DNA of 64,000 bases, taken from positions 14,381-78,380 of IMG/VR virus record IMGVR_UViG_3300033821_000019. The stretch is one strand, 5' to 3'. Made by a program: the position numbers and the translations under genes. Numbering within the stretch: the first letter of the stretch is position 1; every line of letters starts with the position of its first letter. Under the pieces are notes generated by a model, which worked only from the letters and a program-made list of their open reading frames with translations, did not search any database and had not been told where the DNA came from. Below, in pieces: positions 1 through 64,000 of the stretch. The stretch comes from a virus.

Positions 1-157
1 TTATATCTCTGGCGATTCTAACATTGCCATTACCAGCATAGCTCCATTCCTTCTTTGGATTGTAAAGGATAGAGGCTATGGGCAAGTCAATTTCGAATGT
101 TCTTGCTTTGTTAGAAGCTTCCAAAAGGCATTTATCGTTATCGCAGCGTCTATTCAT
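1..157 (-). CDS. Hypothetical protein, N-terminal part only (runs off window); MNRRCDNDKCLLEASNKARTFEIDLP...
   Basis: ATG at 157, open to the window edge; its N-terminus is a diverged copy of the peptide at 809-907. Confidence 0.7.
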   Translation of the reverse strand, partial: MNRRCDNDKCLLEASNKARTFEIDLPIASILYNPKKEWSYAGNGNVRIARDI

Positions 158-161
158 TGTT

Positions 162-875
162 TTAACTCTTGATTTTGTCTTTTTTGGTGAGGTTATCTTT
201 AGCCCACAAAGGTTGCAAATTCATATAATTGAAACACTTTTTCTGTTCGTTCTCTTTTGTCAAATCAAACGCAGAACACGGAATAATGTGGTCAACGTGC
301 CAGCCACGCAGTCCATGATTTTCCCAAGTCATTCCTTTTGTAAATTGTTTTTCAAGATGCTTTTTTAAATCTTCAATCGAACAACCCAACAATTTCGCAG
401 TGTTATTCGATTTGGGTGTTTTTCGTAATGCAACAAGTATTCTGATTCTAAGACTGTTTTTTAGTCTGAATTCCGGGTCTGTTTTCATTTTCTCTTTGTA
501 ACGCAACCTAGCCATAAGTTTCCAATGTTCTGTGTTTTTTTCTCGCCATTCTTTATGTTGTTCATAAACTTTTTCTTTGTTTTTCTTGCTATAATCTTTT
601 GCTTTTTCTATTCTTAGTTCTCTGTTCTTGCCATACCATATTTTATATTTTTCACTAATTTCTTTCTTTTTTGTTTGATACCTGTTTTTTGCATATTCTC
701 TCATTCTTCCACCGTTCTCTCTCCATCTTTTTCTTGACATTTCTTTTTCATAGTTTTTAGCACAAGGAAGACAAGTGCCCTTGTTTTTCCTAAATTCTTC
801 TATAGGCTTCATAAGATTGCAAATAGTACATTTTTTAAAAACGACTTTGCCTTCTGAGATGCTTCCAGAAGGCAT
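162..875 (-). CDS. Free-standing HNH homing endonuclease
   Basis: N-terminal CxxC...CxxC, long K/R/E-rich helical region, C-terminal WHVDHIIP...NLQPLW..DN HNH motif. Confidence 0.85.
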   Translation of the reverse strand: MPSGSISEGKVVFKKCTICNLMKPIEEFRKNKGTCLPCAKNYEKEMSRKRWRENGGRMREYAKNRYQTKKKEISEKYKIWYGKNRELRIEKAKDYSKKNKEKVYEQHKEWREKNTEHWKLMARLRYKEKMKTDPEFRLKNSLRIRILVALRKTPKSNNTAKLLGCSIEDLKKHLEKQFTKGMTWENHGLRGWHVDHIIPCSAFDLTKENEQKKCFNYMNLQPLWAKDNLTKKDKIKS

Positions 876-907
876 TTATCACTATTGCAACGACGCAATT
901 CAGTCAC
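809..907 (-). pseudogene. Orphaned original 5' end of the downstream gene (MTELRRCNSDKCLLEASQKAKSF...stop, 32 aa)
   Basis: GAGGT RBS then GTG at 907; peptide aligns with the N-terminus starting at 157; overlaps the HNH start in another frame. Confidence 0.65.
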
Positions 908-973
908 GATATTATACCTCTTACAAGCAATGTTGGGAGAGGGTCTAATATAATGACCCTCCCCCATAGTGAC

Positions 974-1276
974 TTATACGTTTGAAGCGTTGTTGCTATT
1001 GACGTTGTAAGCCGATTTCACAGGCTTACGAACAAGGTCCACGCCATTCTTAAGGACACCGGCTGGTTTCTTGCCCATGCCTTCGTCATTCATGGTTTCC
1101 GTATCAATGGTAGGCTGTTTCTTTCCACCTAGAGCATTGACTTGGAAATAACCGGCTGGCGTTGCAACTTTTGCAGCCTTCTCGTAATCCTGTTCCACTT
1201 CATTAGCTAACGCACGTGCTTTACCAGCGCACGGTGCCTGATAGCTCTTTCTATTGAATGATGCTGGTGCTGGCAT
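974..1276 (-). CDS. Hypothetical protein (possible virion protein)
   Basis: 100-aa ORF with AAGGAGA RBS in the late block. Confidence 0.7.
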   Translation of the reverse strand: MPAPASFNRKSYQAPCAGKARALANEVEQDYEKAAKVATPAGYFQVNALGGKKQPTIDTETMNDEGMGKKPAGVLKNGVDLVRKPVKSAYNVNSNNASNV

Positions 1277-1354
1277 TTTCTTTCTCCTTTTTCTATGGTT
1301 TCCTTTATCTACACAATTCTAACGGTTCAATAATGTCCACGTTTTGAACGTAGT

Positions 1355-1837
1355 TTAATCGTCGTAATTTATTGCCTGTTTTAGCATTGAGAAAAATTCA
1401 CCGACTTGGCTCGACTGATTCTTTGGTCCATGTTTTCTCGCAAATTCGCCGCTAAATTTTCCTTCCACAATAGCCTTAGCATGTTGAAGAACTTTGTTTT
1501 TCCATGGTGCCTTTGACTTGCCCAAAGCTTTAACTACATTGATGAAATTTTCTTTTGAAGGAGCTTTGGTTATCAATTTATTTACTTCTGTAATCCCTTC
1601 ATCGTCTTTATGCGGAGTTTTAACAACATCATCAAACCAAGCATCTGTATGCGAGTCAAAAGTTCCAGACTTAGATTTATTCTCTTCTGGCTTCGTCTTT
1701 ACTACTTTGTGATTTCTCTTATCAGCATCAGGATGTTCCTTGAGATAGACTTGCATAGCTCTATCCGTTGGGAAATCAATGGCCAATAAACTCTGAGCTA
1801 CTTTAATTAATTCTGAGGCTACTAGTCTCTTATCCAT
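1355..1837 (-). CDS. Hypothetical protein with shared N-terminal VASELIKVA tag
   Basis: N-terminus MDKRLVASELIKVAQSLLA nearly identical to the next gene. Confidence 0.75.
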   Translation of the reverse strand: MDKRLVASELIKVAQSLLAIDFPTDRAMQVYLKEHPDADKRNHKVVKTKPEENKSKSGTFDSHTDAWFDDVVKTPHKDDEGITEVNKLITKAPSKENFINVVKALGKSKAPWKNKVLQHAKAIVEGKFSGEFARKHGPKNQSSQVGEFFSMLKQAINYDD

Positions 1838-1848
1838 TTGTTTTTCCT

Positions 1849-2082
1849 TTATATGACTTTGTTAGACGGTATTTTCCAACCACAGCCAGGACAAATGTAA
1901 ATTTTAACACCCCTCGAAAATGGTTGGCGTTCCATAATATCTTTACATTTAGGACATATACAAGACTCTTTTTCTACTTCACCTTTTGAACGCTTGTAAA
2001 CTCTTCCAACATCATGATGATAAACAGCCAATAAACTTCTGGCTACTTTAATTAGTTCTGACGCTACTAATTTCTTGTCCAT
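1849..2082 (-). CDS. Small Zn-ribbon protein with VASELIKVA tag
   Basis: MDKKLVASELIKVARSLLA; CPKC...CPGC. Confidence 0.75.
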   Translation of the reverse strand: MDKKLVASELIKVARSLLAVYHHDVGRVYKRSKGEVEKESCICPKCKDIMERQPFSRGVKIYICPGCGWKIPSNKVI

Positions 2083-2093
2083 TTTGCTTCCTA

Positions 2094-2585
2094 TTAACTA
2101 ACTCTGCGCGATTGCAAGGTGTTATATGGCTCAGCTATTTTATTGGCTATCTTATTAATCATGCTACTGACTTGAGTAACTGCTTTCGGCAAATGTTCTT
2201 CTCTATCTTTCTTAACCAAATCTTGCATAATACTGAATCCACCGCCAACAGGCTTTTCAGCACCCCTATTTTCAGGCTTGCCGACTTCTGGACGATTGGG
2301 TGTTTCAGTCAAAGCGGCAACACATACTTCAGGACGTAATCTCGCACGGTAACGCTCATAAATCTTCTCATCCATAAAATACGGATGCAGATGGATTTCA
2401 GTAGGGTCATGCTGCTTCACCAAACCACCACTCCATTCCACGTAAACCTTGTATTCTTTGCGGCAAATGTCTACAATGATACCGTAGAATATATTGTCAC
2501 TGCCGGGATAGAGTGGAGTGACAAAATCCCCAATTCTGAAAATATCAATTGGGTCTACAAAGGTTGTACTGTAAGTGCTTGGCAT
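2094..2585 (-). CDS. Hypothetical protein (SH3/KOW-like N-terminus)
   Basis: FRIGDFV...YGIIVDI...VYVEW pattern. Confidence 0.6.
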   Translation of the reverse strand: MPSTYSTTFVDPIDIFRIGDFVTPLYPGSDNIFYGIIVDICRKEYKVYVEWSGGLVKQHDPTEIHLHPYFMDEKIYERYRARLRPEVCVAALTETPNRPEVGKPENRGAEKPVGGGFSIMQDLVKKDREEHLPKAVTQVSSMINKIANKIAEPYNTLQSRRVS

Positions 2586-2687
2586 AGCCTGCTCCCTCTT
2601 GAGCTACTACATAATTGAAGCCAATAGAATAGCCTATTTAGCTTCTTCTATGATTTAAGAAATATAAAAAAAATATGAATGTTAGGA

Positions 2688-3683
2688 CTAGCGTATCTCT
2701 GTCGAGCAAGACCACTTACGAATCAACCTCAAATCTATGCCGTTAGGAGACATCCACTTGTATAGCTTTCTGGCTCTTTGTGCGTAGATATTAAAAGAGA
2801 AAAAGGTTGTTTTATTAGGTGTTTTTGAAATTTTTGGTGCTTTGCCGCCAACGACTTCTATTATCCTACATTTTAACCAAACCATAAACCGTTTATCAGT
2901 ACATCCGAAACCCATTCTATACCCATCTTTAGAGCGCGTACCATCACCATCAAAAAATCCTCTCACAAAATGTCTCACAAATCGCTTAGGTATTTTGGGG
3001 ATGCCTACTCCTACGAATGACTTACGTTGTATCAGGCCATATCGCTTAAATTTTTCATACACCCACACGCAGTTTGTAGACAATGCCCAATAAGTTTTTC
3101 CTTTTACTACACAAGGACATGGCTTTGCTTTCAACCCCATCCTTATACGTATGTCATCCAGAATTTGTTTGTCTTTTGAACTGATGCCACAAATCGGCAT
3201 AATCCTATCTTTTCTTCCATATCCCTTCTTAAAATATTTTCCAGTTGTTCCATCTGCCCACATATATCCTAAAACATATGCCAAGTCATTACTCCATTTG
3301 AAAAACGATTTATCTACTGATGTATCGGCCCTCCTGTTAAAGCCAACGTACTTTCCATTTCTTTTTATGAAACCTATGACGATATCATTAGTTGAATTGA
3401 TAAGAGGAGCAATTTTTGATGTACTAATTTGTGGGTACATATTGTAAATAATGCTTTTTTGTTCTTCGGTTAAATTTGTTGGCTTTGAACCTCTTTGGTC
3501 TGGCGGGCCTTCTATCTTGAATTTTTTAGCCCATTTTCTTACTATTCCTTCTGATAATTTTAGTTGAATGGATGATTGTTTCCATCCGTCAATTTTTAAT
3601 CGTTTGAGAAGGAAACTTCTTATCGCTTCTTTGCGTGTTTTTTCTATAAGCGTTTCTACCATTATTTTATCTCTATTTTCCAT
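2688..3683 (-). CDS. Free-standing LAGLIDADG homing endonuclease
   Basis: LAYVLGYMWADG and FVRGFFDGDG motifs, N-terminal HTH-like region. Confidence 0.85.
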   Translation of the reverse strand: MENRDKIMVETLIEKTRKEAIRSFLLKRLKIDGWKQSSIQLKLSEGIVRKWAKKFKIEGPPDQRGSKPTNLTEEQKSIIYNMYPQISTSKIAPLINSTNDIVIGFIKRNGKYVGFNRRADTSVDKSFFKWSNDLAYVLGYMWADGTTGKYFKKGYGRKDRIMPICGISSKDKQILDDIRIRMGLKAKPCPCVVKGKTYWALSTNCVWVYEKFKRYGLIQRKSFVGVGIPKIPKRFVRHFVRGFFDGDGTRSKDGYRMGFGCTDKRFMVWLKCRIIEVVGGKAPKISKTPNKTTFFSFNIYAQRARKLYKWMSPNGIDLRLIRKWSCSTEIR

Positions 3684-4078
3684 TTTGGTACGAACTTTTT
3701 TGGCAGGACAGCAACGTCTTTGATATTAGTCAAAGCGTAATTTTTGATGGTTCTATCGGCAACATCATAAGCGAATAACATCTTACGAATACCTATTTTA
3801 AGCTTTTTATATCTGTAACTATAAGGGCAGACAGTGTATTTTTTCGTTTGGCGGGTGGTGGTCTTCTTGTAGGTAATAGTTATTTGTACGGTATTTATGG
3901 CTGCTACACGAATAGCAAGACGTTTTTCTCTTAGACCATAGAGCGAACCTCTATTGGACCACTCTTTGATTTCTTCATGTGGTTTAGCCTTCTTTTTCAA
4001 AGGCTTACGACGCGGCTTAATTTGTTGTTCTTCAACAAATTCCTTGCGTTTGATAGCAGCTTGAATATTTCTTGGCAT
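3662..4078 (-). CDS. WYL-like (Sm/SH3-fold) domain protein
   Basis: ITITY...VCPYSY...LFAYD...IKNYALTNIKDV resembles the WYL pattern. Confidence 0.55.
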   Translation of the reverse strand: MPRNIQAAIKRKEFVEEQQIKPRRKPLKKKAKPHEEIKEWSNRGSLYGLREKRLAIRVAAINTVQITITYKKTTTRQTKKYTVCPYSYRYKKLKIGIRKMLFAYDVADRTIKNYALTNIKDVAVLPKKFVPKWKIEIK

Positions 4079-4091
4079 TTATGCGGCTTCC

Positions 4092-4415
4092 TTAAAATTG
4101 ATTTGGCCCTGCTGTAACGGGGTCTTGAATACCGTTTCTATCTGGCTCCCCTGAAATACCTTCTTTATCAATGTCATCCATATAATTCAAATCATCTTGA
4201 GTGGGTGGGTCTGTTGGGAAAAGAGCGGGATTATTTGACCATGAAGTACATGCAACACCTAGCATAGTATCCACTTCTTTTCCAGAGTTAATATATATTT
4301 CTCTGCGCAACCAATAAAAAGTTCGACATTGTTTTGTATGAACACAGGACGTGCATCCTTGTCCTCTTGGGCGAACAATAGTTCCAATAACCGGGTCTGG
4401 AAACGTCAATGCCAT
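4092..4415 (-). CDS. Hypothetical Cys-containing protein
   Basis: 107-aa ORF, CTSC...C...C. Confidence 0.6.
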   Translation of the reverse strand: MALTFPDPVIGTIVRPRGQGCTSCVHTKQCRTFYWLRREIYINSGKEVDTMLGVACTSWSNNPALFPTDPPTQDDLNYMDDIDKEGISGEPDRNGIQDPVTAGPNQF

Positions 4416-4416
4416 T

Positions 4417-4677
4417 TTATTCTACCTCAAACGAATCCATTATCTTTGCTATGTCTGCCGTATAAGGTGCCACTCCATCATTAAGCAGTTCTTTCATTTG
4501 TTCTACCTTGGCCTTTTCTTCAACTGTCTCTGGCCTGACAGCATCCAACTGTTTACCTATAATCATAATTGAAGAAATTATGACATCAAGTTGCTCATCT
4601 ATTTGCATATAAGGGTCAGCACCTGTTTCATCAGAAGCTATTTTATTGGCTATGTTCTCGATGATATTACCCTCCAT
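4417..4677 (-). CDS. Hypothetical acidic helical protein
   Basis: 86-aa ORF abutting its neighbours. Confidence 0.65.
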   Translation of the reverse strand: MEGNIIENIANKIASDETGADPYMQIDEQLDVIISSIMIIGKQLDAVRPETVEEKAKVEQMKELLNDGVAPYTADIAKIMDSFEVE

Positions 4678-4681
4678 TTCT

Positions 4682-7600
4682 TTAATCCTTTCTCAAATCC
4701 GGGTCTTTGTTGATATCTGAATCTTTTTCGCCCTTGGTTAGATTTTTAGTCCTGTAAAAATTCTTCGTATCTGTTCTGGATGGCTTAAATTCAGGCTCTC
4801 GCAATCGCGTCTTGCTAGAACCACCAGTATCATTCATTAAATCCTTGTCCTTGTGTTGTGCAATAAAAGGCACATATTCCATTTCAAATTCGGCGGCTAT
4901 TCTGGAGCTTATACTGTCTTCTAATAATGAAGACCGTTTCATTTTGTCACCGAAAAATGCTGCCAACGCTGCAAAGAAATTCTCACCCTCTTTATTACCC
5001 ATCTTTTCGTAGAATGCTTTTCTCTGATTATCTGACAAGCTCTGGAACCATTGGATTATTTTCTTGGATTCTGCTTTTGCATCACCTTTCTCTTGCGGGG
5101 TTTTTGACCCTTTCTGTTTTTGTATATAATCGTGGAAAGCACCTTTCTCTTTATCGTCTAGCTTTTCACCCTTAATTCTTCGCGTTTTTGTTTCAGTGGG
5201 AAGCGGTGGAAGCTCTGGTTCTGGCTTTGCTTCTTCTTTTGGTGCCTCAGTCTTTGGTGTTTCTGGTGTTTGTTCTTCTTCTGATTCTACTGATTCTGGA
5301 ACCTCTGCTATTTCAGAAGGCTTATTCTTTTGATACCAAGAAACCATGCCTTTGCCTATTTCATCGGCATCGTATGTTCCATCTTGCTTTTTCGTCAGAC
5401 TTTGCAGAACATTACGCATTATTTTCTTTTGTTCTTTTGGTTTTAATGTTGTGTAAGAATCCCATACTTGGTCAATATCTGGATGCTGAGCCAAAGCCAA
5501 TTCAAAACCACCAGCTTTCGGACCCAAGCTATCCAATCGTGTTTCAACCAATTCACGTTTATACTTCACTTTTTCATAAGGACGTTTCAAAACGCCTTCA
5601 TTTTTCGGTTTAAGAGTGACTGTATCTCCTTCAGTTGTAACGTCGAAAGAATCTGCTACTACATCATTTGATTCCCAATTGTCACCAAATGACTTACGCA
5701 TATCTGTATGAGACGTTGCGGTTTGCTTATCTGGACTCTGTTTAATCTTATGAAGAATGTCATGGTAAGCTTTCTTTTCGCCAGCATGTTCTTGTTTAAG
5801 AGCCGGTAGTTGAACCTTTTTCTTGGCAGGGGCTTTTGGTGTTGGTTTTATTGGCTTTGGTTCTTCCTTCTTTGGTTCAGAAATAGGTTCAACAGGTTTT
5901 GGCGTGGCTGGTTCTGTCTGTTCTGGTGCAGCAGGGGCAGGCTCAATTTCTGGTGGGTTGACTGGCACAGGTGGAGTAATTGGTTGCGCAGGTTTTTGTT
6001 CTGGAGCAGGAGTTGTTACTGGTGCTACTGGTGCTACTGGCGCAGCCTCTGATTGAGTCGGTGCTGTTGGTGCTGGTTGCGCTACGCTTTCTGCTGGTGG
6101 TGCCGGTGGAACCACTGGTGCTGCTGGCGTAGGTTGTATTGATTCTGGTGCTGTTGATACTGCGGGCTTTGTTTCACCTTCTGTTGGTGTAGCTTCAGTA
6201 GCATAAGGTGGAGTATGCCAAATACCATCACCATACTCGTTCATGTCATTCAATTCTTTTTTGACATCATCTGGCAACTCAGAATATTTATATTCCATAC
6301 CAGTAGATACATCCACTAAAACCATATCATCTGTAAACTCTTCTACTGCTTTGCGCGTAAAGCCTCTACTTTCCATATCCTTGTCAAAGTTCTTATTTGT
6401 GTGATGCAAAGGTCTTCTAGGATTAAACCAAGGATGCTTCTTGGCTGCTTCTTCTGGTGTTATTTCCGGTTTGGCTTCTGGCTCAGCTTCACCTTCTGGC
6501 TTAGCCTCACCTTCTGGCTTAGCCTCACCTTCTGGCTTAGCCTCACCTTCTGGTTTAGCTTCACCTTCTGGTTTAGCTTCACCTTCTGGTTTAGCTTCAC
6601 CTTCTGGTTTAGCTTCTGCCGGTGCTGGTTGGACCGGGGGTGTTGGTGGTGCTGTTGGTTGCGCTGGTTGTGGTGCTGCTGGCTGCGCAGACTGTGGCGA
6701 TATAGGTTGCGCTGGTGCTGGTGTTGGTGCTATTGGAGCCGGTGGAACCACTGGTGGTGCCGGTGCTGCTGGTTGTGGCGGTTGTGGCGGTTGTGTTGGT
6801 TGTGGTGCTGCTGGTGGAGCCACTTCACCCGGTGCTGGCTTTTTTTCGCCTTCTGCTGGTACAGGTTGCGGTGGTTGTGAAGTAGGCGATTGACCTTCTT
6901 CCGTTGGTTTTCCTTTTCCACCTTGAAGTTCTTCGGGACTAGGTTTCCCGGTTGGTTCTGTAATTTGTGTACGTGTGGCAGTTCCACCTTTGCCGTCAGT
7001 ATATGTCCAACGGAACGCATCAGAACCTGGAGCTTTGTCTCCCTTTTCCCATCTAGCTATTCTAATAGACGCATTCATTGCCGTAAGAATGTTGACCGCA
7101 TAATCAGCATAGTGAGCAACAAGCATGTCAACTTCAGCAGCTTTTTTGACCTTCCCATTATCCAGCATCTTGTGCATCATGTCTACTACTTTATCAATGA
7201 TACTCCAAATCTTATCCTTTTGAGCATAACCCTGTTTGTCTTGCTCTGTCTTTTCTTTCTTCTTTTGTTCCTTATCGGCCAGCGATTGTTCTTCTTGTTT
7301 ACTTTGACTGAAGATTTTTTGGTCAACACTTTTAATTTTCTCGACAGCATCACCAAACTGTTTCATTACATTCTGTACGTCTTCGTCTGTTACTTCATCG
7401 TCCGCAGCTTTCAATAAAGCAGCCACCTTAATACCAATAGCCTTCAATGCTTCTTTGGTCTTTTCTTCATCAGCTTCTTCGTCTTCAGAATCCCCAGAAC
7501 TCTCTTCTCCCATGACTTCCTTCAAGGATTCTTCAATGTCTTTTCGTAACTGAGTATCGTCGTCAGAATCATCTGTCTCTTTTTCTGGTACTTCAATTCC

Positions 7601-7945
7601 CGTATCCTTTAATGCTTCTTCAACGTCTTTTAACTGAGATTCATCTTCTTTTCCCGGCACTTCAATCCCCACATCAGTCAATGCTTCTTCAACGTCCTTT
7701 AACTGTGCATCTGATTCTGGCGCTTCAGTATCTTTGAAATCTTCATCGGTCAATTCTATTGATTTACTCCCAACACCAACACCTTTAGATTCTCCTGTAC
7801 CTTCTTCTTTTGCAGGAGCTTCCCCCATATTTCTCAATGATAGGTTTTTGACATCAATACCGTGGGCAGGAGATGCTTCACCGCGCAGCTTCTCCTTGAC
7901 CTTTCGGATAATAAGCTCTCTCAAATCTTCAGCAGTTAGTTCCAT
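4682..7945 (-). CDS. Large low-complexity Pro/Glu/Lys/Ala-rich protein, probably head-associated
   Basis: 1087 aa directly downstream of the portal; extensive PAAP/EAKPEG repeats. Confidence 0.7.
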   Translation of the reverse strand: MELTAEDLRELIIRKVKEKLRGEASPAHGIDVKNLSLRNMGEAPAKEEGTGESKGVGVGSKSIELTDEDFKDTEAPESDAQLKDVEEALTDVGIEVPGKEDESQLKDVEEALKDTGIEVPEKETDDSDDDTQLRKDIEESLKEVMGEESSGDSEDEEADEEKTKEALKAIGIKVAALLKAADDEVTDEDVQNVMKQFGDAVEKIKSVDQKIFSQSKQEEQSLADKEQKKKEKTEQDKQGYAQKDKIWSIIDKVVDMMHKMLDNGKVKKAAEVDMLVAHYADYAVNILTAMNASIRIARWEKGDKAPGSDAFRWTYTDGKGGTATRTQITEPTGKPSPEELQGGKGKPTEEGQSPTSQPPQPVPAEGEKKPAPGEVAPPAAPQPTQPPQPPQPAAPAPPVVPPAPIAPTPAPAQPISPQSAQPAAPQPAQPTAPPTPPVQPAPAEAKPEGEAKPEGEAKPEGEAKPEGEAKPEGEAKPEGEAKPEGEAEPEAKPEITPEEAAKKHPWFNPRRPLHHTNKNFDKDMESRGFTRKAVEEFTDDMVLVDVSTGMEYKYSELPDDVKKELNDMNEYGDGIWHTPPYATEATPTEGETKPAVSTAPESIQPTPAAPVVPPAPPAESVAQPAPTAPTQSEAAPVAPVAPVTTPAPEQKPAQPITPPVPVNPPEIEPAPAAPEQTEPATPKPVEPISEPKKEEPKPIKPTPKAPAKKKVQLPALKQEHAGEKKAYHDILHKIKQSPDKQTATSHTDMRKSFGDNWESNDVVADSFDVTTEGDTVTLKPKNEGVLKRPYEKVKYKRELVETRLDSLGPKAGGFELALAQHPDIDQVWDSYTTLKPKEQKKIMRNVLQSLTKKQDGTYDADEIGKGMVSWYQKNKPSEIAEVPESVESEEEQTPETPKTEAPKEEAKPEPELPPLPTETKTRRIKGEKLDDKEKGAFHDYIQKQKGSKTPQEKGDAKAESKKIIQWFQSLSDNQRKAFYEKMGNKEGENFFAALAAFFGDKMKRSSLLEDSISSRIAAEFEMEYVPFIAQHKDKDLMNDTGGSSKTRLREPEFKPSRTDTKNFYRTKNLTKGEKDSDINKDPDLRKD
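6491..6616. repeat. 7 x 18-bp tandem repeat encoding (EAKPEG)7
   Basis: accttctggcttagcctc x3 followed by accttctggtttagcttc x4. Confidence 0.95.
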
Positions 7946-7947
7946 TG

Positions 7948-10188
7948 TTATTCCGCTTTCTCTTCTGGTTTGGTGTCTTCAGGTTTATCTTCCTTCTTTT
8001 TTCCCGGCTTTTTCTCTTGGTTTGTTTCTTCTAATATCTTGTCAACTACTTTTTCTATATCTTCATCCGTTGCATCTTCACCAAGTTCCTTCGTAATAGT
8101 TTCGGCTGCGTCTTCTGCTTGACTCTCTAAGCCATTCTTGGCATCTTCTTGCTCTTTATCAACTTCTTCTTGTTTTGTGTTTAATACCTTATCAACTGCC
8201 TTGCCAATATCTTCGTCAGTAGCATTTTCATCCAAACCTTCACTAATGCTTTGTGCCACTTCTTCAACTTGTTTTGGCTCCACTTCAGAGCTATCTGGTA
8301 GCTTAGTTTCCTCAGTTGCTGACGCTGCTGCCGGTTGTTCTGGTGCAACTTCCGCTGGTGCTTCTTCTGCCGGTGCTTGTTCATCAGAAGCACCTTGCCC
8401 TAAATCAAAGCCTCCACCACCGTCTCCACCGCCTTCTGCACCGCCTTCTCCTTCTGGTGGTTGCGCCATATTAAGATGTAGATATTTGGCAACTCTCGGT
8501 AAGATGTCAGTCTTTTCTACTAATCCACGACCAACTTCAACATTCACTTCTTCCAATACACGATTAAATGTAGCGTCCTTGACAGTGAACAAATCATTGT
8601 AAATGCGTTCGTGAATTTCGTCCGTATTGAGATTGAACAACTCATAGATAATGTCAATCGGCATCGAACCCTTCTGATACAACTGGAAGAGGCTATCAAA
8701 TACTTCTTGATTATCACGAATGGACAATCTATTAAAGCCAAGCTTCGGATAGAAGTAGGTCTTGATTCCAAACTCGTCCGTGTCATACCAGCCATGTGCT
8801 TCGGCTACTGGTCTGAACAATGCCTTTTCCACATAGTTTTGCAGGATTTCTCTGGTTAACAAGAATACTGTGTTCAAGATTTCAACGGTGATTTTGTTTC
8901 CAGTATAGGTGCCTTCGCCTGTCAGCAATTCTCTGGTAACACCCAATCCAGCAAATACATGGTTTTCAATCATTTCATACTCGGCTTGCAAATCAAGCAA
9001 TCTCTGGTCTGCTCCAACTTGCTGCCAATCCCAATCGTAGTTGGTGATAATGGCGAAATCAGGGTCTAAATATGACAAGTCGAACTGCAATCTCAAATCG
9101 CCCAACTGTTCATCCGTAAGACCCGGTGCAGAAATTTTGTTCTTTGGTGTCATATTGCGTGTGGCTAGACCAAGCTGCGTATACCGGAAATTTTCTTTCA
9201 TCAACATTGGAACAAGTACACGTTCCAAAACACTTGCGCCCAAATCCAAATAAGGAGAGCGTCTGCGTGCCAAATGATGAACGAAAGAACCCGTGGAAGG
9301 GTCAGAATCCATCACAATACAGCCTTCTTCACGAATCATATTGACTATTTCTTCTGGTACTGATTTGATAATCTGCCTGTGCAAATCACTCATCATTTCG
9401 TCGGGAGCGTTCTTTGTAGCTTCAATGAGCGTCATCAATCTTTGCGGACGGTATTCCACCCTAGCATTTTCAGAGAATGGATATTGGAAAATACTGACTT
9501 CTTCTGGCGGCAGCATTACAACCCTATCCCACATTTTCAACTTAGGATTCCACTCATGGAACAAATAACAATTTCCTATCATGTTATATTCAAAAAGAAT
9601 AGCCTGCAATGTTTGAAATAAATTTAGCTTATCACACATACCAGTGAAAAAGCCATGTATTTTCTTCTTCAGTTCTTTGGGTTTGCCTTCCATTTTTGGC
9701 ATGTTCAAAGAAAGCTTTGACATTGGCAAGTCAGACAAAAGTTCCAATGCTCTACCGCAATAAGCATCTGTTCTTTGCCAATATCTGTACCATTCATACT
9801 TCTCTTTAAGCGTAACAGGCCAATACAGGATTCCACCATTTTGCTCATTCATCATAATGAAGTATGGTGGAATATCTCTCAAACCGCCAACTTGATTCAA
9901 GCCTTGGGCATATGATGATTGATAGGTAGAAAGAGTGCTTGTGCCTATAAGGGAATTTTCAATAGGCAAACTATCCATCATCATACCGGCAGTGCGTGTG
10001 CCTGCTCCACGACCAGCACGACCAAGCATGGCTACCTTGTTGCGTTCCATTTGTGAAACGATAGTTGCCTTCACCGGGTCAACATGGCGAGTAGTAACAC
10101 CGATATTTTTGACCCCACCCTTGAAAGAACCTTGTGGCACATTCGGGGAAGGATTATCTATAGGTGTAGTCTTTCTTGTTCGTGGCAT
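7948..10188 (-). CDS. Phage portal protein with acidic C-terminal extension
   Basis: 746 aa near terL; helical portal-like core (EYNMIGNCYLF, GASVLERVL, VFAGLGVTRELLTG). Confidence 0.7.
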   Translation of the reverse strand: MPRTRKTTPIDNPSPNVPQGSFKGGVKNIGVTTRHVDPVKATIVSQMERNKVAMLGRAGRGAGTRTAGMMMDSLPIENSLIGTSTLSTYQSSYAQGLNQVGGLRDIPPYFIMMNEQNGGILYWPVTLKEKYEWYRYWQRTDAYCGRALELLSDLPMSKLSLNMPKMEGKPKELKKKIHGFFTGMCDKLNLFQTLQAILFEYNMIGNCYLFHEWNPKLKMWDRVVMLPPEEVSIFQYPFSENARVEYRPQRLMTLIEATKNAPDEMMSDLHRQIIKSVPEEIVNMIREEGCIVMDSDPSTGSFVHHLARRRSPYLDLGASVLERVLVPMLMKENFRYTQLGLATRNMTPKNKISAPGLTDEQLGDLRLQFDLSYLDPDFAIITNYDWDWQQVGADQRLLDLQAEYEMIENHVFAGLGVTRELLTGEGTYTGNKITVEILNTVFLLTREILQNYVEKALFRPVAEAHGWYDTDEFGIKTYFYPKLGFNRLSIRDNQEVFDSLFQLYQKGSMPIDIIYELFNLNTDEIHERIYNDLFTVKDATFNRVLEEVNVEVGRGLVEKTDILPRVAKYLHLNMAQPPEGEGGAEGGGDGGGGFDLGQGASDEQAPAEEAPAEVAPEQPAAASATEETKLPDSSEVEPKQVEEVAQSISEGLDENATDEDIGKAVDKVLNTKQEEVDKEQEDAKNGLESQAEDAAETITKELGEDATDEDIEKVVDKILEETNQEKKPGKKKEDKPEDTKPEEKAE

Positions 10189-10200
10189 ATCGGAACGTCC

Positions 10201-11082
10201 TTATAATATAATGCTGCCTCTGCGCTGCGATTTACTCTTATATAAGACAGGTTGTGATGATAAAATTTGGAAAAATGTCTTCGTGTCAGGAGAATCCAAC
10301 TTATTAAAATCGAATTCCACCTCACACCATATTGGCCTATAGTAAAGAGTCATATGAGACGGAATAATCATTATTTGACCTGTAGTACGCATAGCTTCTT
10401 CTTTTTCATCCACACGTAAAGGATTCAATTGCAAATTCTTATGAGTGGTGAAGTCAGATATACAATCCAGCATATCCGTAGCATGTTCTACTTTTGCAAT
10501 TTCTTTCTCGACAATCTTCAATCGTTCTTTTGAAGATTTAGTAGGTATCAATGTAGATTCATCACCCTCTTTATAGTGATAGCCTGCCCAATCCAGCCAA
10601 ATGCCATGATTGGTTCTTACTGCCGTATCTTTAGGCTCTATCTTTTCGTACTTATGGATATACTTATCGTCTTTAAAGGATGCTTCCAACAGATATGCTG
10701 TTTCTGCATCCCAACAAATTGTGTTACCCGGCAATTTATTTTCTATACACGATTCTAAAGCATTTTTGACAGACTTTTCCAACAGTGCCCTTCTTATTAT
10801 TTTACCCTCTGGAGAGTAAAAATTGGACTTTTCTTTCTTCTTTTGTTCAGCTTCTTTTCCCTCATCTTCATCATGAGCCACAGCCATAGCTGAATTAAGT
10901 ATGCTTACCCCATGTTCATTCAAACCTTCAGCATATTTTGTCTTATCATCCCAAATGAATTCGCGCTCTATATTCTCACGAAATGACTGTTTGATGTAGA
11001 TAGTCGGATAGTAGTTTCTATCACGGTTTTTTACACCAACCCAACCATCATTTTTGAAATATTTGAGTGCTACAATACACAT
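10201..11082 (-). CDS. Ntn-hydrolase superfamily protein (Cys N-terminal nucleophile; NRDE/C45-like)
   Basis: M-C-I-V start, KNRDR, EGLNEHGV, VRTNH motifs. Confidence 0.7.
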   Translation of the reverse strand: MCIVALKYFKNDGWVGVKNRDRNYYPTIYIKQSFRENIEREFIWDDKTKYAEGLNEHGVSILNSAMAVAHDEDEGKEAEQKKKEKSNFYSPEGKIIRRALLEKSVKNALESCIENKLPGNTICWDAETAYLLEASFKDDKYIHKYEKIEPKDTAVRTNHGIWLDWAGYHYKEGDESTLIPTKSSKERLKIVEKEIAKVEHATDMLDCISDFTTHKNLQLNPLRVDEKEEAMRTTGQIMIIPSHMTLYYRPIWCEVEFDFNKLDSPDTKTFFQILSSQPVLYKSKSQRRGSIIL

Positions 11083-11093
11083 CACTTGCCCCT

Positions 11094-11606
11094 CTACTTC
11101 ACATGATACGGTTTGATAACTGAATCATCCAACATCCTTCTCATGCCTGAAGACAGCCTTAATAGTTTCACTACCTTGCTTCGCAGAAAAGGCTTGTCTT
11201 TGAAATCTGTCTCCGAATCCTGTACACACTTTAAAAAAGCGTCCGTTTCTTTGGCATATTGGGCTATCTTGGCATTGAAACTCTGCGCAGCGTTGATAAC
11301 CTTTTTTTGCGTTTGTTCTTTCTTTTCCTCCTCTTGCTTCTGCTTTACTTCGCTTAATTTCTCAAGACTTTTGGCTTTCTTCAACTTGCGTTGTTCAAAC
11401 TGTGTGTTGACCAATGCCGTTCTTTGTTCATGGCGCTCTTTCGCTTCTTCCATTTGACGAAGCAAAGGATGACCGGGCGGCAAATCAGCCAAATCACCTA
11501 AATTTCTTACTCTTTCACCCTTTTCCTCACCAGCAAGCGTTTCTTCTGCTTTCTTGACTGCCGCAACTAAACCAGCGTCAAGCTTTTTAATCGGTGCTGT
11601 GGCCAT
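11094..11606 (-). CDS. Hypothetical coiled-coil protein
   Basis: 170-aa K/E/Q-rich ORF. Confidence 0.65.
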   Translation of the reverse strand: MATAPIKKLDAGLVAAVKKAEETLAGEEKGERVRNLGDLADLPPGHPLLRQMEEAKERHEQRTALVNTQFEQRKLKKAKSLEKLSEVKQKQEEEKKEQTQKKVINAAQSFNAKIAQYAKETDAFLKCVQDSETDFKDKPFLRSKVVKLLRLSSGMRRMLDDSVIKPYHVK

Positions 11607-11607
11607 G

Positions 11608-12210
11608 TTACACGCTTTGTCCTAATATAATGTAGTCACCTTCATCATCATGGCTTGTCTTGAATAGACAATAACCATTCCATGCATGAGCCGGTGTCTC
11701 CTTTTCCGAAGTAAACAAACCATTTTCACTAATGTACAAATCCGCTCCCGGCGTATAAACCAATGGAGCACCTAGAACGGGATTATGTCGTTTTGCTTTG
11801 TTCAACTTCTCAAACCAATAAACCTTAAAAATACCTTCTGAAGCAATACACGCTACTGCTACACGAGTACCAGCACTTTGCAACAACCCTTGTTTATCAA
11901 AAGAATATTGTATACCAGCATCTTTAGCAGTCCAATCCTTGTGCGTATCTCCACCGGGCCTACCATTAGTATCCCACATATCAGATAATTGTTCTACTGG
12001 CTGTTTGTGTTGTGGGCCATAAAGCATGAAACCAAGATTGCGTCCTGTTTCATCAGTTCTCTCTACACGACAAACAGCCCTGCTATAATTTGATGCTGGC
12101 GTGGCAACTATCCTAACCCATGTACCGGCAACCCAACCATTTGACATATTGCCAGAAGGCTCTACAGGCAATGTTACTTCGCCAGATAATTGATATACTT
12201 GGTCGCCCAA
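11608..12210 (-). CDS. Hypothetical beta-rich protein, possible head decoration protein
   Basis: TTG start with GGAG RBS; YTPGADLYISENGLFT resembles decoration-protein motifs (weak). Confidence 0.55.
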   Translation of the reverse strand: MGDQVYQLSGEVTLPVEPSGNMSNGWVAGTWVRIVATPASNYSRAVCRVERTDETGRNLGFMLYGPQHKQPVEQLSDMWDTNGRPGGDTHKDWTAKDAGIQYSFDKQGLLQSAGTRVAVACIASEGIFKVYWFEKLNKAKRHNPVLGAPLVYTPGADLYISENGLFTSEKETPAHAWNGYCLFKTSHDDEGDYIILGQSV

Positions 12211-12266
12211 AATTCATACTCCTTCTGGCCACACTACATATTATCAATTATCAACTTATTATCTAA

Positions 12267-13019
12267 TCACTCTTTCAGATTCATTATTTTTCCATCTTTT
12301 ATATAGCCCTTTTCCAAATCCGGCAGTAAATAGTGTTTTCTTAGTGTAGCTGGCCCATGTCCTACTTTTTCTGCCACATTTTTGATAATCTCATTAAACT
12401 TCTTTTGCCGGTCTTTTTCTTCCTTGATACTGTTTTGGCGCTTCAAGCATTCTATTACCATGCGGTTTGCTGAGTAACCGCGCATATCTTTGGCAGTCAC
12501 TTCAAACTCATCAAGGTAACGATTGATTTTGTCGGCTTTGATTTTGAATCCGTCTTTCGTCACCATCACGAAAGAATCAGGCTTATCTGCTCTCTTTAAC
12601 AGTCCTGACAATATTTTGGCTATGGTTTCATTAGTGAATTCTTTTTCATGCTCTACAGACGACTTGCCTACATAATTCAGCATTACTTTGGAACCTTCGA
12701 CTTTAATATGTTTCTTCTTCAAACCAGTGATGCCAACATGGTCTTCTTCTGCTGATGCATCATTGCCCACACGCTCCGCTGTCTTATCCATCATGGCCAC
12801 AACCAATGCAGTTAATTGTGTCTTTTCATCTTCGTTTTTTAAATCACGTGTCACTTTGTTTCTCAGACCTTGTATATTCTGAGAAATCGTATGCACCGCG
12901 TCTATCTTTTTCTTGGCACGCTCTTTCTCTGCGTCTGTTAAATCTTTAGCTTTGCCAAATTCACCGCGCAGTAATTTGGCGACATGCAAAAGTTCTCTAG
13001 CTATGTGTATTTTATTCAT
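12267..13019 (-). CDS. Type IB DNA topoisomerase catalytic-domain protein
   Basis: ERVGN, YVGKS, TAKDMR, VGH...LRKHY give the R-K-R-H-Y catalytic pentad; N-terminal IARELLHVAK tag. Confidence 0.8.
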   Translation of the reverse strand: MNKIHIARELLHVAKLLRGEFGKAKDLTDAEKERAKKKIDAVHTISQNIQGLRNKVTRDLKNEDEKTQLTALVVAMMDKTAERVGNDASAEEDHVGITGLKKKHIKVEGSKVMLNYVGKSSVEHEKEFTNETIAKILSGLLKRADKPDSFVMVTKDGFKIKADKINRYLDEFEVTAKDMRGYSANRMVIECLKRQNSIKEEKDRQKKFNEIIKNVAEKVGHGPATLRKHYLLPDLEKGYIKDGKIMNLKE

Positions 13020-13022
13020 TGT

Positions 13023-16000
13023 TTAGTACATCCTACCATGTGGAGAGTTTCTTCCACCAAAACTCTTGCCACCAATCAAAGGACGCTGCAAATTAATGCC
13101 ATGTTTCAATATTTTGTTCGCAGCAAAACTGTTTAATGAACTAGTTCCTACAGCTTGTTGACCCGATACTATAACTGCGCCGTTTTTGCCCACAAGAGAA
13201 GTAATATTAGCCGGTCTTTGTTTGTAGTTGGTATAACATTCCCAAATAGCTCTGGCGATAGCGTCTGAAATGTCATCATGCGAGCCAGCCTTTTTAGGCG
13301 CTCGTACAATAATTCTGTTTTTAGCTTTTCTCTCGGCTTCCAAACTCAACAATTCTGGAATCGCTATGGGATGGTCTATCAGTTCTACCATACCTGCCGC
13401 ATATAAGTCTTTGAATATCATGTAGATTTCGCTATTCAAAGTTTCAGTCACGTTCTCCATATGAAACTGTTTTAGATTCATTTCATACAATTTTTCCATC
13501 AAACTATAGCCATTGAATTGGTCAAACCATCCTGATTTGATAGGGAACCACTTTACCAATTCTTGAATTTCTTTGGCCATGTCAGAGACTTGTATCAATT
13601 CCTGTTTGGCAAATTTATTGCAACTGGAATATATGCTTTGGTCACGCTCCCAAACATCGGAAGAACCTGAGTAAAATACATCAGCATAATCAACAATGAT
13701 TTTATTAGTCGCATCTTCTTTATGAACAATACCTATGGCTGCTCCGTCATTCTTAATGCCCAAGTCAATTCCCATGAAGTAAGTAGTGCCCACCTGACCA
13801 CGACTAGACATTGTTCTGTTAACGTTGATGCACTTCTTAAATTCATTTTCGTCCTCAATCCATGCGGTGATTGAATCGCTGAACTCACCACCATATTCGC
13901 ACATGAAACCAACTCTATTCCTGCGTCGTTCTGTCTTGAGTACAACAGGGTCTACTTGCGGGTTTACCATAGCTGAATACATTTTGAACATCAACGTAGT
14001 ATCGTTTTCATCAAAACTTTCCAAATAACGGTCATAGAACTTGCCGTATTTGGCATAAGGCGAACTGATACAAATAATCTTACCTTCACCTCTAAAAGTA
14101 GTTGTTGAAGGTGTCAAGGCTTTATAGACTTCATCACCTGAAAATCTACCACCATTGTCAATGAAGAATGCCATTTCGTCCATGATAACCGTAAGAGCAT
14201 TTCTACCACGCAAAGAGTTAGATGAACAACCACCAGCCAAACAAGTTAATGAAGCTACCTTTCTTCCAGCAACCTTCATATCTGTATCAGTCTGAAGATT
14301 GAAATATGACTGTGTTCTGTTGACAGTTCTATCACGCAAATATGGGCAATTCATAGATAACTTCATAGTTTGGTCAAATACCACGCCTGCCTGTTCGTCT
14401 GTTGGAGCCACATTCATAATGACAATGGATTGCTGTGGAGGGAAATTATAATAAGAAGAAGGGTCACCACGTTTAATCAGCTTATACAATTCATAAGCTG
14501 ATATGCAAGAAGACATTGTGCTATTATGAGAAATAATATCACCACCTATAATGTGTGTGTCATCAACACATAAATCTATAGTTTGCAATTCGCCAACCTG
14601 TTTTATTGATTTAACAGCATCCCACAGTACGTCAGAACAACACATATCTATTATGAATTTATCATTCAATTTCTCTCCATACGCTATTGCTTTATATCTT
14701 GTGGGGGCATATTGAGGACGAATTCTGCATTTATCTTCTGGTCCAATAATGTCTCTATGTGATAGACTGGCTTCATCGCGTAACCGTTCTATTCTGTTAA
14801 CTACTCCTTTTGGCAATGTATAACAAAGATTTGTAGTATTCTTTGCATTGCTTCTTAGATTAACAACTTGTTTAACTTTTTCTTCCTTCAAAAAGATATT
14901 TATTTCTGTTTGAAAATTTCTTAAAGACGACATCTCATATATGCTTAATGTATTCGCATGAAATCTTTTTCCATTGCAAAGAGCCATCTTTTCAGTCAAT
15001 GATGTTAAAATTCCAAATTTAAGAAGAAGATGCTTTAATCCTTGGACAAGATTATCAGAAGCGGAACAATATCCGATTTCATGTCCAGTAGCCCAACCAT
15101 CACAAGAATATATTCTTGAAATGAATGCTGAAATTTCTTCTTTTGGTGCTTGTAAAATACATTCTGGTACAAATTTATGTTTTGACTTATACCCAAATAC
15201 TCCTATTTCTTGCAACCATAATTTGACTTGATTTATATGTCTCTTCTTTTTCCCATCTTTATGAGTAATACTATATCCGTAATTTTTCTTGCCTCTTTTC
15301 TTAATTAAGTAACCGGGGAATTCAATATCAAGTATTGACTGAATTTCTTCTACTTTTTTAATATCTTTTGTAGTGAACCCGACATCACATGTTATGCCTC
15401 CATCACCTAACAAATAACCCAATAACTTTGCTCTATTAATTCCAATCGTCTTTTGTCCGAACATAGCATTCGATTTAGCGACAGCTATTCTGTCACTAAT
15501 TTTTAGCTCGCTCAAATCAATAAATTTTGGTTGTTCCCAATCATCCCTCCAAACTAAATAAGGATGATTGCCAGATGATATTTCTTCAATGCCTGTTTGT
15601 GTCTTCAATTTATAGCAAGGTTTAACTCCATTATCCCAAATCTTAAAATCATAAGTAATGCTCTTCACTAAATTATCTGGTTTGTATGTAGTGATTCCAA
15701 CTTTTTCTTTATTATTTTTTCTTTTTAGCAGTTCTCCAAAAGTAATAGAACCAACAGTAGTCGGTATTAAATCATTAACATATCTACATTTTCCTGCTCT
15801 TCTTCCAAGTACCAATACCAATTCACGAAATTGCATACCTTCTATTGTATCGGTATTACATCTTTTTTCATGGTATAGCCACTTCAAAAAGGCTTTCTCG
15901 GTGAAGCGATAAAGAATTTTGTCATTGACCAAATCAGGAACTTCGATAGTTTCTTCTGTGTCGTCTAATTTCAATCCATAATAGCATTTTAAGATGAAAC

Positions 16001-16130
16001 GCTGTGCTGGAAACAGCTTGATGCCTAATCCCCAAGGAGCTTCGATAAAAGTGATAGCATCAACAATATCAGTATTGTTGCCGGTCAAAAAGGATTCGGC
16101 AAGCTTCTTCATAAAGTCGTCGTTTGCCAT
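13023..16130 (-). CDS. terL: Terminase large subunit, intein-containing
   Basis: Walker A GRRAGK|S, Walker B VIMDEMAF, ISSP coupling motif, RNase H-like GIDLG and HDDISD; ATG at 16130 with GGAGAGG RBS. Confidence 0.92.
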   Translation of the reverse strand: MANDDFMKKLAESFLTGNNTDIVDAITFIEAPWGLGIKLFPAQRFILKCYYGLKLDDTEETIEVPDLVNDKILYRFTEKAFLKWLYHEKRCNTDTIEGMQFRELVLVLGRRAGKCRYVNDLIPTTVGSITFGELLKRKNNKEKVGITTYKPDNLVKSITYDFKIWDNGVKPCYKLKTQTGIEEISSGNHPYLVWRDDWEQPKFIDLSELKISDRIAVAKSNAMFGQKTIGINRAKLLGYLLGDGGITCDVGFTTKDIKKVEEIQSILDIEFPGYLIKKRGKKNYGYSITHKDGKKKRHINQVKLWLQEIGVFGYKSKHKFVPECILQAPKEEISAFISRIYSCDGWATGHEIGYCSASDNLVQGLKHLLLKFGILTSLTEKMALCNGKRFHANTLSIYEMSSLRNFQTEINIFLKEEKVKQVVNLRSNAKNTTNLCYTLPKGVVNRIERLRDEASLSHRDIIGPEDKCRIRPQYAPTRYKAIAYGEKLNDKFIIDMCCSDVLWDAVKSIKQVGELQTIDLCVDDTHIIGGDIISHNSTMSSCISAYELYKLIKRGDPSSYYNFPPQQSIVIMNVAPTDEQAGVVFDQTMKLSMNCPYLRDRTVNRTQSYFNLQTDTDMKVAGRKVASLTCLAGGCSSNSLRGRNALTVIMDEMAFFIDNGGRFSGDEVYKALTPSTTTFRGEGKIICISSPYAKYGKFYDRYLESFDENDTTLMFKMYSAMVNPQVDPVVLKTERRRNRVGFMCEYGGEFSDSITAWIEDENEFKKCINVNRTMSSRGQVGTTYFMGIDLGIKNDGAAIGIVHKEDATNKIIVDYADVFYSGSSDVWERDQSIYSSCNKFAKQELIQVSDMAKEIQELVKWFPIKSGWFDQFNGYSLMEKLYEMNLKQFHMENVTETLNSEIYMIFKDLYAAGMVELIDHPIAIPELLSLEAERKAKNRIIVRAPKKAGSHDDISDAIARAIWECYTNYKQRPANITSLVGKNGAVIVSGQQAVGTSSLNSFAANKILKHGINLQRPLIGGKSFGGRNSPHGRMY
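14523..15788 (-). mobile_element. Intein (422 aa) with LAGLIDADG endonuclease inserted in the TerL Walker A motif
   Basis: GK|CRYVND...IISHN|ST; SGNHP block B; LGYLLGDG and IYSCDG endonuclease motifs. Confidence 0.92.
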
Positions 16131-16211
16131 TATCCTCTCCCTGAAACAAATTTGCAGAAGGCACCTTTTAACAGAAAGCACCTTCTGCAAATCACCTCCT
16201 AAAAACGGTGC

Positions 16212-16721
16212 TTACTTAATCCAAACGTTGCCATAACTCTTCAATGCTTTATCCTTGCTCAAGAACTTACCACAACCATCTGATAGACCGCCCAAAAATG
16301 CCTTGATATAACCAACTTGTTCTGCCTTCAAAAACGTTCCAGCATCAGGAATCGGCAACATTGCATCCAATGCTACTGAAATCGCCAAAATAGCCTCTTT
16401 AACTTCATCCTTCACGTTTTTGAACAATGAAGCGTCAATCATTTGTTGCACTTCTGCTGACGAAGGCAACGTATCTCCGCTTAAATAAGGGAGTAGAACA
16501 TCGCCAATGTTCTGTTTCAATGCAGCAGCACACTCACCAGCCGAAGCCGCATCCTTCTTTGCCCACTGTTGTAGACCATAAAAAGCGCCATTGCTACCAG
16601 CCAACTTCAATCCGGCAGTAATAATAGCAGGGTCAATCTTTGGAGCATCACAACCCGGAATTACAACCAAAGCACCACCAACTGCTGCTGCACCTAAGAA
16701 CATTCTGCGGTCCATATTCAT
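16212..16721 (-). CDS. Twin-arginine (Tat) signal lipoprotein
   Basis: DRRMFLGAAAVGGALVVIPG|C: RRxFL motif, hydrophobic stretch, lipobox Cys. Confidence 0.7.
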   Translation of the reverse strand: MNMDRRMFLGAAAVGGALVVIPGCDAPKIDPAIITAGLKLAGSNGAFYGLQQWAKKDAASAGECAAALKQNIGDVLLPYLSGDTLPSSAEVQQMIDASLFKNVKDEVKEAILAISVALDAMLPIPDAGTFLKAEQVGYIKAFLGGLSDGCGKFLSKDKALKSYGNVWIK

Positions 16722-16756
16722 TTCCTCCTAATTTTGTCTGCGTGTTAGCAGAACGG

Positions 16757-17341
16757 TTATTTTTGCAACCCACTAAGAGCGGTAATTTCTTCTCTTAGTT
16801 CTTTTTTCCAATTGTCCATACTGGCACCCAAGTTCCTGAAAAATACGTCCGATACTTCGTCTTGATAGTTCAAGTTCTTAAAGGTCTTCCTTACCTTGCC
16901 CATAAAATATTGAAACACTATTCTCATGGACGGGGAATCTAAATCTATGCCATGTTCTTTCTCAAACAACTGCTTCGCCTGTGCTGCTTTGATAACCTGT
17001 GCAAGAACTGCCGCCCGTTTTTCCGAAATAATCGTTGCATCTCTCAAACTGCCATTTTGCGTAGCGATTAGTTCATTGCCCAATAAATTATCTGTCTCTT
17101 TAATCACTTCATCTATTAAAGCAGTTACAAGGCTTTCAATATTGTCTTTTCCTTCTAACTTCAATCTTTCAGAAAGACTAGAAACGCCATTGTGGTATTT
17201 CTTTACTAATTGGTCACGATGTTCCACCACATCATGAGGGACGTGATTTAATTTGTCAGGCGGTAATACTTCCACTGCCTGTGTTGTTTGCAATGGAAAC
17301 GTTATATCTGCTTTATCAAACTCGTTTTTTTCTTCATTCAT
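16757..17341 (-). CDS. Hypothetical helical protein, candidate terminase small subunit
   Basis: 194 aa, helical, two genes upstream of terL; positional inference only. Confidence 0.4.
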   Translation of the reverse strand: MNEEKNEFDKADITFPLQTTQAVEVLPPDKLNHVPHDVVEHRDQLVKKYHNGVSSLSERLKLEGKDNIESLVTALIDEVIKETDNLLGNELIATQNGSLRDATIISEKRAAVLAQVIKAAQAKQLFEKEHGIDLDSPSMRIVFQYFMGKVRKTFKNLNYQDEVSDVFFRNLGASMDNWKKELREEITALSGLQK

Positions 17342-17353
17342 ATTGTCTTCCTA

Positions 17354-18763
17354 TTAGAAGTCGAAACTACCCTTGTTGTCTACATCCAATTTTTTAGCTT
17401 CCTTCTTCTGCTTTGCTATTTGAATTATATCCGTATCCTTGAACTCCTCTTCCATAAATGTAGAAGGGTCAATGTCAATTTCACACATTGGCGTAGACAA
17501 TTCTATCTCATTATCAACCGGACTTTCACAAATATCAAGTGGTGCCATAGCCGAATCGTCATTGATATCTACCTCTGTAAATAAGTCGGGATTGACAGCA
17601 TTGACATCAAGTTGTTCTACAGTGGAATCTTCATTAACATTTATGTCTGAGAACAATGAAGGATTTACCGGGTTCACGTCAAGTTCTGGCTCTACAGTGT
17701 TGTCAATTACATTTACATCAGAGAACAACGAAGGATTTGTCGGGTCTACATCCAGTTCTGCGTTTGCTTTTTTGTCTACTTTCACTGGAACTTCCGGCAA
17801 TGATACTTCTTTGATATCGGGGTCTACTACCATCTTGCCTACTTCAAGAGTTGACATCTTTGGTGTTTCTGAAATCTTCAACTCTGCTTTCTTAACGGCC
17901 TTTAAAACTTGAACTACGAGTTTAGAAGCCTTGACAACATGCTCTTTGCTATCTACTCTTTCCGCATACTTTTTATCTTCGGCGTGTTTCCTCTTTTCAA
18001 TGAGCTTGAATGCACACTTGAGTTGCTGATAAGGCTTCAAGGAAGACTTGCGTATAGCTTCAACATCGTCTTCTGTGATATTGCCAACAGTGGCCAAATC
18101 AATCAAGGTGTCATTTTTCCAATGTTCATCTACATCCTGATAACCAGCCATAATAGGCATCATCAATTCTTTGCAATATGCCACTGTGCCGGGTTCTTTA
18201 TCTTCTTCGGCATTCAAGAAAGAATCAACGGCATTCTTAGAAGAATTGACTATTTTGGAGGACAGGATTTCTTTTGAACCCATTGGTAAATTCACAACGT
18301 CTTTCTTATAGCCAAGTACATATTTCACAAATCTCTTGTATGGAGATTGCGAAACATCAACCAAAGCAGCTTGTATGTCTTTATATCCAGTCACGTCCAC
18401 AGCTATACATCCCAAAATACCTTCACTAGCCAAGACAGGCTTGAGATGGGGGATAGCCAAATCTACATCTTTCTTGGCATAGCTGTCATACAATTGTTTC
18501 ATGACGCCAGCGGCCATTTGACCCTGATTCAGATAATTTCTCGCCTTTTGTACAATGACAGACGTATTGTTTCTGTCAACGGGAGTAGGAACTATCTGTT
18601 CTTGTTTTTCGGCATATTTGGGGTCAATGTCTTGAGTGCCCCATTGCACTTCAAGGTCATCTTTTTTGTTATTGTCCTTGTCTTTTGGCTCAAAACCTTC
18701 TTCATTTAACAACCATTGGAAGTCGTTAAGCGAGCCTTCCTTCAGCATAGACTTTAAGTTCAT
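17354..18763 (-). CDS. Hypothetical protein with three acidic ELDVxPxNPSLFSD repeats
   Basis: 469-aa ORF; internal repeats visible in translation. Confidence 0.7.
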   Translation of the reverse strand: MNLKSMLKEGSLNDFQWLLNEEGFEPKDKDNNKKDDLEVQWGTQDIDPKYAEKQEQIVPTPVDRNNTSVIVQKARNYLNQGQMAAGVMKQLYDSYAKKDVDLAIPHLKPVLASEGILGCIAVDVTGYKDIQAALVDVSQSPYKRFVKYVLGYKKDVVNLPMGSKEILSSKIVNSSKNAVDSFLNAEEDKEPGTVAYCKELMMPIMAGYQDVDEHWKNDTLIDLATVGNITEDDVEAIRKSSLKPYQQLKCAFKLIEKRKHAEDKKYAERVDSKEHVVKASKLVVQVLKAVKKAELKISETPKMSTLEVGKMVVDPDIKEVSLPEVPVKVDKKANAELDVDPTNPSLFSDVNVIDNTVEPELDVNPVNPSLFSDINVNEDSTVEQLDVNAVNPDLFTEVDINDDSAMAPLDICESPVDNEIELSTPMCEIDIDPSTFMEEEFKDTDIIQIAKQKKEAKKLDVDNKGSFDF

Positions 18764-18803
18764 CTTCTCGTCTCCTATTACTTTTGGCTATTGCCTATAC
18801 CGT

Positions 18804-19061
18804 TTATTCTTCAGTTTCTTCCAATTCATCGGCAGACAAAATATCAGTGTCAAAAACTGGCGTTATGGATTTTTTATCTTTAGAGAGCTTCCACAAAGCA
18901 TTAGTGGATTTGTGGATAAGCAAATTCTCTCCCGCCATGATGAATAACTCACGTGCCTTCTTTGTGTTTGGAAGGCTTGCTATTTTCTTCTTCTTGTTGA
19001 CAATGGTTTCGTCAATACCAAGCGAGCTATGCCACTCAAAACTCTCTAAGAAGTCTTTCAT
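18804..19061 (-). CDS. Hypothetical protein
   Basis: 85 aa; first gene after a late-type promoter motif. Confidence 0.65.
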   Translation of the reverse strand: MKDFLESFEWHSSLGIDETIVNKKKKIASLPNTKKARELFIMAGENLLIHKSTNALWKLSKDKKSITPVFDTDILSADELEETEE

Positions 19062-19116
19062 AGGTGAACACTCCCCGCCCGAAGCTGTAAATAGACTAAC
19101 CCCTACCCACTATTAA

Positions 19117-19132
19117 ATATCAAAAAAATATG
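19117..19132 (-). promoter_or_regulatory. Representative of promoter class B (late-like), cATAwtTTTTT(G/T)ATA; ~9 sites
   Basis: sites at 2662, 19117, 29082, 31733, 34794(+), 38036, 45204, 46468, 57635 with fixed spacing, upstream of genes. Confidence 0.55.
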
Positions 19133-19140
19133 ACGACTGC

Positions 19141-19689
19141 CTACTTTTTGTAGAAACGCCTTACGATATTGAGGTTGTCATGGATAAATGAGAAGATTTC
19201 ATATACATCCCAATGCTTGTTCTTTTCCAACTGTTTAATAGCCTTTTCGTATTTATACCTTATTTTGATTTGTTGCTGCCGCAATATTTTCGATGTACAA
19301 GTCAAAGAAGTGGTGTAAAACATAAGAGTCAAAATCTCAAGTATTTCAGGGTCATACATAGCACCTTTGATGTCTAAAAAGTTTAAATAGATATCCCTGA
19401 TTTGATGCAAATAATGAATGAATTGAAGTCGCTTCCTGATTCGGCGGATGTCATAACACAAGGAAGGCTGGCTACGGTTCAGAATCTTTTGAACATGATT
19501 CTGTTTGAGCCGACTTATAAACATCAAAAAAAGGATGTCGCGGTCTTTGTTGTTCAAAAACTTGAAGATGTGACCAAACTCTTTAGCCTGTTCTGCGCTA
19601 AAGGACGGCAAAGAAGACTTACCTCTTTCCAAGCCGCTTTCGTTTGCGTCTAATCTTTCTAGGTTTTGTCCTACATACTTTATACGCAT
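19141..19689 (-). CDS. Sigma-70 region-4-like HTH protein
   Basis: LNNKDRDILFLMF...KQNHVQKILNRSQPSLCYDIRRIRKRL matches the region-4 HTH pattern. Confidence 0.55.
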   Translation of the reverse strand: MRIKYVGQNLERLDANESGLERGKSSLPSFSAEQAKEFGHIFKFLNNKDRDILFLMFISRLKQNHVQKILNRSQPSLCYDIRRIRKRLQFIHYLHQIRDIYLNFLDIKGAMYDPEILEILTLMFYTTSLTCTSKILRQQQIKIRYKYEKAIKQLEKNKHWDVYEIFSFIHDNLNIVRRFYKK

Positions 19690-20287
19690 TCCGTTTTCTC
19701 CGGCGTTTCGATACAGATAATGGTTCAGATAGTTTCTTTAACAACCGCTTGTGATTTCTGAGAACATATGATATGTTGTTCTCTAACACAAGGTTACTAC
19801 GGAACATAGTTTTAGTAAACGACTTTGTATACAGTTTGAACATGACCTTGCATTTGTTGTTAGCCAATCGCTTGATTATAACGCCTTTCAGGTTCTTTAG
19901 GTAGCCTTCTTTTACAGTCACAATATCACCTTCTTGCAATTGTTCCACGCTACTGAACTTAACTTGCATTGAGTTTTTGAATTTGTGTACTTCTTCGTCG
20001 GTCAAAAATGATGGATTCTCATATGAATCCAACACTCCAAAAACCATATCATTGTCACGCAACTTGTCAATGTAGGTAAAATAGTTCCTCACCTTGACAA
20101 ACAAATAGTTTTCCAACTGCATCTCGTAATTTTCTTCGGAAAGTTTGTCGGCAATAATCACGACATCACAAAGGTCTTTACCAAATATATTGGTTAATTC
20201 GCTCTTGATAGCATCAACAGATTTGTTACCCTTGAGATATTGGATATCTATACTGATACAAACCCATCTTGGCTCATTGTTGTTCAT
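19619..20287 (-). CDS. NusG-family transcription factor (NGN + KOW)
   Basis: W-V start, ENYLFVKV, PSFLTDEEV linker, KOW GDIVTVKEGYLKNLKGVI. Confidence 0.75.
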   Translation of the reverse strand: MNNNEPRWVCISIDIQYLKGNKSVDAIKSELTNIFGKDLCDVVIIADKLSEENYEMQLENYLFVKVRNYFTYIDKLRDNDMVFGVLDSYENPSFLTDEEVHKFKNSMQVKFSSVEQLQEGDIVTVKEGYLKNLKGVIIKRLANNKCKVMFKLYTKSFTKTMFRSNLVLENNISYVLRNHKRLLKKLSEPLSVSKRRRKRNAYKVCRTKPRKIRRKRKRLGKR

Positions 20288-20289
20288 GG

Positions 20290-20739
20290 TTACCACCATT
20301 TAAACATAAACAGGTTCTTGAGTGTATCACATAACTCACCAGACACTTGTTTAAGACGCTCTTTACGTGAACTTTGCTTGGCTTCTTTTTGCAGTATCCA
20401 AATTAAAACTGCCAATTTTGGGTATTCCTGACCACAATGCGCCGGATTTTTGACTATCTCTTCGAAGTCATTCTTCACCGACTCCTCAGTATGTTTACAC
20501 TTAAAACAGGTACATTGTTGCGCTGTTTCTGGCTCATTACAGATAAAAATGGAGTTTTTGACCTTGGCCAAAACATCTGTATTCTGGCAAAACCCTACAT
20601 CACTATTGCCTTTGACTCTATGACGCTTGTTCCAAACACAATTCAAATGGCACACAGATAGATACTTAGCCTGCCGTTCTCTCAGGTGTTTGTGATAAAT
20701 CTCTTTGCTTTTGAAAGCAACTTCTTCTTCACTTCTCAT
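20290..20739 (-). CDS. Hypothetical Cys-rich protein
   Basis: 149-aa ORF overlapping its neighbours. Confidence 0.6.
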   Translation of the reverse strand: MRSEEEVAFKSKEIYHKHLRERQAKYLSVCHLNCVWNKRHRVKGNSDVGFCQNTDVLAKVKNSIFICNEPETAQQCTCFKCKHTEESVKNDFEEIVKNPAHCGQEYPKLAVLIWILQKEAKQSSRKERLKQVSGELCDTLKNLFMFKWW

Positions 20740-21373
20740 TCTTTTTAGCCTTTTCCGCCCGCTCTAAATATTCGTCTAACTGTCTCTTGGTATTAAAAAA
20801 ACTCAGAGCCTTGGATAAGTCAATTCTATGGGCCTTACACTCTGGAAGGGTAGGCCACTTGCCTAATATACGTTTTAACACCCTGTATTTGTCTATATTC
20901 TCGCCTAGTGAAAACTGTTTGGCCATAAAAATCAGACGGCTGAATGATTGGAATTGCCTTAAAACGACATAGAAAGGCGGAATCACATCAGGACGTTTTT
21001 TTCTAGCAGTATAATAAGCTCTTACGGTCCACAGATTAAATTGGGTAACAAGCTTTGCCAAGTATTCATCAAACTCTTGGTTACTTACGGCAATAGGTGG
21101 ACCTTTAGCTTTCTCTGGTCTAGGTATTTCTTTGTAGGCTTCGTTTACTGCAATACTCCATTTCCCAAATATCTTTGTGTAGTCATAGAGAAGAGGGTCT
21201 TGAGGAGAACGGCACTTTCGTAAATGATTCCTTGTGGTGATTCTATTGTCACGCAAATAGGACAATAGTTCATCACGGGAAAAGGTTGGCCTTCTCGCGT
21301 AAGGGCGCGTCGTTTCAGACAAGCTATATCTTGAACGATTTTCAAGACTAGCATCGCTGAATTTCTGCCACAA
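20729..21373 (-). CDS. Basic protein with homing-endonuclease-associated-like repeats
   Basis: SRDELLSYLR...YTKIFGKWSIAV repeat-like units. Confidence 0.45.
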   Translation of the reverse strand: MWQKFSDASLENRSRYSLSETTRPYARRPTFSRDELLSYLRDNRITTRNHLRKCRSPQDPLLYDYTKIFGKWSIAVNEAYKEIPRPEKAKGPPIAVSNQEFDEYLAKLVTQFNLWTVRAYYTARKKRPDVIPPFYVVLRQFQSFSRLIFMAKQFSLGENIDKYRVLKRILGKWPTLPECKAHRIDLSKALSFFNTKRQLDEYLERAEKAKKNEK

Positions 21374-21405
21374 GGACTTTTCTATAGCCTACTCCTATTC
21401 AGCAA

Positions 21406-22038
21406 TTAAGCTGTCTTAGGCGCGGGTGTAGCAGCAGTAGCAGCGGCAATAGTAGCAGCAGCAGTAGTAGCCTGTTTAGGAGCCTTGGATTTGGTTGAAG
21501 GGGTTGCGTTTGCTGTGGATGCTGGAGTTGTTTGAACTTTGGTTTTGGCTGCTTGGGCTTGTTTAATTGGGCCTAGTATATCTTGGCCTGTTTTTTTGGC
21601 CTGTTCCGCTGCTTCAAATACATCCCGTGCGTCATCATTCTCTAACCAATTTGGAACACCATTCGTTACTGCAAATTCTTCCGCAAACATCTCGTAATCT
21701 GGTTTGCGCTTCTTTGCGTAGTTGTTGCTTTCCGGGTCAAACCCACCACTTGGGATAGAGCACATTTGATGGAAAACGGACAAGTGCTTTTGTTTAGGAC
21801 TAAAATTTTTCCACGTCTGTTCAAACACCTCTACAAAATAGACCTTATCAATAAGGATGTCATAAGGGTACTTCACCGGAATCAAACGAGTACCACGCTT
21901 TGATTTCTTGCCTTTGGTCATCACTGGTTGCACGGCATTGACATCAAAGCCTTCAAAAACTTTAGGCAAGGCTTCAATTATCTTCTCCATGATTTCTGAA
22001 ACTTCATTGTTGACTTCATAATCCGTAAACTTAGCCAT
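21406..22038 (-). CDS. Phage metallopeptidase-like protein with Ala/Thr-rich tail
   Basis: W...SPKQKHLSVFHQMCSI...PDYEMF resembles the family but HExxH is degenerate. Confidence 0.4.
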   Translation of the reverse strand: MAKFTDYEVNNEVSEIMEKIIEALPKVFEGFDVNAVQPVMTKGKKSKRGTRLIPVKYPYDILIDKVYFVEVFEQTWKNFSPKQKHLSVFHQMCSIPSGGFDPESNNYAKKRKPDYEMFAEEFAVTNGVPNWLENDDARDVFEAAEQAKKTGQDILGPIKQAQAAKTKVQTTPASTANATPSTKSKAPKQATTAAATIAAATAATPAPKTA

Positions 22039-22099
22039 TTTACTCTCCTATGATTGGAAAATTGTTTAACCCGCTTCTTTAAGTATTATACAACTAGCA

Positions 22100-22396
22100 C
22101 TACTTTTTTTGTGCTAATTCGATGATGATATTTTCCTTCTCTTTCATACTAGGCTGGAGATGACTCATTATGATATGGATGGCCGGGGAAGCATCAACGG
22201 AAACCACTATCTTTTTATCAGCACCGTTCTCTTTTTCGTCTTGTGCATCCAACCGGTGAATAGCGTCCTTCATCAACAGTGCATAAGAGTCTATGTTGCC
22301 TGTATGAATGTCGTCCGCTACATACAGAATTTCATCATATTCCTCATCCACATGTTGCACAATAGCCTTTTTGGTGCAGATGAATAGTGTTTTCAT
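22100..22396 (-). CDS. Hypothetical protein
   Basis: 98-aa ORF with ATGA overlap. Confidence 0.6.
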   Translation of the reverse strand: MKTLFICTKKAIVQHVDEEYDEILYVADDIHTGNIDSYALLMKDAIHRLDAQDEKENGADKKIVVSVDASPAIHIIMSHLQPSMKEKENIIIELAQKK

Positions 22397-22734
22397 AGTT
22401 TTCCCGCACTCTTCATTAACAATTCAACTTCAATCTTTTTATCCAATTCGTCGAACATTATTCGACAAAATTCAGGCGTGCAACTAAACGTCATGAAACC
22501 TTCGCCTTCATAATATCCTATACCATTATTGTCTTTTTCTTCTCCCCATTTTTCTTGGTTCATCACTACTATAATATACGATTCACCACGACTTTTGAGA
22601 GCATCGGCTAACCATCCAATGGGAATACACCGGCAAATGAATAGAAAAGCCTTCCTAAGCAAAGAAGGCTTTTCTTTTGGACGGTCAGTTAGTTCTCCCT
22701 CTAAATGTGGCTTAGTCATAAGACGGCACTTCAA
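22393..22734 (-). CDS. Hypothetical protein (start uncertain)
   Basis: ORF filling the gap between neighbours. Confidence 0.5.
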   Translation of the reverse strand: MKCRLMTKPHLEGELTDRPKEKPSLLRKAFLFICRCIPIGWLADALKSRGESYIIVVMNQEKWGEEKDNNGIGYYEGEGFMTFSCTPEFCRIMFDELDKKIEVELLMKSAGKL

Positions 22735-23920
22735 TCTTAACGTGCTTGCCCCACTTGTACGGATACTGGTCTTCTGTCAACTCAGTAGTAAGTACCCACA
22801 AAATCGGCATCTGATATTTGTGATTGATGACCGGCGCATAAAAATCGGTGAAGTAAATCAAAGCATCATACTGCCCTTCAACTTCCTTCAAGACTGGTTC
22901 AAGGTCAGTACCGCCACGTCCGGTAATCTGGCCGTTCCATTTGCCCTTGTACCGATATTGCTTGGTAATGGCGCAATCACACTCCAACATTTGAATGTGA
23001 GCACCATTCTTGTAAATCCAGTAAATCTCATTCATGAACACCTTGAGTTGGGTGTCAGAAATGGAGCCTGAAGTATCTATTGCAACAGCAAGTTCCAACA
23101 CATCTTCTTTGCGCGTACCGGGGCGTGTGCCAAACCGCTTGCTTACGCGCTTCATGGTGTAATCCAAATCGGACTCTGTAGCCGAAGCAACAAAAGTCCG
23201 CAACACCTTGTTCCACGGGATGATTGGTTTGCGGGTCTTAAGAATGTCACCAATCTGTTCAATGACTTCGGCAGGAACGTTGCCGTAATCTTTATTGCAA
23301 AGCTCTTTAGCTTGGCGAACAATGTCTTTTACAATGTCTTTTAGAATCGGGTCAGAAGCAGCCTCTTCCCACATATCATGGGATTTCACCGCATCAGAGA
23401 ACATGCCTTCAACACCGAACTGGCCCTTAGCACACATGTTTTGAAACTGTTTGTTGTCCTTCAATTGCTGATAGTACCAGAACGAAGACTTGTGTGGAGG
23501 AAAACCAAACATATCTGGCAGCATAGCAGCTTCAATGAGCTTGTCTTTATCAATGCAACTATTGACAACCAAATCCACTGCCACATTGCCACGCAGACGG
23601 TCAGAGAACTTCAAATTCAAATGGTCAAAGACAACGTGCAATGTTTCGTGTTCCAAAGCGCCAAGCAGGAAGCCCCACGCTTGGTCTTCCGATTTTGCCT
23701 TGCCGAATATCTCATTAGCCAGCCAATCTTGGTTGATGTAGAGCTTAATCAGCAAGTCATCTTTTTGCTTTCCCACTGCCATTGTCGGAAGTTTGGCATT
23801 TGGACCGCCAAGGTAGACTTTGGACAATTGCTGTAAGATGTGACCATAGAAGACCTTATGGCGAATCAGGTCAATGATTCCGCACATTACCGTTTTCTTT
23901 GCATCACTGAACTTTGCCAC
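22712..23920 (-). CDS. Metallopeptidase + vWA domain protein (DUF2201-like)
   Basis: HETLH zinc motif; AIDTSGS MIDAS, GRGGTD, YFTD. Confidence 0.85.
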   Translation of the reverse strand: MAKFSDAKKTVMCGIIDLIRHKVFYGHILQQLSKVYLGGPNAKLPTMAVGKQKDDLLIKLYINQDWLANEIFGKAKSEDQAWGFLLGALEHETLHVVFDHLNLKFSDRLRGNVAVDLVVNSCIDKDKLIEAAMLPDMFGFPPHKSSFWYYQQLKDNKQFQNMCAKGQFGVEGMFSDAVKSHDMWEEAASDPILKDIVKDIVRQAKELCNKDYGNVPAEVIEQIGDILKTRKPIIPWNKVLRTFVASATESDLDYTMKRVSKRFGTRPGTRKEDVLELAVAIDTSGSISDTQLKVFMNEIYWIYKNGAHIQMLECDCAITKQYRYKGKWNGQITGRGGTDLEPVLKEVEGQYDALIYFTDFYAPVINHKYQMPILWVLTTELTEDQYPYKWGKHVKIEVPSYD

Positions 23921-23973
23921 TTTATTGACTCCTTTTTAGACCACCACAATTGTATCGTATTATTCAACAATAT

Positions 23974-24729
23974 TTATTCGCCTTTTTGAAAAGAATCACT
24001 CATCTCAATGATTTTCTCCAAGTTATAAGGGATTATCTTCTTAATCTTCTTGAAGATGGAGTATTCTTTCTTTAAATACTTGTCAAAATACTCGCTCTTT
24101 TTGCAGGGCGTGAGTATTTCTTTCTTGCCGTAGTCGTAATCCCTGTCATAACCATAGTCCTTATCCCTAGACGGTTTAATCCAAGGTCTGTTATCTTCTA
24201 CATCCCTATCCACAGGCATATTAGAAATGTGTTCTGCCGTCTGGTCTTCTATCCGCTCTCTTTCTTCTTGAAGTTGGCGCTCCAATTCTCTCTTTTCACG
24301 CTCTTCTTTTTCTTTAAGCAGCCGCGCCTTTTCTTCGGGGTCAACCCATTCCGCCACATCGTAATTTGCAACATAACGTATATGGCCAAACTTGTCTTCC
24401 ACTCTGATTAAATCTTTAATGCGTACTTTCTTCTCAGCCAAATAGGCTACGCCCTTGTCAAAGAACCTAGCCCACAAATTGCCTGTTCCCCTGCCAAGGA
24501 ATTCTATTTCCCATGATTCGTCAAGAGGCTCGTTGTCAAAAGTCACAAAATCTGGGTTGATATGTTCGTGTATTGCATCAACACCATAGCTTTTGAAATC
24601 TACCGCAATCCAACCTTCCCCAACAGAGAATTCCATAATGCGGCCATACTCTTTCTTGCCGCCATTTATAGGATGCTGGACAATAACTGCCCGCCCGACA
24701 TCATCATCTGTCAATTCGCTAATGTTCAT
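23974..24729 (-). CDS. Hypothetical protein
   Basis: 251-aa ORF. Confidence 0.65.
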   Translation of the reverse strand: MNISELTDDDVGRAVIVQHPINGGKKEYGRIMEFSVGEGWIAVDFKSYGVDAIHEHINPDFVTFDNEPLDESWEIEFLGRGTGNLWARFFDKGVAYLAEKKVRIKDLIRVEDKFGHIRYVANYDVAEWVDPEEKARLLKEKEEREKRELERQLQEERERIEDQTAEHISNMPVDRDVEDNRPWIKPSRDKDYGYDRDYDYGKKEILTPCKKSEYFDKYLKKEYSIFKKIKKIIPYNLEKIIEMSDSFQKGE

Positions 24730-24740
24730 AGCTCACGCTT

Positions 24741-25184
24741 TCACACCAAGATAATTGAACCTGTTGGTTTGGTTTCGTCTCCAAGCCGCACTTTAGCTAC
24801 CTTGGCAATGCGTTCGTCCTTTTCATTCAACATCACAGCGCCCAAATGTTTCGTTGGCACCTTTTCAGCCAAAAACAACCGATGGCCCACCTTCAAATCT
24901 TCCTTAAAGTAGTCCATCATTTCCTCTTCCATAACGCCATAGGATTCCATCACGTCAGAAAAATCCGCTGCTTGACGGGCTTCATCATAATCAAACTTCT
25001 GCCCACGCACTTCAAGCCAAGCTTCAACGCCACTTCGGACATCAAGCTGGACCTTGCCGCCCTTCTTGTTGTCTTTGATATCATCGGAAATCGTGATGAT
25101 ACCCTTCTGAGGCTTTGCCGGTTGTGCTGGTGCCGCCTGTTTCTTGATTTCGTCAGGCAGGATTATCTTGCTCTGCTTCGCCAT
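24741..25184 (-). CDS. Hypothetical protein (MAKQSKIILP...)
   Basis: ATG at 25184 with AAGGA RBS; upstream part of the track ORF overlaps another gene. Confidence 0.6.
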   Translation of the reverse strand: MAKQSKIILPDEIKKQAAPAQPAKPQKGIITISDDIKDNKKGGKVQLDVRSGVEAWLEVRGQKFDYDEARQAADFSDVMESYGVMEEEMMDYFKEDLKVGHRLFLAEKVPTKHLGAVMLNEKDERIAKVAKVRLGDETKPTGSIILV

Positions 25185-25680
25185 TGGATTCCTTGAACCT
25201 TTCTTTAAGCACCCGCATCTTCTCGCCAAACTTGTTTTCGGCCAAGATGTACTCTTTATTATCGTCTCTTTTGGCCGGAATTGCAAGATATTCCACACCC
25301 AAATCGAAAAAGTCTTCCATGCCCACATTGCTGACACACAGATATGTCTGCTCAAATGGGTTCTGACCCTTTTGTGGAATAAAATTTGCCGGGAGATTGC
25401 TTGCGCGTGGCCGATGGATAGACACGAATTCTTTGCCCTTGTACTTGCACCATTGTTTGTAACAGAAATCCTTGGCCTTCCAACGGCTTCGGAACTTGCG
25501 CACTTTGATTCGCTCTGTGTGTTTCGTGCTAAGCTGAACTCGCAAAATATGCACGTAAAAGAAACCATCATCTTCTTTCTTTGGCGTGTAGCTACACCGG
25601 AACTTGTATCCACGGCGCACTACCTCTGAAAAATAGAGGGAACGCTTGAAGGTCCGATACCGCAACTCCGGTGAAAGCAT
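25153..25680 (-). CDS. Hypothetical basic protein
   Basis: ATG at 25680 downstream of a GACGATACA promoter motif. Confidence 0.6.
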   Translation of the reverse strand: MLSPELRYRTFKRSLYFSEVVRRGYKFRCSYTPKKEDDGFFYVHILRVQLSTKHTERIKVRKFRSRWKAKDFCYKQWCKYKGKEFVSIHRPRASNLPANFIPQKGQNPFEQTYLCVSNVGMEDFFDLGVEYLAIPAKRDDNKEYILAENKFGEKMRVLKERFKESNGEAEQDNPA

Positions 25681-25784
25681 GACTTTACCCCTTACAATGC
25701 TGCACTCACAACCTGCACAACATTGTATCGTCAACTTTCGCTTTTTTTATCAATAATTCTCGCAAAATCTGATATAGCAAGGCT

Positions 25785-26360
25785 TTATGCCATAAATGAG
25801 AATATACGTCTCAGAAAAATAGATGAAACAGAGGCTTTTGGAGCCGCAATAGGCGCATTGTCTGTAGGAATGACGTTAGACGACTGAATGTTCGACAACG
25901 CCAATGCTTCGGCCAATTCTTCAAGCTTGGTATGACCTTTGATAAAGATTTCAGACGCCGGGAATTCTCTTTCCACTTCATCTTTCAGTTCACCGTGGCC
26001 AGTGCTGATAATCGTTGGAATGTCGTAACGGTTTTCGTGCAGCCATTCAATGAAACCTCTACCATCATCGCCTTGCAGTTCAATATCCACAATGGCCACT
26101 TTGATAGCACCGTCGCCATGTTTGGACACAGTATCCTTAGCTTCTTGAACCGTTCTCACATATAAAAGTGGTATGGTTGAATTAGCCGCAGCAAGCAAAC
26201 CTTCTAAAATGGTTGCTTGTTCTGGTCTATCATCCAAAAAGAGAATCATACCAGTGCGTTGTTTGACTTCATCGCGCAATGAAAATTTGAAGAGGTGCTT
26301 GAGTGCCTTTTCCGTTGAATTCAAGCGGTTCTTTAGGTCAGTGAAGTTTTGGTTAGTCAT
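25785..26360 (-). CDS. Response regulator receiver-domain protein
   Basis: ILFLDD, AIVDIEL (phospho-Asp), IISTGH, FIKG. Confidence 0.85.
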   Translation of the reverse strand: MTNQNFTDLKNRLNSTEKALKHLFKFSLRDEVKQRTGMILFLDDRPEQATILEGLLAAANSTIPLLYVRTVQEAKDTVSKHGDGAIKVAIVDIELQGDDGRGFIEWLHENRYDIPTIISTGHGELKDEVEREFPASEIFIKGHTKLEELAEALALSNIQSSNVIPTDNAPIAAPKASVSSIFLRRIFSFMA

Positions 26361-26372
26361 AATCCCTCTCCT

Positions 26373-26735
26373 TTAATCTTCTTTCACTTTGGCTGCATAT
26401 CGGCAACGGTCAATCACCCGTTGTGTTCTTTCTAGCAATCTCTTTTCTTCCTCTTTCATGCGCTTTTCTTCTTCTAACATTGTCTTAACTTCAGCGCCAC
26501 AATTAGTGCTTGTAGTCAATGCATTAGAACATTTCTGTGCCAACGCCATCAATTGATTGTTGCGCTTTTCTAACAAGTCAGTCAAGTCTTTGATTTGTCG
26601 TTCGTGTTTTTTGTTGATGTGCCAATAGAAGGCTACCAACAAAACGATGAGGATAACACACATACCCCAAGGACCATATTTCGCCAACATTTCTGCAACA
26701 GTCATAGCACCTTGGGCGGCTGTCTGAGGATTCAT
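26373..26735 (-). CDS. Single-TM + coiled-coil protein, holin-like (BhlA/UviB architecture)
   Basis: LAKYGPWGMCVILIVLLVAFYW then charged coiled coil. Confidence 0.5.
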   Translation of the reverse strand: MNPQTAAQGAMTVAEMLAKYGPWGMCVILIVLLVAFYWHINKKHERQIKDLTDLLEKRNNQLMALAQKCSNALTTSTNCGAEVKTMLEEEKRMKEEEKRLLERTQRVIDRCRYAAKVKED

Positions 26736-29047
26736 ACTTTGCGCTCCCTTCTTTTTTTCAACCCGCTATAAATATGCACCATCAAATCTACCAAATCATA
26801 TGGTTTCTTCGGGTAGTAAACATCGGCGATAGGCACCTTCCAAATTTTGTTAGTCAAAACGATTTTTACCGCATCAAATGAATCACTTACTTCTTTAGTA
26901 AACTCACCGTCCATAAAATTACTTCTAGCATCTGCAATAACTACTGCGAATGGGTCTTTGATATGTTCAGTAATGGCCTCTTGAATAGAACCTGAGATAA
27001 ATACTTTATATCCTTCGCCAGTAATCGCTTCCCAAAGAAGTTTTCCCGTATCAAGAGCACCACCTAACAATAGAATACGCTCCCCGTTGCCTTTTTCATA
27101 GTCGGTGTTGACATAACCTGTCTGTGATTGGTCTATGTACTTTGGCAAATATAAAGAAAATGTAGTACCTTTATTCACCTCAGTATCTACCTTGATTTCG
27201 CCTTTGTGCTGACCTACTATTATAGCATGACAAACAGATAAGCCTAAACCCGTTCCTTTCAGATTAGCCTGCCAAGAATTTTTCTCTGCGAAATTGCCTT
27301 TGGTGGAAAAGAAAGGCATGAATATTTTTGACAAGTTATCTTTAGCTATGCCACATCCAACGTCTGCTATTTTGAGGATAATCTTGTCCTCATAGAGAAT
27401 ATCATTACCTTCGGGTGGTTCTTCAATTGTAATAGTAATCTGCTTATTTTGAGATTTTGTCATCGCGTGTTGAGCATTGATAATCATGTTCATTAAAACG
27501 TGTGCTATGCCTTTCGGCTGCACATATATTTTTGCCGTTGTGTTCTCTACAATATCTACTTTTACATTCTCTTTGCCCAAATCAATATTCAGCAGTTCAA
27601 CGACTCCTTGAATCAATGCTTTTGGCTGGACTGCTTTCATACTACCTTTATTTGAAGCCGTACTAGTGAAAGCCAACAAATCGTTTGTGATACTTGCTCC
27701 TTGAGAAAGAGCAGATTTGACAATATCTAATGATTTGCGAACCTTATCTGGCACCGTCTCGCGATAAATCAAATCCACATGACCCTTAATCACTGCATTA
27801 ATGTTGTTGAATTCGTGAGCAATGCCGCTTGCCATCAAACCTACAGCCGCCAATCGTTCTGAACGTAGCAACTTTTCCTGATGTTGGTATTCTTCGCTCA
27901 CGTCTCTAAACACCATAACAACACCTATCATATCTCCGTATTCATCTATGATAGGTGAAGCATTGTGTTTGATAGGTACTTCTTTACCACTTGAAGTCAC
28001 ATAGAGCGTGTTGTTACGCGGAGCTATCAAAGCGCCCGTGTTGAGTACCATTTCAACAGGATTAGGTACTTCTTTCTTAGTAAACTGGTGAATAAATTTG
28101 ATGAAAATGTTAAGAGGTTTGCCTATCATTTCAAATTCTTTATAGCCAAGTATACTTTCAGCAGCAGCATTAACGCCTATTATCTGACCACTATTGTCTG
28201 TTGAAATAACACCATCACCTATTGAATGCAGCGTGGTAGAAAGCAGCTTCCGATTATCATGTAAGGCTTTTTCAGCTTTCTTGCGTTCTGCAATATCATG
28301 GAATACTACCTCAAAGACCATATTGCCATTGACGCGCTCAAACGATGTGGCGGCAGTTTCAACGTCAATAAGTTCTCCGGTATAAGTAAGAAACTGGCTT
28401 TCAACAAGAGGCACTTCGTACCCGCGTTCTTTTTTCATTTCTTCCATGCGTTGAAGTTCTTGTGCTCTAAATTTTGGATGAACAAAATCCAGATACTTCC
28501 TGCCTAGTAAATCCTCTCTAGTACAAGCCCTTAGCATTCTTACGGCAGCGTTATTCGCAAATTCAATATTGCCGTTCTCATGCAAAATAGTAGCGAAAGG
28601 TGAAACCTCTATCAACCTTTTATACCTTTGTTTTGTTTCCTCAATTTCCAATTCTTGTTTCTTGCGTTGGGTTATGTCCAACATTGCACCAACTATACCT
28701 ATTTTTTTGCCAGCTTTAGTAGTTAAGACTGATTTTTGGTAGATGATGTTTTTAACTTGTCCGTCTGATGTTACCATCTCTTTTTCATACTGCGTTTGAA
28801 AATCAGTAGATTCAAGGAGATTGTCATCTATCTGTTTATGAAAATAGGCGGTTTTCAATGGAGAAGCATCAATAGGACTAGCGCCTATAATGTCTTCTCG
28901 TTTCACATTGCGCAGATTCTCAAAGGCTGTATTGCAACCTACGTAGACACCATTAGCATCGGTGTAATAAACAGCTATTGGAATTGCATCCAATAGTGTT
29001 TGCAAAAAATGGTTCTGCTTTTGTATTGTTTCATCATCGTCGTTCAT
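26732..29047 (-). CDS. Cytoplasmic PAS x3 histidine kinase with degenerate C-terminal receiver
   Basis: three PAS/PAC repeats; H-box GIAHEFNN, N-box NMIINA, DVGCGI, FMPFFSTK, GTGLGL. Confidence 0.92.
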   Translation of the reverse strand: MNDDDETIQKQNHFLQTLLDAIPIAVYYTDANGVYVGCNTAFENLRNVKREDIIGASPIDASPLKTAYFHKQIDDNLLESTDFQTQYEKEMVTSDGQVKNIIYQKSVLTTKAGKKIGIVGAMLDITQRKKQELEIEETKQRYKRLIEVSPFATILHENGNIEFANNAAVRMLRACTREDLLGRKYLDFVHPKFRAQELQRMEEMKKERGYEVPLVESQFLTYTGELIDVETAATSFERVNGNMVFEVVFHDIAERKKAEKALHDNRKLLSTTLHSIGDGVISTDNSGQIIGVNAAAESILGYKEFEMIGKPLNIFIKFIHQFTKKEVPNPVEMVLNTGALIAPRNNTLYVTSSGKEVPIKHNASPIIDEYGDMIGVVMVFRDVSEEYQHQEKLLRSERLAAVGLMASGIAHEFNNINAVIKGHVDLIYRETVPDKVRKSLDIVKSALSQGASITNDLLAFTSTASNKGSMKAVQPKALIQGVVELLNIDLGKENVKVDIVENTTAKIYVQPKGIAHVLMNMIINAQHAMTKSQNKQITITIEEPPEGNDILYEDKIILKIADVGCGIAKDNLSKIFMPFFSTKGNFAEKNSWQANLKGTGLGLSVCHAIIVGQHKGEIKVDTEVNKGTTFSLYLPKYIDQSQTGYVNTDYEKGNGERILLLGGALDTGKLLWEAITGEGYKVFISGSIQEAITEHIKDPFAVVIADARSNFMDGEFTKEVSDSFDAVKIVLTNKIWKVPIADVYYPKKPYDLVDLMVHIYSGLKKRRERKV

Positions 29048-29097
29048 AATCTACCTAATATAGATGCCCTACTAAGACCAAATATCAAGAAATAATA

Positions 29098-29124
29098 AAC
29101 CGCGCCCTTTGTCAGAGCGCGGTT
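29098..29124 (-). terminator. Intrinsic terminator after the 29157-30344 gene
   Basis: aaccgcgc/gcgcggtt stem followed by a U-rich tract on the minus strand. Confidence 0.6.
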
Positions 29125-29156
29125 CAAGAGCTACAGTTAGATTTTATGGGTAATCT

Positions 29157-30344
29157 TTAACCAACAGGAAGCTTATCCAAAAAGCCTTCTTTCTTGGCTA
29201 TCAATTCTTTAATTCCACCTCTTTCCACAATGTTTTTGAACTCTTTTTCAAAGCAGAAATACAGCCGTACCACTCCACCCGGCTTTTCTTCCCACCCAGA
29301 AACACCCAACACATCATCCTCAAGTTTCTGAGAAATCTGAGCGCCAGCACCAACCGATACAGATTTAACTTCTTGCTCAAATGCTGTTTCTGGCACACGT
29401 ATTTCTTTCGTGCTCCGTGATATTTTTGTACTACGTAGAATGCCTGATGATGGAGCACTTTTAATTAAATCTGCATCGCTTATAGAACAAGATAGTTCGC
29501 CAGAGTGTGCATCATTACAACAATAGGTATGATGACCGTCATTGTAGATGTTTTCGTTACTATTAAGAGATTGTGTTTTGATATTCCCACAGCCCCAAGT
29601 TGCATCATACGTTTTATACCCCCCATAATTTTTGTATGGGGAATATTCATTAGAACCAGAATTGACACCAATAATTGAAGTATGATAGATATGTTCAACC
29701 CGTGGCATTTCGCGTCTAATTTTAGTCTTGTAAAAAGCAAAACCAAAAGCCGGAACTGTCTTCTCTCTGCCCATAACCAACGAAGCAATATCCCGTGCTT
29801 CATCCTCTGAAAAGAAAAATTGACGCACAGTTCCATCATTACTATTCCTGAAACCATCCCACCAATGCGGAGCAGAACATATATAATTCTGCGCTGGCCA
29901 CTCATATCCACACTTCTGGCAGAATCTTCCATGTGCGAATGGTTCATTATGTCTAGGACAATTATTAGTGTAGCTTTCCAAGCCCAAACCATTCATTTCC
30001 ATTCCAGTAATAGGGTTCATGCCTTTTACGCTTGGAACAACAGCAGTATTGAGAGGGTCATTTTCAGTCCAATCAAACCACAAACCGATATTTACAGAAA
30101 CAGGACAAACATAAGTTCCAGCAGCACGAACCCAATCTTTCGGAGCACCGGGTAAACAAGCAATTGGGAAAACAGGCAGCGGCTCGCCTTTTGGCAAAAC
30201 ATGAACTAATCCATCATCTTTAATGCGCTCTGCTTTCATAAGACGCGCCTTAAACCCGGCGTGTTCCATAACATCCACCCAACCTTTTTTTGCATGTTCC
30301 TGAACGTATGTTGTCGCTGTTCTATAATTAGTATATTGCAACAT
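29157..30344 (-). CDS. Hypothetical protein
   Basis: 395 aa; GLWFDW, QNY...WWDGF...VRQF, GAGAQISQ motifs; CxxH/CxxC insert. Confidence 0.65.
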   Translation of the reverse strand: MLQYTNYRTATTYVQEHAKKGWVDVMEHAGFKARLMKAERIKDDGLVHVLPKGEPLPVFPIACLPGAPKDWVRAAGTYVCPVSVNIGLWFDWTENDPLNTAVVPSVKGMNPITGMEMNGLGLESYTNNCPRHNEPFAHGRFCQKCGYEWPAQNYICSAPHWWDGFRNSNDGTVRQFFFSEDEARDIASLVMGREKTVPAFGFAFYKTKIRREMPRVEHIYHTSIIGVNSGSNEYSPYKNYGGYKTYDATWGCGNIKTQSLNSNENIYNDGHHTYCCNDAHSGELSCSISDADLIKSAPSSGILRSTKISRSTKEIRVPETAFEQEVKSVSVGAGAQISQKLEDDVLGVSGWEEKPGGVVRLYFCFEKEFKNIVERGGIKELIAKKEGFLDKLPVG

Positions 30345-30423
30345 AGTGCATCTCCTTTGTCATAATTCGTCAGAGACTCCCTGCTATTATACTTTAAATA
30401 GCAGGAAGTTTCTGACATTGTTG

Positions 30424-31521
30424 TTAGTATGTACGAGAAGGATTCATTGGGTCTGACACTTCACGCTCTTGTGAGGTTCTGACTTTAATTCTAGGAAGAC
30501 TATCATCAGCCTTACGTTCAAGGTATGTCGCGTAAGCCTTCGGATAATCGTCCTTCAATCCAGCATTACCATCCTTGCTAACAATGCCGTACTGCATCAA
30601 CTCATTGATGAATTGGCCGATATAAGCCTTGTCTTTAGGCGCTTGACCCATTTCATAAACAATACGCGCAAACTGCATCTCTTCGTATTTCTCAACATTC
30701 CATTCACGCTCACATTCATCACAGTAACCATTAACGAGAATAACACCCGGATGAAATGGGCATTGGAACATTGCCAACGAAGGGAAATGGCCTGCACGAT
30801 AGAGACGCTTCAAGACATTCTTCACAGGATAATGCACAGGCGTCTTGCCCTTACGCGCCTGTCTCAGAAGACTCAACGAAGCTTCAACATCAATGGTGCC
30901 TTCCGCTTCGTTCTGGAAGATGATGAAAGGACGCTCATGGGCTTTTTTATCAAGCACTTCAAAGATAGTAGGGTCACAGGTAGGGTTGTATGCCTTGAGC
31001 AATTCTTCATCGCTCCACTGGCCAACAGGACGATTAGCCTTGACAATCGTTTCTATTGCCACTTTGTACTCTTCAATAACAGGCATACCTCTGACTTCTT
31101 TGGTAGCTGCATGAACTTCAGCAATTTGATTTTCAGGTTTTTCGCCAAATGAACACTGACTACCTTCCTTCAAGATGCTCCACAATCTCTTGAAACGAAT
31201 TGGCGGGAGATTGGGTTGACCGTTTTCACAGAAGATACGACGTGCTTCACCCTCTGTGCAGTCGTCAGAAAGAAGCAACTCATGGCTTCCTTCATCACAA
31301 TAAATGCCAAGCTTACAGAGTCTATCCCAAATGTAAGCTTCGGCACTTGATTCAATTGCACAATTGATGCCGTAAATCTTAGGTGCTTCAGTTAAGTCGG
31401 CAGGAAGAGATGCAGTTACACCTTTTGCATTGACTTGTTTCAATGCAGGTTCAATCTCTTTGGCTGCTTTTTTGACTTTGGAAATAAGTGTTTCGACAGA
31501 AGTACGAGTATTTGTAGACAT
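30424..31521 (-). CDS. Hypothetical protein with CPFH...CDEC zinc site
   Basis: ATG at 31521 with GAGAGGA RBS. Confidence 0.7.
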   Translation of the reverse strand: MSTNTRTSVETLISKVKKAAKEIEPALKQVNAKGVTASLPADLTEAPKIYGINCAIESSAEAYIWDRLCKLGIYCDEGSHELLLSDDCTEGEARRIFCENGQPNLPPIRFKRLWSILKEGSQCSFGEKPENQIAEVHAATKEVRGMPVIEEYKVAIETIVKANRPVGQWSDEELLKAYNPTCDPTIFEVLDKKAHERPFIIFQNEAEGTIDVEASLSLLRQARKGKTPVHYPVKNVLKRLYRAGHFPSLAMFQCPFHPGVILVNGYCDECEREWNVEKYEEMQFARIVYEMGQAPKDKAYIGQFINELMQYGIVSKDGNAGLKDDYPKAYATYLERKADDSLPRIKVRTSQEREVSDPMNPSRTY

Positions 31522-31743
31522 GTTTTTGTTCCTCTCTTCACGCTTGTTTTGTGACTTGCCTATGGTCACGTCGCTGACTGCATTACGAACTTCCCCAATG
31601 GAAGTGTAAATTCGCTCAGCTTTTCAGGCACTGCTGACTGCTATTTTATTATTCACTCTTTGTCTTTAGTGTCACCTCCTTCTATAAAATCATTCAACCT
31701 CATAAAAGATTGTATCCAACACACCTAGATAATTATAAAAAAA

Positions 31744-32241
31744 TTATGACTTTCTTGCAGCCCACTCTAAAGGGAGTCTGATATACTGTACTTTTTCATC
31801 GTCGTCAGCATCATAAACAAGCCATTGCAGAATCCTCAGTTTTATGTCGTCTGCCTGTTGAACAATAGGCTTTTTCATGGTCTTCATAATAGCCGCAATC
31901 TTCTCTTTGGCTTCTGCAACAGTCTTAGGTGTCTCAGGATTTTCTCGTATCTCGTTGTATTCTTTAATATGCTCTTCTTCTTTGTACACATCCACATAAA
32001 ACACACCAACGTCTTTTGGAGCGGCAAATCCTTTGTTCGCAATCAACCAATCTGCAAATCCCAATGTTTCAGATGTTTCAACCGCATGTAGTTCCTTAAG
32101 CTTATATTTGCGATAGCCTAAAGCTCTGTACTCTGCGTGTAGCTTTTTCAAGTTGCTTTTAGGTGGTCCAAAAACAATCGTCACCCCGCGATTATCTTCT
32201 TCATAGCCATTTTCACAAAGCACAAAAATTTTCTGTTTCAT
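31744..32241 (-). CDS. Hypothetical protein
   Basis: ATG at 32241 with AAGGAG RBS and TATAAT upstream. Confidence 0.65.
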   Translation of the reverse strand: MKQKIFVLCENGYEEDNRGVTIVFGPPKSNLKKLHAEYRALGYRKYKLKELHAVETSETLGFADWLIANKGFAAPKDVGVFYVDVYKEEEHIKEYNEIRENPETPKTVAEAKEKIAAIMKTMKKPIVQQADDIKLRILQWLVYDADDDEKVQYIRLPLEWAARKS

Positions 32242-32271
32242 GGTTTCTCCTTTTGTCATTACCATTATACA

Positions 32272-32302
32272 AAAAAGAATGGGGTTTTTAGCCCCATTCT
32301 TT
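32272..32302 (-). terminator. Intrinsic terminator after Ro60/TROVE
   Basis: aaagaatgggg/ccccattcttt stem + U run. Confidence 0.75.
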
Positions 32303-32333
32303 CCGCACCCCGCTACCATTTTTATTTCGGGCT

Positions 32334-34136
32334 TTACCACTTAGACCGAATCTGGTCAATCGTTGGAATAGGTGCCTTCTCTTCCTTCTTGACGACACTT
32401 TCCGTCTCCAAAAGCATACTGAAAATCTTCTCAGAGAATCCACCAACCAAATTCACCTTCTTTGTTGCCTCATTGACAGGCGTATCACCATAACCATGCA
32501 AGTTCACAGAATGCAGCCAACAATTCGGATGCTTCTGTTTGAACTTCTGCCATTCGCCATTCAACGAACCGTCAAACCCGCCGTAGCCGTCATTCCAACA
32601 CTGCATGTCGCTCAGAATGATAACACGGTCTGGATTGACATTATTTTTCGCCATCCACTGCACACAGCGATGTGCGTTGGTTGAACAGCCATTGGTATCC
32701 GCCTTCTCCAATTTCTTAGAGATGTCAATAATGGTCGTGTTCTTTGTGTAGTGAACTTGTGCCACATCAGTACCGAAAGCGCACAAGAGAGCACTACCTT
32801 CAGAACGCTTTGCAATCATTCCAGCCAACACATTCGCAGCTTTCAGACACGTAATCTGGCTCTTGTCTGAAACCGGCGAAGTCATGGAACCGGAATTGTC
32901 GGCAAAAACAGCCGTCATTCCCGGCATTTCTGGAACATTCTGACAAGCCAAATCAATGGCATTTTCAATTGCTTCCAAAAGCTTCTGCTTGTGGCGCGGA
33001 TTGGCCTTATCTTCCTTTTTTGGCTCTTCGTCGTAACTATAGCCATAAGGATTTGGCTGTCCTTCAACAGCGTCATAAGCAGCCACGAAGCGGAATGGAA
33101 GCTGACGGCTCTTCTTAACTTCTTCCGCGTCAGACAGCATGGCATAGACGCTTTCAATCGTTGCATCTGAAACATTAGCCGATGCCACATTGCGAAGGTT
33201 ACGCAACATAGCCATATAGCCAAGAAGCTTTTCGGCAATCAGGTATTCCCAAACTGCCCGCTTGTTTTCACCGCTCTGGCCAAACTGAGACAAAACGACT
33301 TCCCAATTGGCCATTGACTGTGTGACCAATTCCCTAGCCTTATCGTCAAAAATCTTGCACTGCTTCAGGTCTTCACGTGCCGCAACGATTGGCAAAGCTG
33401 CCCTGTCAACTGTGCCGTGAGTCATGTACGTGCGGAGAGGCATCGGCAAAGGATAATCCTTCTTGCGATAAATCCAATGCAGAACATCCTTCCATTTCGG
33501 GAATTCGGAACTGTTGTACTTCAACAATCCACGCTCACCGAAATTATGAAGTGCATCAGCTAGACCACGGCTCAAACAATTCTTTAAGCACTTTGGGCCG
33601 AAAAAGAAACGATGCAGCATCAAACACGTCTTGATTTCATCAGGACGGATTGCAACCTTTGGCATGTACTGACGGACAAACTGCTGTCCCTTTGGATGGA
33701 TAGATGCCACAACCATAAGAACTTGCGGTGTCAAACGGATGTTCATATCATTGCGCAACCAAGCTGCAATGCTGAACAAATCCTTCGGGTTTGGGCCATT
33801 CAAAATACTGATAGCTGCCGCAAGAATTTCTTGGGACACACTATCCAACTCAGGACAATCAACAAATTTCTTAATCTTTTCGCCTGCCATTTCAATGCGG
33901 GACACAAAATCTTCCGCATCCTTCCTGATGACGTTAGGATTTGGCTTCCAGACGTTATCATTGTAATACTTCGGCTCAGCGAAGAAAGCTCCCGCCGTCA
34001 TAGTAATGAGCTTTACAGCAGGATTTTTGATTTCCCACGCAACACCGCCAGCACGGTTCACGCTGGCTCCCTTATCTTGGTTTTGGATGGAAGTAGAAAC
34101 CGACTTGGCCTTCATTAATTTCTTCATCGTGCTCAT
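32334..34136 (-). CDS. rsr: Ro60-related TROVE + vWA RNA-binding protein
   Basis: NRAGG N-terminus, LGYMAMLRNLRN, SRQLPFRF, FADNSGSM MIDAS, IILSDMQ, GFSEKIF. Confidence 0.92.
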   Translation of the reverse strand: MSTMKKLMKAKSVSTSIQNQDKGASVNRAGGVAWEIKNPAVKLITMTAGAFFAEPKYYNDNVWKPNPNVIRKDAEDFVSRIEMAGEKIKKFVDCPELDSVSQEILAAAISILNGPNPKDLFSIAAWLRNDMNIRLTPQVLMVVASIHPKGQQFVRQYMPKVAIRPDEIKTCLMLHRFFFGPKCLKNCLSRGLADALHNFGERGLLKYNSSEFPKWKDVLHWIYRKKDYPLPMPLRTYMTHGTVDRAALPIVAAREDLKQCKIFDDKARELVTQSMANWEVVLSQFGQSGENKRAVWEYLIAEKLLGYMAMLRNLRNVASANVSDATIESVYAMLSDAEEVKKSRQLPFRFVAAYDAVEGQPNPYGYSYDEEPKKEDKANPRHKQKLLEAIENAIDLACQNVPEMPGMTAVFADNSGSMTSPVSDKSQITCLKAANVLAGMIAKRSEGSALLCAFGTDVAQVHYTKNTTIIDISKKLEKADTNGCSTNAHRCVQWMAKNNVNPDRVIILSDMQCWNDGYGGFDGSLNGEWQKFKQKHPNCWLHSVNLHGYGDTPVNEATKKVNLVGGFSEKIFSMLLETESVVKKEEKAPIPTIDQIRSKW

Positions 34137-34159
34137 ATTACATCTCCTTGTTGCGAAGT

Positions 34160-34270
34160 GTGCCTTAACAAGAATCCATCAATCCCAAAAACTAAGACAG
34201 GCTGGTTTCGTTTATGATAGAAGTAAGCCGGTCTTGAAGTGGATTGATTTCAATTCTTGCCATTAAGCAC
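34160..34270 (-). ncRNA. Y-RNA-like long hairpin 2 (candidate Ro60 partner)
   Basis: nested stems gtgc/ttaa/caagaat/atcaatcc/aagac/ggct; core ggcttacttc...gaaaccagcc shared with hairpin 1. Confidence 0.6.
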
Positions 34271-34275
34271 CAATC

Positions 34276-34346
34276 TGCTAATACCGAAAAGTTTGGCTTG
34301 GCTGGTTTCATTCAGAGAAGTAAGCCATGCCAGAAGCGTATCAGCA
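34276..34346 (-). ncRNA. Y-RNA-like hairpin 1 (candidate Ro60 partner)
   Basis: tgctgatac/gtattagca outer stem, same ggcttacttc...gaaaccagcc core; TTGAAA-N16-TATTAT promoter just upstream. Confidence 0.6.
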
Positions 34347-34406
34347 TTATGATAATACACGCAAGAATGAACTTTTCAAGAAGAAAATTGAAAAATTTCG
34401 CTTTTT

Positions 34407-34673
34407 CTAAAACTGCGGTTTTTGCTCTGCAACCCGTGTAATAGTGCCATCTGGACCTATTTTATCTTCTTTGCCTACATGGTATTTAACCTGTATCAAT
34501 TCGGCTGTCAAAGAGAAAATTTTCTGTGCGTTCTCGATGTCCTTTTTTAGTTCTTCAAGCCGTTTTCCTGCTTCACGATATCTTGCCCAATCTTCAGGCG
34601 ACACTCCTTCTCTGCCTGCTACTCCCGGCAGTCCTTCATTGTGTCCTCTTTTATCTTCATCTTTGTAATCCAT
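34407..34673 (-). CDS. Hypothetical protein
   Basis: 88 aa, AAGGAG RBS. Confidence 0.65.
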   Translation of the reverse strand: MDYKDEDKRGHNEGLPGVAGREGVSPEDWARYREAGKRLEELKKDIENAQKIFSLTAELIQVKYHVGKEDKIGPDGTITRVAEQKPQF

Positions 34674-34861
34674 CGGGCGTCTCCTTTTTCATTAATGGGA
34701 CAGTGGGACAAAAATATCTCACAACTTTTTCACTCTGCATTATACAATAGAACTATATGGGCTTGAACGCAATTCCGATATGGTGGATTCACTCATAATT
34801 TTCTTATAGATGGTCAACCACAGAGAGTCTTTTTCTTCTCACCATTTTGAGGGACAAACGT

Positions 34862-35974
34862 ATGCAAGCCGACAATAAAGACAACAATAAAGACAATCGA
34901 ATCAGACTCAACACAGAAGAAATGGAACTAATTAAATTGTATCGTGAAACTGGAACAATACCCGACACCTATGTTATTAATTCAGATTTAAACGTCAACA
35001 AGCTTCGCGGTAAACATGCGGAGCTTCAGCGCAGATATAAGACCACGCTAGAAGAATTAGAGCACGCCAACATTCAAATCAACACTTTGATTGATTTGAA
35101 AGATGTTAAAATCGAAAAGATGGTTTTTGGTGAACAGCACAAGGGACAGACCGGCAACGCTACTGCTGTCATGGTTGCCTCTGATTGGCATCTTGAAGAA
35201 AAAGTAGAGCCAGCACAAGTCAGTGGCAAGAATCAATACAACATACAAATTGCTGCTAAACGTGCTACTAAATTCTTTGAAAAAGGTTTGTTTTTGACAA
35301 ATCTTATTCGCCAAGGAATCAAAATCAACAGGCTCGTATTAGCTCTGCTTGGCGATTTCATTTCTGGTTATATCCACGAAGAATTGATGGAAGATAATCA
35401 ATTAAGCCCAACAGAAGCCATTCTTTTCTGCAAGAAGATTTTAATTTCCGGCATTGAAAAGCTGATAGAAGACGGCGACTTTGAAGAAATCATTATTCCT
35501 TGCTGCTATGGTAACCACGGCAGAACAGGGCAAAAGATGAAAATTTCCACCGGCTATAAGAATAGTTTTGAATGGTTAATGTATAAGGATTTGGAAACAT
35601 ACTTCCAAAAAGAAAAGAGAGTAAAGATTGTCGTCGCTAATGGTTATCATAACACCATCAATCTTTATGGCAAATATCCAATAAGATTCCACCATGGCGA
35701 TTCTATCAAATATGGTGGTGGTATTGGCGGCATCACAGTACCCGCTAATAGGGGAATTGCGCAGTGGAATACCCAAGGCGCAGTATATATAGATTGTTTT
35801 GCTCATTTCCATCAGTTTATAGACAATGGTAATTTTATTTGTAATGGTTCGTTGATAGGTTACAATGCTTTTGCCAATTCCATCAAGGCTCCATTTGAGG
35901 AACCCAAACAAACCTTTTTTGTAATAGACGCTGATAGAGGTAAAATTTTGACAGCACCTATTTTTGTAGAGTAA
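34862..35974 (+). CDS. Calcineurin-like metallophosphoesterase with N-terminal coiled coil
   Basis: SDWH, LGDFI, GNHG, HHGD, AHFH motifs. Confidence 0.85.
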   Translation: MQADNKDNNKDNRIRLNTEEMELIKLYRETGTIPDTYVINSDLNVNKLRGKHAELQRRYKTTLEELEHANIQINTLIDLKDVKIEKMVFGEQHKGQTGNATAVMVASDWHLEEKVEPAQVSGKNQYNIQIAAKRATKFFEKGLFLTNLIRQGIKINRLVLALLGDFISGYIHEELMEDNQLSPTEAILFCKKILISGIEKLIEDGDFEEIIIPCCYGNHGRTGQKMKISTGYKNSFEWLMYKDLETYFQKEKRVKIVVANGYHNTINLYGKYPIRFHHGDSIKYGGGIGGITVPANRGIAQWNTQGAVYIDCFAHFHQFIDNGNFICNGSLIGYNAFANSIKAPFEEPKQTFFVIDADRGKILTAPIFVE

Positions 35975-35985
35975 GGGATACTCAT

Positions 35986-36564
35986 ATGCCATATAAAGAC
36001 CCACAAAAAGAAAAACTCAGGCAAAAAAAAAGAAAGGAAACTCCTCAATATAAAGAGTGGTTACACAATTATTTAAAAGAATATAGAAAAACTACAAAAT
36101 ATAAACAAAGTCGTCAATCATATCTAAACTCTAAATCTGGCAAAGCTGTTATAAAAAAAGCCAAAGCAAAATATCGCAGTTGTGAAGCAAATCGTAAAAA
36201 AGAAATAGAAACTGGACGAAGATACAGAGAAAAAAATAGAGAATTGATTAATAAAAAATCACGACTTAGAGGAAGAATAGTGCGTTTAAAAAAACGCGGA
36301 TTGACAAAGCAATCTTATAAGAATATCCTACTTTCACAAAATAACTTATGTGCACTATGTTATAAGCCATTCACTAAAAACAATAAACCTTGCATGGACC
36401 ATTGCCATTTAACAAACAAATTTCGTGGCTTACTTCACAACCAATGCAATTTATTATTAGGCATAGCAAAAGATTCAACTGAGCTATTGTCAAATGCAAT
36501 AAAATATTTGAAAAAAACATCAACCACAAACCAAGGACAAAAATATGAAAAAGTTATTAGTTAG
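35986..36564 (+). CDS. Endonuclease VII-like HNH homing endonuclease
   Basis: QNNLCALC...MDHCH...RGLLHNQCNLLLG. Confidence 0.85.
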   Translation: MPYKDPQKEKLRQKKRKETPQYKEWLHNYLKEYRKTTKYKQSRQSYLNSKSGKAVIKKAKAKYRSCEANRKKEIETGRRYREKNRELINKKSRLRGRIVRLKKRGLTKQSYKNILLSQNNLCALCYKPFTKNNKPCMDHCHLTNKFRGLLHNQCNLLLGIAKDSTELLSNAIKYLKKTSTTNQGQKYEKVIS

Positions 36565-36844
36565 TATATCTGTTGTATGTATTATCGGCTTGTCTGGTTG
36601 TGCAGAAACAAAAAGAGTAGCAAGAGAAACGCACACCATGACAGCAGTATTTTCCGCTCAAGTAAAGGCTGGTAAAACAACAAGAGAACAAGAGCAGAAA
36701 TTTATCTATGCCATGAAGGATGTAACCGCTACGCTAGACGCTTCTATTAGAGGAACGAAAGCAGCAACCAAAACCACACAAGAAGCAGAAGCAATGGCTG
36801 CTGGCATTGACGTAACTAAACCAGCCAATTTGGACGGCAAGTAG
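36545..36844 (+). CDS. Small lipoprotein
   Basis: MKK-hydrophobic-LSG|C lipobox. Confidence 0.75.
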   Translation: MKKLLVSISVVCIIGLSGCAETKRVARETHTMTAVFSAQVKAGKTTREQEQKFIYAMKDVTATLDASIRGTKAATKTTQEAEAMAAGIDVTKPANLDGK

Positions 36845-37091
36845 ATTTTATTCTTTAATAAGTTCGCGGTTAAATACAGGCAATTCACCATCTGCCTGTA
36901 TTTCGACAGAAGTAGAATCGAGTTGAACTGTTACCAAACCTTGATTTAATTTATCTACAGCTATAACAATTCCGATTGGGTAACCATTAGCATATACCAC
37001 TTCGCCGATATTCATTGTTGGTGGATTGACTACTTGAACCACGCTTGTTGAAATTTCAATATTGTTTGGTCCACAAGCACACATAATCATT

Positions 37092-37514
37092 CTATAGCAA
37101 ACCAATGAGAATCTTGATTATCGCTGGTGCCACACTAGCAATCAAGAAAGTCTTGGCAGCAGCTTCAAACTTATCCCTATCTTTATTGTACTCGTCAAGC
37201 GTCATATAATTCTGGTTCATTCTGGCAATAATGTCATCAGCAGTCATGTTCTTTGCCAAGAGGTTAAATGCCTCTTCTTCTTTTCTTTCAAAAATAAGCA
37301 CCAAGAAATCCTTGAACAAATCTTTGCCGATATGAATAAGAAGTGTCTTATTGTCTTTGAAAAAGCTGATGAAATCCAGGGCTAGAGTGGTCTTAATTAC
37401 TTGACCACCAATTTCGAATTGAATAGTGCCGGAACTTGCGGCATTAAAGTAAGTAATAAGATTGTCTACCCAATCCGTTGAAGCATCTCTGACGCTTATA
37501 TTTTGAGAATCCAT
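37092..37514 (-). CDS. Hypothetical protein with C-terminal hydrophobic helix
   Basis: 140 aa, AGGAG RBS. Confidence 0.65.
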   Translation of the reverse strand: MDSQNISVRDASTDWVDNLITYFNAASSGTIQFEIGGQVIKTTLALDFISFFKDNKTLLIHIGKDLFKDFLVLIFERKEEEAFNLLAKNMTADDIIARMNQNYMTLDEYNKDRDKFEAAAKTFLIASVAPAIIKILIGLL

Positions 37515-37531
37515 CTGTTTTATATTCTCCT

Positions 37532-37783
37532 TTAAGGCTTGAGCATTTCCATAATATCTTCGATAGCACCTTGGGCATTTTGATACCTTGATGCTATGCG
37601 GTGAATGTATGGTATATCAGAGTATTGGTCTAGTTTACCAAAAGCGTCATCAAGAACAAGACGGGCCTTGGCAAATTCGTTGCGAGCCACAGCAGCATCT
37701 TCACGAGTATATGGTTTGCCTTTGAAGCCCATAAGCATTTTAGCCGCCTTAACCAATTCTCTAGCCACACGCATTCTGTTCAT
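37532..37783 (-). CDS. Small protein with VARELVKAAK tag
   Basis: MNRMRVARELVKAAKMLMG. Confidence 0.7.
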   Translation of the reverse strand: MNRMRVARELVKAAKMLMGFKGKPYTREDAAVARNEFAKARLVLDDAFGKLDQYSDIPYIHRIASRYQNAQGAIEDIMEMLKP

Positions 37784-37793
37784 GATATGTCCC

Positions 37794-38000
37794 TTATTTT
37801 TTACCTCTCAAACTTGCATCCCCTTCGTAAGCTTTTTTGATGTTTTTGACCATGATGGAAGCTCTGACGCGACTAATATTTTTTTGTTGCATTTTGTCGG
37901 CGCAAGAGGCACAGACAGTACGCATCTGGTCAACAGTAATCCATTCGTTGTCCAGAAGACTTGCTATTTTGTTTAATTCGGTAAGAACTTTGGGGTTCAT
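37794..38000 (-). CDS. Small CxxC protein with tag-like N-terminus
   Basis: MNPKVLTELNKIASLL; GAGGAG RBS. Confidence 0.65.
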   Translation of the reverse strand: MNPKVLTELNKIASLLDNEWITVDQMRTVCASCADKMQQKNISRVRASIMVKNIKKAYEGDASLRGKK

Positions 38001-38049
38001 AATACTCTCCTCAACCACAATCCACTATAAGGAGAGTATAAAAAAACTA

Positions 38050-39030
38050 TTAGTGGCTAGTCAAATCCCAAAGAAAACTAGTTAAAGTACGGGGATTTTT
38101 AGCTAAATTGTCTAATCTCTTCACTGCCGCATAATGTGCCTTAAGGTCTTCTCTCTGTCTCTCTGTAAGATTTTCTTCCGGCTCTGTAAAAATGGGGGCA
38201 GAATATCTAGATTCTTTAACTTCCTTTTTCCCTTCTGCATCCTTATTAGCAATACTTTTCCTAACTTTTTCTACAAAAGCCTCATCAGGAACACCGTAAT
38301 TCTTGTGGAGAACTTCAACAAGAGTTTCTACCACAGGGGCTTCGGCAGTTTGTTCTGCTGGTTTAATAGTTTCAATTACTTTTGTTGGCACTTCAACAAT
38401 TGGTTCAGCACTGATTACAACTTCCGATTTTACGGCAGATTTTTGATTCTTCTTTTCGCAAAATTGTCCATAGTGTTTCCTGCAATAACCCTTACCATGA
38501 TGTTTGTCTGTGCAACCTTCAATAGAGCATGTTCTAATTGCTGTTTTCATAGGCTTTTTATTAACGGATACTTCTTCAACAATCATTTGTTTAACAGGCT
38601 TTTTTGCAGATACTTTGGCAGGCTTATTCTCATAATGTTTCCTACAATAGCCTTTAGCATGATGTTTGTCTGTGCAACCTTCAACAGAACATGTTTTGAC
38701 GGGACTATCCTTCATACTCCGATAATGTTTCTTGCAATAGCCCTTCGCATGATGCTTGGTCTTACAGCCACGAATTAAGCACTTCTTTTTTGCCTGCTTC
38801 CCAATGGTATCTTTTTTGTCTTTTTTGTCTGTAGGAATGTCGCTATGCTCCGATTGTGAAGGCACATCTTCCGGCGATACCTTATCCATATCAACATGCG
38901 GTATGTTTTTGACTATAGTATTATCTTCCTTAACTGATTTGTCACACAACATGATTTTATGTTTGGAGATTCTTTTGAAGCTACGGTTAATGGTCTGTAG
39001 ATTTTTGAGATAATCGGTAGCATTACTCAT
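38050..39030 (-). CDS. Protein with three CxxxGC...HxKGYCxKHY zinc-binding repeats
   Basis: repeats visible in translation; ATG at 39030. Confidence 0.7.
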   Translation of the reverse strand: MSNATDYLKNLQTINRSFKRISKHKIMLCDKSVKEDNTIVKNIPHVDMDKVSPEDVPSQSEHSDIPTDKKDKKDTIGKQAKKKCLIRGCKTKHHAKGYCKKHYRSMKDSPVKTCSVEGCTDKHHAKGYCRKHYENKPAKVSAKKPVKQMIVEEVSVNKKPMKTAIRTCSIEGCTDKHHGKGYCRKHYGQFCEKKNQKSAVKSEVVISAEPIVEVPTKVIETIKPAEQTAEAPVVETLVEVLHKNYGVPDEAFVEKVRKSIANKDAEGKKEVKESRYSAPIFTEPEENLTERQREDLKAHYAAVKRLDNLAKNPRTLTSFLWDLTSH

Positions 39031-39119
39031 TGTAAGCCTCACTCGATAAAATGGGTTGACAAATCGCTCATCCACTTCCACAAAGGCCATCATCATTGTA
39101 CCACAAAGCCATTCTGTTT

Positions 39120-39668
39120 TTATTTTTTGCCCTCAGATGGTTCATTAACAATGCAGTAAGGACACACAAGCTTACCATTCAAAGGACCATGTGTTATCTT
39201 GATATAATGCATAAAACACTTAGGACAGTTATAGTCATACTGTTGACCATATACCCCGCGCGTAATGAACCAAAAATCATTATTTTCTATGACTTTATCT
39301 TCTAAATCTTCATTGCATGAAGCGGCCACTAAAGCCAAAGCCTCTGGTGGTGATTTGTGTTGAAAATGTGGCACTTCCCAAAAAGGATGATTGTTGCATG
39401 TAGAAATGAGGTAATAGTATCCTCTTTGAATAATGAACGTATGATAGTTACAAGACGGGAAAGACAATTGAGTGGTTGACTTAATTATACCGTCCTTGAT
39501 TTGCTGTTTAATTATTGCTTTTAGCTCTTCGTTCTGTCCATCTTCTTCATGTCCATCACGAAAAGGAATCATAGCTAAAGCCACATCTGCTGTGCTCTTG
39601 TAGAACTCCAAAGGCACAGAAAATGAAGTGGAACTGCTGTTACTGACAAAACCACGCCTGATTTTCAT
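39120..39668 (-). CDS. FVSNSS-family protein 1 (C-terminal Zn ribbon)
   Basis: MKIRRGFVSNSSSTSF; GGAGG RBS. Confidence 0.8.
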   Translation of the reverse strand: MKIRRGFVSNSSSTSFSVPLEFYKSTADVALAMIPFRDGHEEDGQNEELKAIIKQQIKDGIIKSTTQLSFPSCNYHTFIIQRGYYYLISTCNNHPFWEVPHFQHKSPPEALALVAASCNEDLEDKVIENNDFWFITRGVYGQQYDYNCPKCFMHYIKITHGPLNGKLVCPYCIVNEPSEGKK

Positions 39669-39678
39669 ACTGTCCTCC

Positions 39679-40209
39679 CTAGTGATGGTTAAGTCTGAAA
39701 TGCACCAATTCCTGAAAAATGTCACCATGTTCCATAAAAGAATTTAATTCACAACCATCGTTGTCAGAGTAATGAAACTTGAAGAAGCGATTAAAGTCAT
39801 ATACTTTGAGTAGCTGTTTGAATACTGTTTTGGCAACATCATCTCTACATTTGGCACGCTTTTCAAGATATTTCTGCATGGCATTTTGTGTGTCTTGGGC
39901 AAAGTCCCAATCAGGCATAAGACATCTTTCGGTGAATCCATGTTTCACTGCTTCTTCTGAAGGTTCCAACATACCATTTGTCAATTCATCCAAAAGCTCT
40001 TTGCGACTCTTAACCCGGCCTTCTTTCATATCTCTCATGACAACGAAAGCTATCTCTTTTGTAGAGTAAACATTGTTATAGCCAACGTACAATTTATCCC
40101 CAAACAGAAGCCTCTCCATTTCGGCTACTGTTTTAGGAAGCTCTTTTGGGAACACCACCACAAAAGAGCTTGAACTACTATTGCTGACAAAACCGTTTCT
40201 AGTTTTCAT
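39679..40209 (-). CDS. FVSNSS-family protein 2
   Basis: MKTRNGFVSNSSSSSF...MEHGDIF. Confidence 0.8.
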   Translation of the reverse strand: MKTRNGFVSNSSSSSFVVVFPKELPKTVAEMERLLFGDKLYVGYNNVYSTKEIAFVVMRDMKEGRVKSRKELLDELTNGMLEPSEEAVKHGFTERCLMPDWDFAQDTQNAMQKYLEKRAKCRDDVAKTVFKQLLKVYDFNRFFKFHYSDNDGCELNSFMEHGDIFQELVHFRLNHH

Positions 40210-40213
40210 AGCC

Positions 40214-40801
40214 CTAGTGTTTTGAAATCCTTATGTGTGGAATTTTGTTAAAAATTTCGCCATGCTCCATTGTGGCACCCAACTGACCGTCTTCGTCAGC
40301 GTATTCAACTTTATACATATGTTCTAATGGCCACTTCTTCAAAAGCTTGTTGGAAATCTCTTTGGCAAAAGCCGTGTCTTTCTCGTCCACATTTTTCCAA
40401 AACGCTTCTCTCTCTTCTTCTGTTCCATCAGCCACTTCTTCCGTGTCGTATTCAGGCTCTTTTATCTTGCCTAGTACGGGTTCATTCTCTGGCTCATCGC
40501 CAACAACACCATTTTTCAAAATCTCGGCGAGCATTTCAAAAGATGTGATTTTACCGCATTCTCTACTGTGGTCTTTAATTTGTTCACCTTGCAAGTTCCT
40601 AAAAACAATGGCGGCAATTTCCTTGGTAGAGAATTTAATCGCTTCAGAATTAGGATGGTTGTCGTTGTACGGATAATCTATATACAACTGGTCGCCAAAC
40701 AATAGTTCTTCCGTTTCCTTGACGCTCCCCGGCAATTTGGGAAGTACAAGGATGAACGCACTTGAGCTACTGTTGCTGACAAAACCATGCCTCTGTTTCA
40801 T
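40214..40801 (-). CDS. FVSNSS-family protein 3
   Basis: MKQRHGFVSNSSSSAF...MEHGEIFNKIPHIRISKH. Confidence 0.8.
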   Translation of the reverse strand: MKQRHGFVSNSSSSAFILVLPKLPGSVKETEELLFGDQLYIDYPYNDNHPNSEAIKFSTKEIAAIVFRNLQGEQIKDHSRECGKITSFEMLAEILKNGVVGDEPENEPVLGKIKEPEYDTEEVADGTEEEREAFWKNVDEKDTAFAKEISNKLLKKWPLEHMYKVEYADEDGQLGATMEHGEIFNKIPHIRISKH

Positions 40802-40803
40802 GA

Positions 40804-41373
40804 CTAGTGTTTTGAAATCCTTATGTGCGGAATTTTGTTAAAAATTTCGCCATGCTCCATTGTAGAACCCAAATCGCCATCTTCATCAGCATATTCTACA
40901 CGATAAAGGTGCTTCAAAGGCCACTTCTTCAAAATCTTCTTTGCAACTTTGTCAGCAAACTCATCCATAGCCTTGTCATGTTCCTTATATCGTTTGTCTC
41001 TATCTGCATCCGTTTCATTTGGGTCATAATTCCATTCCATTTTAGGTGCTACAATACCTTCATATTTATTTAACCAACCATCCCGCACGATATTTTCCAA
41101 ATCGTGAATAGTCTCTATGTGACCAGCATCATCATGCCTAGAAAGTGGCAAGGCTGGCGGCTTATGTGTGATATCATGAAGAACAATAGCCGCAATCTCC
41201 TTGGTGGAAAACTTCTCGCAAGCAGGATGAAGGTCTTTATACGGATGTTCCACATAAAGCTCGTCGCCAAATAGCAGTTCTTCCATTTCCTTGACAATTT
41301 CCGGTACTTTCGGAAAGACAAGGATGAATGCGCTTGAGCTACTGTTACTGACAAAGCCATGTCGCTGTTTCAT
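40804..41373 (-). CDS. FVSNSS-family protein 4
   Basis: MKQRHGFVSNSSSSAF; close paralog of protein 3. Confidence 0.8.
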   Translation of the reverse strand: MKQRHGFVSNSSSSAFILVFPKVPEIVKEMEELLFGDELYVEHPYKDLHPACEKFSTKEIAAIVLHDITHKPPALPLSRHDDAGHIETIHDLENIVRDGWLNKYEGIVAPKMEWNYDPNETDADRDKRYKEHDKAMDEFADKVAKKILKKWPLKHLYRVEYADEDGDLGSTMEHGEIFNKIPHIRISKH

Positions 41374-41385
41374 TCTTGCAATCCT

Positions 41386-41772
41386 TTAATTCCAAAAAGC
41401 CTTATGACGTAATTTTCTAAAAGCTCCGCTATACCCCTCAAAATTCACCGATTCTGGAACGACTAACCAAAACACTTTTGATTGCCTGTTCTGCTTGAAA
41501 AAGTTCTTGGCTTGCACCATTTGTTCTTTGCGCAACTTCTTATCAGTCATGTCACCACATCCACGCACATAGCTACCACTTTTCACTATCTGGTTAAAAA
41601 TGAGTGCTGCAAACACTTTTGGCGACTCTTTCAAGTCAGTGTGTTCGTTGCATAAATAGTCTTCATCAAAGAGCATGGTTTCAAGCTCTGCAACATTCTC
41701 AGGAGCCTTATTGAAAGCTACCAAAAACGAGCATGAAGAACTATTACTTACGAATCCCGACCTGATTTTCAT
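41386..41772 (-). CDS. FVSNSS-family protein 5
   Basis: MKIRSGFVSNSSSCSF. Confidence 0.8.
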   Translation of the reverse strand: MKIRSGFVSNSSSCSFLVAFNKAPENVAELETMLFDEDYLCNEHTDLKESPKVFAALIFNQIVKSGSYVRGCGDMTDKKLRKEQMVQAKNFFKQNRQSKVFWLVVPESVNFEGYSGAFRKLRHKAFWN

Positions 41773-41998
41773 TTTCCTGTCCCTTGTTTACCGTGTGCTC
41801 CAAATGGTACGGACATACTTCAGGCACACCGTCTGTAATCTTCATCAAACGCATCAAAGCAGCACATGTAATGTTGCCATCAGCCCAACGACGGTCATCC
41901 CGGTCACTCCAACCCCAACGCTGTTTGTTGTGGCACCATACACAAATTTCTTTGGTAATGGCGCTATTCGGAACAAATACCTTATCCTTCTTTGCCAT
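41744..41998 (-). CDS. Small Cys protein, paralog of 55171-55377
   Basis: CVWC...C...VPEVCPYHLEHTVNKG. Confidence 0.65.
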   Translation of the reverse strand: MAKKDKVFVPNSAITKEICVWCHNKQRWGWSDRDDRRWADGNITCAALMRLMKITDGVPEVCPYHLEHTVNKGQENENQVGIRK

Positions 41999-42054
41999 GA
42001 CTATTTGCCTTTCTAAAACTCCCTTCAGTTGTATCGTTAAGGTGCTTCGTTTTT

Positions 42055-42690
42055 CTAAAGTTTCTCTACCGGCACTGATTCGGCTTTCTTCAAGAGCTTC
42101 TGAACGAAAGCCACGTAAGCCATATTATACGCGCCTTTGAAAGCAAGAGCAACTTTCTTCTGTTCTTCGTGGTCTGCCTCTCGATAAATCATGTCTTCCA
42201 CTTCGCCCTCAATTCGTGTTTTATTAGCATGGTCATAATTGCCTTTGCCAGCCACGCCAGTTCCAAGATTTGCAATATGTTGTTTTATCGTTGCCTCAAA
42301 CTTCTGTGGAATGTCTGGCATCCAATGTGGGCATTCAGTATGAGCCACCACGCATTGATTGGTAAAAGTACAATAACCAGTACGACGCTTGCCTTGACGA
42401 CCAACAGAGAATTCAAACATGGCACAGTTATCACAACACCGCGCTACATCAGGGCAGAACTTGTTTTTGGCTGGCTTTTCTGCCATGACAAATGTGCCAA
42501 CGCCGTCTCGTTCATCAACCAAATAGGCGCGTTGACCACACTGAACACACTTGTATTGTCCTTTCGTACTACCCCAACTGTTTTCTTCCGCAAGGAATGT
42601 CTGGCAATTCGGGCAATTAGCAACTTTGCATAAATTCGACTTCATAAGTACATCTGGGAAGAGGACGGAGTTTTCTGGCGTCTGCATCAT
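42055..42690 (-). CDS. Cys-rich multi-zinc-finger protein
   Basis: CPNC, CVQC, CDNC, C...C motifs. Confidence 0.65.
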   Translation of the reverse strand: MMQTPENSVLFPDVLMKSNLCKVANCPNCQTFLAEENSWGSTKGQYKCVQCGQRAYLVDERDGVGTFVMAEKPAKNKFCPDVARCCDNCAMFEFSVGRQGKRRTGYCTFTNQCVVAHTECPHWMPDIPQKFEATIKQHIANLGTGVAGKGNYDHANKTRIEGEVEDMIYREADHEEQKKVALAFKGAYNMAYVAFVQKLLKKAESVPVEKL

Positions 42691-42795
42691 TTATGTAGCA
42701 AGAAGAGCAAAGACAAGCGTTAAAAGGACTGAGTATAAGCTTCCCTTTTTCAGTTTTGACTTTATACCAATTGCTTGTTTCCACGCGCCAATCTC

Positions 42796-43059
42796 CTATT
42801 GTAAATCTTTGAAGGAATCTGGACGCCAATAGACCTTATAGCTGTTCTTGTATTTGCCGCTTTGCTCACATTCATGGAGGCCCGGTTTCTCAATTCGGGA
42901 CACGGTAGCTTGCGCTACAGGAACACCATCGAATTTGAAGTAGAGCGTATCACCGACTTGACACTTTGGCGGGAATCGGAAAGCCCAAAATTCTTCGAAA
43001 CCGATTTGAGGTTCTGTCCAAAAGTGTTCACGGGCGGCTGCTGGTACGTTGATGTTCAT
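42796..43059 (-). CDS. ASCH/PUA-like small protein
   Basis: CQVGDTLYF...VAQATVSRI pattern. Confidence 0.45.
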   Translation of the reverse strand: MNINVPAAAREHFWTEPQIGFEEFWAFRFPPKCQVGDTLYFKFDGVPVAQATVSRIEKPGLHECEQSGKYKNSYKVYWRPDSFKDLQ

Positions 43060-43106
43060 GCTTAAAATATCCCTAATGCTAGAAACATATAGCTTTACAA
43101 GTCATG

Positions 43107-43910
43107 CTATGCTTTCGCCCTTTTCTTCGGTTCAACATAGACCTGATTGAACTTAACCGCAATGCTTCTGAAAAAAGAAGGCAGCGAACTAATCGCCCTC
43201 TTCACATGCACTTCTGGAATGTCTTTATAAAATGCCTCAGCTATACTTCCAGCAATACAGGCTTGTGTATCAGCATCACCACCAAGAGAAACAGCATTCC
43301 TGATTGTGTCTTCAAAATCAGTAGACTCCAAAAAGCAGATAATCGCTTCTGGCACTGACTCTTGACAACTCACCTTGAACGAATAAGTCGGCCTAATGTC
43401 GTCAAGCTTCCGGCTCAAATCATAACCAAAAGTTCCCTCAATATATGTTTTGATGTCATCTTTGGTAGTGCCGGTACGAGCAAGGTAAATAGCAACGGCA
43501 GTAGATTGCGCACCCTTAATACCTTCTGGATGGTCATGGGTTACTTCTGCACTGGCCTTCGCGCCTTTAAGAACTTCATCAAGGCCATCATAAAACCAAC
43601 CAACAGGACTCACACGCATGGCAGAACCATTGCCATAAGAATTGTAAGGCTGTGTCTTACCAGCACGCACCCAATTGCCAAAGGTGCTGCCATAACCGCG
43701 CTTCGGTTCTTTCCTGACGAATTCATGGAAGAGCTTGACCAAAGATTCCTTAGTCATTAAGTGCTGAGCAACGGCAAGCGTCAATACCGTATCATCACTG
43801 AACGTAGGCAGCTTGCGCCTATTGGTTGGGTAGAATTCAAAATCCTTAGATTTGATTGGCTCGAATTCAAAACTTACGCCTGCGATATCCCCTACAATTG
43901 CACCCCACAT
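43107..43910 (-). CDS. ADP-ribosylglycohydrolase (ARH/DraG family)
   Basis: GAIVGD, FSDDT, GNGSAMRVSP, THDHP, GGDADT. Confidence 0.92.
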   Translation of the reverse strand: MWGAIVGDIAGVSFEFEPIKSKDFEFYPTNRRKLPTFSDDTVLTLAVAQHLMTKESLVKLFHEFVRKEPKRGYGSTFGNWVRAGKTQPYNSYGNGSAMRVSPVGWFYDGLDEVLKGAKASAEVTHDHPEGIKGAQSTAVAIYLARTGTTKDDIKTYIEGTFGYDLSRKLDDIRPTYSFKVSCQESVPEAIICFLESTDFEDTIRNAVSLGGDADTQACIAGSIAEAFYKDIPEVHVKRAISSLPSFFRSIAVKFNQVYVEPKKRAKA

Positions 43911-43998
43911 TTTTATCTTCCTTTCTATTCTTCCTTTTCCTGTATCGTTAATTCAACCTACTTGTTCTAATCTTTTTTCAATTTTGTCAACATTAAAA

Positions 43999-44271
43999 TT
44001 ATGCACGCGCCCCTTTGATTGTTTTTCCTTTTTCCAATTCCGGCAAAGGCTTGTTTGGTTTCAACTCAATCTGTTTTTTCTCATGTGAAAGCTGATAGGT
44101 TGCCGTTACGCCATCAAAAATAGGATTCGGCATATATCCATCGTCATCAGTTTCATACCGGTGTTTATAGCAGAACTTAACGTTTTCCGGCAAATCAAAT
44201 TCTTTTCGTAAAGCTTGCGCAACGTCTTCAGTGGTCAGTTCCAATGTTGCTGTTATCTTTTTTGTGCTCAT
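43999..44271 (-). CDS. Hypothetical protein
   Basis: 90-aa ORF with ATGA overlap. Confidence 0.6.
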   Translation of the reverse strand: MSTKKITATLELTTEDVAQALRKEFDLPENVKFCYKHRYETDDDGYMPNPIFDGVTATYQLSHEKKQIELKPNKPLPELEKGKTIKGARA

Positions 44272-44630
44272 ATCTCTTCACCTTCTTCAAATGTCAATGG
44301 CTGCACGGTTACGTTTGGAAATTGTTGTAATGTTTGTTGAATAGTAGCGGCACTAGCACACCACCAAGCGGCATATAGATTATAAGTGTAGTCTATATCC
44401 TGTTCACCAATGAACATATTATCTTTACTTTTATCTCGAAATGTTACCCAAGGACAAGTGCTTGGTCTGTAATGAACTTTGATTTTATGAACCGAATAAT
44501 CATCCTTCTTTTTGAAGAGCTTTTTCGGGTCTGTTTTGTTTGTGTAATGACGACAGAGGTTAATATCCGTAACCGTGAACTTGCCATTCAGGTCAAGATA
44601 CTTGCCTTGATATTTGACTGTGTAAATCAT
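44268..44630 (-). CDS. Hypothetical protein
   Basis: 120-aa ORF with ATGA overlap. Confidence 0.6.
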   Translation of the reverse strand: MIYTVKYQGKYLDLNGKFTVTDINLCRHYTNKTDPKKLFKKKDDYSVHKIKVHYRPSTCPWVTFRDKSKDNMFIGEQDIDYTYNLYAAWWCASAATIQQTLQQFPNVTVQPLTFEEGEEI

Positions 44631-45184
44631 GCCTTGTTTTCTCTAAATTTAACTACTGCTTCACAAAAAGTAATCAATTCTTCATCATTGATACCATTTC
44701 TCGCTAAATTTGCTAGATAAGAAATAAACCTCACATTCCCCTGCAAGTAGCCTTTCTTCGGGTCTATTCTATCCAAACTGGCTCTAAAAATTCTACTAGA
44801 ATTATTTTTCCAACCAGCGGTAGTATTTGGCAATAATAACTGCAAACCCGATATACAACAAATTCCTTTTTGTTTTTCCCAAAGTTCCTTAATATATTCA
44901 AGAGTTAAATCTGTCGTTCCTTTTAGCAAACTTCTTTCTTTAGAAGTTTTCAAAAAATACCTAAATGGAGTAAATTCATCAGACTTATCGTATCCCTTCA
45001 ACAGATTTTTTCCATCATAAACTCGCGTTCCTATGTTTTGACTTTTGCCAGAACAGGAACGACTACAGAAATGTCTTCTTTTAAGAAGTTCACTTCTGCT
45101 GTATTCTATTGAACTTTTTTCAAATATTTTGCGACAACATGCACATTCTACTTTTACTTTCTTTCCTTTAATAGCCATAAGCAC
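44627..45184 (-). CDS. Free-standing HNH-type endonuclease downstream of tmRNA
   Basis: CACC...FCSRSC; QKGICCISG...ASLDRIDPKKGYLQGNVRF. Confidence 0.8.
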   Translation of the reverse strand: MLMAIKGKKVKVECACCRKIFEKSSIEYSRSELLKRRHFCSRSCSGKSQNIGTRVYDGKNLLKGYDKSDEFTPFRYFLKTSKERSLLKGTTDLTLEYIKELWEKQKGICCISGLQLLLPNTTAGWKNNSSRIFRASLDRIDPKKGYLQGNVRFISYLANLARNGINDEELITFCEAVVKFRENKA

Positions 45185-45236
45185 CTCCTTTATGCTTATG
45201 GCTATATAAAAGAATTATGAATGCGACGGGAATTGC

Positions 45237-45919
45237 TGGTGGAGGTGGCGGGACATCTGTATCTTTGCTTTCACAAAGTATGGACTATTCCTTCATCTGG
45301 TTTTTATCCAGAGAGTGGCGTTTATGATTTCAATTCATGCTAATCCTTAAAAGGATTGCTTAAATTTATCCATCCTAGTGACGCCATGATTTTTCAATTT
45401 TAGGCGTTCTATGAGTCTCTAGACCATCGCCATGATTTCTCAATGGTTTTGGTACGGTGTTTTCATGGGTTATTCCTAACCTTTAGAATTCGCCGTTTGA
45501 GCCACTTTTTTGCGCAAGAATCACTTCTTGCCTCGACAATTCCTTATCGAACCCGCGTCCTGAGATACTCCAAAGCAAGCGTCTACACGTTTAGTTGCAG
45601 ATTTGGGACTTCGGTTTGAAACTGGCTCTACAACGGCCATTCTCAATCCTATTCTGATTGTCTCACTTTTCAATTCCTCAGATGGTGGAACTGAAAGCCA
45701 GTCTGATTGGGTACGCAGTTATAGGCATCCAGACGTAATCCCTATAACCACGTCGCTGGTGTTTAGGCAGCGATTTCAGCTACCTTGCGGAAGCTGAAGT
45801 CAACGTGTGTTACGTTGGCAGTTAGTTATTTTCCCCGGTGGATTTTACGTGGCCAACCTGAGAACTCCACGACATGCAGCTACGCCTCTCGGCAATCCAG
45901 TCGAAACCTGTTCACCCCC
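45237..45919 (-). ncRNA. ssrA: tmRNA (exon 1 45919-45546, exon 2 45253-45237; 391 nt spliced); tag ANVTHVDFSFRKVAEIAA at 45819-45763
   Basis: 5' GGGGGTGAACAGGTTTCGAC; spliced 3' GACGCGGGTTCGAT|TCCCGCCACCTCCACCA; tag ORF ends in AA-stop. Confidence 0.95.
45254..45545 (-). mobile_element. ORF-less group I intron (292 nt) in the tmRNA T-loop
   Basis: exon ends in U, intron ends in G; R-like CTAGAGACT and S-like AAGGAATAGTCC (P7 GACT/AGTC); removal restores a perfect T arm. Confidence 0.88.
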
Positions 45920-45981
45920 ATATTCAGCTTCAAAGAACCACTGTCACTTCCTCATTATATCGTCATCTTTGCCAAATTCCA

Positions 45982-46434
45982 CTAATTTTCTTTGGGAAAA
46001 AACTTCAACGGCTTGAGCAAGTTCTTCTCTGGAACACTGTGAAAACCTTCGTATTTATGTTTTTCAAAAAGCTCGATTGGAAGTTTTTCATCTAACTCAT
46101 TAAAATTACCAATGCCATATTTGAACAAAGTTGCATCCACTATTTTATTATCAACGACCACCCACGCATGAAGAAGTTTGTCCAAGATTTCTTCTTTCTC
46201 GTGTTTGCCAGCGAATCCTTGCCAAACAAAATGATAGCTTGCCGACAGATAACCTACCCAATACACCGGCTCTTTGCCACGCTCTTTTTGTGCCCAATAT
46301 TCCTTTCGCGCATTCTCAAAACACCAACGAACTTCGCCTTTGGTAAACTGTTTTTCCATCACAGAAGGCATTGTTTCAGACAAAATACCTTTTGCCAATT
46401 TCAGTAACTCTTTTGCTATCAATAGTTTATACAT
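45982..46434 (-). CDS. Hypothetical protein with IAKELLKLAK tag; C...HAWV transglutaminase-like hint
   Basis: MYKLLIAKELLKLAKGIL; WCFENA...HAWVV...VDAT. Confidence 0.65.
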   Translation of the reverse strand: MYKLLIAKELLKLAKGILSETMPSVMEKQFTKGEVRWCFENARKEYWAQKERGKEPVYWVGYLSASYHFVWQGFAGKHEKEEILDKLLHAWVVVDNKIVDATLFKYGIGNFNELDEKLPIELFEKHKYEGFHSVPEKNLLKPLKFFPKEN

Positions 46435-46514
46435 AAATGGCTTTCTCACCCTCTCCACCACTACAGAAAATCAAAAAATTGTTATAGAAATCAGTGAAAG
46501 TGACGATACAGTAA

Positions 46515-47056
46515 GTGTAGCAATTTGAAGGACGTGGATACCGAACCACAAATAAAAAAGCGGAAAGAATGTGATTGACTTTTTAGGATAAAGGAGATAG
46601 GTTTATGAACTGACCGTAATCCCCGCCTGTGCAAGACCACTTCTCGCTGGCGTGCGGTGGTTCAAGGGGAAAATGAGAGCCAGAGCGCGGGTAATGTGAA
46701 ACCGCGCAATGATGGAGTCTAAAAGCACAGAAAGCGTCAAGCGGACAAAAACTAGAGACTAACTGAAAGGTAAGGTGGGCCATGTAGCGCGAACCGAGTA
46801 GTGAACGCCAACTTAGATACTAATTTTGAGACTTGATGCAACACTTTGCTTAGACACACAATACATGTGGCTAAAATTAGAAGGAAAGACGAACATGAAC
46901 TGGCCTTAAGATGATTGTAAAAACACTCTTGCAAAATAATTTAGATTGAGAAAAAATTTAGCCGTTTAACGCCACAGTTTGACTACGGGACTACTGGCTA
47001 GGCATTCTACCGTAGGAAAAAAGCCTTCCGAGCATAAAGCTTTGGAAGGCTTTTTT
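46515..47056 (+). ncRNA. Candidate large structured non-coding RNA (~540 nt)
   Basis: no plus-strand ORF; own TGACGATACA promoter (46501) and strong terminator; multiple stems. Confidence 0.55.
47017..47056 (+). terminator. Intrinsic (bidirectional-looking) terminator
   Basis: aaaaaagccttccgagc-ataaa-gctttggaaggctttttt. Confidence 0.85.
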
Positions 47057-47099
47057 ATGCCTTGTATCTGTATATAATAAGTAGAGGAGACTTAAACCT

Positions 47100-47567
47100 A
47101 TGCCCATGCACATCATTGAAGGTAATCTACTTGAAGCCGAAGAGAGATTTATAGCGCACCAATGTAATTGTATCTCTATCGGCTCTGCTGGTCTGGCAAA
47201 ATCCCTATTCAGAAAATTCCCTTACGCCAATGTTTACTGTACCAGAAAAAAGCGTGGCGAAGATAAAATGGGAACCATCACTGTTTGCGGCAATGGTTCT
47301 GGCAAGCGTTATGTGATTAACATGTTTGCTCAATACAATCCGGGTGGTCCAGACAAAGGCAGAGACAGCCCCAAAGGACGGGAATTCTACTTTGCCCTTT
47401 GTTTACGCCAGATTGTATCATATAATGCCATCACGCCAATTGTGAGCATAGCCTTCCCATTTAAAATAGGATGCGGTCTGGCAGGAGGTAGCTGGAACAA
47501 TTATTTTAAGATGTTAAACGATTTTTCTGATAAAAATGGCTTTGAAGTGACGATATACAAACTGTGA
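47100..47567 (+). CDS. Macrodomain protein (ADP-ribose binding/hydrolase)
   Basis: IEGNLL, IAHQCNC, GLA, VINMFAQ, FPFKIGCGLAGGSW. Confidence 0.9.
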   Translation: MPMHIIEGNLLEAEERFIAHQCNCISIGSAGLAKSLFRKFPYANVYCTRKKRGEDKMGTITVCGNGSGKRYVINMFAQYNPGGPDKGRDSPKGREFYFALCLRQIVSYNAITPIVSIAFPFKIGCGLAGGSWNNYFKMLNDFSDKNGFEVTIYKL

Positions 47568-47591
47568 GAGCTTTTTAAGAAAGGGAAAGAA

Positions 47592-48104
47592 ATGGATTTT
47601 TTGGTACTGTCAAGATATGAGGTAGAGAGCGGAGAGCACATTCCACAAGGAGTGCCACACGTCGTTGTGTCTATTGGCAGTCCATATGACAAACAAGGCA
47701 GATTTGGCCTTCTTCTTAAATACCCTTATCCTCAAGCTCGCATACCGCCCAATCCCAACTGCAAAGGCATTCTCCGGCTACAATTTTTGGATGCCACTGG
47801 AAGAGAATTTGGCCACATGTTTGGGATAGGTTATGAGGAAGGCGAACTTTTCAACGAGCAAATGGCACGGCAGGTTCTAAAGTTCATCCGTGGGCACAAG
47901 GATAAAGTAAATCTCATTGTCTGTCATTGTGAGGCTGGCGTAAGCAGAAGCGCGGCAACGGCTGCTGCTCTGTCAAAATGTTTCGGCCAGAGCGATATGG
48001 AATTCTATAAGGGCCGATTCCATCCGAATCCCTTGGTTTACCGCACTATTTTGAATGTTGCGCAGAAAATGGATATCTTCACTAAATTTGCTGTGACTGC
48101 CTGA
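47592..48104 (+). CDS. Protein-tyrosine/dual-specificity phosphatase-like protein
   Basis: HCEAGVSRS CX5R motif. Confidence 0.85.
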   Translation: MDFLVLSRYEVESGEHIPQGVPHVVVSIGSPYDKQGRFGLLLKYPYPQARIPPNPNCKGILRLQFLDATGREFGHMFGIGYEEGELFNEQMARQVLKFIRGHKDKVNLIVCHCEAGVSRSAATAAALSKCFGQSDMEFYKGRFHPNPLVYRTILNVAQKMDIFTKFAVTA

Positions 48105-48111
48105 AAGTCGT

Positions 48112-48456
48112 TTACCAGTTTTTGCTGCGTTTGGCTTTTGTGACAGAGCATTCAGGTCTAGTACGCACCCATTGAAGATAGTTGGCAATTTCTGGATGTT
48201 CTTGCAATGATTCGATAGTGTGATAATGCTTCACCAAGTTACGTTCACTGATTATGGCATGAACCATACGGTGACAGTCGCGGCAGAAATCAACCGTAAT
48301 ATGTTTCTCTTCTGTACTAAATTTGTTTTTGACTGTCTTGCCATTATGAGTAGTGCGCGGTATCAAATGGTGTCTGTTTGTGGAAGAAACGGTACGCCCA
48401 CACAACGAACAAATAGTAGCTTGGCAAACAGCCATTGAATTTGCCTCCACAAACAC
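48112..48456 (-). CDS. Small HNH nuclease
   Basis: CSLCGR...HHLIPR...CRDCHRMVH. Confidence 0.8.
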   Translation of the reverse strand: MFVEANSMAVCQATICSLCGRTVSSTNRHHLIPRTTHNGKTVKNKFSTEEKHITVDFCRDCHRMVHAIISERNLVKHYHTIESLQEHPEIANYLQWVRTRPECSVTKAKRSKNW

Positions 48457-48486
48457 GTTGGTATCATACGATAAAATCAGCGTCTT

Positions 48487-48762
48487 TCAATACTTTTTCT
48501 TATGTTTGACGGAGAGCAAAAACATGTTGTACTTTCCAAAAACAAACATTGGCAATTTAATTACGATTGAAAATAACCACGCCACAAAAACAATAGGCCA
48601 AAACATACCTTTGAAAAACGGCGAGAAATCTTCCCATTCCTTTTCACACTTGAACAATTCTAAATGATATTCGATGATTGCGCCAACCAAATACCACGCA
48701 AAAAGCCATGCTGGATTTGGCAACATGGCCATTAACATTTCAATTACTAGACCGTCTTGCAT
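48487..48762 (-). CDS. Small membrane protein
   Basis: two hydrophobic segments. Confidence 0.6.
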   Translation of the reverse strand: MQDGLVIEMLMAMLPNPAWLFAWYLVGAIIEYHLELFKCEKEWEDFSPFFKGMFWPIVFVAWLFSIVIKLPMFVFGKYNMFLLSVKHKKKY

Positions 48763-48773
48763 GACACAAATCC

Positions 48774-49103
48774 TTATTTAGTGTTTCCTTGAAGCCACTG
48801 AGTTGCCAGTTTCTCAAGTTCCCCACCCGTAATGATTTCCCGTATGAGCGCATCCACCGGCACCCAATCAGCAGTATACTTCTGCAAAACAGTCACTTCG
48901 TCATCGCCTTCTGCCAATTGTGGAGTTTCAGGAATGTTGCTGAGAACATGAAGGAACACGCCAGTATTGCCATAGATGATATTGGCATTAGCGGAGCATT
49001 CAACCACTATCAAACTTACATTGGGCACCGGGCCATACCACTGTTTGGTCAGACCGAGAATCCACTGCTCGAAAATCTTTTTGGCAAGCTCTTCTTTGTT
49101 CAT
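48774..49103 (-). CDS. Hypothetical protein
   Basis: 109-aa ORF in operon. Confidence 0.6.
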   Translation of the reverse strand: MNKEELAKKIFEQWILGLTKQWYGPVPNVSLIVVECSANANIIYGNTGVFLHVLSNIPETPQLAEGDDEVTVLQKYTADWVPVDALIREIITGGELEKLATQWLQGNTK

Positions 49104-49105
49104 TT

Positions 49106-49441
49106 TTAACCGTCCTTTTTCTTTGGGTAAACTCTTATGTGACCAAGTGGAACTTTTTCATCTATCACAACTTCAGCGTCACGAAGGTAAGAGATAACGC
49201 TTCCGTCTTCTTTCAGTTTACGAACAATGCAATTACCTAGCCAAGTATGAAGAGTGCAAAAGCCGTGACTATTCACCTTGACAACACCAACCTTGTAACC
49301 TCTTTTTTCAAGAGTTTGAAACTTGTCAAGCACGTATTGCAAAATACGTGAAGCAATAGCTTGGTGCGTTGCCAATTCAGCCAAAGCAGTGCTAATTTCG
49401 TCTTTGCTAACGGGGAATTGAGCCGCTTCCATTAAGTTCAT
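49106..49441 (-). CDS. Hypothetical protein
   Basis: 111-aa ORF in operon. Confidence 0.6.
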   Translation of the reverse strand: MNLMEAAQFPVSKDEISTALAELATHQAIASRILQYVLDKFQTLEKRGYKVGVVKVNSHGFCTLHTWLGNCIVRKLKEDGSVISYLRDAEVVIDEKVPLGHIRVYPKKKDG

Positions 49442-49650
49442 TTTTTAACGTCTGCCTCAAAAGCGACACCTAGCTCTTTGGCTCTGTAATAGCAATCTGA
49501 TGAAGCCATGCTAGATATCAGCATAATACCGTTTTTCGTGAGCCTGAATCGCTCTGTACATTCTTCAAACGCGATAGCATAGGTATCGTCACCTATCTTT
49601 GCCGTCTTGGTCGCAAACTCATACTTTTTCTCTGCTTTTTGTGCGGGCAT
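49438..49650 (-). CDS. Hypothetical protein (MPAQKAEKK...)
   Basis: ATG at 49650 with AAGGAG RBS. Confidence 0.55.
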   Translation of the reverse strand: MPAQKAEKKYEFATKTAKIGDDTYAIAFEECTERFRLTKNGIMLISSMASSDCYYRAKELGVAFEADVKK

Positions 49651-49705
49651 TACTTTTCTCCTTGTTGTTATTGTACCAAAAACAAAGGCTGGATTGTAGG
49701 AAAAT

Positions 49706-50047
49706 CTAGCGGCTGTAACTCTCAAATTCCCAACTGAAACTTTTTGAACTACCTCCATCACGCAGAATGTAATCAAACATTCTACCTATCAACGTGCCTT
49801 GTTCATCACCAAAAGTGCAATAGTTGTCTCCCGGCGAAAGGATTTTGTTGTTTTCGGCTGCGGATTTTAACAATTCATCCAAAGTCACTGGCGCTACTTC
49901 GCTATGCACGTATTCACGATTGTACATCTGGACAAGCTGCGGATTTTCTGTGACGAAATCCACCAAGTTTTTAGGCTTGTCAGTAAGATTCATGATGATG
50001 AAATTCGTACTAGACGAATTACTAATGAAGCCGCCATGTGTTTTCAT
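49706..50047 (-). CDS. FVSNSS-family protein 6
   Basis: MKTHGGFISNSSSTNF. Confidence 0.8.
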   Translation of the reverse strand: MKTHGGFISNSSSTNFIIMNLTDKPKNLVDFVTENPQLVQMYNREYVHSEVAPVTLDELLKSAAENNKILSPGDNYCTFGDEQGTLIGRMFDYILRDGGSSKSFSWEFESYSR

Positions 50048-50059
50048 TATTTTTCTCTC

Positions 50060-50416
50060 TTACGATGGAACAACACCGTAGTACAGACCAAATTTATTTT
50101 CATCCCAAAGGCCAACAGGCTCCAATGCTTCTTTCACTTGTTGCATTACGTTTTCTTCAAGCTTAATGAATTCCTTTTCGCAATCAGGAGATTCGTATTC
50201 AGCACCAAAACCAATGTAGGCATTGGTGCCATCGTCCGTAATGACTCGCAACTTACCAAACTTGCTGTTATCCCTGTCAAATCCAACAATTGGTTCTCTA
50301 TATCCGTAATGGTCTGTATTGTTGTTAGTAAACAATTTATCATAATCTACTTTAACGCCAACAATGACGAAAGAAGATGTAGACGAATTACTGACAAAGC
50401 CATTTCGGGTCTTCAT
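50060..50416 (-). CDS. FVSNSS-family protein 7
   Basis: MKTRNGFVSNSSTSSF. Confidence 0.8.
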   Translation of the reverse strand: MKTRNGFVSNSSTSSFVIVGVKVDYDKLFTNNNTDHYGYREPIVGFDRDNSKFGKLRVITDDGTNAYIGFGAEYESPDCEKEFIKLEENVMQQVKEALEPVGLWDENKFGLYYGVVPS

Positions 50417-50428
50417 AATTATCCTTTC

Positions 50429-50791
50429 TTACGAAGGAACAGTGCCGATATAAAGGCCAAACTTAGTCTCATCCCACAAACCAAGAGGCTCCAATGTTTC
50501 CTTCACATTCTGTTTCAATTCATCATCAAGTCTAGTGAAGCTGTTGTTAAACCCTTCTTCTTCTGAGCTTGCCACGTCACCAACACCGATGTAAGCCTTA
50601 TCACCATCGTCAGTAACAACCTGCAACTTTCCAATCTTGCTTCTATCTCTGTCAAATCCGGCAATAGGAGAATCATCGCCATATTTGTCTTTCTTGTTCT
50701 TGTCAAAGAGCTTTTTGTAGCTAATTCTAACACCAACAATGACAAAAGAAGACGAAGACGAATTACTAACAAAGCCATTTCTGGTTTTCAT
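50429..50791 (-). CDS. FVSNSS-family protein 8 (paralog of 7)
   Basis: MKTRNGFVSNSSSSSF. Confidence 0.8.
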   Translation of the reverse strand: MKTRNGFVSNSSSSSFVIVGVRISYKKLFDKNKKDKYGDDSPIAGFDRDRSKIGKLQVVTDDGDKAYIGVGDVASSEEEGFNNSFTRLDDELKQNVKETLEPLGLWDETKFGLYIGTVPS

Positions 50792-50802
50792 TGGCCATCT
50801 CC

Positions 50803-51141
50803 TTAACAATCGTTCACATTGACATATGTGTTTTCTCTGTCTTTTTCAATTTCCTTAACATAATCTTGAAAAGCTCCGGTTGGGCACATATCATTGGGCG
50901 GCTCACAATCTATCTTTGCATCTTCAAAACTGCTTATATTGCCTACAAAACAACTTACGGAAACACATTTTTTACCAAACAAAGTTGCGTATTCAAGTTC
51001 GCCTTGTGTTTCCAGTGCTTTCAAGATAGCAGCAATGTAAGGATGAAGATTTTTTAATGCAGCTTCATGATTTTCAACTGTGGTCAAAATCACGAAACTG
51101 GAACTTGATGAATTGCTAACAAAACCATTTCTTGTCTTCAT
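50803..51141 (-). CDS. FVSNSS-family protein 9
   Basis: MKTRNGFVSNSSSSSF-VILTTVENH. Confidence 0.8.
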   Translation of the reverse strand: MKTRNGFVSNSSSSSFVILTTVENHEAALKNLHPYIAAILKALETQGELEYATLFGKKCVSVSCFVGNISSFEDAKIDCEPPNDMCPTGAFQDYVKEIEKDRENTYVNVNDC

Positions 51142-51174
51142 TTGGTTGCCCTTCCAAAACTGTAGTATGGAGAA

Positions 51175-51528
51175 CTAGCAATCCACGCTAGAGGTGAAAA
51201 CATTTTCTTTGTCTTTCATTACTTCATCACAGTAAACATCAAAAGCTTCCGAAGGGCGCATATCGTCGCCTTCGTCTTCCTTGCTTTTCGGCATTTCACC
51301 ATCTATCCCGACCCTCATGTCTTCAAAACTACTGTAGTTGCCGGTCATGATGGAGTATGAAATGCAGTCCTTGCCAAACGCCCTTGTTTTTTTGCTGCTT
51401 AGTCGGTCAAGCACTGCGATAATGAATGGATGTAGATTCTTCAACGCCTTTTCGTGATTCTCTACTGTGGTCAAAATCATGAAGCTAGAACTTGAGCTAT
51501 TGGAAACAAAACCATTTCTAACTTTCAT
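51175..51528 (-). CDS. FVSNSS-family protein 10
   Basis: MKVRNGFVSNSSSSSF-MILTTVENH. Confidence 0.8.
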   Translation of the reverse strand: MKVRNGFVSNSSSSSFMILTTVENHEKALKNLHPFIIAVLDRLSSKKTRAFGKDCISYSIMTGNYSSFEDMRVGIDGEMPKSKEDEGDDMRPSEAFDVYCDEVMKDKENVFTSSVDC

Positions 51529-51896
51529 CCCAAACCTCCAATGAGAAACTTTTGCTCCAAAAGGTTCTTCTTGTCACGTCTTAGTTCACGGCAGTAATCT
51601 TGAAAGGCTTGCTCCTCTGGCTGCTCATTACAAAATGCAGGCTTATCACCATCAAATTCTACCTCAAGGCTATCAAGAGAACTTTGATAGTCAGAAGTAT
51701 AGCTCACCAAGAAAACAAGAAGCTCTTTGCCGAAAGACTTTTTCTTCTTAACGTCTCCTTCATCCAACATGGCTTTAATAACAGCAGCAACGTATGGATG
51801 AACCTTTTTCATAGCTCGTTTGTGGTTGCCCATTGTAGGGACAACCACAAAACTAGAGCTTGAGCTATTGGAAACGAAGCCTACTCTGGTCTTCAT
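51525..51896 (-). CDS. FVSNSS-family protein 11
   Basis: MKTRVGFVSNSSSSSF. Confidence 0.8.
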   Translation of the reverse strand: MKTRVGFVSNSSSSSFVVVPTMGNHKRAMKKVHPYVAAVIKAMLDEGDVKKKKSFGKELLVFLVSYTSDYQSSLDSLEVEFDGDKPAFCNEQPEEQAFQDYCRELRRDKKNLLEQKFLIGGLG

Positions 51897-51910
51897 GATT
51901 ATCCTGTCGC

Positions 51911-52366
51911 TTAGAAATCAACGCTGGTTTCTACAACGTTCTTTTTATCTTTGCTGACTTCGTGGCAGTAATCATCAAAAGCTTCAGAAGGGCAACCTTC
52001 TTCATCATCTTCGTCCAAATCGCCATCATCATCAATTTCTTCGTCTTCCTCAAGGTCTGCATCGTCTACTTCAACGGCTGTTTCCTCTTCAACAACCTTC
52101 ATCTTGCCCTTCTTATTAGACTTTGTTTCAGGCTCATAGTCAACGTCAAGACCGTCAAATGTTCCACCACCACCATTGTCTGAATAAGTGGAGAACGTAA
52201 TAAGGTCAACACCAAAAGCCTTCTTTTCCTCACCACCCATAGCTTCCAAAACGGCAGCAACGTAAGGCGAGAGTTTCTTTAAGGCCCGTTTGTGATTTTC
52301 CAAAGTAGTCGTAATCACAAAGCTAGAACTACTACTATTACTCACAAAACCATTACGCACTTTCAT
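51911..52366 (-). CDS. FVSNSS-family protein 12 (acidic insertion)
   Basis: MKVRNGFVSNSSSSSF; poly-D/E tract. Confidence 0.8.
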   Translation of the reverse strand: MKVRNGFVSNSSSSSFVITTTLENHKRALKKLSPYVAAVLEAMGGEEKKAFGVDLITFSTYSDNGGGGTFDGLDVDYEPETKSNKKGKMKVVEEETAVEVDDADLEEDEEIDDDGDLDEDDEEGCPSEAFDDYCHEVSKDKKNVVETSVDF

Positions 52367-52473
52367 CTAATTCTCTCCTTAAAAATGATTTTTCTTTCAA
52401 CTTTTCCAATGTCCATTCCACGCCGATATTGTACCATTGACTCCTTTCTGTTTTGACGATTTTTTGAAAATTT

Positions 52474-52833
52474 TTAGCCGTTGTACCAAGCTTCTTCAAC
52501 CGTGCCACACTTGATGCCGTCGCCAAAAAACTTCTTGATTGTGGCTTCAACCGTGGCCTTAAATTGTTTGCCTGTTTCTTCATCACCAATATTGCACCAG
52601 CTTTTACCAATATAAGAGCCGCATTCGCTGCCACCATGAAATTCAAGAGCAGTTCTTTTTGCAAGCTGGTCACAAATGTCAGCCATTCCACAACCCGTCC
52701 TAATCGTTGCATCAGGGAAAGCCTCTTGAATTTTCTTGATGAGTGCTGCTTCATCTGTACCTGACACTTCAGCACCATAAATGCAAAAACTTGAAGTGCT
52801 ACTATTACTTACAAAACCATTACGCACTTTCAT
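52474..52833 (-). CDS. FVSNSS-family protein 13
   Basis: MKVRNGFVSNSSTSSF; GGAGGAG RBS. Confidence 0.8.
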   Translation of the reverse strand: MKVRNGFVSNSSTSSFCIYGAEVSGTDEAALIKKIQEAFPDATIRTGCGMADICDQLAKRTALEFHGGSECGSYIGKSWCNIGDEETGKQFKATVEATIKKFFGDGIKCGTVEEAWYNG

Positions 52834-52995
52834 CTTAGTCTCCTCCACTCTCCATCAATGTATCGTCACGCCTTAATCTTTTTAACACATTGCTAAAATT
52901 TTTCAAGCACAAACACAATTAAAATCAACATAGTTTGTTTATGCTTATAGAAATTACATTTGCGAACCGATTTTTATAGACTTGGGGGTTGGATG

Positions 52996-53913
52996 TTAAC
53001 AACAATCTTGATTCACGCGGCGACACTTAAATCCTTTGCATTGTTTTTGTTTCCCGCTCGCGCAAGATAGCATATTGCCAGAATTCAAATTATGTTTTTT
53101 ACAAAAATCAATAATGCCAATTATAGTTTGTTCGCTCCCGTCTGGAAATGTAATAACGTATGCTTTTCTCGCCTTAATATTTGGAACGCCGTAAAGTACA
53201 TTGTTTTTCCCTCTATACTTTTCTGGATTCTTCTTTGACGCTTTATAGAAAGGATTGTTTTTACCAGAAAGATTGTTTTTTATCCATTCCTTGTGGTCTT
53301 TTTTTGATAGTTTATTAATCCAACATTTTGCTTTTCTTTTTTTCGGAGTTAAAAGTTTTTGATAATTATTTTTTCCAGATATTTTAGAAACCCATTGACT
53401 ATATTCTTCTTCTGTCATTTTCTTACTAAAATGGTTAGCGCCAGACAAATTTGGATTTTCAAAATTTGGATTGCTATTTCCAATACGATGCTTTTCTGAC
53501 CATCTCTTTTTTTCTGTCAAGGACATTTGTTTTAAGTAATGATATTTGCCCGAACTTCCAAAATGGTTATCTCCACCACAAGTCATATTGTACCCCATCT
53601 TACTTTCTGGCGCATAAGAATTATACAATTTTATATAGTAAATTTCCTTATCATTAAGTTTTTGTTGTTGGCATGTTTCAACAACACTCCATTGAAACAT
53701 GTTTAATCCGTATTTGCGTATTGCTCTATGAAAGAGATGGCTAGAAGGTTCACCTTTTCTTGGGAATGCTCTATTCTTATGCTGTCGTATTCTGCTTTTC
53801 AAAGTTCCCAATGTTTGACCAACATAACATTTTCCATTAACAATGTTTTTTGCAATATAAATTATCCCTGTTTTTCTTGTTGCGCCGGGGTTGCATTTCA
53901 TAAAATACTCCAA
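52996..53913 (-). CDS. Free-standing GIY-YIG homing endonuclease with NUMOD-like repeats
   Basis: GIIYIAKN...YVGQT, GYNMTCGG, repeated SGKNNP. Confidence 0.88.
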   Translation of the reverse strand: MEYFMKCNPGATRKTGIIYIAKNIVNGKCYVGQTLGTLKSRIRQHKNRAFPRKGEPSSHLFHRAIRKYGLNMFQWSVVETCQQQKLNDKEIYYIKLYNSYAPESKMGYNMTCGGDNHFGSSGKYHYLKQMSLTEKKRWSEKHRIGNSNPNFENPNLSGANHFSKKMTEEEYSQWVSKISGKNNYQKLLTPKKRKAKCWINKLSKKDHKEWIKNNLSGKNNPFYKASKKNPEKYRGKNNVLYGVPNIKARKAYVITFPDGSEQTIIGIIDFCKKHNLNSGNMLSCASGKQKQCKGFKCRRVNQDCC

Positions 53914-53976
53914 TTAAACAATTACACGTTGTTATAACTATATTATACAACATAACTTAATAAATTTGCTGCAATT

Positions 53977-55089
53977 CTAAATATTAATTTCAGGATAAGT
54001 TGGGCAAAACCTGCAACCATTTTTTTGATTAGAAAGTAAAACATTACGGAACTTTATAACCGCTAGACTATACCACACATCTTTTAGAAAATCATTAGTG
54101 GCAAGAACATCTATACACTCCCATTTTGGGCTGTCTTCGCTGAAACTGCAATGATGATATTCGCCTTTAACATTGATATACGCCGACATTATACTACTCT
54201 CGCAGCTTTCCGAACAAGACTTTAATTCTTTCTTCTTTTTGTCTGAAATATCCATCTGTTCAACGCACTTCTCAAACTTCGGGGCAGAACATGAATCTAG
54301 GCCAAAGTTGATGCCGATAGACATACAATGCTGCACAAGGTCTGCATACTCTTTGTATGACAGAGAATTGTAATGATTAGCAGCGCGGCCCTTCGGCTTT
54401 ACCCCAAGGAACACAACGGCGTTCATGCCCTTCAACCGCTCATCCGTCTTCATGTCCTTCACGACTTCATAAACGAAGGGCAGAGTTTCTTGGCTAACCA
54501 TCAAATGAATGTTGGTCTGTTTGATGCCAAGGTCAACAAATTTCTTGACTGTGTTGTAGCAAACATTTTTGTCAGTCTGGTATGCGCTCACAGCAACGGC
54601 ACCAACTAGCTTGGCGCATTTCTGTGCCATATCATCGTCAAGGTCAATCCCGCTCAAAGTGAAGTTGGGAATGATACCGTTTGCGCGGGTATATTCCATC
54701 ATTTTGAGGAAATCGGGATTCGTCTTCACGCCAGTAATACCAAAAGCAATCTGTGTCAACGCCTTTGGCATCTTATCAAAAATTGCCTTAAACGTCTCAA
54801 AGGTCATATTTGTGGCTGGCGTGCTTTTGTTGGCCTTATAGCAGAAAGGGCAAGCATTAGGACAGCCGTTAATGCTTATCTCTATGTCCAAAATTTCAGG
54901 CCCGATTGGAGAAAACTTCGGGTCATCGTCCTGATTCTTGCCCCACCGCGCAAAAAAGCCAGTTCGTTTGTCAAAAGTATAGTTGTAAGTATCTGACTTG
55001 ACAGCCTTGAACTTATCGTTTTCCTTAACGATAAACTTCTGGCCGTTGATGTTGTAGTGATAGACCTTCGTGTTATCAGTATTCGGCAT
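53977..55089 (-). CDS. Radical SAM enzyme with SPASM/twitch-type C-terminal domain
   Basis: CPNACPFC CxxxCxxC; C-terminal SCES...YINVKG...CSF...CRFCP. Confidence 0.9.
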   Translation of the reverse strand: MPNTDNTKVYHYNINGQKFIVKENDKFKAVKSDTYNYTFDKRTGFFARWGKNQDDDPKFSPIGPEILDIEISINGCPNACPFCYKANKSTPATNMTFETFKAIFDKMPKALTQIAFGITGVKTNPDFLKMMEYTRANGIIPNFTLSGIDLDDDMAQKCAKLVGAVAVSAYQTDKNVCYNTVKKFVDLGIKQTNIHLMVSQETLPFVYEVVKDMKTDERLKGMNAVVFLGVKPKGRAANHYNSLSYKEYADLVQHCMSIGINFGLDSCSAPKFEKCVEQMDISDKKKKELKSCSESCESSIMSAYINVKGEYHHCSFSEDSPKWECIDVLATNDFLKDVWYSLAVIKFRNVLLSNQKNGCRFCPTYPEINI

Positions 55090-55145
55090 TTGTTTTCTTG
55101 CGCCCTTTCAGCCCAATTTAAGCCCGTAGTACAACGCCTAATCAA

Positions 55146-55175
55146 TGTATCGTCAAAAGCCGTAATCTTTCTAAG
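55146..55175 (-). promoter_or_regulatory. Representative of promoter class A, (T/G)AAA-N13-(G/T/A)ACGATACA; 13 sites
   Basis: sites at 23951, 25724, 42030, 43941, 45956, 46501(+), 52859, 55146, 55710, 60971, 61380, 61979, 62961, each shortly upstream of a gene or RNA in the matching orientation. Confidence 0.7.
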
Positions 55176-55377
55176 CCTTGATGCCTTTATTTACCAAATG
55201 TTCCATGGAGTAATCGCACTCTTTAGGAACTGGACCACCTTTCTTTACCCGCTTGCTATGATACGGACAAAACCAAGTTTTGCCAGTAAAAAGTTTCTGG
55301 TCTTCTTCGCCAAAAATCCAATTCATATTGGCGTACATGCTCTTTACACATTTTTGGCAAACAGTTTGGTTAATCAT
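55171..55377 (-). CDS. Small Cys protein, paralog of 41744-41998
   Basis: CQKC...C...VPKECDYSMEHLVNKG. Confidence 0.65.
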   Translation of the reverse strand: MINQTVCQKCVKSMYANMNWIFGEEDQKLFTGKTWFCPYHSKRVKKGGPVPKECDYSMEHLVNKGIKA

Positions 55378-55387
55378 GCGTCACCTT

Positions 55388-55687
55388 TTAACCATCACAC
55401 TCATAGAAATAGTCTTCCGGTTTTAATCCTATGGCTTGTAAGAATTTTTCCATTCCAAAATTATCCATTATCGTATAGCCTTCGATGGTAAAAGGTGTCT
55501 CTTTAATGTTTTCCCACCTATCGCCCAAGAAGTCGTCGTGGTTCCCAAAAGGATGCCATTTCAAGACTGTTAAAGCATATTCGGCATGATTCATAATGGC
55601 TTTGAACTGCAATGGGTTCAATGCTTTCTTTTGAATAACAAAAGAAGCTGAACTACTATTGCTGACAAAACCTTGCCGGTGCTTCAT
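55388..55687 (-). CDS. FVSNSS-family protein 14
   Basis: MKHRQGFVSNSSSASF; GGGAG RBS. Confidence 0.8.
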   Translation of the reverse strand: MKHRQGFVSNSSSASFVIQKKALNPLQFKAIMNHAEYALTVLKWHPFGNHDDFLGDRWENIKETPFTIEGYTIMDNFGMEKFLQAIGLKPEDYFYECDG

Positions 55688-55691
55688 GTGT

Positions 55692-56228
55692 CTATTCGCT
55701 CCCTTTAGGTGTATCGTCATTCTGAACTATATTTTCAGGACTTTCTTCTATAGGCTCAGCAACTTCTACATCTTGAGTATCTTGCGCGGCTTGTGGTCCT
55801 GAAGTCTCTTGAATACCTTGCGGCCCACTTTGCGTACCATCCTGCGGTCCAGAAGGTTTACCAGACATGCCCGTTGAACCTGTAGCGCCTTGATTTCCTT
55901 GTGGGCCTACCGTTGTCCATTGTCCAGCAGATTCGGGCTTTCCCATATCAGCCTTGTATTTCTGCAACAAGTCAATCAGCTTGTCCAAATCCTTTTCTCT
56001 CAAAATAAAGCAATCAAAATCACCGTATTTGCACTTGTAGCCGAATGTATATTTAATTGCGTGCCACAAACGCACAAAGAACGAGTGATATTGATAGAGG
56101 AAAACAGACGTATAGACTTCTCTATATTCCTTTTTATCATCGCTCATATACGCAAATTTCAACGTATGTTCATCGCTGTGGCAAGCACAATCAAAATATT
56201 TTGATTCTTCCAATTCTTCAATCGGCAT
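55692..56228 (-). CDS. Hypothetical protein with short collagen-like G-X-Y stretch
   Basis: GPQGNQGATGSTGMSGKP, further GPQ units. Confidence 0.6.
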   Translation of the reverse strand: MPIEELEESKYFDCACHSDEHTLKFAYMSDDKKEYREVYTSVFLYQYHSFFVRLWHAIKYTFGYKCKYGDFDCFILREKDLDKLIDLLQKYKADMGKPESAGQWTTVGPQGNQGATGSTGMSGKPSGPQDGTQSGPQGIQETSGPQAAQDTQDVEVAEPIEESPENIVQNDDTPKGSE

Positions 56229-56245
56229 GTCTCAAGTCCTTTCTC

Positions 56246-56545
56246 TTAACGAGTACCGCTACTGCCAAATCCACCAGCACCTCTCACTGTATCACTTAGC
56301 GTTTCACATTCAAGGAAATTCGCGTCCTCTGTTTTGACGAAAAGAATCTGTGCTATCCTATCACCTTTGTTGACGTGGAATGGAGTATCAGAATGATTCA
56401 CCAATATTGCTTTTACTTCGCCACGATACGAACAGTTGTGTAAACATAGACCATTGCCAAAAAAATTGCGATTTTTCTCAACAGTTAAATGGTAAATTGG
56501 TTTCGTTTCTGTTTTCTCTATGTTTTTAACTCTTGCAAAGCGCAT
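56246..56545 (-). CDS. dut: Split intein C-fragment (37 aa) fused to dUTPase C-terminal half
   Basis: ...IYHLTVEKNRNFFGNGLCLHN|CSYRGE...GDRIAQ...RGAGGFGSSG. Confidence 0.9.
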   Translation of the reverse strand: MRFARVKNIEKTETKPIYHLTVEKNRNFFGNGLCLHNCSYRGEVKAILVNHSDTPFHVNKGDRIAQILFVKTEDANFLECETLSDTVRGAGGFGSSGTR

Positions 56546-57594
56546 TTTATTTTCTCCTCAAAAGCAACAAAAAATTCCTGCCTGTTCTCGTTCCAGTCTT
56601 TCTCACAAAACCTCAACACATTATATCCCAATAAGGCTAAATCGTTGGTTTTTCTTTCATCATCTTGCCAAATTTCTTTTGCAAAACGCTTCAATTTTGG
56701 ATGTAAATAATCTGCCGAATAAACACGCGGGTCACAATGCCACCACGTTCCGTCAAACTCTACAGCTATTTTGTCACACAAAACAGCATCAATGAAGTAT
56801 TTATGGCCTTCACGAAACACACATTTTTCCTCTTCAAATGGATATTCAAAAAATCTTTCTCTCAAGAATTTTACAACGCTTAGATGAAAATGGCTTTTTC
56901 TTTTAGCGACTCCTTTTGCCGCACAAACTTCGGAACAATATTTTCTATTCTCATATTTTTGAGCGGAAAAAGGCTTCTTACACGTTGGGCATATCAAAAA
57001 ATCTCGACGATAATTATTATAACACTCAGTTGAACAGAATTTACACGTTTTAGCTCTGAATCTAAATACCCACATCAGTTTGCCACAATAAAGGCAACCA
57101 ACATGTTTCCCTTTATTATGTCCCACTGCATAATCTTTGTTCCCTTTTCTAAATTTGCTAAAGCATAACCTAGAGCAGAACACCGTTTTTTGGTAATTTA
57201 TTTTTTCAAATTCTTTACCGCACTGCTTACATTTTACTTTTTTTCTATTTTTAAGAGGGTTCCCATGTAGCTCAACATACTTCATTTTGCATTTTAACGA
57301 ACAAAATTTTGCAAGTGTACGGCATCTGTCTACATAAAAATCTTTATGGCACATTAGACATGTTTTGGCTGTTCTGTGATACTCTTTTTTGCAGCCAGCC
57401 GAACAAAAATTTGCATTTTTTCTTGACGGAATAACATAAAAATCATTATGACACATCAAGCATTTCTTAACTGTACCAGTCTTACGAACTTTTTGTTCTT
57501 TATAATGCGAACCATAACATTTGCGGCTACAGTATATACTTACATTTTTATTGCTTCCTATAATTTCCTTATGGCAATATATACATTTTTTCAT
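56518..57594 (-). CDS. Vsr-like (PD-(D/E)xK) homing endonuclease with tandem CxxC...FCSxxC repeats
   Basis: six Zn-ribbon repeats; IAVEFDGTWWH...DERK...GYNVLRFCE. Confidence 0.8.
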   Translation of the reverse strand: MKKCIYCHKEIIGSNKNVSIYCSRKCYGSHYKEQKVRKTGTVKKCLMCHNDFYVIPSRKNANFCSAGCKKEYHRTAKTCLMCHKDFYVDRCRTLAKFCSLKCKMKYVELHGNPLKNRKKVKCKQCGKEFEKINYQKTVFCSRLCFSKFRKGNKDYAVGHNKGKHVGCLYCGKLMWVFRFRAKTCKFCSTECYNNYRRDFLICPTCKKPFSAQKYENRKYCSEVCAAKGVAKRKSHFHLSVVKFLRERFFEYPFEEEKCVFREGHKYFIDAVLCDKIAVEFDGTWWHCDPRVYSADYLHPKLKRFAKEIWQDDERKTNDLALLGYNVLRFCEKDWNENRQEFFVAFEEKIKCALQELKT

Positions 57595-57670
57595 ACGTAT
57601 CTCCAGTATTAGTATTCCACCTACTAATATAGAGATATAAAATTATTATGACACTTACTTTGGAATGGAG

Positions 57671-58204
57671 TTAGATATTCAGAACTTCATCTTCTAACGT
57701 CAACTCACAAGCTTTAACCCAACCTCTCTTGGTAAAAAGTTCTTTGTTCTTTGGTATTTCAACCATTCCCGAATCAGTCGTAATTTTCAACAACTCTAAG
57801 TCATTTACCATCCAACAATCTGATACCACATCTTCTTCTACTTTATTTGTTTCCTCATTATAAGATAAAATTATACTCTTGTTTTTATCGGCAAAAATAT
57901 CTTCTACATTTCTAGTTCCATCAATTGTACTTATTTTCGTCCCTTTTGGAACACAATCTACAGTACCGGGACTGTTTAAAACGGTTACGCCCATTTTCAA
58001 AGCCATACCACTACGTGGGCATACCCAACAAACATAGCCTTGTGGCAATTCGATTTTTAGACCTATCGAAAATGCACCTCTTTTACCAGAAAGCAAACTG
58101 CCTTCTTCCACTGAATAAACGTCATAGCCATTTGAACCGGCTTCAGCTTTAGTGGGCAGTTTGGCGTCTGGATGAACCTTGACAACTTTTACATCAATAG
58201 CCAT
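57671..58204 (-). CDS. dut: dUTPase N-terminal half fused to split intein N-fragment (94 aa)
   Basis: GSNGYD, PRSG, NSPGTVD|CVPKGTKI...RGWVKACEL stop. Confidence 0.9.
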   Translation of the reverse strand: MAIDVKVVKVHPDAKLPTKAEAGSNGYDVYSVEEGSLLSGKRGAFSIGLKIELPQGYVCWVCPRSGMALKMGVTVLNSPGTVDCVPKGTKISTIDGTRNVEDIFADKNKSIILSYNEETNKVEEDVVSDCWMVNDLELLKITTDSGMVEIPKNKELFTKRGWVKACELTLEDEVLNI

Positions 58205-58262
58205 GAACAAATCTCCTCAAAGAAAGAGTCAAAAACACTTACTTACATTATACGCGAGAGGC

Positions 58263-58673
58263 TTATTGTATTTTGAATAAACGGTTGTTAGAACAAGTCT
58301 TTTTAGGAAGGTTGAAACTGAGCAGATAAGTATTGATGGCCTCTGACACAACAGGCTCTATGTTTTTCTGTTCATCGTCTTTGCTGATAAGCACAACAGC
58401 CACATTAATCCATATCAAGGTCTGTTTATTGTTTTCGTCGTTGAAGAAGCTTACCATATCCACATTGATATTATCTATCTGCCAAATACCGATTCGCTGT
58501 TTCAATTTCAGGCCGATTTTTTCAAGATAGTCCTTGAACTTTTGACAGAAAGCCTCTCTGTCTACAAGTTCCGCATACTGATATACCAATCTAGCCCTGC
58601 AAACCTGTATGTCGGACATGTTTAGCCCTTGTTCCATCGGCTCACACCTATCCCTAATTTTGGCAAAAATCAA
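58263..58673 (-). CDS. Hypothetical protein (start uncertain)
   Basis: ORF in operon. Confidence 0.5.
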   Translation of the reverse strand: MIFAKIRDRCEPMEQGLNMSDIQVCRARLVYQYAELVDREAFCQKFKDYLEKIGLKLKQRIGIWQIDNINVDMVSFFNDENNKQTLIWINVAVVLISKDDEQKNIEPVVSEAINTYLLSFNLPKKTCSNNRLFKIQ

Positions 58674-58677
58674 ATTA

Positions 58678-59235
58678 TTATGACTCTTGCACGTTGTTTA
58701 ACTCAAGATGTTTTGCTAGGAACAATGCTTCTGCTTCGCGGGGTCCAAGAGTAATGATAGGCTTATCCAACGGCTTTTCTTTGATGCTCCAATCAGACGG
58801 CGGCAGAGACATGAGATACTTCGCTTCTGTTACCAAGGCAATATTATCTGCCTTCTTCATTACATCATGCTTTAGCTCACTGTCAGTTATTTTGAAGTGT
58901 TCTAAAACAATTTTCTCAAGATTGCTTTCAATCATCTTATAGTTTGGCAAATAAGCCTTAACGGGTCTTGTAATGTCTGAAAGATAGGCTTCGCTGTCAT
59001 CATGATGCAAACCATAGAACTGAAACTCTCTATCATAGCCCAAGTCTTTAATAATGTCGGCCACAAAAACTGCGTGTTGAGCTACTGAGTAGAATGAAAG
59101 CGAATGCCCGTTAAATCTGCAAATGTTAGAAAGAGCATGGGCTATATCTTCAAGACAAATATCATCGGCTGTTGGCTCTAGTGGCCAGAACTTTCTTCCC
59201 GTGAATGTTTGTATCCAGTTGCTATTTCGTTCCAT
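58678..59235 (-). CDS. HD-domain phosphohydrolase (YfbR/YfdR-like)
   Basis: DIAHALSNICRFNGH, YSVAQH, LHHDDSEAYLSD, KKAD. Confidence 0.85.
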   Translation of the reverse strand: MERNSNWIQTFTGRKFWPLEPTADDICLEDIAHALSNICRFNGHSLSFYSVAQHAVFVADIIKDLGYDREFQFYGLHHDDSEAYLSDITRPVKAYLPNYKMIESNLEKIVLEHFKITDSELKHDVMKKADNIALVTEAKYLMSLPPSDWSIKEKPLDKPIITLGPREAEALFLAKHLELNNVQES

Positions 59236-59288
59236 TTTCTTTGATACCTTTGAGAGAATTAGACGATACACAAACAGGAGAACAGAAC

Positions 59289-59546
59289 ATGATACGACGA
59301 TGTGTTGGCTGCGGGTATTGCTGCCGGAAAGCACCATGCACATTGGCTATATTTACTTTTGGGTTCATCACAAAATGCCCCGCCCTTATTTGGGACGTTA
59401 AGAAAAAGCGTTATTGGTGCGAACTTTGTAAGCGCGGCAAACAAGCCAAACAAAACCGTGGACGACTTGCCATCGGTGAAGGCTGTTGTTGCTCGCTCAA
59501 TACAGACCGCTTAAAAATACCACCACCGGATTCATTCGTTCAATAG
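59289..59546 (+). CDS. CxxCxxCC (YkgJ-like) Fe-S/Zn cluster protein
   Basis: CVGCGYCC...CPAL...C; CAGGAG RBS. Confidence 0.65.
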   Translation: MIRRCVGCGYCCRKAPCTLAIFTFGFITKCPALIWDVKKKRYWCELCKRGKQAKQNRGRLAIGEGCCCSLNTDRLKIPPPDSFVQ

Positions 59547-59819
59547 TTCCTTGCAAGTCTTGTCCTCATTCACATTTACATTTGGCGCGATGTACGGCAA
59601 AGCGTTCACCCACTCATTCGGTACAGATTCTAGGAAAACGCGCTCACCTTTGATTGTAGGAAGTAGTGGACCGGCCATTTGATTCTGTAATTCCTCCACG
59701 GCATTAGTTTTGGCCGTTTCAACAGCATCACTTTCTTTGTTGGCAATAACCACCATTTGATAGGTGACCTTTACCAAAAAAGCTCTAACTTCTTTCCGCG
59801 TGTTCTCTTGTTCAGACAT
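59532..59819 (-). CDS. Hypothetical protein
   Basis: 95-aa ORF. Confidence 0.55.
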   Translation of the reverse strand: MSEQENTRKEVRAFLVKVTYQMVVIANKESDAVETAKTNAVEELQNQMAGPLLPTIKGERVFLESVPNEWVNALPYIAPNVNVNEDKTCKELLNE

Positions 59820-59896
59820 AAATCAATCTCCTTCCAAGTGCCATTCTACACCGGGAAGGAGATTGTTTTTTGGAACTTTTGAAAAATCCGCTCTTT

Positions 59897-60088
59897 TTAT
59901 TCGTCCAAGTCCGCTTCGATTTCCTTGCCCCACTGCTTGAAATACTTCTCGTAGTTTTTCATGATATCCAGACAATCCTCTTTCGTCAAAGGAACGTCTG
60001 CAAGCGCAATCACATTGTTCAGCGCAAACATATTCGTCTTGCCGCTGTGCTGGACCTTCACAAATGCCGTGAACTTTTGCTTTGTCAT
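59897..60088 (-). CDS. Small hypothetical phage protein
   Basis: VQHSGKTNMF...IMKNYE; AAGGA RBS. Confidence 0.6.
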   Translation of the reverse strand: MTKQKFTAFVKVQHSGKTNMFALNNVIALADVPLTKEDCLDIMKNYEKYFKQWGKEIEADLDE

Positions 60089-60639
60089 CGTTTAATCCTT
60101 CCACATTTCCTTTTGAGAAGACAAACGTACTCCCGCCTTACATTGCGGATAGTCGCCAAACCTCTTTCCAACCAAAGGCGATTCAGCAAGCACCCTGTAA
60201 TACCGGCCTGAGTGTATTGAAACGAAATCACCTTCAAGAACAACGTCATCAGGCTCCAAATCTTTTACGATTTGAAGCCCGACAAACTCCGCTTTCTTTT
60301 CCAATTCTTCGCGGGTTAGAGGCAAGCTAATCATGTTAGTCTTCCCACTTTCCTTTGACCGGCAACTCAAAAACCTTGGCCAGATAGTCCTCATCCTCTG
60401 GAAGCGTACCAATCCGAAGCGTACTGGAATAGGTTTCTTCCATGCGGACTCTATCAGCCCAAACGCTGAAAGTGCCAGCCGAAACCGGAGTCTCGCCTTC
60501 CTCAACAAGCTGACAATGTTGATTCATGTGGCTTGTAAAACGGTAGATGATTTTGCCGTCCTTCTCGACACGCACGAATTTGTACATGTATTTCGCGGCT
60601 TTCATCTCTGCAATGGTAGGCTGGCTAATGAAAATCATT

Positions 60640-60981
60640 TTAGTAGTCATCCTCTCCCCATGCTTCACCGGCATCCATCGGGTCAAAATCACTTGGCGGG
60701 CAAATCGGCACTGTAGCTCTGGAAATCGGAACACCCTCATCAACGCGAACATCCGGGTATTCCTTGCGCGCCTGTTCCATTGAATCAAAAGCTTCAAGTC
60801 TCACATTGCGCTCTTGACCGGCCAGAACAGAACCTTCCTCATACTCACCAAATCCCCAAAGCCACACGTCACCATTGGCTTCCTGAATGAGTGCAAAATC
60901 ATCCAGTTTCGGGTATTCGCGCTTCACTTCTTTCAGAGTCTTTGCCACAGTACCAATCTCCTCTACTACATGTATCGTCAA
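60640..60981 (-). CDS. Acidic hypothetical protein (start uncertain)
   Basis: ends FDPMDAGEAWGEDDY. Confidence 0.55.
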   Translation of the reverse strand: MTIHVVEEIGTVAKTLKEVKREYPKLDDFALIQEANGDVWLWGFGEYEEGSVLAGQERNVRLEAFDSMEQARKEYPDVRVDEGVPISRATVPICPPSDFDPMDAGEAWGEDDY

Positions 60982-61027
60982 AAAGGCTCAAAAATTATAA
61001 TGCAAAATTTATATTCTTCAATCCCAA

Positions 61028-61390
61028 CTACTCACGCATAGCCTTATCAACAGCTTTGTGAATCCGAACATGAAGAAATAGCATTCGTAAATCGCATTTT
61101 TCACCAGCTTTTCTCATTTCTTCTAATGATTGCAGCACCAATTCTTTATCTGGAACATCATCCCATTTTGCTATTTCACCTTTTGCTCTTTTGTACTCAG
61201 CGTCTTTGATATAACAGTGAAGTGATATGCCAAGAATTACAATCAAGACAAGGATGCCAAGTGCCCAAAAATACGGTTTGTTGTCTTTGTTCTCGTATGT
61301 TTTGTACATATTACAATCTCCTTGTTTCATTCTTCCCTTTTTCAAATGACCGCGTTGAAATAAGCCAGTCCCATTATTATGTATCGTCAA
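61028..61390 (-). CDS. Single-TM hypothetical protein (true start probably MYKTY)
   Basis: FWALGILVLIVILGISL. Confidence 0.5.
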   Translation of the reverse strand: MTIHNNGTGLFQRGHLKKGRMKQGDCNMYKTYENKDNKPYFWALGILVLIVILGISLHCYIKDAEYKRAKGEIAKWDDVPDKELVLQSLEEMRKAGEKCDLRMLFLHVRIHKAVDKAMRE

Positions 61391-61413
61391 AAGCGCCCGA
61401 TTTTATCAACCTT

Positions 61414-61959
61414 TCAAGAAATCAGGTCACTTATGGAACATTTAGGTATTCCGTTGAAAGCCATCAAAAGGTAAACTAAATCCTGTAAGTCGTTATGCTT
61501 CTCTGACTTAACTGTTTCGCCATTCAGATTGCAGGTTGTTAACACCAAATCCTGAGAAACCGTGGTGCAAGTCAAGCGCGCCGTATCAGTTACAGGCACC
61601 CATTCAACACCATTGAAAAATTCGATGTATTTTGGAGCTATCTTGCGAGTGGCGTAGTAATCCTCTTTACTCTTGCCGTCTTTGATGAATGGAACAACGT
61701 CGTCTTTGACCCGTAGAAGGCACGTGGTGGGCACTGTAGGCTTCTTATCCCGCATTTCGTCCAAGAACCGCAGTATGCCGTAAAAGAACGCTGCTTTGAG
61801 GCTCTTTGAAACGAAGACCTTGCGCATGGAAAACTTGCCTAGCTCGTCTTCATTCGTTACGCTTGTTCTCATTCCATGCCAAAAGGGATTCTTGGAAGGC
61901 TTCAGACCTTCCTTGGCAATGGCTGCAAGATTCGTACTAGGCGTGGAATGGTAGTACAT
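61414..61959 (-). CDS. ADP-ribosyltransferase-fold / Tpt1(KptA)-like protein
   Basis: YYHST...IAKEGLKP, VFVS, LLRV, IAPKYI pattern. Confidence 0.55.
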   Translation of the reverse strand: MYYHSTPSTNLAAIAKEGLKPSKNPFWHGMRTSVTNEDELGKFSMRKVFVSKSLKAAFFYGILRFLDEMRDKKPTVPTTCLLRVKDDVVPFIKDGKSKEDYYATRKIAPKYIEFFNGVEWVPVTDTARLTCTTVSQDLVLTTCNLNGETVKSEKHNDLQDLVYLLMAFNGIPKCSISDLIS

Positions 61960-62045
61960 CTACAAATCCCTCCACCTTTATATCGTCAAAAGTGGCAGAA
62001 TTTATCAAGAAAAGCAAGCCAAAGCAACTTGTTATTACAAGCTGT

Positions 62046-62909
62046 TTAGCGCCTCTTGCTTTTCTGCGCGGGCTTCTTTGTAGCCTTCTTTTTAGCCTTT
62101 CCTGTAACACAATGAGAAACTTTTTTGACCTGTTGACTGAAATAGCTACAATTACGCCCACCATCGAATATAACGCCAACCACGTCATCGTTAAGTGTGC
62201 TTTCGCTTATCTTGATAATAGTGCCTATACAACCATACGCCGAATCGTCAGCCTTTGTAATCTTCACTCTGTCATTGAACTTAATGATGTTGCCAGCCGA
62301 ATCCCTGACATCCTTTTTGGCAGACTTCACAACTTCATCATTGAACTTGATGATATCATTGTTGGCAGGTATGAGGACTTCCAATTCATTGCCTTGAAAC
62401 CTGCGCGGGAATCGTTCTTCGCTATAATGTACATTCACCATTCCGCAGTCAACTGATTCTACAACAGCACTCTGAGTCTTGAACATTTCTTCATCATCTG
62501 GTTCTACTTTAGCCATCCTAACCTTGTCACCAACTTTGATTTCCATTCCGTGTGCATCCCTGACTGCTACTGGTTCCTTTACAGCTTCGGGCTTCTTGTC
62601 AAACATTCCCTTGCTCTTGAAATGCTTCCATACTTTGACAAAGGCAACTAGCTCTTCAACATTGACTGCCGTAAAGATTTGTTCGTGTTCTTCTTTACGC
62701 CATACTTCAATGCACTCTGTTGGCAAACCAATCTCTGTGCTGAGCGTCTGGATGAGATAAAAACCAGCGCCTTCCAAGTATTGCTTCGCTTTGGCATAGT
62801 CATTAACAGTTTTAAGAGAAGCATCAATTTGTCTCATGCCGTAGGGATTCATCGCACCAAAACCTCCAAAATGGACACCGGGGCACTGCATTCCACTATG
62901 AGCGAACAT
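62046..62909 (-). CDS. Hypothetical protein with two KOW/SH3-like (D..G..IK..D.V) repeats
   Basis: RDAHGMEIKVGDKV and RDSAGNIIKFNDRV. Confidence 0.55.
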   Translation of the reverse strand: MFAHSGMQCPGVHFGGFGAMNPYGMRQIDASLKTVNDYAKAKQYLEGAGFYLIQTLSTEIGLPTECIEVWRKEEHEQIFTAVNVEELVAFVKVWKHFKSKGMFDKKPEAVKEPVAVRDAHGMEIKVGDKVRMAKVEPDDEEMFKTQSAVVESVDCGMVNVHYSEERFPRRFQGNELEVLIPANNDIIKFNDEVVKSAKKDVRDSAGNIIKFNDRVKITKADDSAYGCIGTIIKISESTLNDDVVGVIFDGGRNCSYFSQQVKKVSHCVTGKAKKKATKKPAQKSKRR

Positions 62910-63007
62910 TTGTACATCCTTTCGACAAAAAGACCATTCTCAATACCAAACCCTACGGTCTGTATCGTACAAAGTCTTTTGCTTTATCAAGAAAAATTTT
63001 GGATTTT

Positions 63008-63271
63008 TCAGGACAAAATTGACGTTCTATTTTTGATGAACAATTCGCCTGTTTCTTCGGCCACGACATTACCCACGCTTTTTTCTGCCATTCCAACAAG
63101 CATACCATAGCGGTTGAAAGGGCGCTCTATAAGCCCAAAAGCAGGGTCATTAGCAATTTCCAACCAGTATACGTTGTCTTTGGGGTGACTTTTTATACAA
63201 ACACAATTCTGGCCGGTAGACAACCTATAATAGCCGCCTTGTTTAAGGGTTCGTAATGTATTATTGTCCAT
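63008..63271 (-). CDS. Hypothetical protein
   Basis: 87-aa ORF. Confidence 0.5.
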   Translation of the reverse strand: MDNNTLRTLKQGGYYRLSTGQNCVCIKSHPKDNVYWLEIANDPAFGLIERPFNRYGMLVGMAEKSVGNVVAEETGELFIKNRTSILS

Positions 63272-63516
63272 TAGAAAACCTATTTTTTGCTATGCGTTTG
63301 CAAAATTGACACATGCCACATTTCGGGCAAACCTTATCGAAATTGGTATGTTGGTATCCGCAAGAAAAACATGTGATTGAAACTGCTGGCGCGGCTCCAT
63401 TAGCCATACCGCCACAACCATTGTAAGGACAGTAAGGTTTTCGCTTCGCTCCCATAACATCTAAGTATACAAAGAAACCAGCTAGATTTCACAAAGAAAC
63501 TTGGGGCAGTAGTATA

Positions 63517-63825
63517 ATGCTGGTATGGAGAACAATCAGAATGATACCCTTTAACGCCGGAATCTATTTGCTAGAATTGGGCGAAAAATTAGAAGCATAT
63601 TCAAGGGAAATCGAACAAGTATTAAATCTACAACAAGGAAGCATCCGGCTCTCACTACACGATTTTCAATCACTAGGCTATCTTGAATGTCAACGAGTGC
63701 TAAAAGAATTGAACGACACTATTCAATGGGTTAAAGAAAATCCATCAGAAATTCCTGTTCTATGTAAACTGGTCAACAATCAAAAGTGTGCGTCGTCTGG
63801 AACTAAAACATCTTCAAAAGTGTAG
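63517..63825 (+). CDS. Hypothetical protein
   Basis: TATAAT upstream and GGAG RBS before ATG 63541. Confidence 0.45.
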   Translation: MLVWRTIRMIPFNAGIYLLELGEKLEAYSREIEQVLNLQQGSIRLSLHDFQSLGYLECQRVLKELNDTIQWVKENPSEIPVLCKLVNNQKCASSGTKTSSKV

Positions 63826-64000
63826 CCACAGTTTTTGCATTTATAGACGCCGTACTGCTCGCCATATTCCCAATCTTCTTTGATTTGCTGCAAGACTGAT
63901 TCAAAATGATGAACACGCCTACCTATTGTCGGGTTCCAAAGATGATTTTTGGTACACAGAAAATTACTTTTTTGTCTGGCAATGATAATTGCTGGAAGAA

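What the first reader, a model, noticed from the sequence alone, without database searches (positions are those of the whole stretch)
39120..55687. Fourteen FVSNSS-leader proteins arranged around, and co-promoted with, a radical SAM/SPASM enzyme
Seen: 14 genes of about 100-195 aa begin MKxRxGF(V/I)SNSS(S/T)xxF. They form two tandem arrays (5 genes at 39120-41772, 8 at 49706-52833) plus a singleton (55388-55687), and their bodies fall into several apparently unrelated subfamilies. Ser codons vary (AGC/AGT/TCA/TCC/TCG), so conservation is at the protein level. The rSAM gene (53977-55089) lies between array 2 and the singleton. The same GACGATACA promoter motif heads array 1 (42030), array 2 (52859), the rSAM (55146) and the singleton (55710). 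Established: SPASM-type rSAM enzymes often modify peptides or proteins recognised by a conserved leader or motif, including Ser/Cys-to-formylglycine maturases and RiPP cross-linkers. Inference: this is a phage-encoded post-translational maturation system in which one enzyme acts on a Ser-rich N-terminal tag carried by a diversified set of effectors. Alternatives are autoprocessing at N-S or S-S, or a shared docking strand. I know of no described function for this motif.
Basis: partly seen in the sequence, partly recalled or inferred. Interest (0 to 1): 0.92.

Follow-up and report, generated by a model that had tools for sequence, protein, structure and literature searches.

The report
Phage radical-SAM enzyme, fourteen tagged clients
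A large phage encodes one iron-sulfur radical enzyme and 14 otherwise unrelated small proteins that all begin with the same 16-residue serine-rich tag; the tag travels with this enzyme across many phages and some bacterial immune operons and is predicted to dock in the enzyme's active site, which points to an undescribed system that chemically modifies whole proteins.

Summary
Fourteen minus-strand genes (99-195 aa) start MKxRxGF(V/I)SNSS(S/T)xxF, in arrays of 5 and 8 plus a singleton, around a radical SAM gene (53977-55089).

The tag defines a very large undescribed family: 25,330 clusters at 50% identity, no Pfam entry, bodies in at least 91 BLAST-unrelated groups. It is linked to this enzyme clade (phrog_7293): 58 of 79 IMG/VR tag loci have the enzyme within 10 kb, and 5 of 10 apparent exceptions have it elsewhere on the contig.

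A controlled complex prediction places tag residues 1-20 in the enzyme's cleft (ipSAE 0.85, best control 0.02). A D6/T9 tag variant goes with an enzyme subclade changed in the predicted contact strand.

The same tag-protein and enzyme pair also sits in bacterial SMEK-STAND (Avs2-like) operons, including Agrobacterium tumefaciens pAt.

My best reading is a protein-level maturation system. The chemistry is unknown, and a glycyl radical is excluded. The shared promoter motif is generic to this phage.

The scan met the same system earlier on other genomes. I found no paper that describes the tag.

The parts
39120..39668 (-). m01, tag protein (182 aa), singleton body with a C-terminal CPxC...CPYC zinc-ribbon-like end
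   Evidence: weak phrog_9188 and phrog_7397 hits
39679..40209 (-). m02, tag protein (176 aa), subfamily A, with C-terminal YSDNDG...EHGDIF...H block
   Evidence: (phrog_7397, 3.7e-12, full length); AF2 pLDDT 91
40214..40801 (-). m03, tag protein (195 aa), subfamily A
40804..41373 (-). m04, tag protein (189 aa), subfamily A, 49% identical to m03
41386..41772 (-). m05, tag protein (128 aa), weakly related to subfamily A over its first ~65 residues
49706..50047 (-). m06, tag protein (113 aa, tag variant MKTHGGFISNSSSTNF), singleton body
50060..50416 (-). m07, tag protein (118 aa), subfamily B
50429..50791 (-). m08, tag protein (120 aa from the tag's ATG), subfamily B, 56% identical to m07
50803..51141 (-). 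m09, tag protein (112 aa), subfamily C
51175..51528 (-). m10, tag protein (117 aa), subfamily C
51525..51896 (-). m11, tag protein (123 aa), subfamily C
51911..52366 (-). m12, tag protein (151 aa), subfamily C with an acidic insertion
52474..52833 (-). m13, tag protein (119 aa), singleton body in the window; relatives in 25 other loci
55388..55687 (-). m14, tag protein (99 aa), small ferredoxin-like alpha/beta body; relatives in about 22 other loci
   Evidence: AF2 pLDDT 82; generic fold matches Z 5-5.7
53977..55089 (-). Radical SAM enzyme (370 aa), phrog_7293. CX3CX2C at C76/C80/C83; four further invariant Cys (C267, C296, C314, C362); conserved N-terminal YNYxF...TGFFxRWG element
   Evidence: predicted tag-binding surface
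52859..52867 (-). GACGATACA promoter-class motif, 26 nt upstream of the m13 start (head of array 2)
55146..55154 (-). GACGATACA motif, 57 nt upstream of the rSAM start
55710..55718 (-). GACGATACA motif, 23 nt upstream of the m14 start
42030..42038 (-). Variant AACGATACA, 32 nt upstream of the Cys-rich gene 41744-41998 that leads into array 1

Best explanation
The 14 genes encode client proteins of the phage's radical SAM enzyme, a twitch/SPASM-like member of phrog_7293 with one conserved auxiliary Fe-S cluster. The invariant N-terminal tag (M1 K2 x R4 x G6 F7 V8 S9 N10 S11 S12 S S S F16) is the enzyme's docking site and, I infer, its modification site. In the model, residues 2-7 add as a beta-strand onto the enzyme's conserved TGFFxRW strand (residues 43-49). 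F7 enters the SAM-binding barrel. S9-S15 run along the auxiliary-cluster domain. The enzyme then most likely carries out a radical two-electron oxidation inside the surviving core [FY]-[VI]-[ST]-N-S-S. That would be either an intramolecular cross-link involving F7 and residue 9, or oxidation of a Ser/Thr side chain; both would give -2 Da. The first 10-12 residues are a free tail on a folded body, and SSSF plus the hydrophobic residues forms the body's first strand, so a folded protein could be a substrate. The bodies are hyperdiverse and expand by local duplication. That pattern fits host-interaction proteins whose common need is the modified N-terminus. Shown by computation: the tag, its linkage to the enzyme, predicted docking, co-variation, and occurrence in bacterial STAND operons. 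Inferred: that a covalent modification occurs, its chemistry, and the biological role.
For: Tag conservation: 283 unique tag proteins from 79 phage loci have M1, K2, G6, S9, N10, S11 and S12 at 100%, R4 at 99%, F7 at 98%, V8 at 95%, S15 at 95% and F16 at 97%. The Gly is at position 6 from Met1 in 272 of 283. The bodies fall into 91 BLAST-unrelated components. The tag profile hits 25,330 clusters at 50% identity, and almost all matches start at residue 1. Linkage: 58 of 79 loci have a 30-61% identical rSAM within 10 kb, on the same strand in all 48 loci where both could be scored, at a median 878 nt from the nearest member. Only tag genes and the rSAM are conserved across these neighbourhoods. 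Of 10 negatives, 5 have the enzyme elsewhere on the contig, 4 are fragments 8-31% complete, and 1 complete genome lacks it and has ACG for ATG in its only tag gene. Cultured T4-like phages (KP15, KP27, RB16, RB43, Miller, EC-F2) carry both genes about 20 kb apart: 175 versus 172 of 50,697 records, with matching host names. Docking: ipSAE 0.85, 0.85 and 0.87 against 0.02 for the best of 3 controls. That mark was reached by 58 of 80 solved complexes and 2 of 110 mismatched pairs. The runs share at least 86% of contacts, and partner pLDDT is at least 58. The counts hold only roughly, because my own alignments and ligands were used. Contacts are tag residues 1-20 with enzyme residues 43-49, 113-117, 140-144, 162-166, 191-195, 261-267, 296-298 and 314-316, which include invariant residues and aux-cluster Cys. 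Co-variation: D6/T9 tags go with a separate rSAM subclade altered at 46, 48, 49, 143, 191, 269 and 294. Accessibility: in AF2 models of two unrelated bodies, residues 1-10 have mean pLDDT 55-58 and the first strand starts at residue 13 or 14. Independent context: in 5 bacterial MAG loci from two phyla, and in Agrobacterium tumefaciens Ach5 pAt, a tag protein sits directly upstream of a 25-28% identical rSAM behind a SMEK/STAND (PADLOC Avs2, 1.8e-23) gene.
Against: No experiment shows a mass change, and the chemistry is a guess. The complex score is the model's own confidence. SAM contacts were not reported, so the abstraction site is unknown. The co-variation rests on a single evolutionary transition. 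In T4-like phages the genes lie 20 kb apart, and their co-occurrence there is confounded by shared ancestry. The second half of the tag is also the first core strand of each body, so part of its conservation could be structural. One complete genome carries a canonical tag sequence without this enzyme. No RiPP recognition element was detected. Rare members have Met or Leu at position 7, which would not fit an aromatic cross-link.
Confidence: 0.68

Rival explanations
1. The tag is a docking handle only. The diverse proteins bind the rSAM through the tag as adaptors, regulators or substrate-delivery subunits, and the enzyme acts on another molecule (nucleic acid, nucleotide or host protein) without modifying the tag.
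For: The genomic linkage and predicted binding fit binding as well as they fit modification. In the KpAvs2 operon the role of the rSAM Avap1 is unknown, and it is needed against only some phages (PMC11564622).
Against: In the model F7 sits against barrel-lining, SAM-site residues and the tag fills the cleft between the core and the aux-cluster domain, which is where substrates lie in this enzyme group (established knowledge of SPASM/twitch enzymes). One enzyme shared by 3-14 different adaptors per genome would be unusual. Absolute invariance of S9-N10-S11-S12 is more than strand pairing needs.
Confidence: 0.14
2. The tag is a targeting or assembly signal unrelated to the enzyme (capsid packaging like T4 internal proteins, degradation, or hetero-oligomerisation through a Ser-rich strand). 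The rSAM is merely a frequent neighbour in an accessory-gene region.
For: There is precedent for N-terminal address tags on diverse phage proteins (T4 internal proteins; established knowledge). The second half of the tag is a core strand.
Against: Only the rSAM and tag genes are conserved across 79 very divergent neighbourhoods. The pair recurs in bacterial chromosomes and plasmids where no capsid exists. Docking was positive with clean controls. Tag and enzyme co-vary. The tag has no Glu-type prohead-protease cleavage site.
Confidence: 0.08
3. The tag proteins are enzymes of one ancient fold. The Ser-rich loop is part of their own active site, together with the C-terminal D/E/H block of subfamily A, and the rSAM works in the same pathway.
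For: Subfamily A has invariant D149, E160, H161 and a terminal His alongside the tag, and it is the largest body group (55 of 279).
Against: Only 35 of 283 tag proteins have the C-terminal block. The other bodies are unrelated by BLAST, and one is a generic ferredoxin-like sandwich. None of 103 representative bodies has an enzymatic Pfam domain. The tail is predicted to be disordered in the free protein.
Confidence: 0.05

Closest known systems
RiPP radical SAM maturases of the SPASM/twitch group with leader-bearing precursor families (sactisynthases, SuiB, CteB, PqqE, MftC; triceptide three-residue cyclophane synthases)
   Same: One rSAM enzyme with a C-terminal auxiliary Fe-S domain sits next to several genes that share a conserved recognition sequence and differ elsewhere. 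The recognition sequence is predicted to bind as an added beta-strand and to thread between the SAM site and the aux cluster. F7-V8-S9 has the aromatic-X-X layout of triceptide motifs (papers listed; the resemblance itself is from memory).
   Different: The clients are folded proteins of 99-280 aa, not short peptides. The conserved element is the extreme N-terminus itself, at a fixed distance from Met1, and looks like both the recognition and the reaction site. No PqqD-like RRE was detected, and no protease or exporter is present. NCBIfam gives only weak sub-threshold hits (NirJ2 30 bits, MftC, PqqE). The system lives in phages.
Anaerobic sulfatase-maturating enzymes (anSME/AtsB) and their sulfatases
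   Same: An rSAM with auxiliary clusters modifies a Ser (or Cys) in a short conserved motif near the N-terminus of a full-length protein and can serve several client proteins. The reaction is a two-electron oxidation. (Established knowledge.)
   Different: The tag lacks the (C/S)-x-(P/A)-x-R signature. The clients are not sulfatases and share no fold. Only four C-terminal Cys are conserved, where anSME has two auxiliary clusters. There is no NCBIfam anSME hit.
KpAvs2 operon accessory genes Avap1 (radical SAM) and Avap2 (DUF6375), Bechon et al. 2024, PMC11564622
   Same: A STAND/NLR-like anti-phage gene is followed by a small protein and an rSAM of unknown role. I found the same layout with a tag protein and a homologue of the window's rSAM (25-28% identity) in 5 MAG loci and in Agrobacterium pAt, and the STAND gene matches PADLOC Avs2.
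   Different: The window is a phage with no STAND gene and 14 clients instead of one. The paper does not mention a tag. PF19902 hits neither the window nor the bacterial tag protein. I could not obtain the Avap2 sequence, so whether Avap2 equals the tag protein is unverified.
T4 internal proteins with a shared N-terminal capsid-targeting sequence
   Same: Diverse, fast-evolving small phage proteins in hyperplastic arrays share a short invariant N-terminal sequence. (Established knowledge.)
   Different: The T4 sequence is cleaved after Glu by the prohead protease and has no enzyme partner of this kind. The present tag has no Glu and is linked to an rSAM, including in bacteria.

Membership tests
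Radical SAM superfamily (PF04055) | CX3CX2C cluster motif and a Pfam score above the gathering cut-off | tested here: met
   C76-x3-C80-x2-C83; C76 and C83 are invariant and C80 is at least 90% conserved in 39 homologues. Pfam 31.8 bits against a cut-off of 29.5.
SPASM subfamily (PF13186 / TIGR04085) | Seven-Cys C-terminal domain with CX2CX5CX3C binding two auxiliary clusters | tested here: not met
   Pfam SPASM scores 15.1 bits, below the 21.5 cut-off. Only C267, C296, C314 and C362 are invariant. There is no CX2CX5CX3C in the sequence. This fits a single-cluster, twitch-like domain better.
anSME / AtsB | Client motif (C/S)-x-(P/A)-x-R, and an enzyme matching anSME models | tested here: not met
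   The tag S9-N10-S11-S12-S13 has no Pro/Ala-x-Arg. No anSME model appears among the NCBIfam hits at E<=0.1.
RiPP maturase with RiPP recognition element | PqqD-like winged-helix RRE domain that binds the leader | tested here: inconclusive
   No PqqD/RRE Pfam hit at E<=0.1. The N-terminal 70 residues are a conserved beta-rich element (YNYxF...TGFFxRWG) that the model pairs with the tag. I made no separate structural comparison of this element.
Triceptide three-residue cyclophane synthases (Xye/Grr/Fxs type) | Aromatic-X-X motif cross-linked from ring to C-beta, and an enzyme in those rSAM-SPASM clades | tested here: inconclusive
   The motif layout is present (F/Y7, V/I8, S/T9), with rare M or L at position 7. 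The enzyme matches no such NCBIfam model. The cross-link cannot be tested here.
Glycyl radical enzyme plus activase | Strictly invariant Gly followed by an aromatic residue (RVxG[FWY]) as the radical site | tested here: not met
   Position 6 is D, S, C, K, N or A in genuine tag proteins of rSAM-linked loci. The enzyme has a C-terminal auxiliary-cluster domain, and its NrdG hits are only weak (E 0.02-0.06).
KpAvs2-Avap1-Avap2 type operon | Avs2-family STAND gene adjacent to the rSAM and a small DUF6375 protein | tested here: not met
   The window has no STAND gene and no PF19902 match. The bacterial relatives do have the STAND gene, but their tag protein does not match PF19902 at E<=0.01.
phrog_7397 (tag proteins) and phrog_7293 (rSAM) | Significant HMM match | tested here: met
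   phrog_7397 matches m02 and m03 at about 3e-12, and matches the tag region in most other members. phrog_7293 matches the rSAM at 1.5e-85 over its full length. Both are annotated 'unknown function'.
T4-type capsid-targeting sequence | N-terminal roughly 10-residue signal ending in a Glu cleavage site for the prohead protease | tested here: not met
   There is no Glu in tag positions 1-16. The definition of the feature is from established knowledge. Virion proteomics cannot be tested here.

The most novel reading that the evidence does not exclude
The rSAM converts the N-terminal tail into a cross-linked or reactive structure. That structure is the common working end of a hyperdiverse repertoire of phage proteins, and the same modified tag is used by bacterial NLR-like (Avs2/SMEK-STAND) immune operons. 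This would be a previously unknown protein post-translational modification at the centre of phage-host conflict, with phages and defence systems sharing or mimicking each other's tag-plus-enzyme module.
Probability: 0.2. Interest if true: 0.95.

Novelty: new variant of a known kind. Interest (0 to 1): 0.8.

Why it matters
If the enzyme does modify the tag, this would be a new post-translational modification installed on folded proteins rather than peptides. It would be used by a family of more than 25,000 sequence clusters that currently has no Pfam entry and no annotation. It would give a first handle on thousands of phage "hypothetical proteins". It would offer a portable 16-residue tag plus enzyme pair for protein engineering. 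It would also suggest what the unexplained accessory genes of Avs2-type immune operons do. The system can be tested directly, because cultured E. coli and Klebsiella phages (RB16, RB43, KP15, KP27) and Agrobacterium tumefaciens Ach5 carry it.

Tried and rejected
- **Known fold for the bodies.** For m02, Foldseek against the PDB gave a best E of 0.19, and VIA wide search gave Z<=5.1 on the long helix only. For m14 there were only generic ferredoxin-like matches at Z 5-5.7, and nothing at E<=0.001 in BFVD. A PDB sequence profile gave nothing below E 0.8.
- **Known domains.** Pfam, NCBIfam and PADLOC on window members found nothing. Pfam on 103 representative bodies gave one marginal Zn-ribbon hit. 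The ESM Atlas returned only viral hypothetical clusters.
- **A third conserved component.** The two Cys-rich paralogues (41744-41998 and 55171-55377; E 1e-7 to each other) recur only in the closest locus, L005. No other neighbour is conserved.
- **Glycyl-radical idea.** Rejected because position 6 varies.
- **Dedicated promoter.** Rejected: the motif is generic in this phage. The sigma-70 and terminator scan was no better than shuffles.
- **Avap2 identity.** PF19902 finds nothing, and no supplements are held for the paper.
- **Literature.** Searches for the tag string, phage rSAM/RiPP, Slopekvirus rSAM and Avap1/2 found no description.
- **Nucleotide relatives.** Megablast of the region against cultured phages gave no match.
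- **Model coordinates.** These are not exposed, so I could not measure burial or the distance to SAM.

Full report
**Observation.** ORF listing and a six-frame regex scan confirm 14 minus-strand genes whose products begin MKxRxGF(V/I)SNSS(S/T)xxF directly at the start codon. Five lie at 39120-41772, eight at 49706-52833 and one at 55388-55687. The true starts of m01, m08, m13 and m14 are the tag's ATG (39668, 50791, 52833, 55687), not the longer upstream ORF starts. The whole 78,380-nt contig, of which the window is bases 14381-78380, has no further copy. Ser codons at the same tag position alternate between AGY and TCN, so the protein is what is conserved. With the first 20 residues removed, the bodies form three groups (m02-m04 with m05 weakly related; m07-m08; m09-m12) and four singletons. 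The gene at 53977-55089 is a radical SAM enzyme: Pfam 31.8 bits against a cut-off of 29.5, with SPASM below threshold at 15.1 against 21.5. A GIY-YIG endonuclease gene lies between it and array 2.

**Promoter claim.** GACGATACA occurs 8 times exactly against 0.2 expected. It sits 23-57 nt upstream of m13, the rSAM and m14. It also heads unrelated genes. The site at 42030 is a one-mismatch variant in front of a small Cys-rich gene that leads into array 1. It marks a promoter class of this phage, not a private regulon.

**What the tag proteins are.** No window member has a Pfam, NCBIfam or PADLOC family. All touch phrog_7397, which is annotated unknown function.
- Metagenomic relatives of m02 show that subfamily A has a second conserved block at the C-terminus, Y(S/G)D(N/E)DG...EHGDIF...H, with His as the last residue.
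- That block is present in only 35 of 283 unique tag proteins collected from 79 IMG/VR loci.
- In those 283 proteins M1, K2, G6, S9, N10, S11 and S12 are at 100%, R4 is at 99%, and F7, V8, S15 and F16 are at 95-98%. The Gly is six residues from Met1 in 272 cases.
- Their bodies split into 91 components with no BLAST link at 1e-5, and 64 of these are singletons. 103 representatives have no meaningful Pfam domain.
- A profile of the tag finds 25,330 clusters at 50% identity among 1.84 billion, nearly all matching from residue 1.
- A few internal matches are two tagged units fused in one called protein.

**Structure.**
- AF2 models of two unrelated bodies are confident: m02 has pLDDT 91.3 and pTM 0.86; m14 has pLDDT 82.3 and pTM 0.74.
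- In both, residues 1-10 have mean pLDDT of only 55-58, and the first strand starts at residue 13 or 14.
- m02 has no credible structural neighbour. m14 resembles generic ferredoxin-like sandwiches at Z 5-5.7.
- The tag is therefore a free tail that runs into the first core strand of otherwise different folds. It is not one buried strand of one common fold.

**Linkage to the enzyme.**
- Of the 79 loci found through the tag family, 58 hold a 30-61% identical homologue of the window's rSAM within 10 kb. In all 48 loci where both could be scored it is on the same strand, at a median 878 nt from the nearest tag gene. Arrays of 3-14 tag genes are the rule.
- Across these neighbourhoods nothing else from the window region is conserved.
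- I checked ten apparent exceptions at whole-record level. Five have the enzyme elsewhere on the contig, four are fragments 8-31% complete, and one complete 225-kb genome lacks it.
- The single tag gene of that genome has ACG where all others have ATG, behind an intact Shine-Dalgarno. This is one case, but it fits decay of a client gene without its enzyme.
- Among 50,697 cultured phage records, 172 carry the enzyme and 175 carry a KP15-type tag protein, with matching host-name profiles: Slopekvirus and Pseudotevenvirus, including RB16, RB43, KP15, KP27 and Miller.
- In KP15 and EC-F2 the genes are about 20 kb apart. That co-occurrence is confounded by common descent.

**The enzyme.**
- Thirty-nine homologues share CX3CX2C (C76, C80, C83) and four more invariant Cys (C267, C296, C314, C362). 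That is enough for one fully ligated auxiliary cluster, so the domain is twitch/SPASM-like rather than canonical SPASM.
- They also share an N-terminal YNYxF...TGFFxRWG element.
- NCBIfam gives only weak, sub-threshold similarity to NirJ2, the tungsten-cofactor maturase, MftC and PqqE.
- PHROGs places the enzyme in phrog_7293, annotated unknown function (1.5e-85).

**Docking.** I sent the enzyme alignment, SAM, two 4Fe-4S clusters and residues 1-32 of the m02 alignment to the controlled complex predictor.
- ipSAE was 0.85, 0.85 and 0.87 against 0.02 for the best of three controls. That mark was reached by 58 of 80 solved complexes and 2 of 110 mismatched pairs. The runs share at least 86% of contacts, and partner pLDDT is at least 58.
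- The calibration applies only roughly, because my own alignments and ligands were used. The score is the model's confidence, not a measurement.
- The interface is tag residues 1-20. K2-F7 pair with enzyme residues 43-49. F7 lies against residues 113, 140, 142, 163, 164 and 191 at the barrel strand ends. The remainder of the tag runs along 261-267, 296-298 and 314-316, next to the auxiliary-cluster Cys.
- This is where substrates lie in SPASM/twitch enzymes (established knowledge).

**Variation and co-variation.**
- Relaxing the regex shows that position 6 can be D, S, C, K, N or A in genuine tags, and that S9 can be T. This excludes a glycyl-radical site and leaves [FY]-[VI]-[ST]-N-S-S as the core.
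- The D6/T9 tags belong to loci whose rSAMs form a separate subclade (L033, L045, L047, L074). That subclade is changed exactly in the predicted contact strand (F46 to E or Y; R48 to L in three of the four; W49 to R, H or T) and at positions 143, 191, 269 and 294.
- This is one transition, so it is suggestive only.

**Bacterial counterpart.** Earlier scan notes pointed to Bechon et al. 2024. I read it. KpAvs2 needs the accessory protein Avap2 (DUF6375) and, against some phages, the rSAM Avap1; both roles are unknown, and no tag is mentioned.
- My own scan of 185,579 species genomes found the strict tag rarely (125 pattern matches, 19 confirmed loci).
- Six of those loci, on large bacterial contigs, have a single 137-aa tag protein directly upstream of a 25-28% identical rSAM.
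- Five of the six also have a SMEK_N plus NACHT/STAND gene that matches PADLOC Avs2 (1.8e-23), and five have a conserved 128-aa ORF. In L089 integrases flank the unit.
- The same four-gene unit is annotated on Agrobacterium tumefaciens Ach5 plasmid pAt. Its tag protein starts MKLKMDFVSNSSSTSF.
- PF19902 matches neither the window nor the bacterial tag protein, so whether Avap2 equals the tag protein remains unverified.

**Interpretation.** The most economical reading is that the tag is the recognition and reaction site of the rSAM, and that the system matures whole proteins. I put this at about 0.68. The chemistry is open. A two-electron oxidation (an F7-centred cross-link, or Ser/Thr oxidation) is my preferred guess, by analogy with auxiliary-cluster rSAMs. 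The rivals are docking without modification (0.14), an unrelated targeting signal (0.08) and a shared active-site loop (0.05). The biological role is unknown. Three features suggest involvement in phage-host conflict: the hyperdiverse bodies, their local duplication, and the presence of the module in NLR-like immune operons.

**Novelty.** I found no paper describing the tag or this enzyme-client pairing. The scan has met the same system on other genomes, and those follow-ups reached similar conclusions; they are not independent evidence. The logic resembles RiPP and anSME maturation, so I class it as a new variant of a known kind. It has unusual reach and is directly testable in cultured phages.

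Noticed in passing
window 41744-41998 and 55171-55377 (minus strand): Two small Cys-rich paralogues (84 and 68 aa; BLASTP E 1e-7) share CxxC...CPYH/C.Y..EHxVNKG. One is co-transcribed ahead of array 1, the other lies between m14 and the rSAM promoter. Relatives appear only in the closest locus, L005, so they are not a general part of the system. They may be Zn- or Fe-binding helpers.
   Followed up: partly
window 52996-53913 (minus strand): A GIY-YIG / NUMOD-like homing endonuclease gene sits immediately downstream of the rSAM, between it and array 2 (Pfam GIY-YIG 1.6e-7).
   Followed up: no
L029/L082, L081, L024, L028, L039, L040, L071 (IMG/VR loci): In several related phages the rSAM homologue aligns in two to four separated pieces with 0.3-3 kb between them. 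The gene is evidently often split or invaded (intron, intein or endonuclease insertion).
   Followed up: no
L044 9997-10672 (IMG/VR 3300029288_000001, complete 224,826-bp genome): This is the only complete genome checked that lacks this rSAM. Its single tag gene has ACG in place of the ATG start codon, behind an intact Shine-Dalgarno sequence.
   Followed up: partly
proteins P0052-P0061 from the global search: Some called proteins contain two complete tagged units in one frame, with the internal tag preceded by its own Met or Val. These are either real fusions or read-through or recoded stops between tandem genes.
   Followed up: no
window 56246-58210 (minus strand): The dUTPase is in two pieces with intein-like junctions (...GTVD|C and HN|CSYRGE). 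A 358-aa Zn-ribbon-rich endonuclease-like ORF (56518-57594) lies between them.
   Followed up: no
window 42055-42690 (minus strand): A 211-aa Cys-rich protein with several CxxC pairs and no Pfam hit sits just upstream of the array 1 operon.
   Followed up: no
L089 7612-7998 and L106 5273-5638: A conserved 121-128-aa ORF with no known family lies between the STAND gene and the tag protein in the bacterial operons (34-57% identity across 5 loci). It has no counterpart in the phage window.
   Followed up: partly

Follow-up and report, generated by a model that had tools for sequence, protein, structure and literature searches.

The stable RNAs C and D of bacteriophage T4 are structured molecules of ~120-140 nt, processed from tRNA precursors and encoded in a tRNA cluster. 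Antitoxin RNAs of the ToxI type consist of tandem direct repeats of ~34-36 nt, followed by a terminator and then by the toxin gene. The PR'-6S RNA-tR' leader of phage lambda is 194 nt long and is subject to antitermination by Q. Toxic or regulatory minigenes, including lambda bar, are described as having 2-8 codons in a passage of PMC2490762 that cites Hernandez-Sanchez 1998. Y RNAs (YrlA), the partners of Ro60 proteins, are 80-130 nt long, share their strand with the Ro60 gene, from which they are at most 4 kb away, and possess a tRNA-like module (PMC4201824).

Here we describe an ORF-free tract from a phage, located in a 64,000-nt stretch of DNA (hereafter the window) that corresponds to bases 14381-78380 of a 78-kb virus record from IMG/VR, estimated by CheckV to be ~32% complete. 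The tract and its neighbors are arranged as follows:

45237-45919, minus strand: tmRNA with an inserted intron, probably of group I, in the T-loop; its promoter motif (45965-45956) is of the same class as that of the tract
45982-46461, minus strand: gene of a 159-aa protein with no recognised family, divergent from the tract (the database form has 150 aa and starts at 46434)
46501-46510, plus strand: phage promoter motif TGACGATACA, a perfect match to the consensus, in back-to-back arrangement with the region 5' of the divergent 159-aa gene
46511-47016, plus strand: ORF-free, purine-rich body of the putative transcript (60% A+G, 18% C)
46611-46810, plus strand: GC-rich island (53.5% GC vs 40.6 +/- 3.8% in genes), including the hairpin GCGCGG/CCGCGC at 46685-46707
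47017-47056, both strands: strong bidirectional intrinsic terminator (A6, hairpin, T6) with a perfect 13-nt inverted repeat
47069-47078, plus strand: TGTATATAAT, a sigma-70-type -10 element; the Macro gene starts 21 nt further downstream
47100-47567, plus strand: Macro-domain gene, downstream of the tract
47592-48104, plus strand: DSP-like phosphatase gene following the Macro gene, with a TGACGATATA motif of its own at 47548

The tract resembles the ROOL (RF03087) and GOLLD (RF02032) RNAs in being several hundred nt long, ORF-free and carried by a phage, with a tRNA-like gene in the region; however, it exhibits no covariance-model match, no excess folding energy, a purine-rich composition and no homologs, and on these grounds its membership in either family was rejected. 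With the PR'-6S-tR' region of lambda it shares the succession of a promoter, an ORF-free leader and a strong intrinsic terminator just 5' of the next genes, but it is 545 nt rather than 194 nt long, the phage showed no Q-like gene, and the genes 3' of the terminator have apparent promoters of their own. Like the RNAs C and D of T4, it would be a phage-encoded RNA with no assigned function alongside tRNA-type genes; the difference is that the tract forms an independent unit and displays no fold signal. A type III toxin-antitoxin RNA was also considered and rejected, as there is no tandem array but one 29-nt pair separated by 290 nt, and the downstream gene encodes a Macro-domain protein and not ToxN. 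The parallel with minigenes is an analogy only: as in lambda bar, a putative phage transcript that is otherwise untranslated carries a strong SD sequence ahead of an ORF of 2 codons (and another of 4), but the codons are AAC, UGG and CCU vs AUA, and the module is present in two diverged copies.

The phage and its accessory region

The DNA runs that contain the phage record are peat metagenomes. The portal protein exhibits 64% identity to that of the 253-kb IMG/VR phage G001 (the closest phage found), vs 34% for Tunturiibacter phage Tunturi_5 and 25% for Bacillus phage G; these identities mark the record as a part of a large soil phage, whose host may belong to Acidobacteriota. Synteny with G001 is confined to 1-34 kb of the window. 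The whole accessory island, in which the tract is located, is missing from G001, which shows that this phage group can do without the element. Among the proteins common to the record and G001, a 286-aa protein (record bases 8079-8939; -6302 to -5442 in the window numbering) is 91% identical to its counterpart vs 27-66% for the remaining ones, which points to either a recent exchange or unusual constraint on this gene. Another gene with a counterpart in G001 encodes a 771-aa sensor histidine kinase with the PAS-PAS-HisKA-HATPase architecture (26732-29047, minus strand).

The minus strand carries nearly all genes, and the tract lies within a small plus-strand island. The record is ~93% coding, and a census of the entire 78-kb record (ORFs of at least 70 aa, gaps of at least 200 nt) revealed three ORF-free gaps, namely the tmRNA, the tract, and 63272-63516. 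The last of these (245 nt) shows no Rfam match and has a TATAAT at its end, 22 nt before a plus-strand start. The 159-aa protein encoded on the other side of the tract has one relative in a collection of 5.8 billion proteins (P0002, 78% identical, on a 31.8-kb contig) and none in IMG/VR. The protein has a weak structural likeness to cysteine proteases of the transglutaminase-like and lasso-peptide McjB types (TM 0.42-0.47). Its AlphaFold model is poor (pLDDT 35).

The tmRNA was identified by cmscan with a score of 99.6 bits (45544-45911, minus strand). Its T-loop is split, with GGGTTCGAT ending at 45545 and TCCCGCCACCTCCACCA resuming ~290 nt later, and the insert, which is probably a group I intron, gives a weak match to the Intron_gpI model (18 bits, E 0.05, 45262-45555). 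RNA contigs from three peat metatranscriptomes (Logan) cover only the tmRNA (45560-45910) within 45000-47800, and such contigs cannot show absence. They match the tmRNA with 99-100% identity, which indicates that the phage tmRNA, or an identical one, is expressed; none of them reaches the splice junction.

The phage also encodes a Ro60/TROVE protein (32334-34136, minus strand), which should have an RNA partner, and therefore we considered the tract as a Y RNA. This candidate was rejected: with 545 nt the tract is too long, it is separated from the Ro60 gene by 12.4 kb and lies on the opposite strand, and it contains no tRNA-like element. Immediately upstream of the Ro60 gene there is an ORF-free stretch of 270 nt (34137-34406, minus strand) with two similar hairpins (GGCTTACTTCT...GAAACCAGCC) and no Rfam match. 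The hairpin motif partly recurs 5' of the Ro60 gene of G001, where a tRNA-like element is also present, and we regard these hairpins as candidates for Y-like RNAs that could partner the phage Ro60 protein.

Signals and coding status of the tract

The initial annotation reported a long plus-strand tract without an ORF, bracketed by a promoter and a strong terminator and situated next to the tmRNA. The promoter at 46501 is an exact copy of an over-represented motif of the phage: TGACGATACA has 15 matches with at most one mismatch vs 3.0 expected, a number that was reached by no shuffle. By our own count, 12 of these sites (of 15) are followed within ~60 nt by an SD sequence and a start codon in the right orientation, and one further site is found 36 nt upstream of the 5' end of the tmRNA. 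This placement indicates that TGACGATACA is a transcription signal, which already drives one RNA gene. The distance from the copy in the tract to the first SD-preceded start is 95 nt, vs 20-56 nt at real genes. All sites are restricted to the accessory half (25724-61988), often with TTGATAAA ~14 nt upstream, and precede the tmRNA, a radical-SAM cluster, the phosphatase and many small genes, but no structural gene at 1-24 kb. TGACGATACA probably represents an early or middle promoter class. The motif is not recognisable in G001.

At the other end, the perfect inverted repeat of the terminator is flanked by an A-tract on one side and a T-tract on the other. The terminator core has a folding energy of -15.6 kcal/mol, the terminator is predicted to function in both directions, and in a census of the record it is among about seven strong intergenic terminators. 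The Macro gene starts 44 nt further downstream on the same strand. No TGACGATACA-type motif is found between the terminator and this gene. TGTATATAAT, which is a perfect TATAAT with TG upstream, could be the own promoter of the Macro gene; in the phage, a TATAAT is found within 60 nt upstream of the start in 9 of 62 cases, ~3 times the estimated chance expectation.

Between these signals the tract has no plausible ORF. In the plus strand of 46462-47099 no ORF exceeds 32 aa, and the three plus frames of the tract contain 13, 15 and 23 stops; in none of them are stops sparser than at random. A reassignment of stop codons was rejected, since all three kinds of stop occur in each plus frame and hence no recoding opens the tract. 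The coding-potential test found no consistent coding frame in the tract. A decayed homing-endonuclease gene or a paralog was likewise rejected, as the six frames revealed no similarity to genes of the record or of G001. The dense stops and the lack of a coding frame and of a paralog, together with an intact promoter, RBS and terminator, argue against a recently broken gene. The purine content of the plus strand (0.60 vs 0.56 +/- 0.04 for the sense strands of genes) is a compositional asymmetry that makes this strand resemble a sense strand, and a low C content (here 0.18) is unfavourable for the loading of Rho on untranslated RNA. Two further candidate roles were dismissed: a sponge for a Csr-type regulator, as the ~11 GGA triplets in the tract (our own count) equal the expectation, and pairing with the tmRNA or the rest of the record, where complementarity does not exceed chance.

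The presence of an ORF-free unit bounded by a promoter and a terminator is thereby confirmed. The adjacency to the tmRNA is not, as the 159-aa gene intervenes and the tract lies ~600 nt away, and what the initial annotation had observed is partly confirmed on the whole.

Folding, RNA families and homologs

The same annotation interpreted the tract as a large structured RNA, either of the ROOL/GOLLD class or new, on the basis of a number of stems, and noted that signatures of RNase P and tRNA are lacking. All the listed stems exist, but they are no more than expected by chance: the 506-nt body without the terminator folds with z +0.70 relative to shuffled sequence, and for the GC-rich core (46611-46810) z is +1.47, with 188 of 200 shuffles folding at least as well. 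The whole region including the terminator reaches z -1.57 because of the terminator. Windows of 150 nt inside the tract range from -1.2 to +1.9 on both strands, whereas control windows in the tmRNA reach -5.3 and the window with the terminator -3.3. With 60% purine and 18% C in the plus strand, the possibilities for Watson-Crick helices are limited. The folding energy of the tract, equal to or worse than that of shuffled controls, speaks against a structured RNA, and stems found in a single purine-rich sequence are no proof of structure.

Comparisons to known RNA families point in the same direction. At gathering thresholds, cmscan against Rfam reported only the tmRNA in the entire window. A permissive search of 46300-47200 with 4227 Rfam models (E<=10) yielded best E-values of 0.5-0.9, all on the terminator hairpin, which we regard as noise. 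The ROOL model (RF03087, 574 positions, gathering score 99.1 bits) found no match with E<=10 in the whole record, and the control genomes were likewise matchless; the GOLLD model (RF02032, 416 positions, gathering score 150 bits) gave only matches of 10.5 and 5.9 bits elsewhere in the record and none in the tract. The lack of RNase P and tRNA signatures is borne out by the covariance models and by ARAGORN, which found no tRNA-like gene in the tract, and no T-loop-like match was detected there. The assignment to ROOL/GOLLD has to be abandoned, and the interpretation offered by the initial annotation is, taken as a whole, partly supported.

No homolog of the tract was found in GenBank phages (blastn), in the whole genome of G001 (blastn, nhmmer --max and tblastn), in IMG/VR (pattern scans) or in GTDB genomes. 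Scans of JGI metagenomes by peptide and by 19-mer found nothing, and 401 Acidobacteriota genomes yielded only A-rich chance matches. Relatives of the Macro gene (L003-L005) are preceded by different genes and by no similar DNA. A 19-mer match in a Pyrinomonadaceae MAG (L037) was judged to be due to chance, as nothing else aligns and ~4 random matches are expected by our estimate; it corresponds to a 25-nt hairpin shared by the two sequences, in which the 11-nt loop is unchanged and two stem pairs are swapped, and it lies within an array of TGTGAAA repeats. This intergenic array (L037, 6440-6700, minus strand) comprises ~11 copies with a spacing of ~20 nt, 5' of a 220-aa ORF, and may represent binding sites of a regulator. 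A contig from one DNA run that covers 46365-47132 is identical to the window and so reveals no natural variation.

Mini-ORF modules and possible readings

The body of the tract contains a pair of related short modules:

46591-46619, plus strand: mini-ORF module 1, AAGGAG, 8 nt, ATG AAC TGA CCG TAA (two codons, a stop, one codon and an in-frame TAA)
46881-46909, plus strand: mini-ORF module 2, the second copy of the repeat pair, AAGGA, 9 nt, ATG AAC TGG CCT TAA (M-N-W-P-stop)

The repeat unit is 29 nt long, and module 2 lies 290 nt after module 1. The tract contains 11 ATGs, of which only two are preceded by an SD sequence; both of these open the near-identical mini-ORFs and share 10 of the 12 following bases. 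Such a pair of ATGs arises in 0.2% of dinucleotide shuffles (p about 0.002) and, when SD sequences are required, in 0 of 4000, statistics that are partly post hoc, the test having been designed after the repeat had been seen. The mini-ORF pair is non-random. AAGGAG followed by ATG arises in 2.8% of shuffles, and AAGGAGAT, found in module 1, belongs to the 8-mers most typical of RBSs in the phage. When the halves of the tract were aligned locally without an anchor, the result was not significant, and no further copies of the module were found in the record, its kin or IMG/VR.

Between the two modules the SD sequence, the AUG, the codons and the TAA are kept, while the spacer has diverged; the Pro codon is synonymous (CCG/CCU), and TGA in one copy corresponds to TGG in the other. 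As TAA is kept in register in both copies, the short frame (M-N-W-P-stop) looks ancestral and not like the stump of a broken gene. Both modules have the hallmarks of minigenes, i.e. a canonical SD at functional spacing and an ORF of 2-8 codons. An ATG-initiated ORF of 12 codons (46911-46949) begins 1 nt past the stop of module 2.

A promoter-to-terminator unit that lacks an ORF makes a non-coding transcript of ~545 nt plausible, and we tentatively favour, as possible though short of probable, the reading that the tract encodes a stand-alone, weakly structured non-coding or minigene RNA of this length. Transcription would start a few bases past the motif at 46501-46510, the same one that drives the tmRNA, proceed through ~545 nt that are rich in purines, poor in C, fold weakly and lack a protein-coding frame, and end at the 47017-47056 hairpin, 44 nt ahead of the Macro gene with its seemingly own -10 element. 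Such an orphan non-coding RNA would act via its linear sequence and not via an ornate fold, and its most likely working parts would be the two conserved modules with SD sequences and mini-ORFs of 2 and 4 codons (AUG AAC UGA and AUG AAC UGG CCU UAA). With two ribosome-binding modules it would be expected to interact with ribosomes, in the manner of a minigene or of a regulatory uORF. Transcription of the tract as a single unit, translation of its mini-ORFs and any function at all are our inferences. The more specific proposal of a new phage RNA that acts on host translation via tandem M-N-stop and M-N-W-P-stop minigenes, expressed from the promoter class of the tmRNA, appears quite improbable at present; we speculate that an RNA of this kind could sequester ribosomes or particular tRNAs, or sense the status of translation during takeover.

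Another reading takes the tract for a functionless spacer, left behind by a duplication or by a moron that was lost or has decayed; its signals would be residual or fortuitous, and any RNA made from it would have no role. The lack of homologs and of a fold signal, as well as the absence of the region from the closest phage, agree with it, as does the layout of a promoter, an RBS and an ATG with a terminator 400 nt later, which is like a small gene whose frame is gone; the GC-rich island is moreover compositionally foreign. However, the exact promoter consensus, the canonical RBS and the perfect terminator stem have persisted despite random stops, whose density in all frames implies that the decay would be old; TAA is in register in both mini-ORF copies, and the record is otherwise tightly packed. 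We consider a remnant rather unlikely. Still less likely, in our view, is a regulatory leader of the Macro gene (and the phosphatase gene), in which transcripts from 46501 would normally stop at 47056 and would extend into 47100 and beyond only through a phage antiterminator or a change of the RNA by ribosomes on the mini-ORFs. Such a layout would be akin to lambda PR'-6S RNA-tR' or to attenuation by a leader peptide. Here the position of the terminator so close to the Macro start on the same strand, with no TGACGATACA-type motif intervening, has to be set against the perfect -10 element (TGTATATAAT) 21 nt before that start and the separate motif at 47548, owing to which the phosphatase gene does not need read-through. 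The ends of mini-ORF 2 and of the adjoining 12-codon ORF lie 68-108 nt upstream of the terminator, as might be expected of a leader, but inspection revealed no convincing antiterminator pairing with the 5' arm of the terminator (5 bp at best), no Q-, N- or LoaP-like gene was noticed among the scanned proteins of the ~32% complete record, and 540 nt is long for such a leader.

A large ornate structured RNA, be it a divergent relative of ROOL/GOLLD or a representative of a new class, is highly improbable: its size (~545 nt), its carriage by a phage in the same accessory region as the tmRNA, a local GC peak resembling that of the tmRNA and the presence of individual hairpins would fit, but none of the 4227 Rfam models matches at E<=10 apart from the terminator noise, the direct ROOL and GOLLD searches were negative, z is positive for both the body and the core (+0.70 and +1.47), and the strand is 60% purine. 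We assign an equally slim chance to the possibility that the tract encodes micro-proteins, e.g. from the 12-codon ORF, whose start 1 nt past the stop of mini-ORF 2 is reminiscent of translational coupling, or from ORFs of 27 to 32 aa; the longer plus-strand ORFs all lack an SD sequence, and a 66-aa ORF of the minus strand has no RBS, lies on the pyrimidine-rich strand, is absent from the protein collection and has no homolog.

The chief value of the analysis is negative, in that the label of a "ROOL/GOLLD-like ornate RNA" is inapplicable to this locus. The favoured stand-alone RNA, if real, would enlarge, by a further orphan non-coding transcript, the accessory repertoire of giant soil phages equipped with a tmRNA and a Ro60 homolog, a group with an almost unexplored RNA biology, and the paired mini-ORFs, if real, would provide a concrete and testable handle on it.
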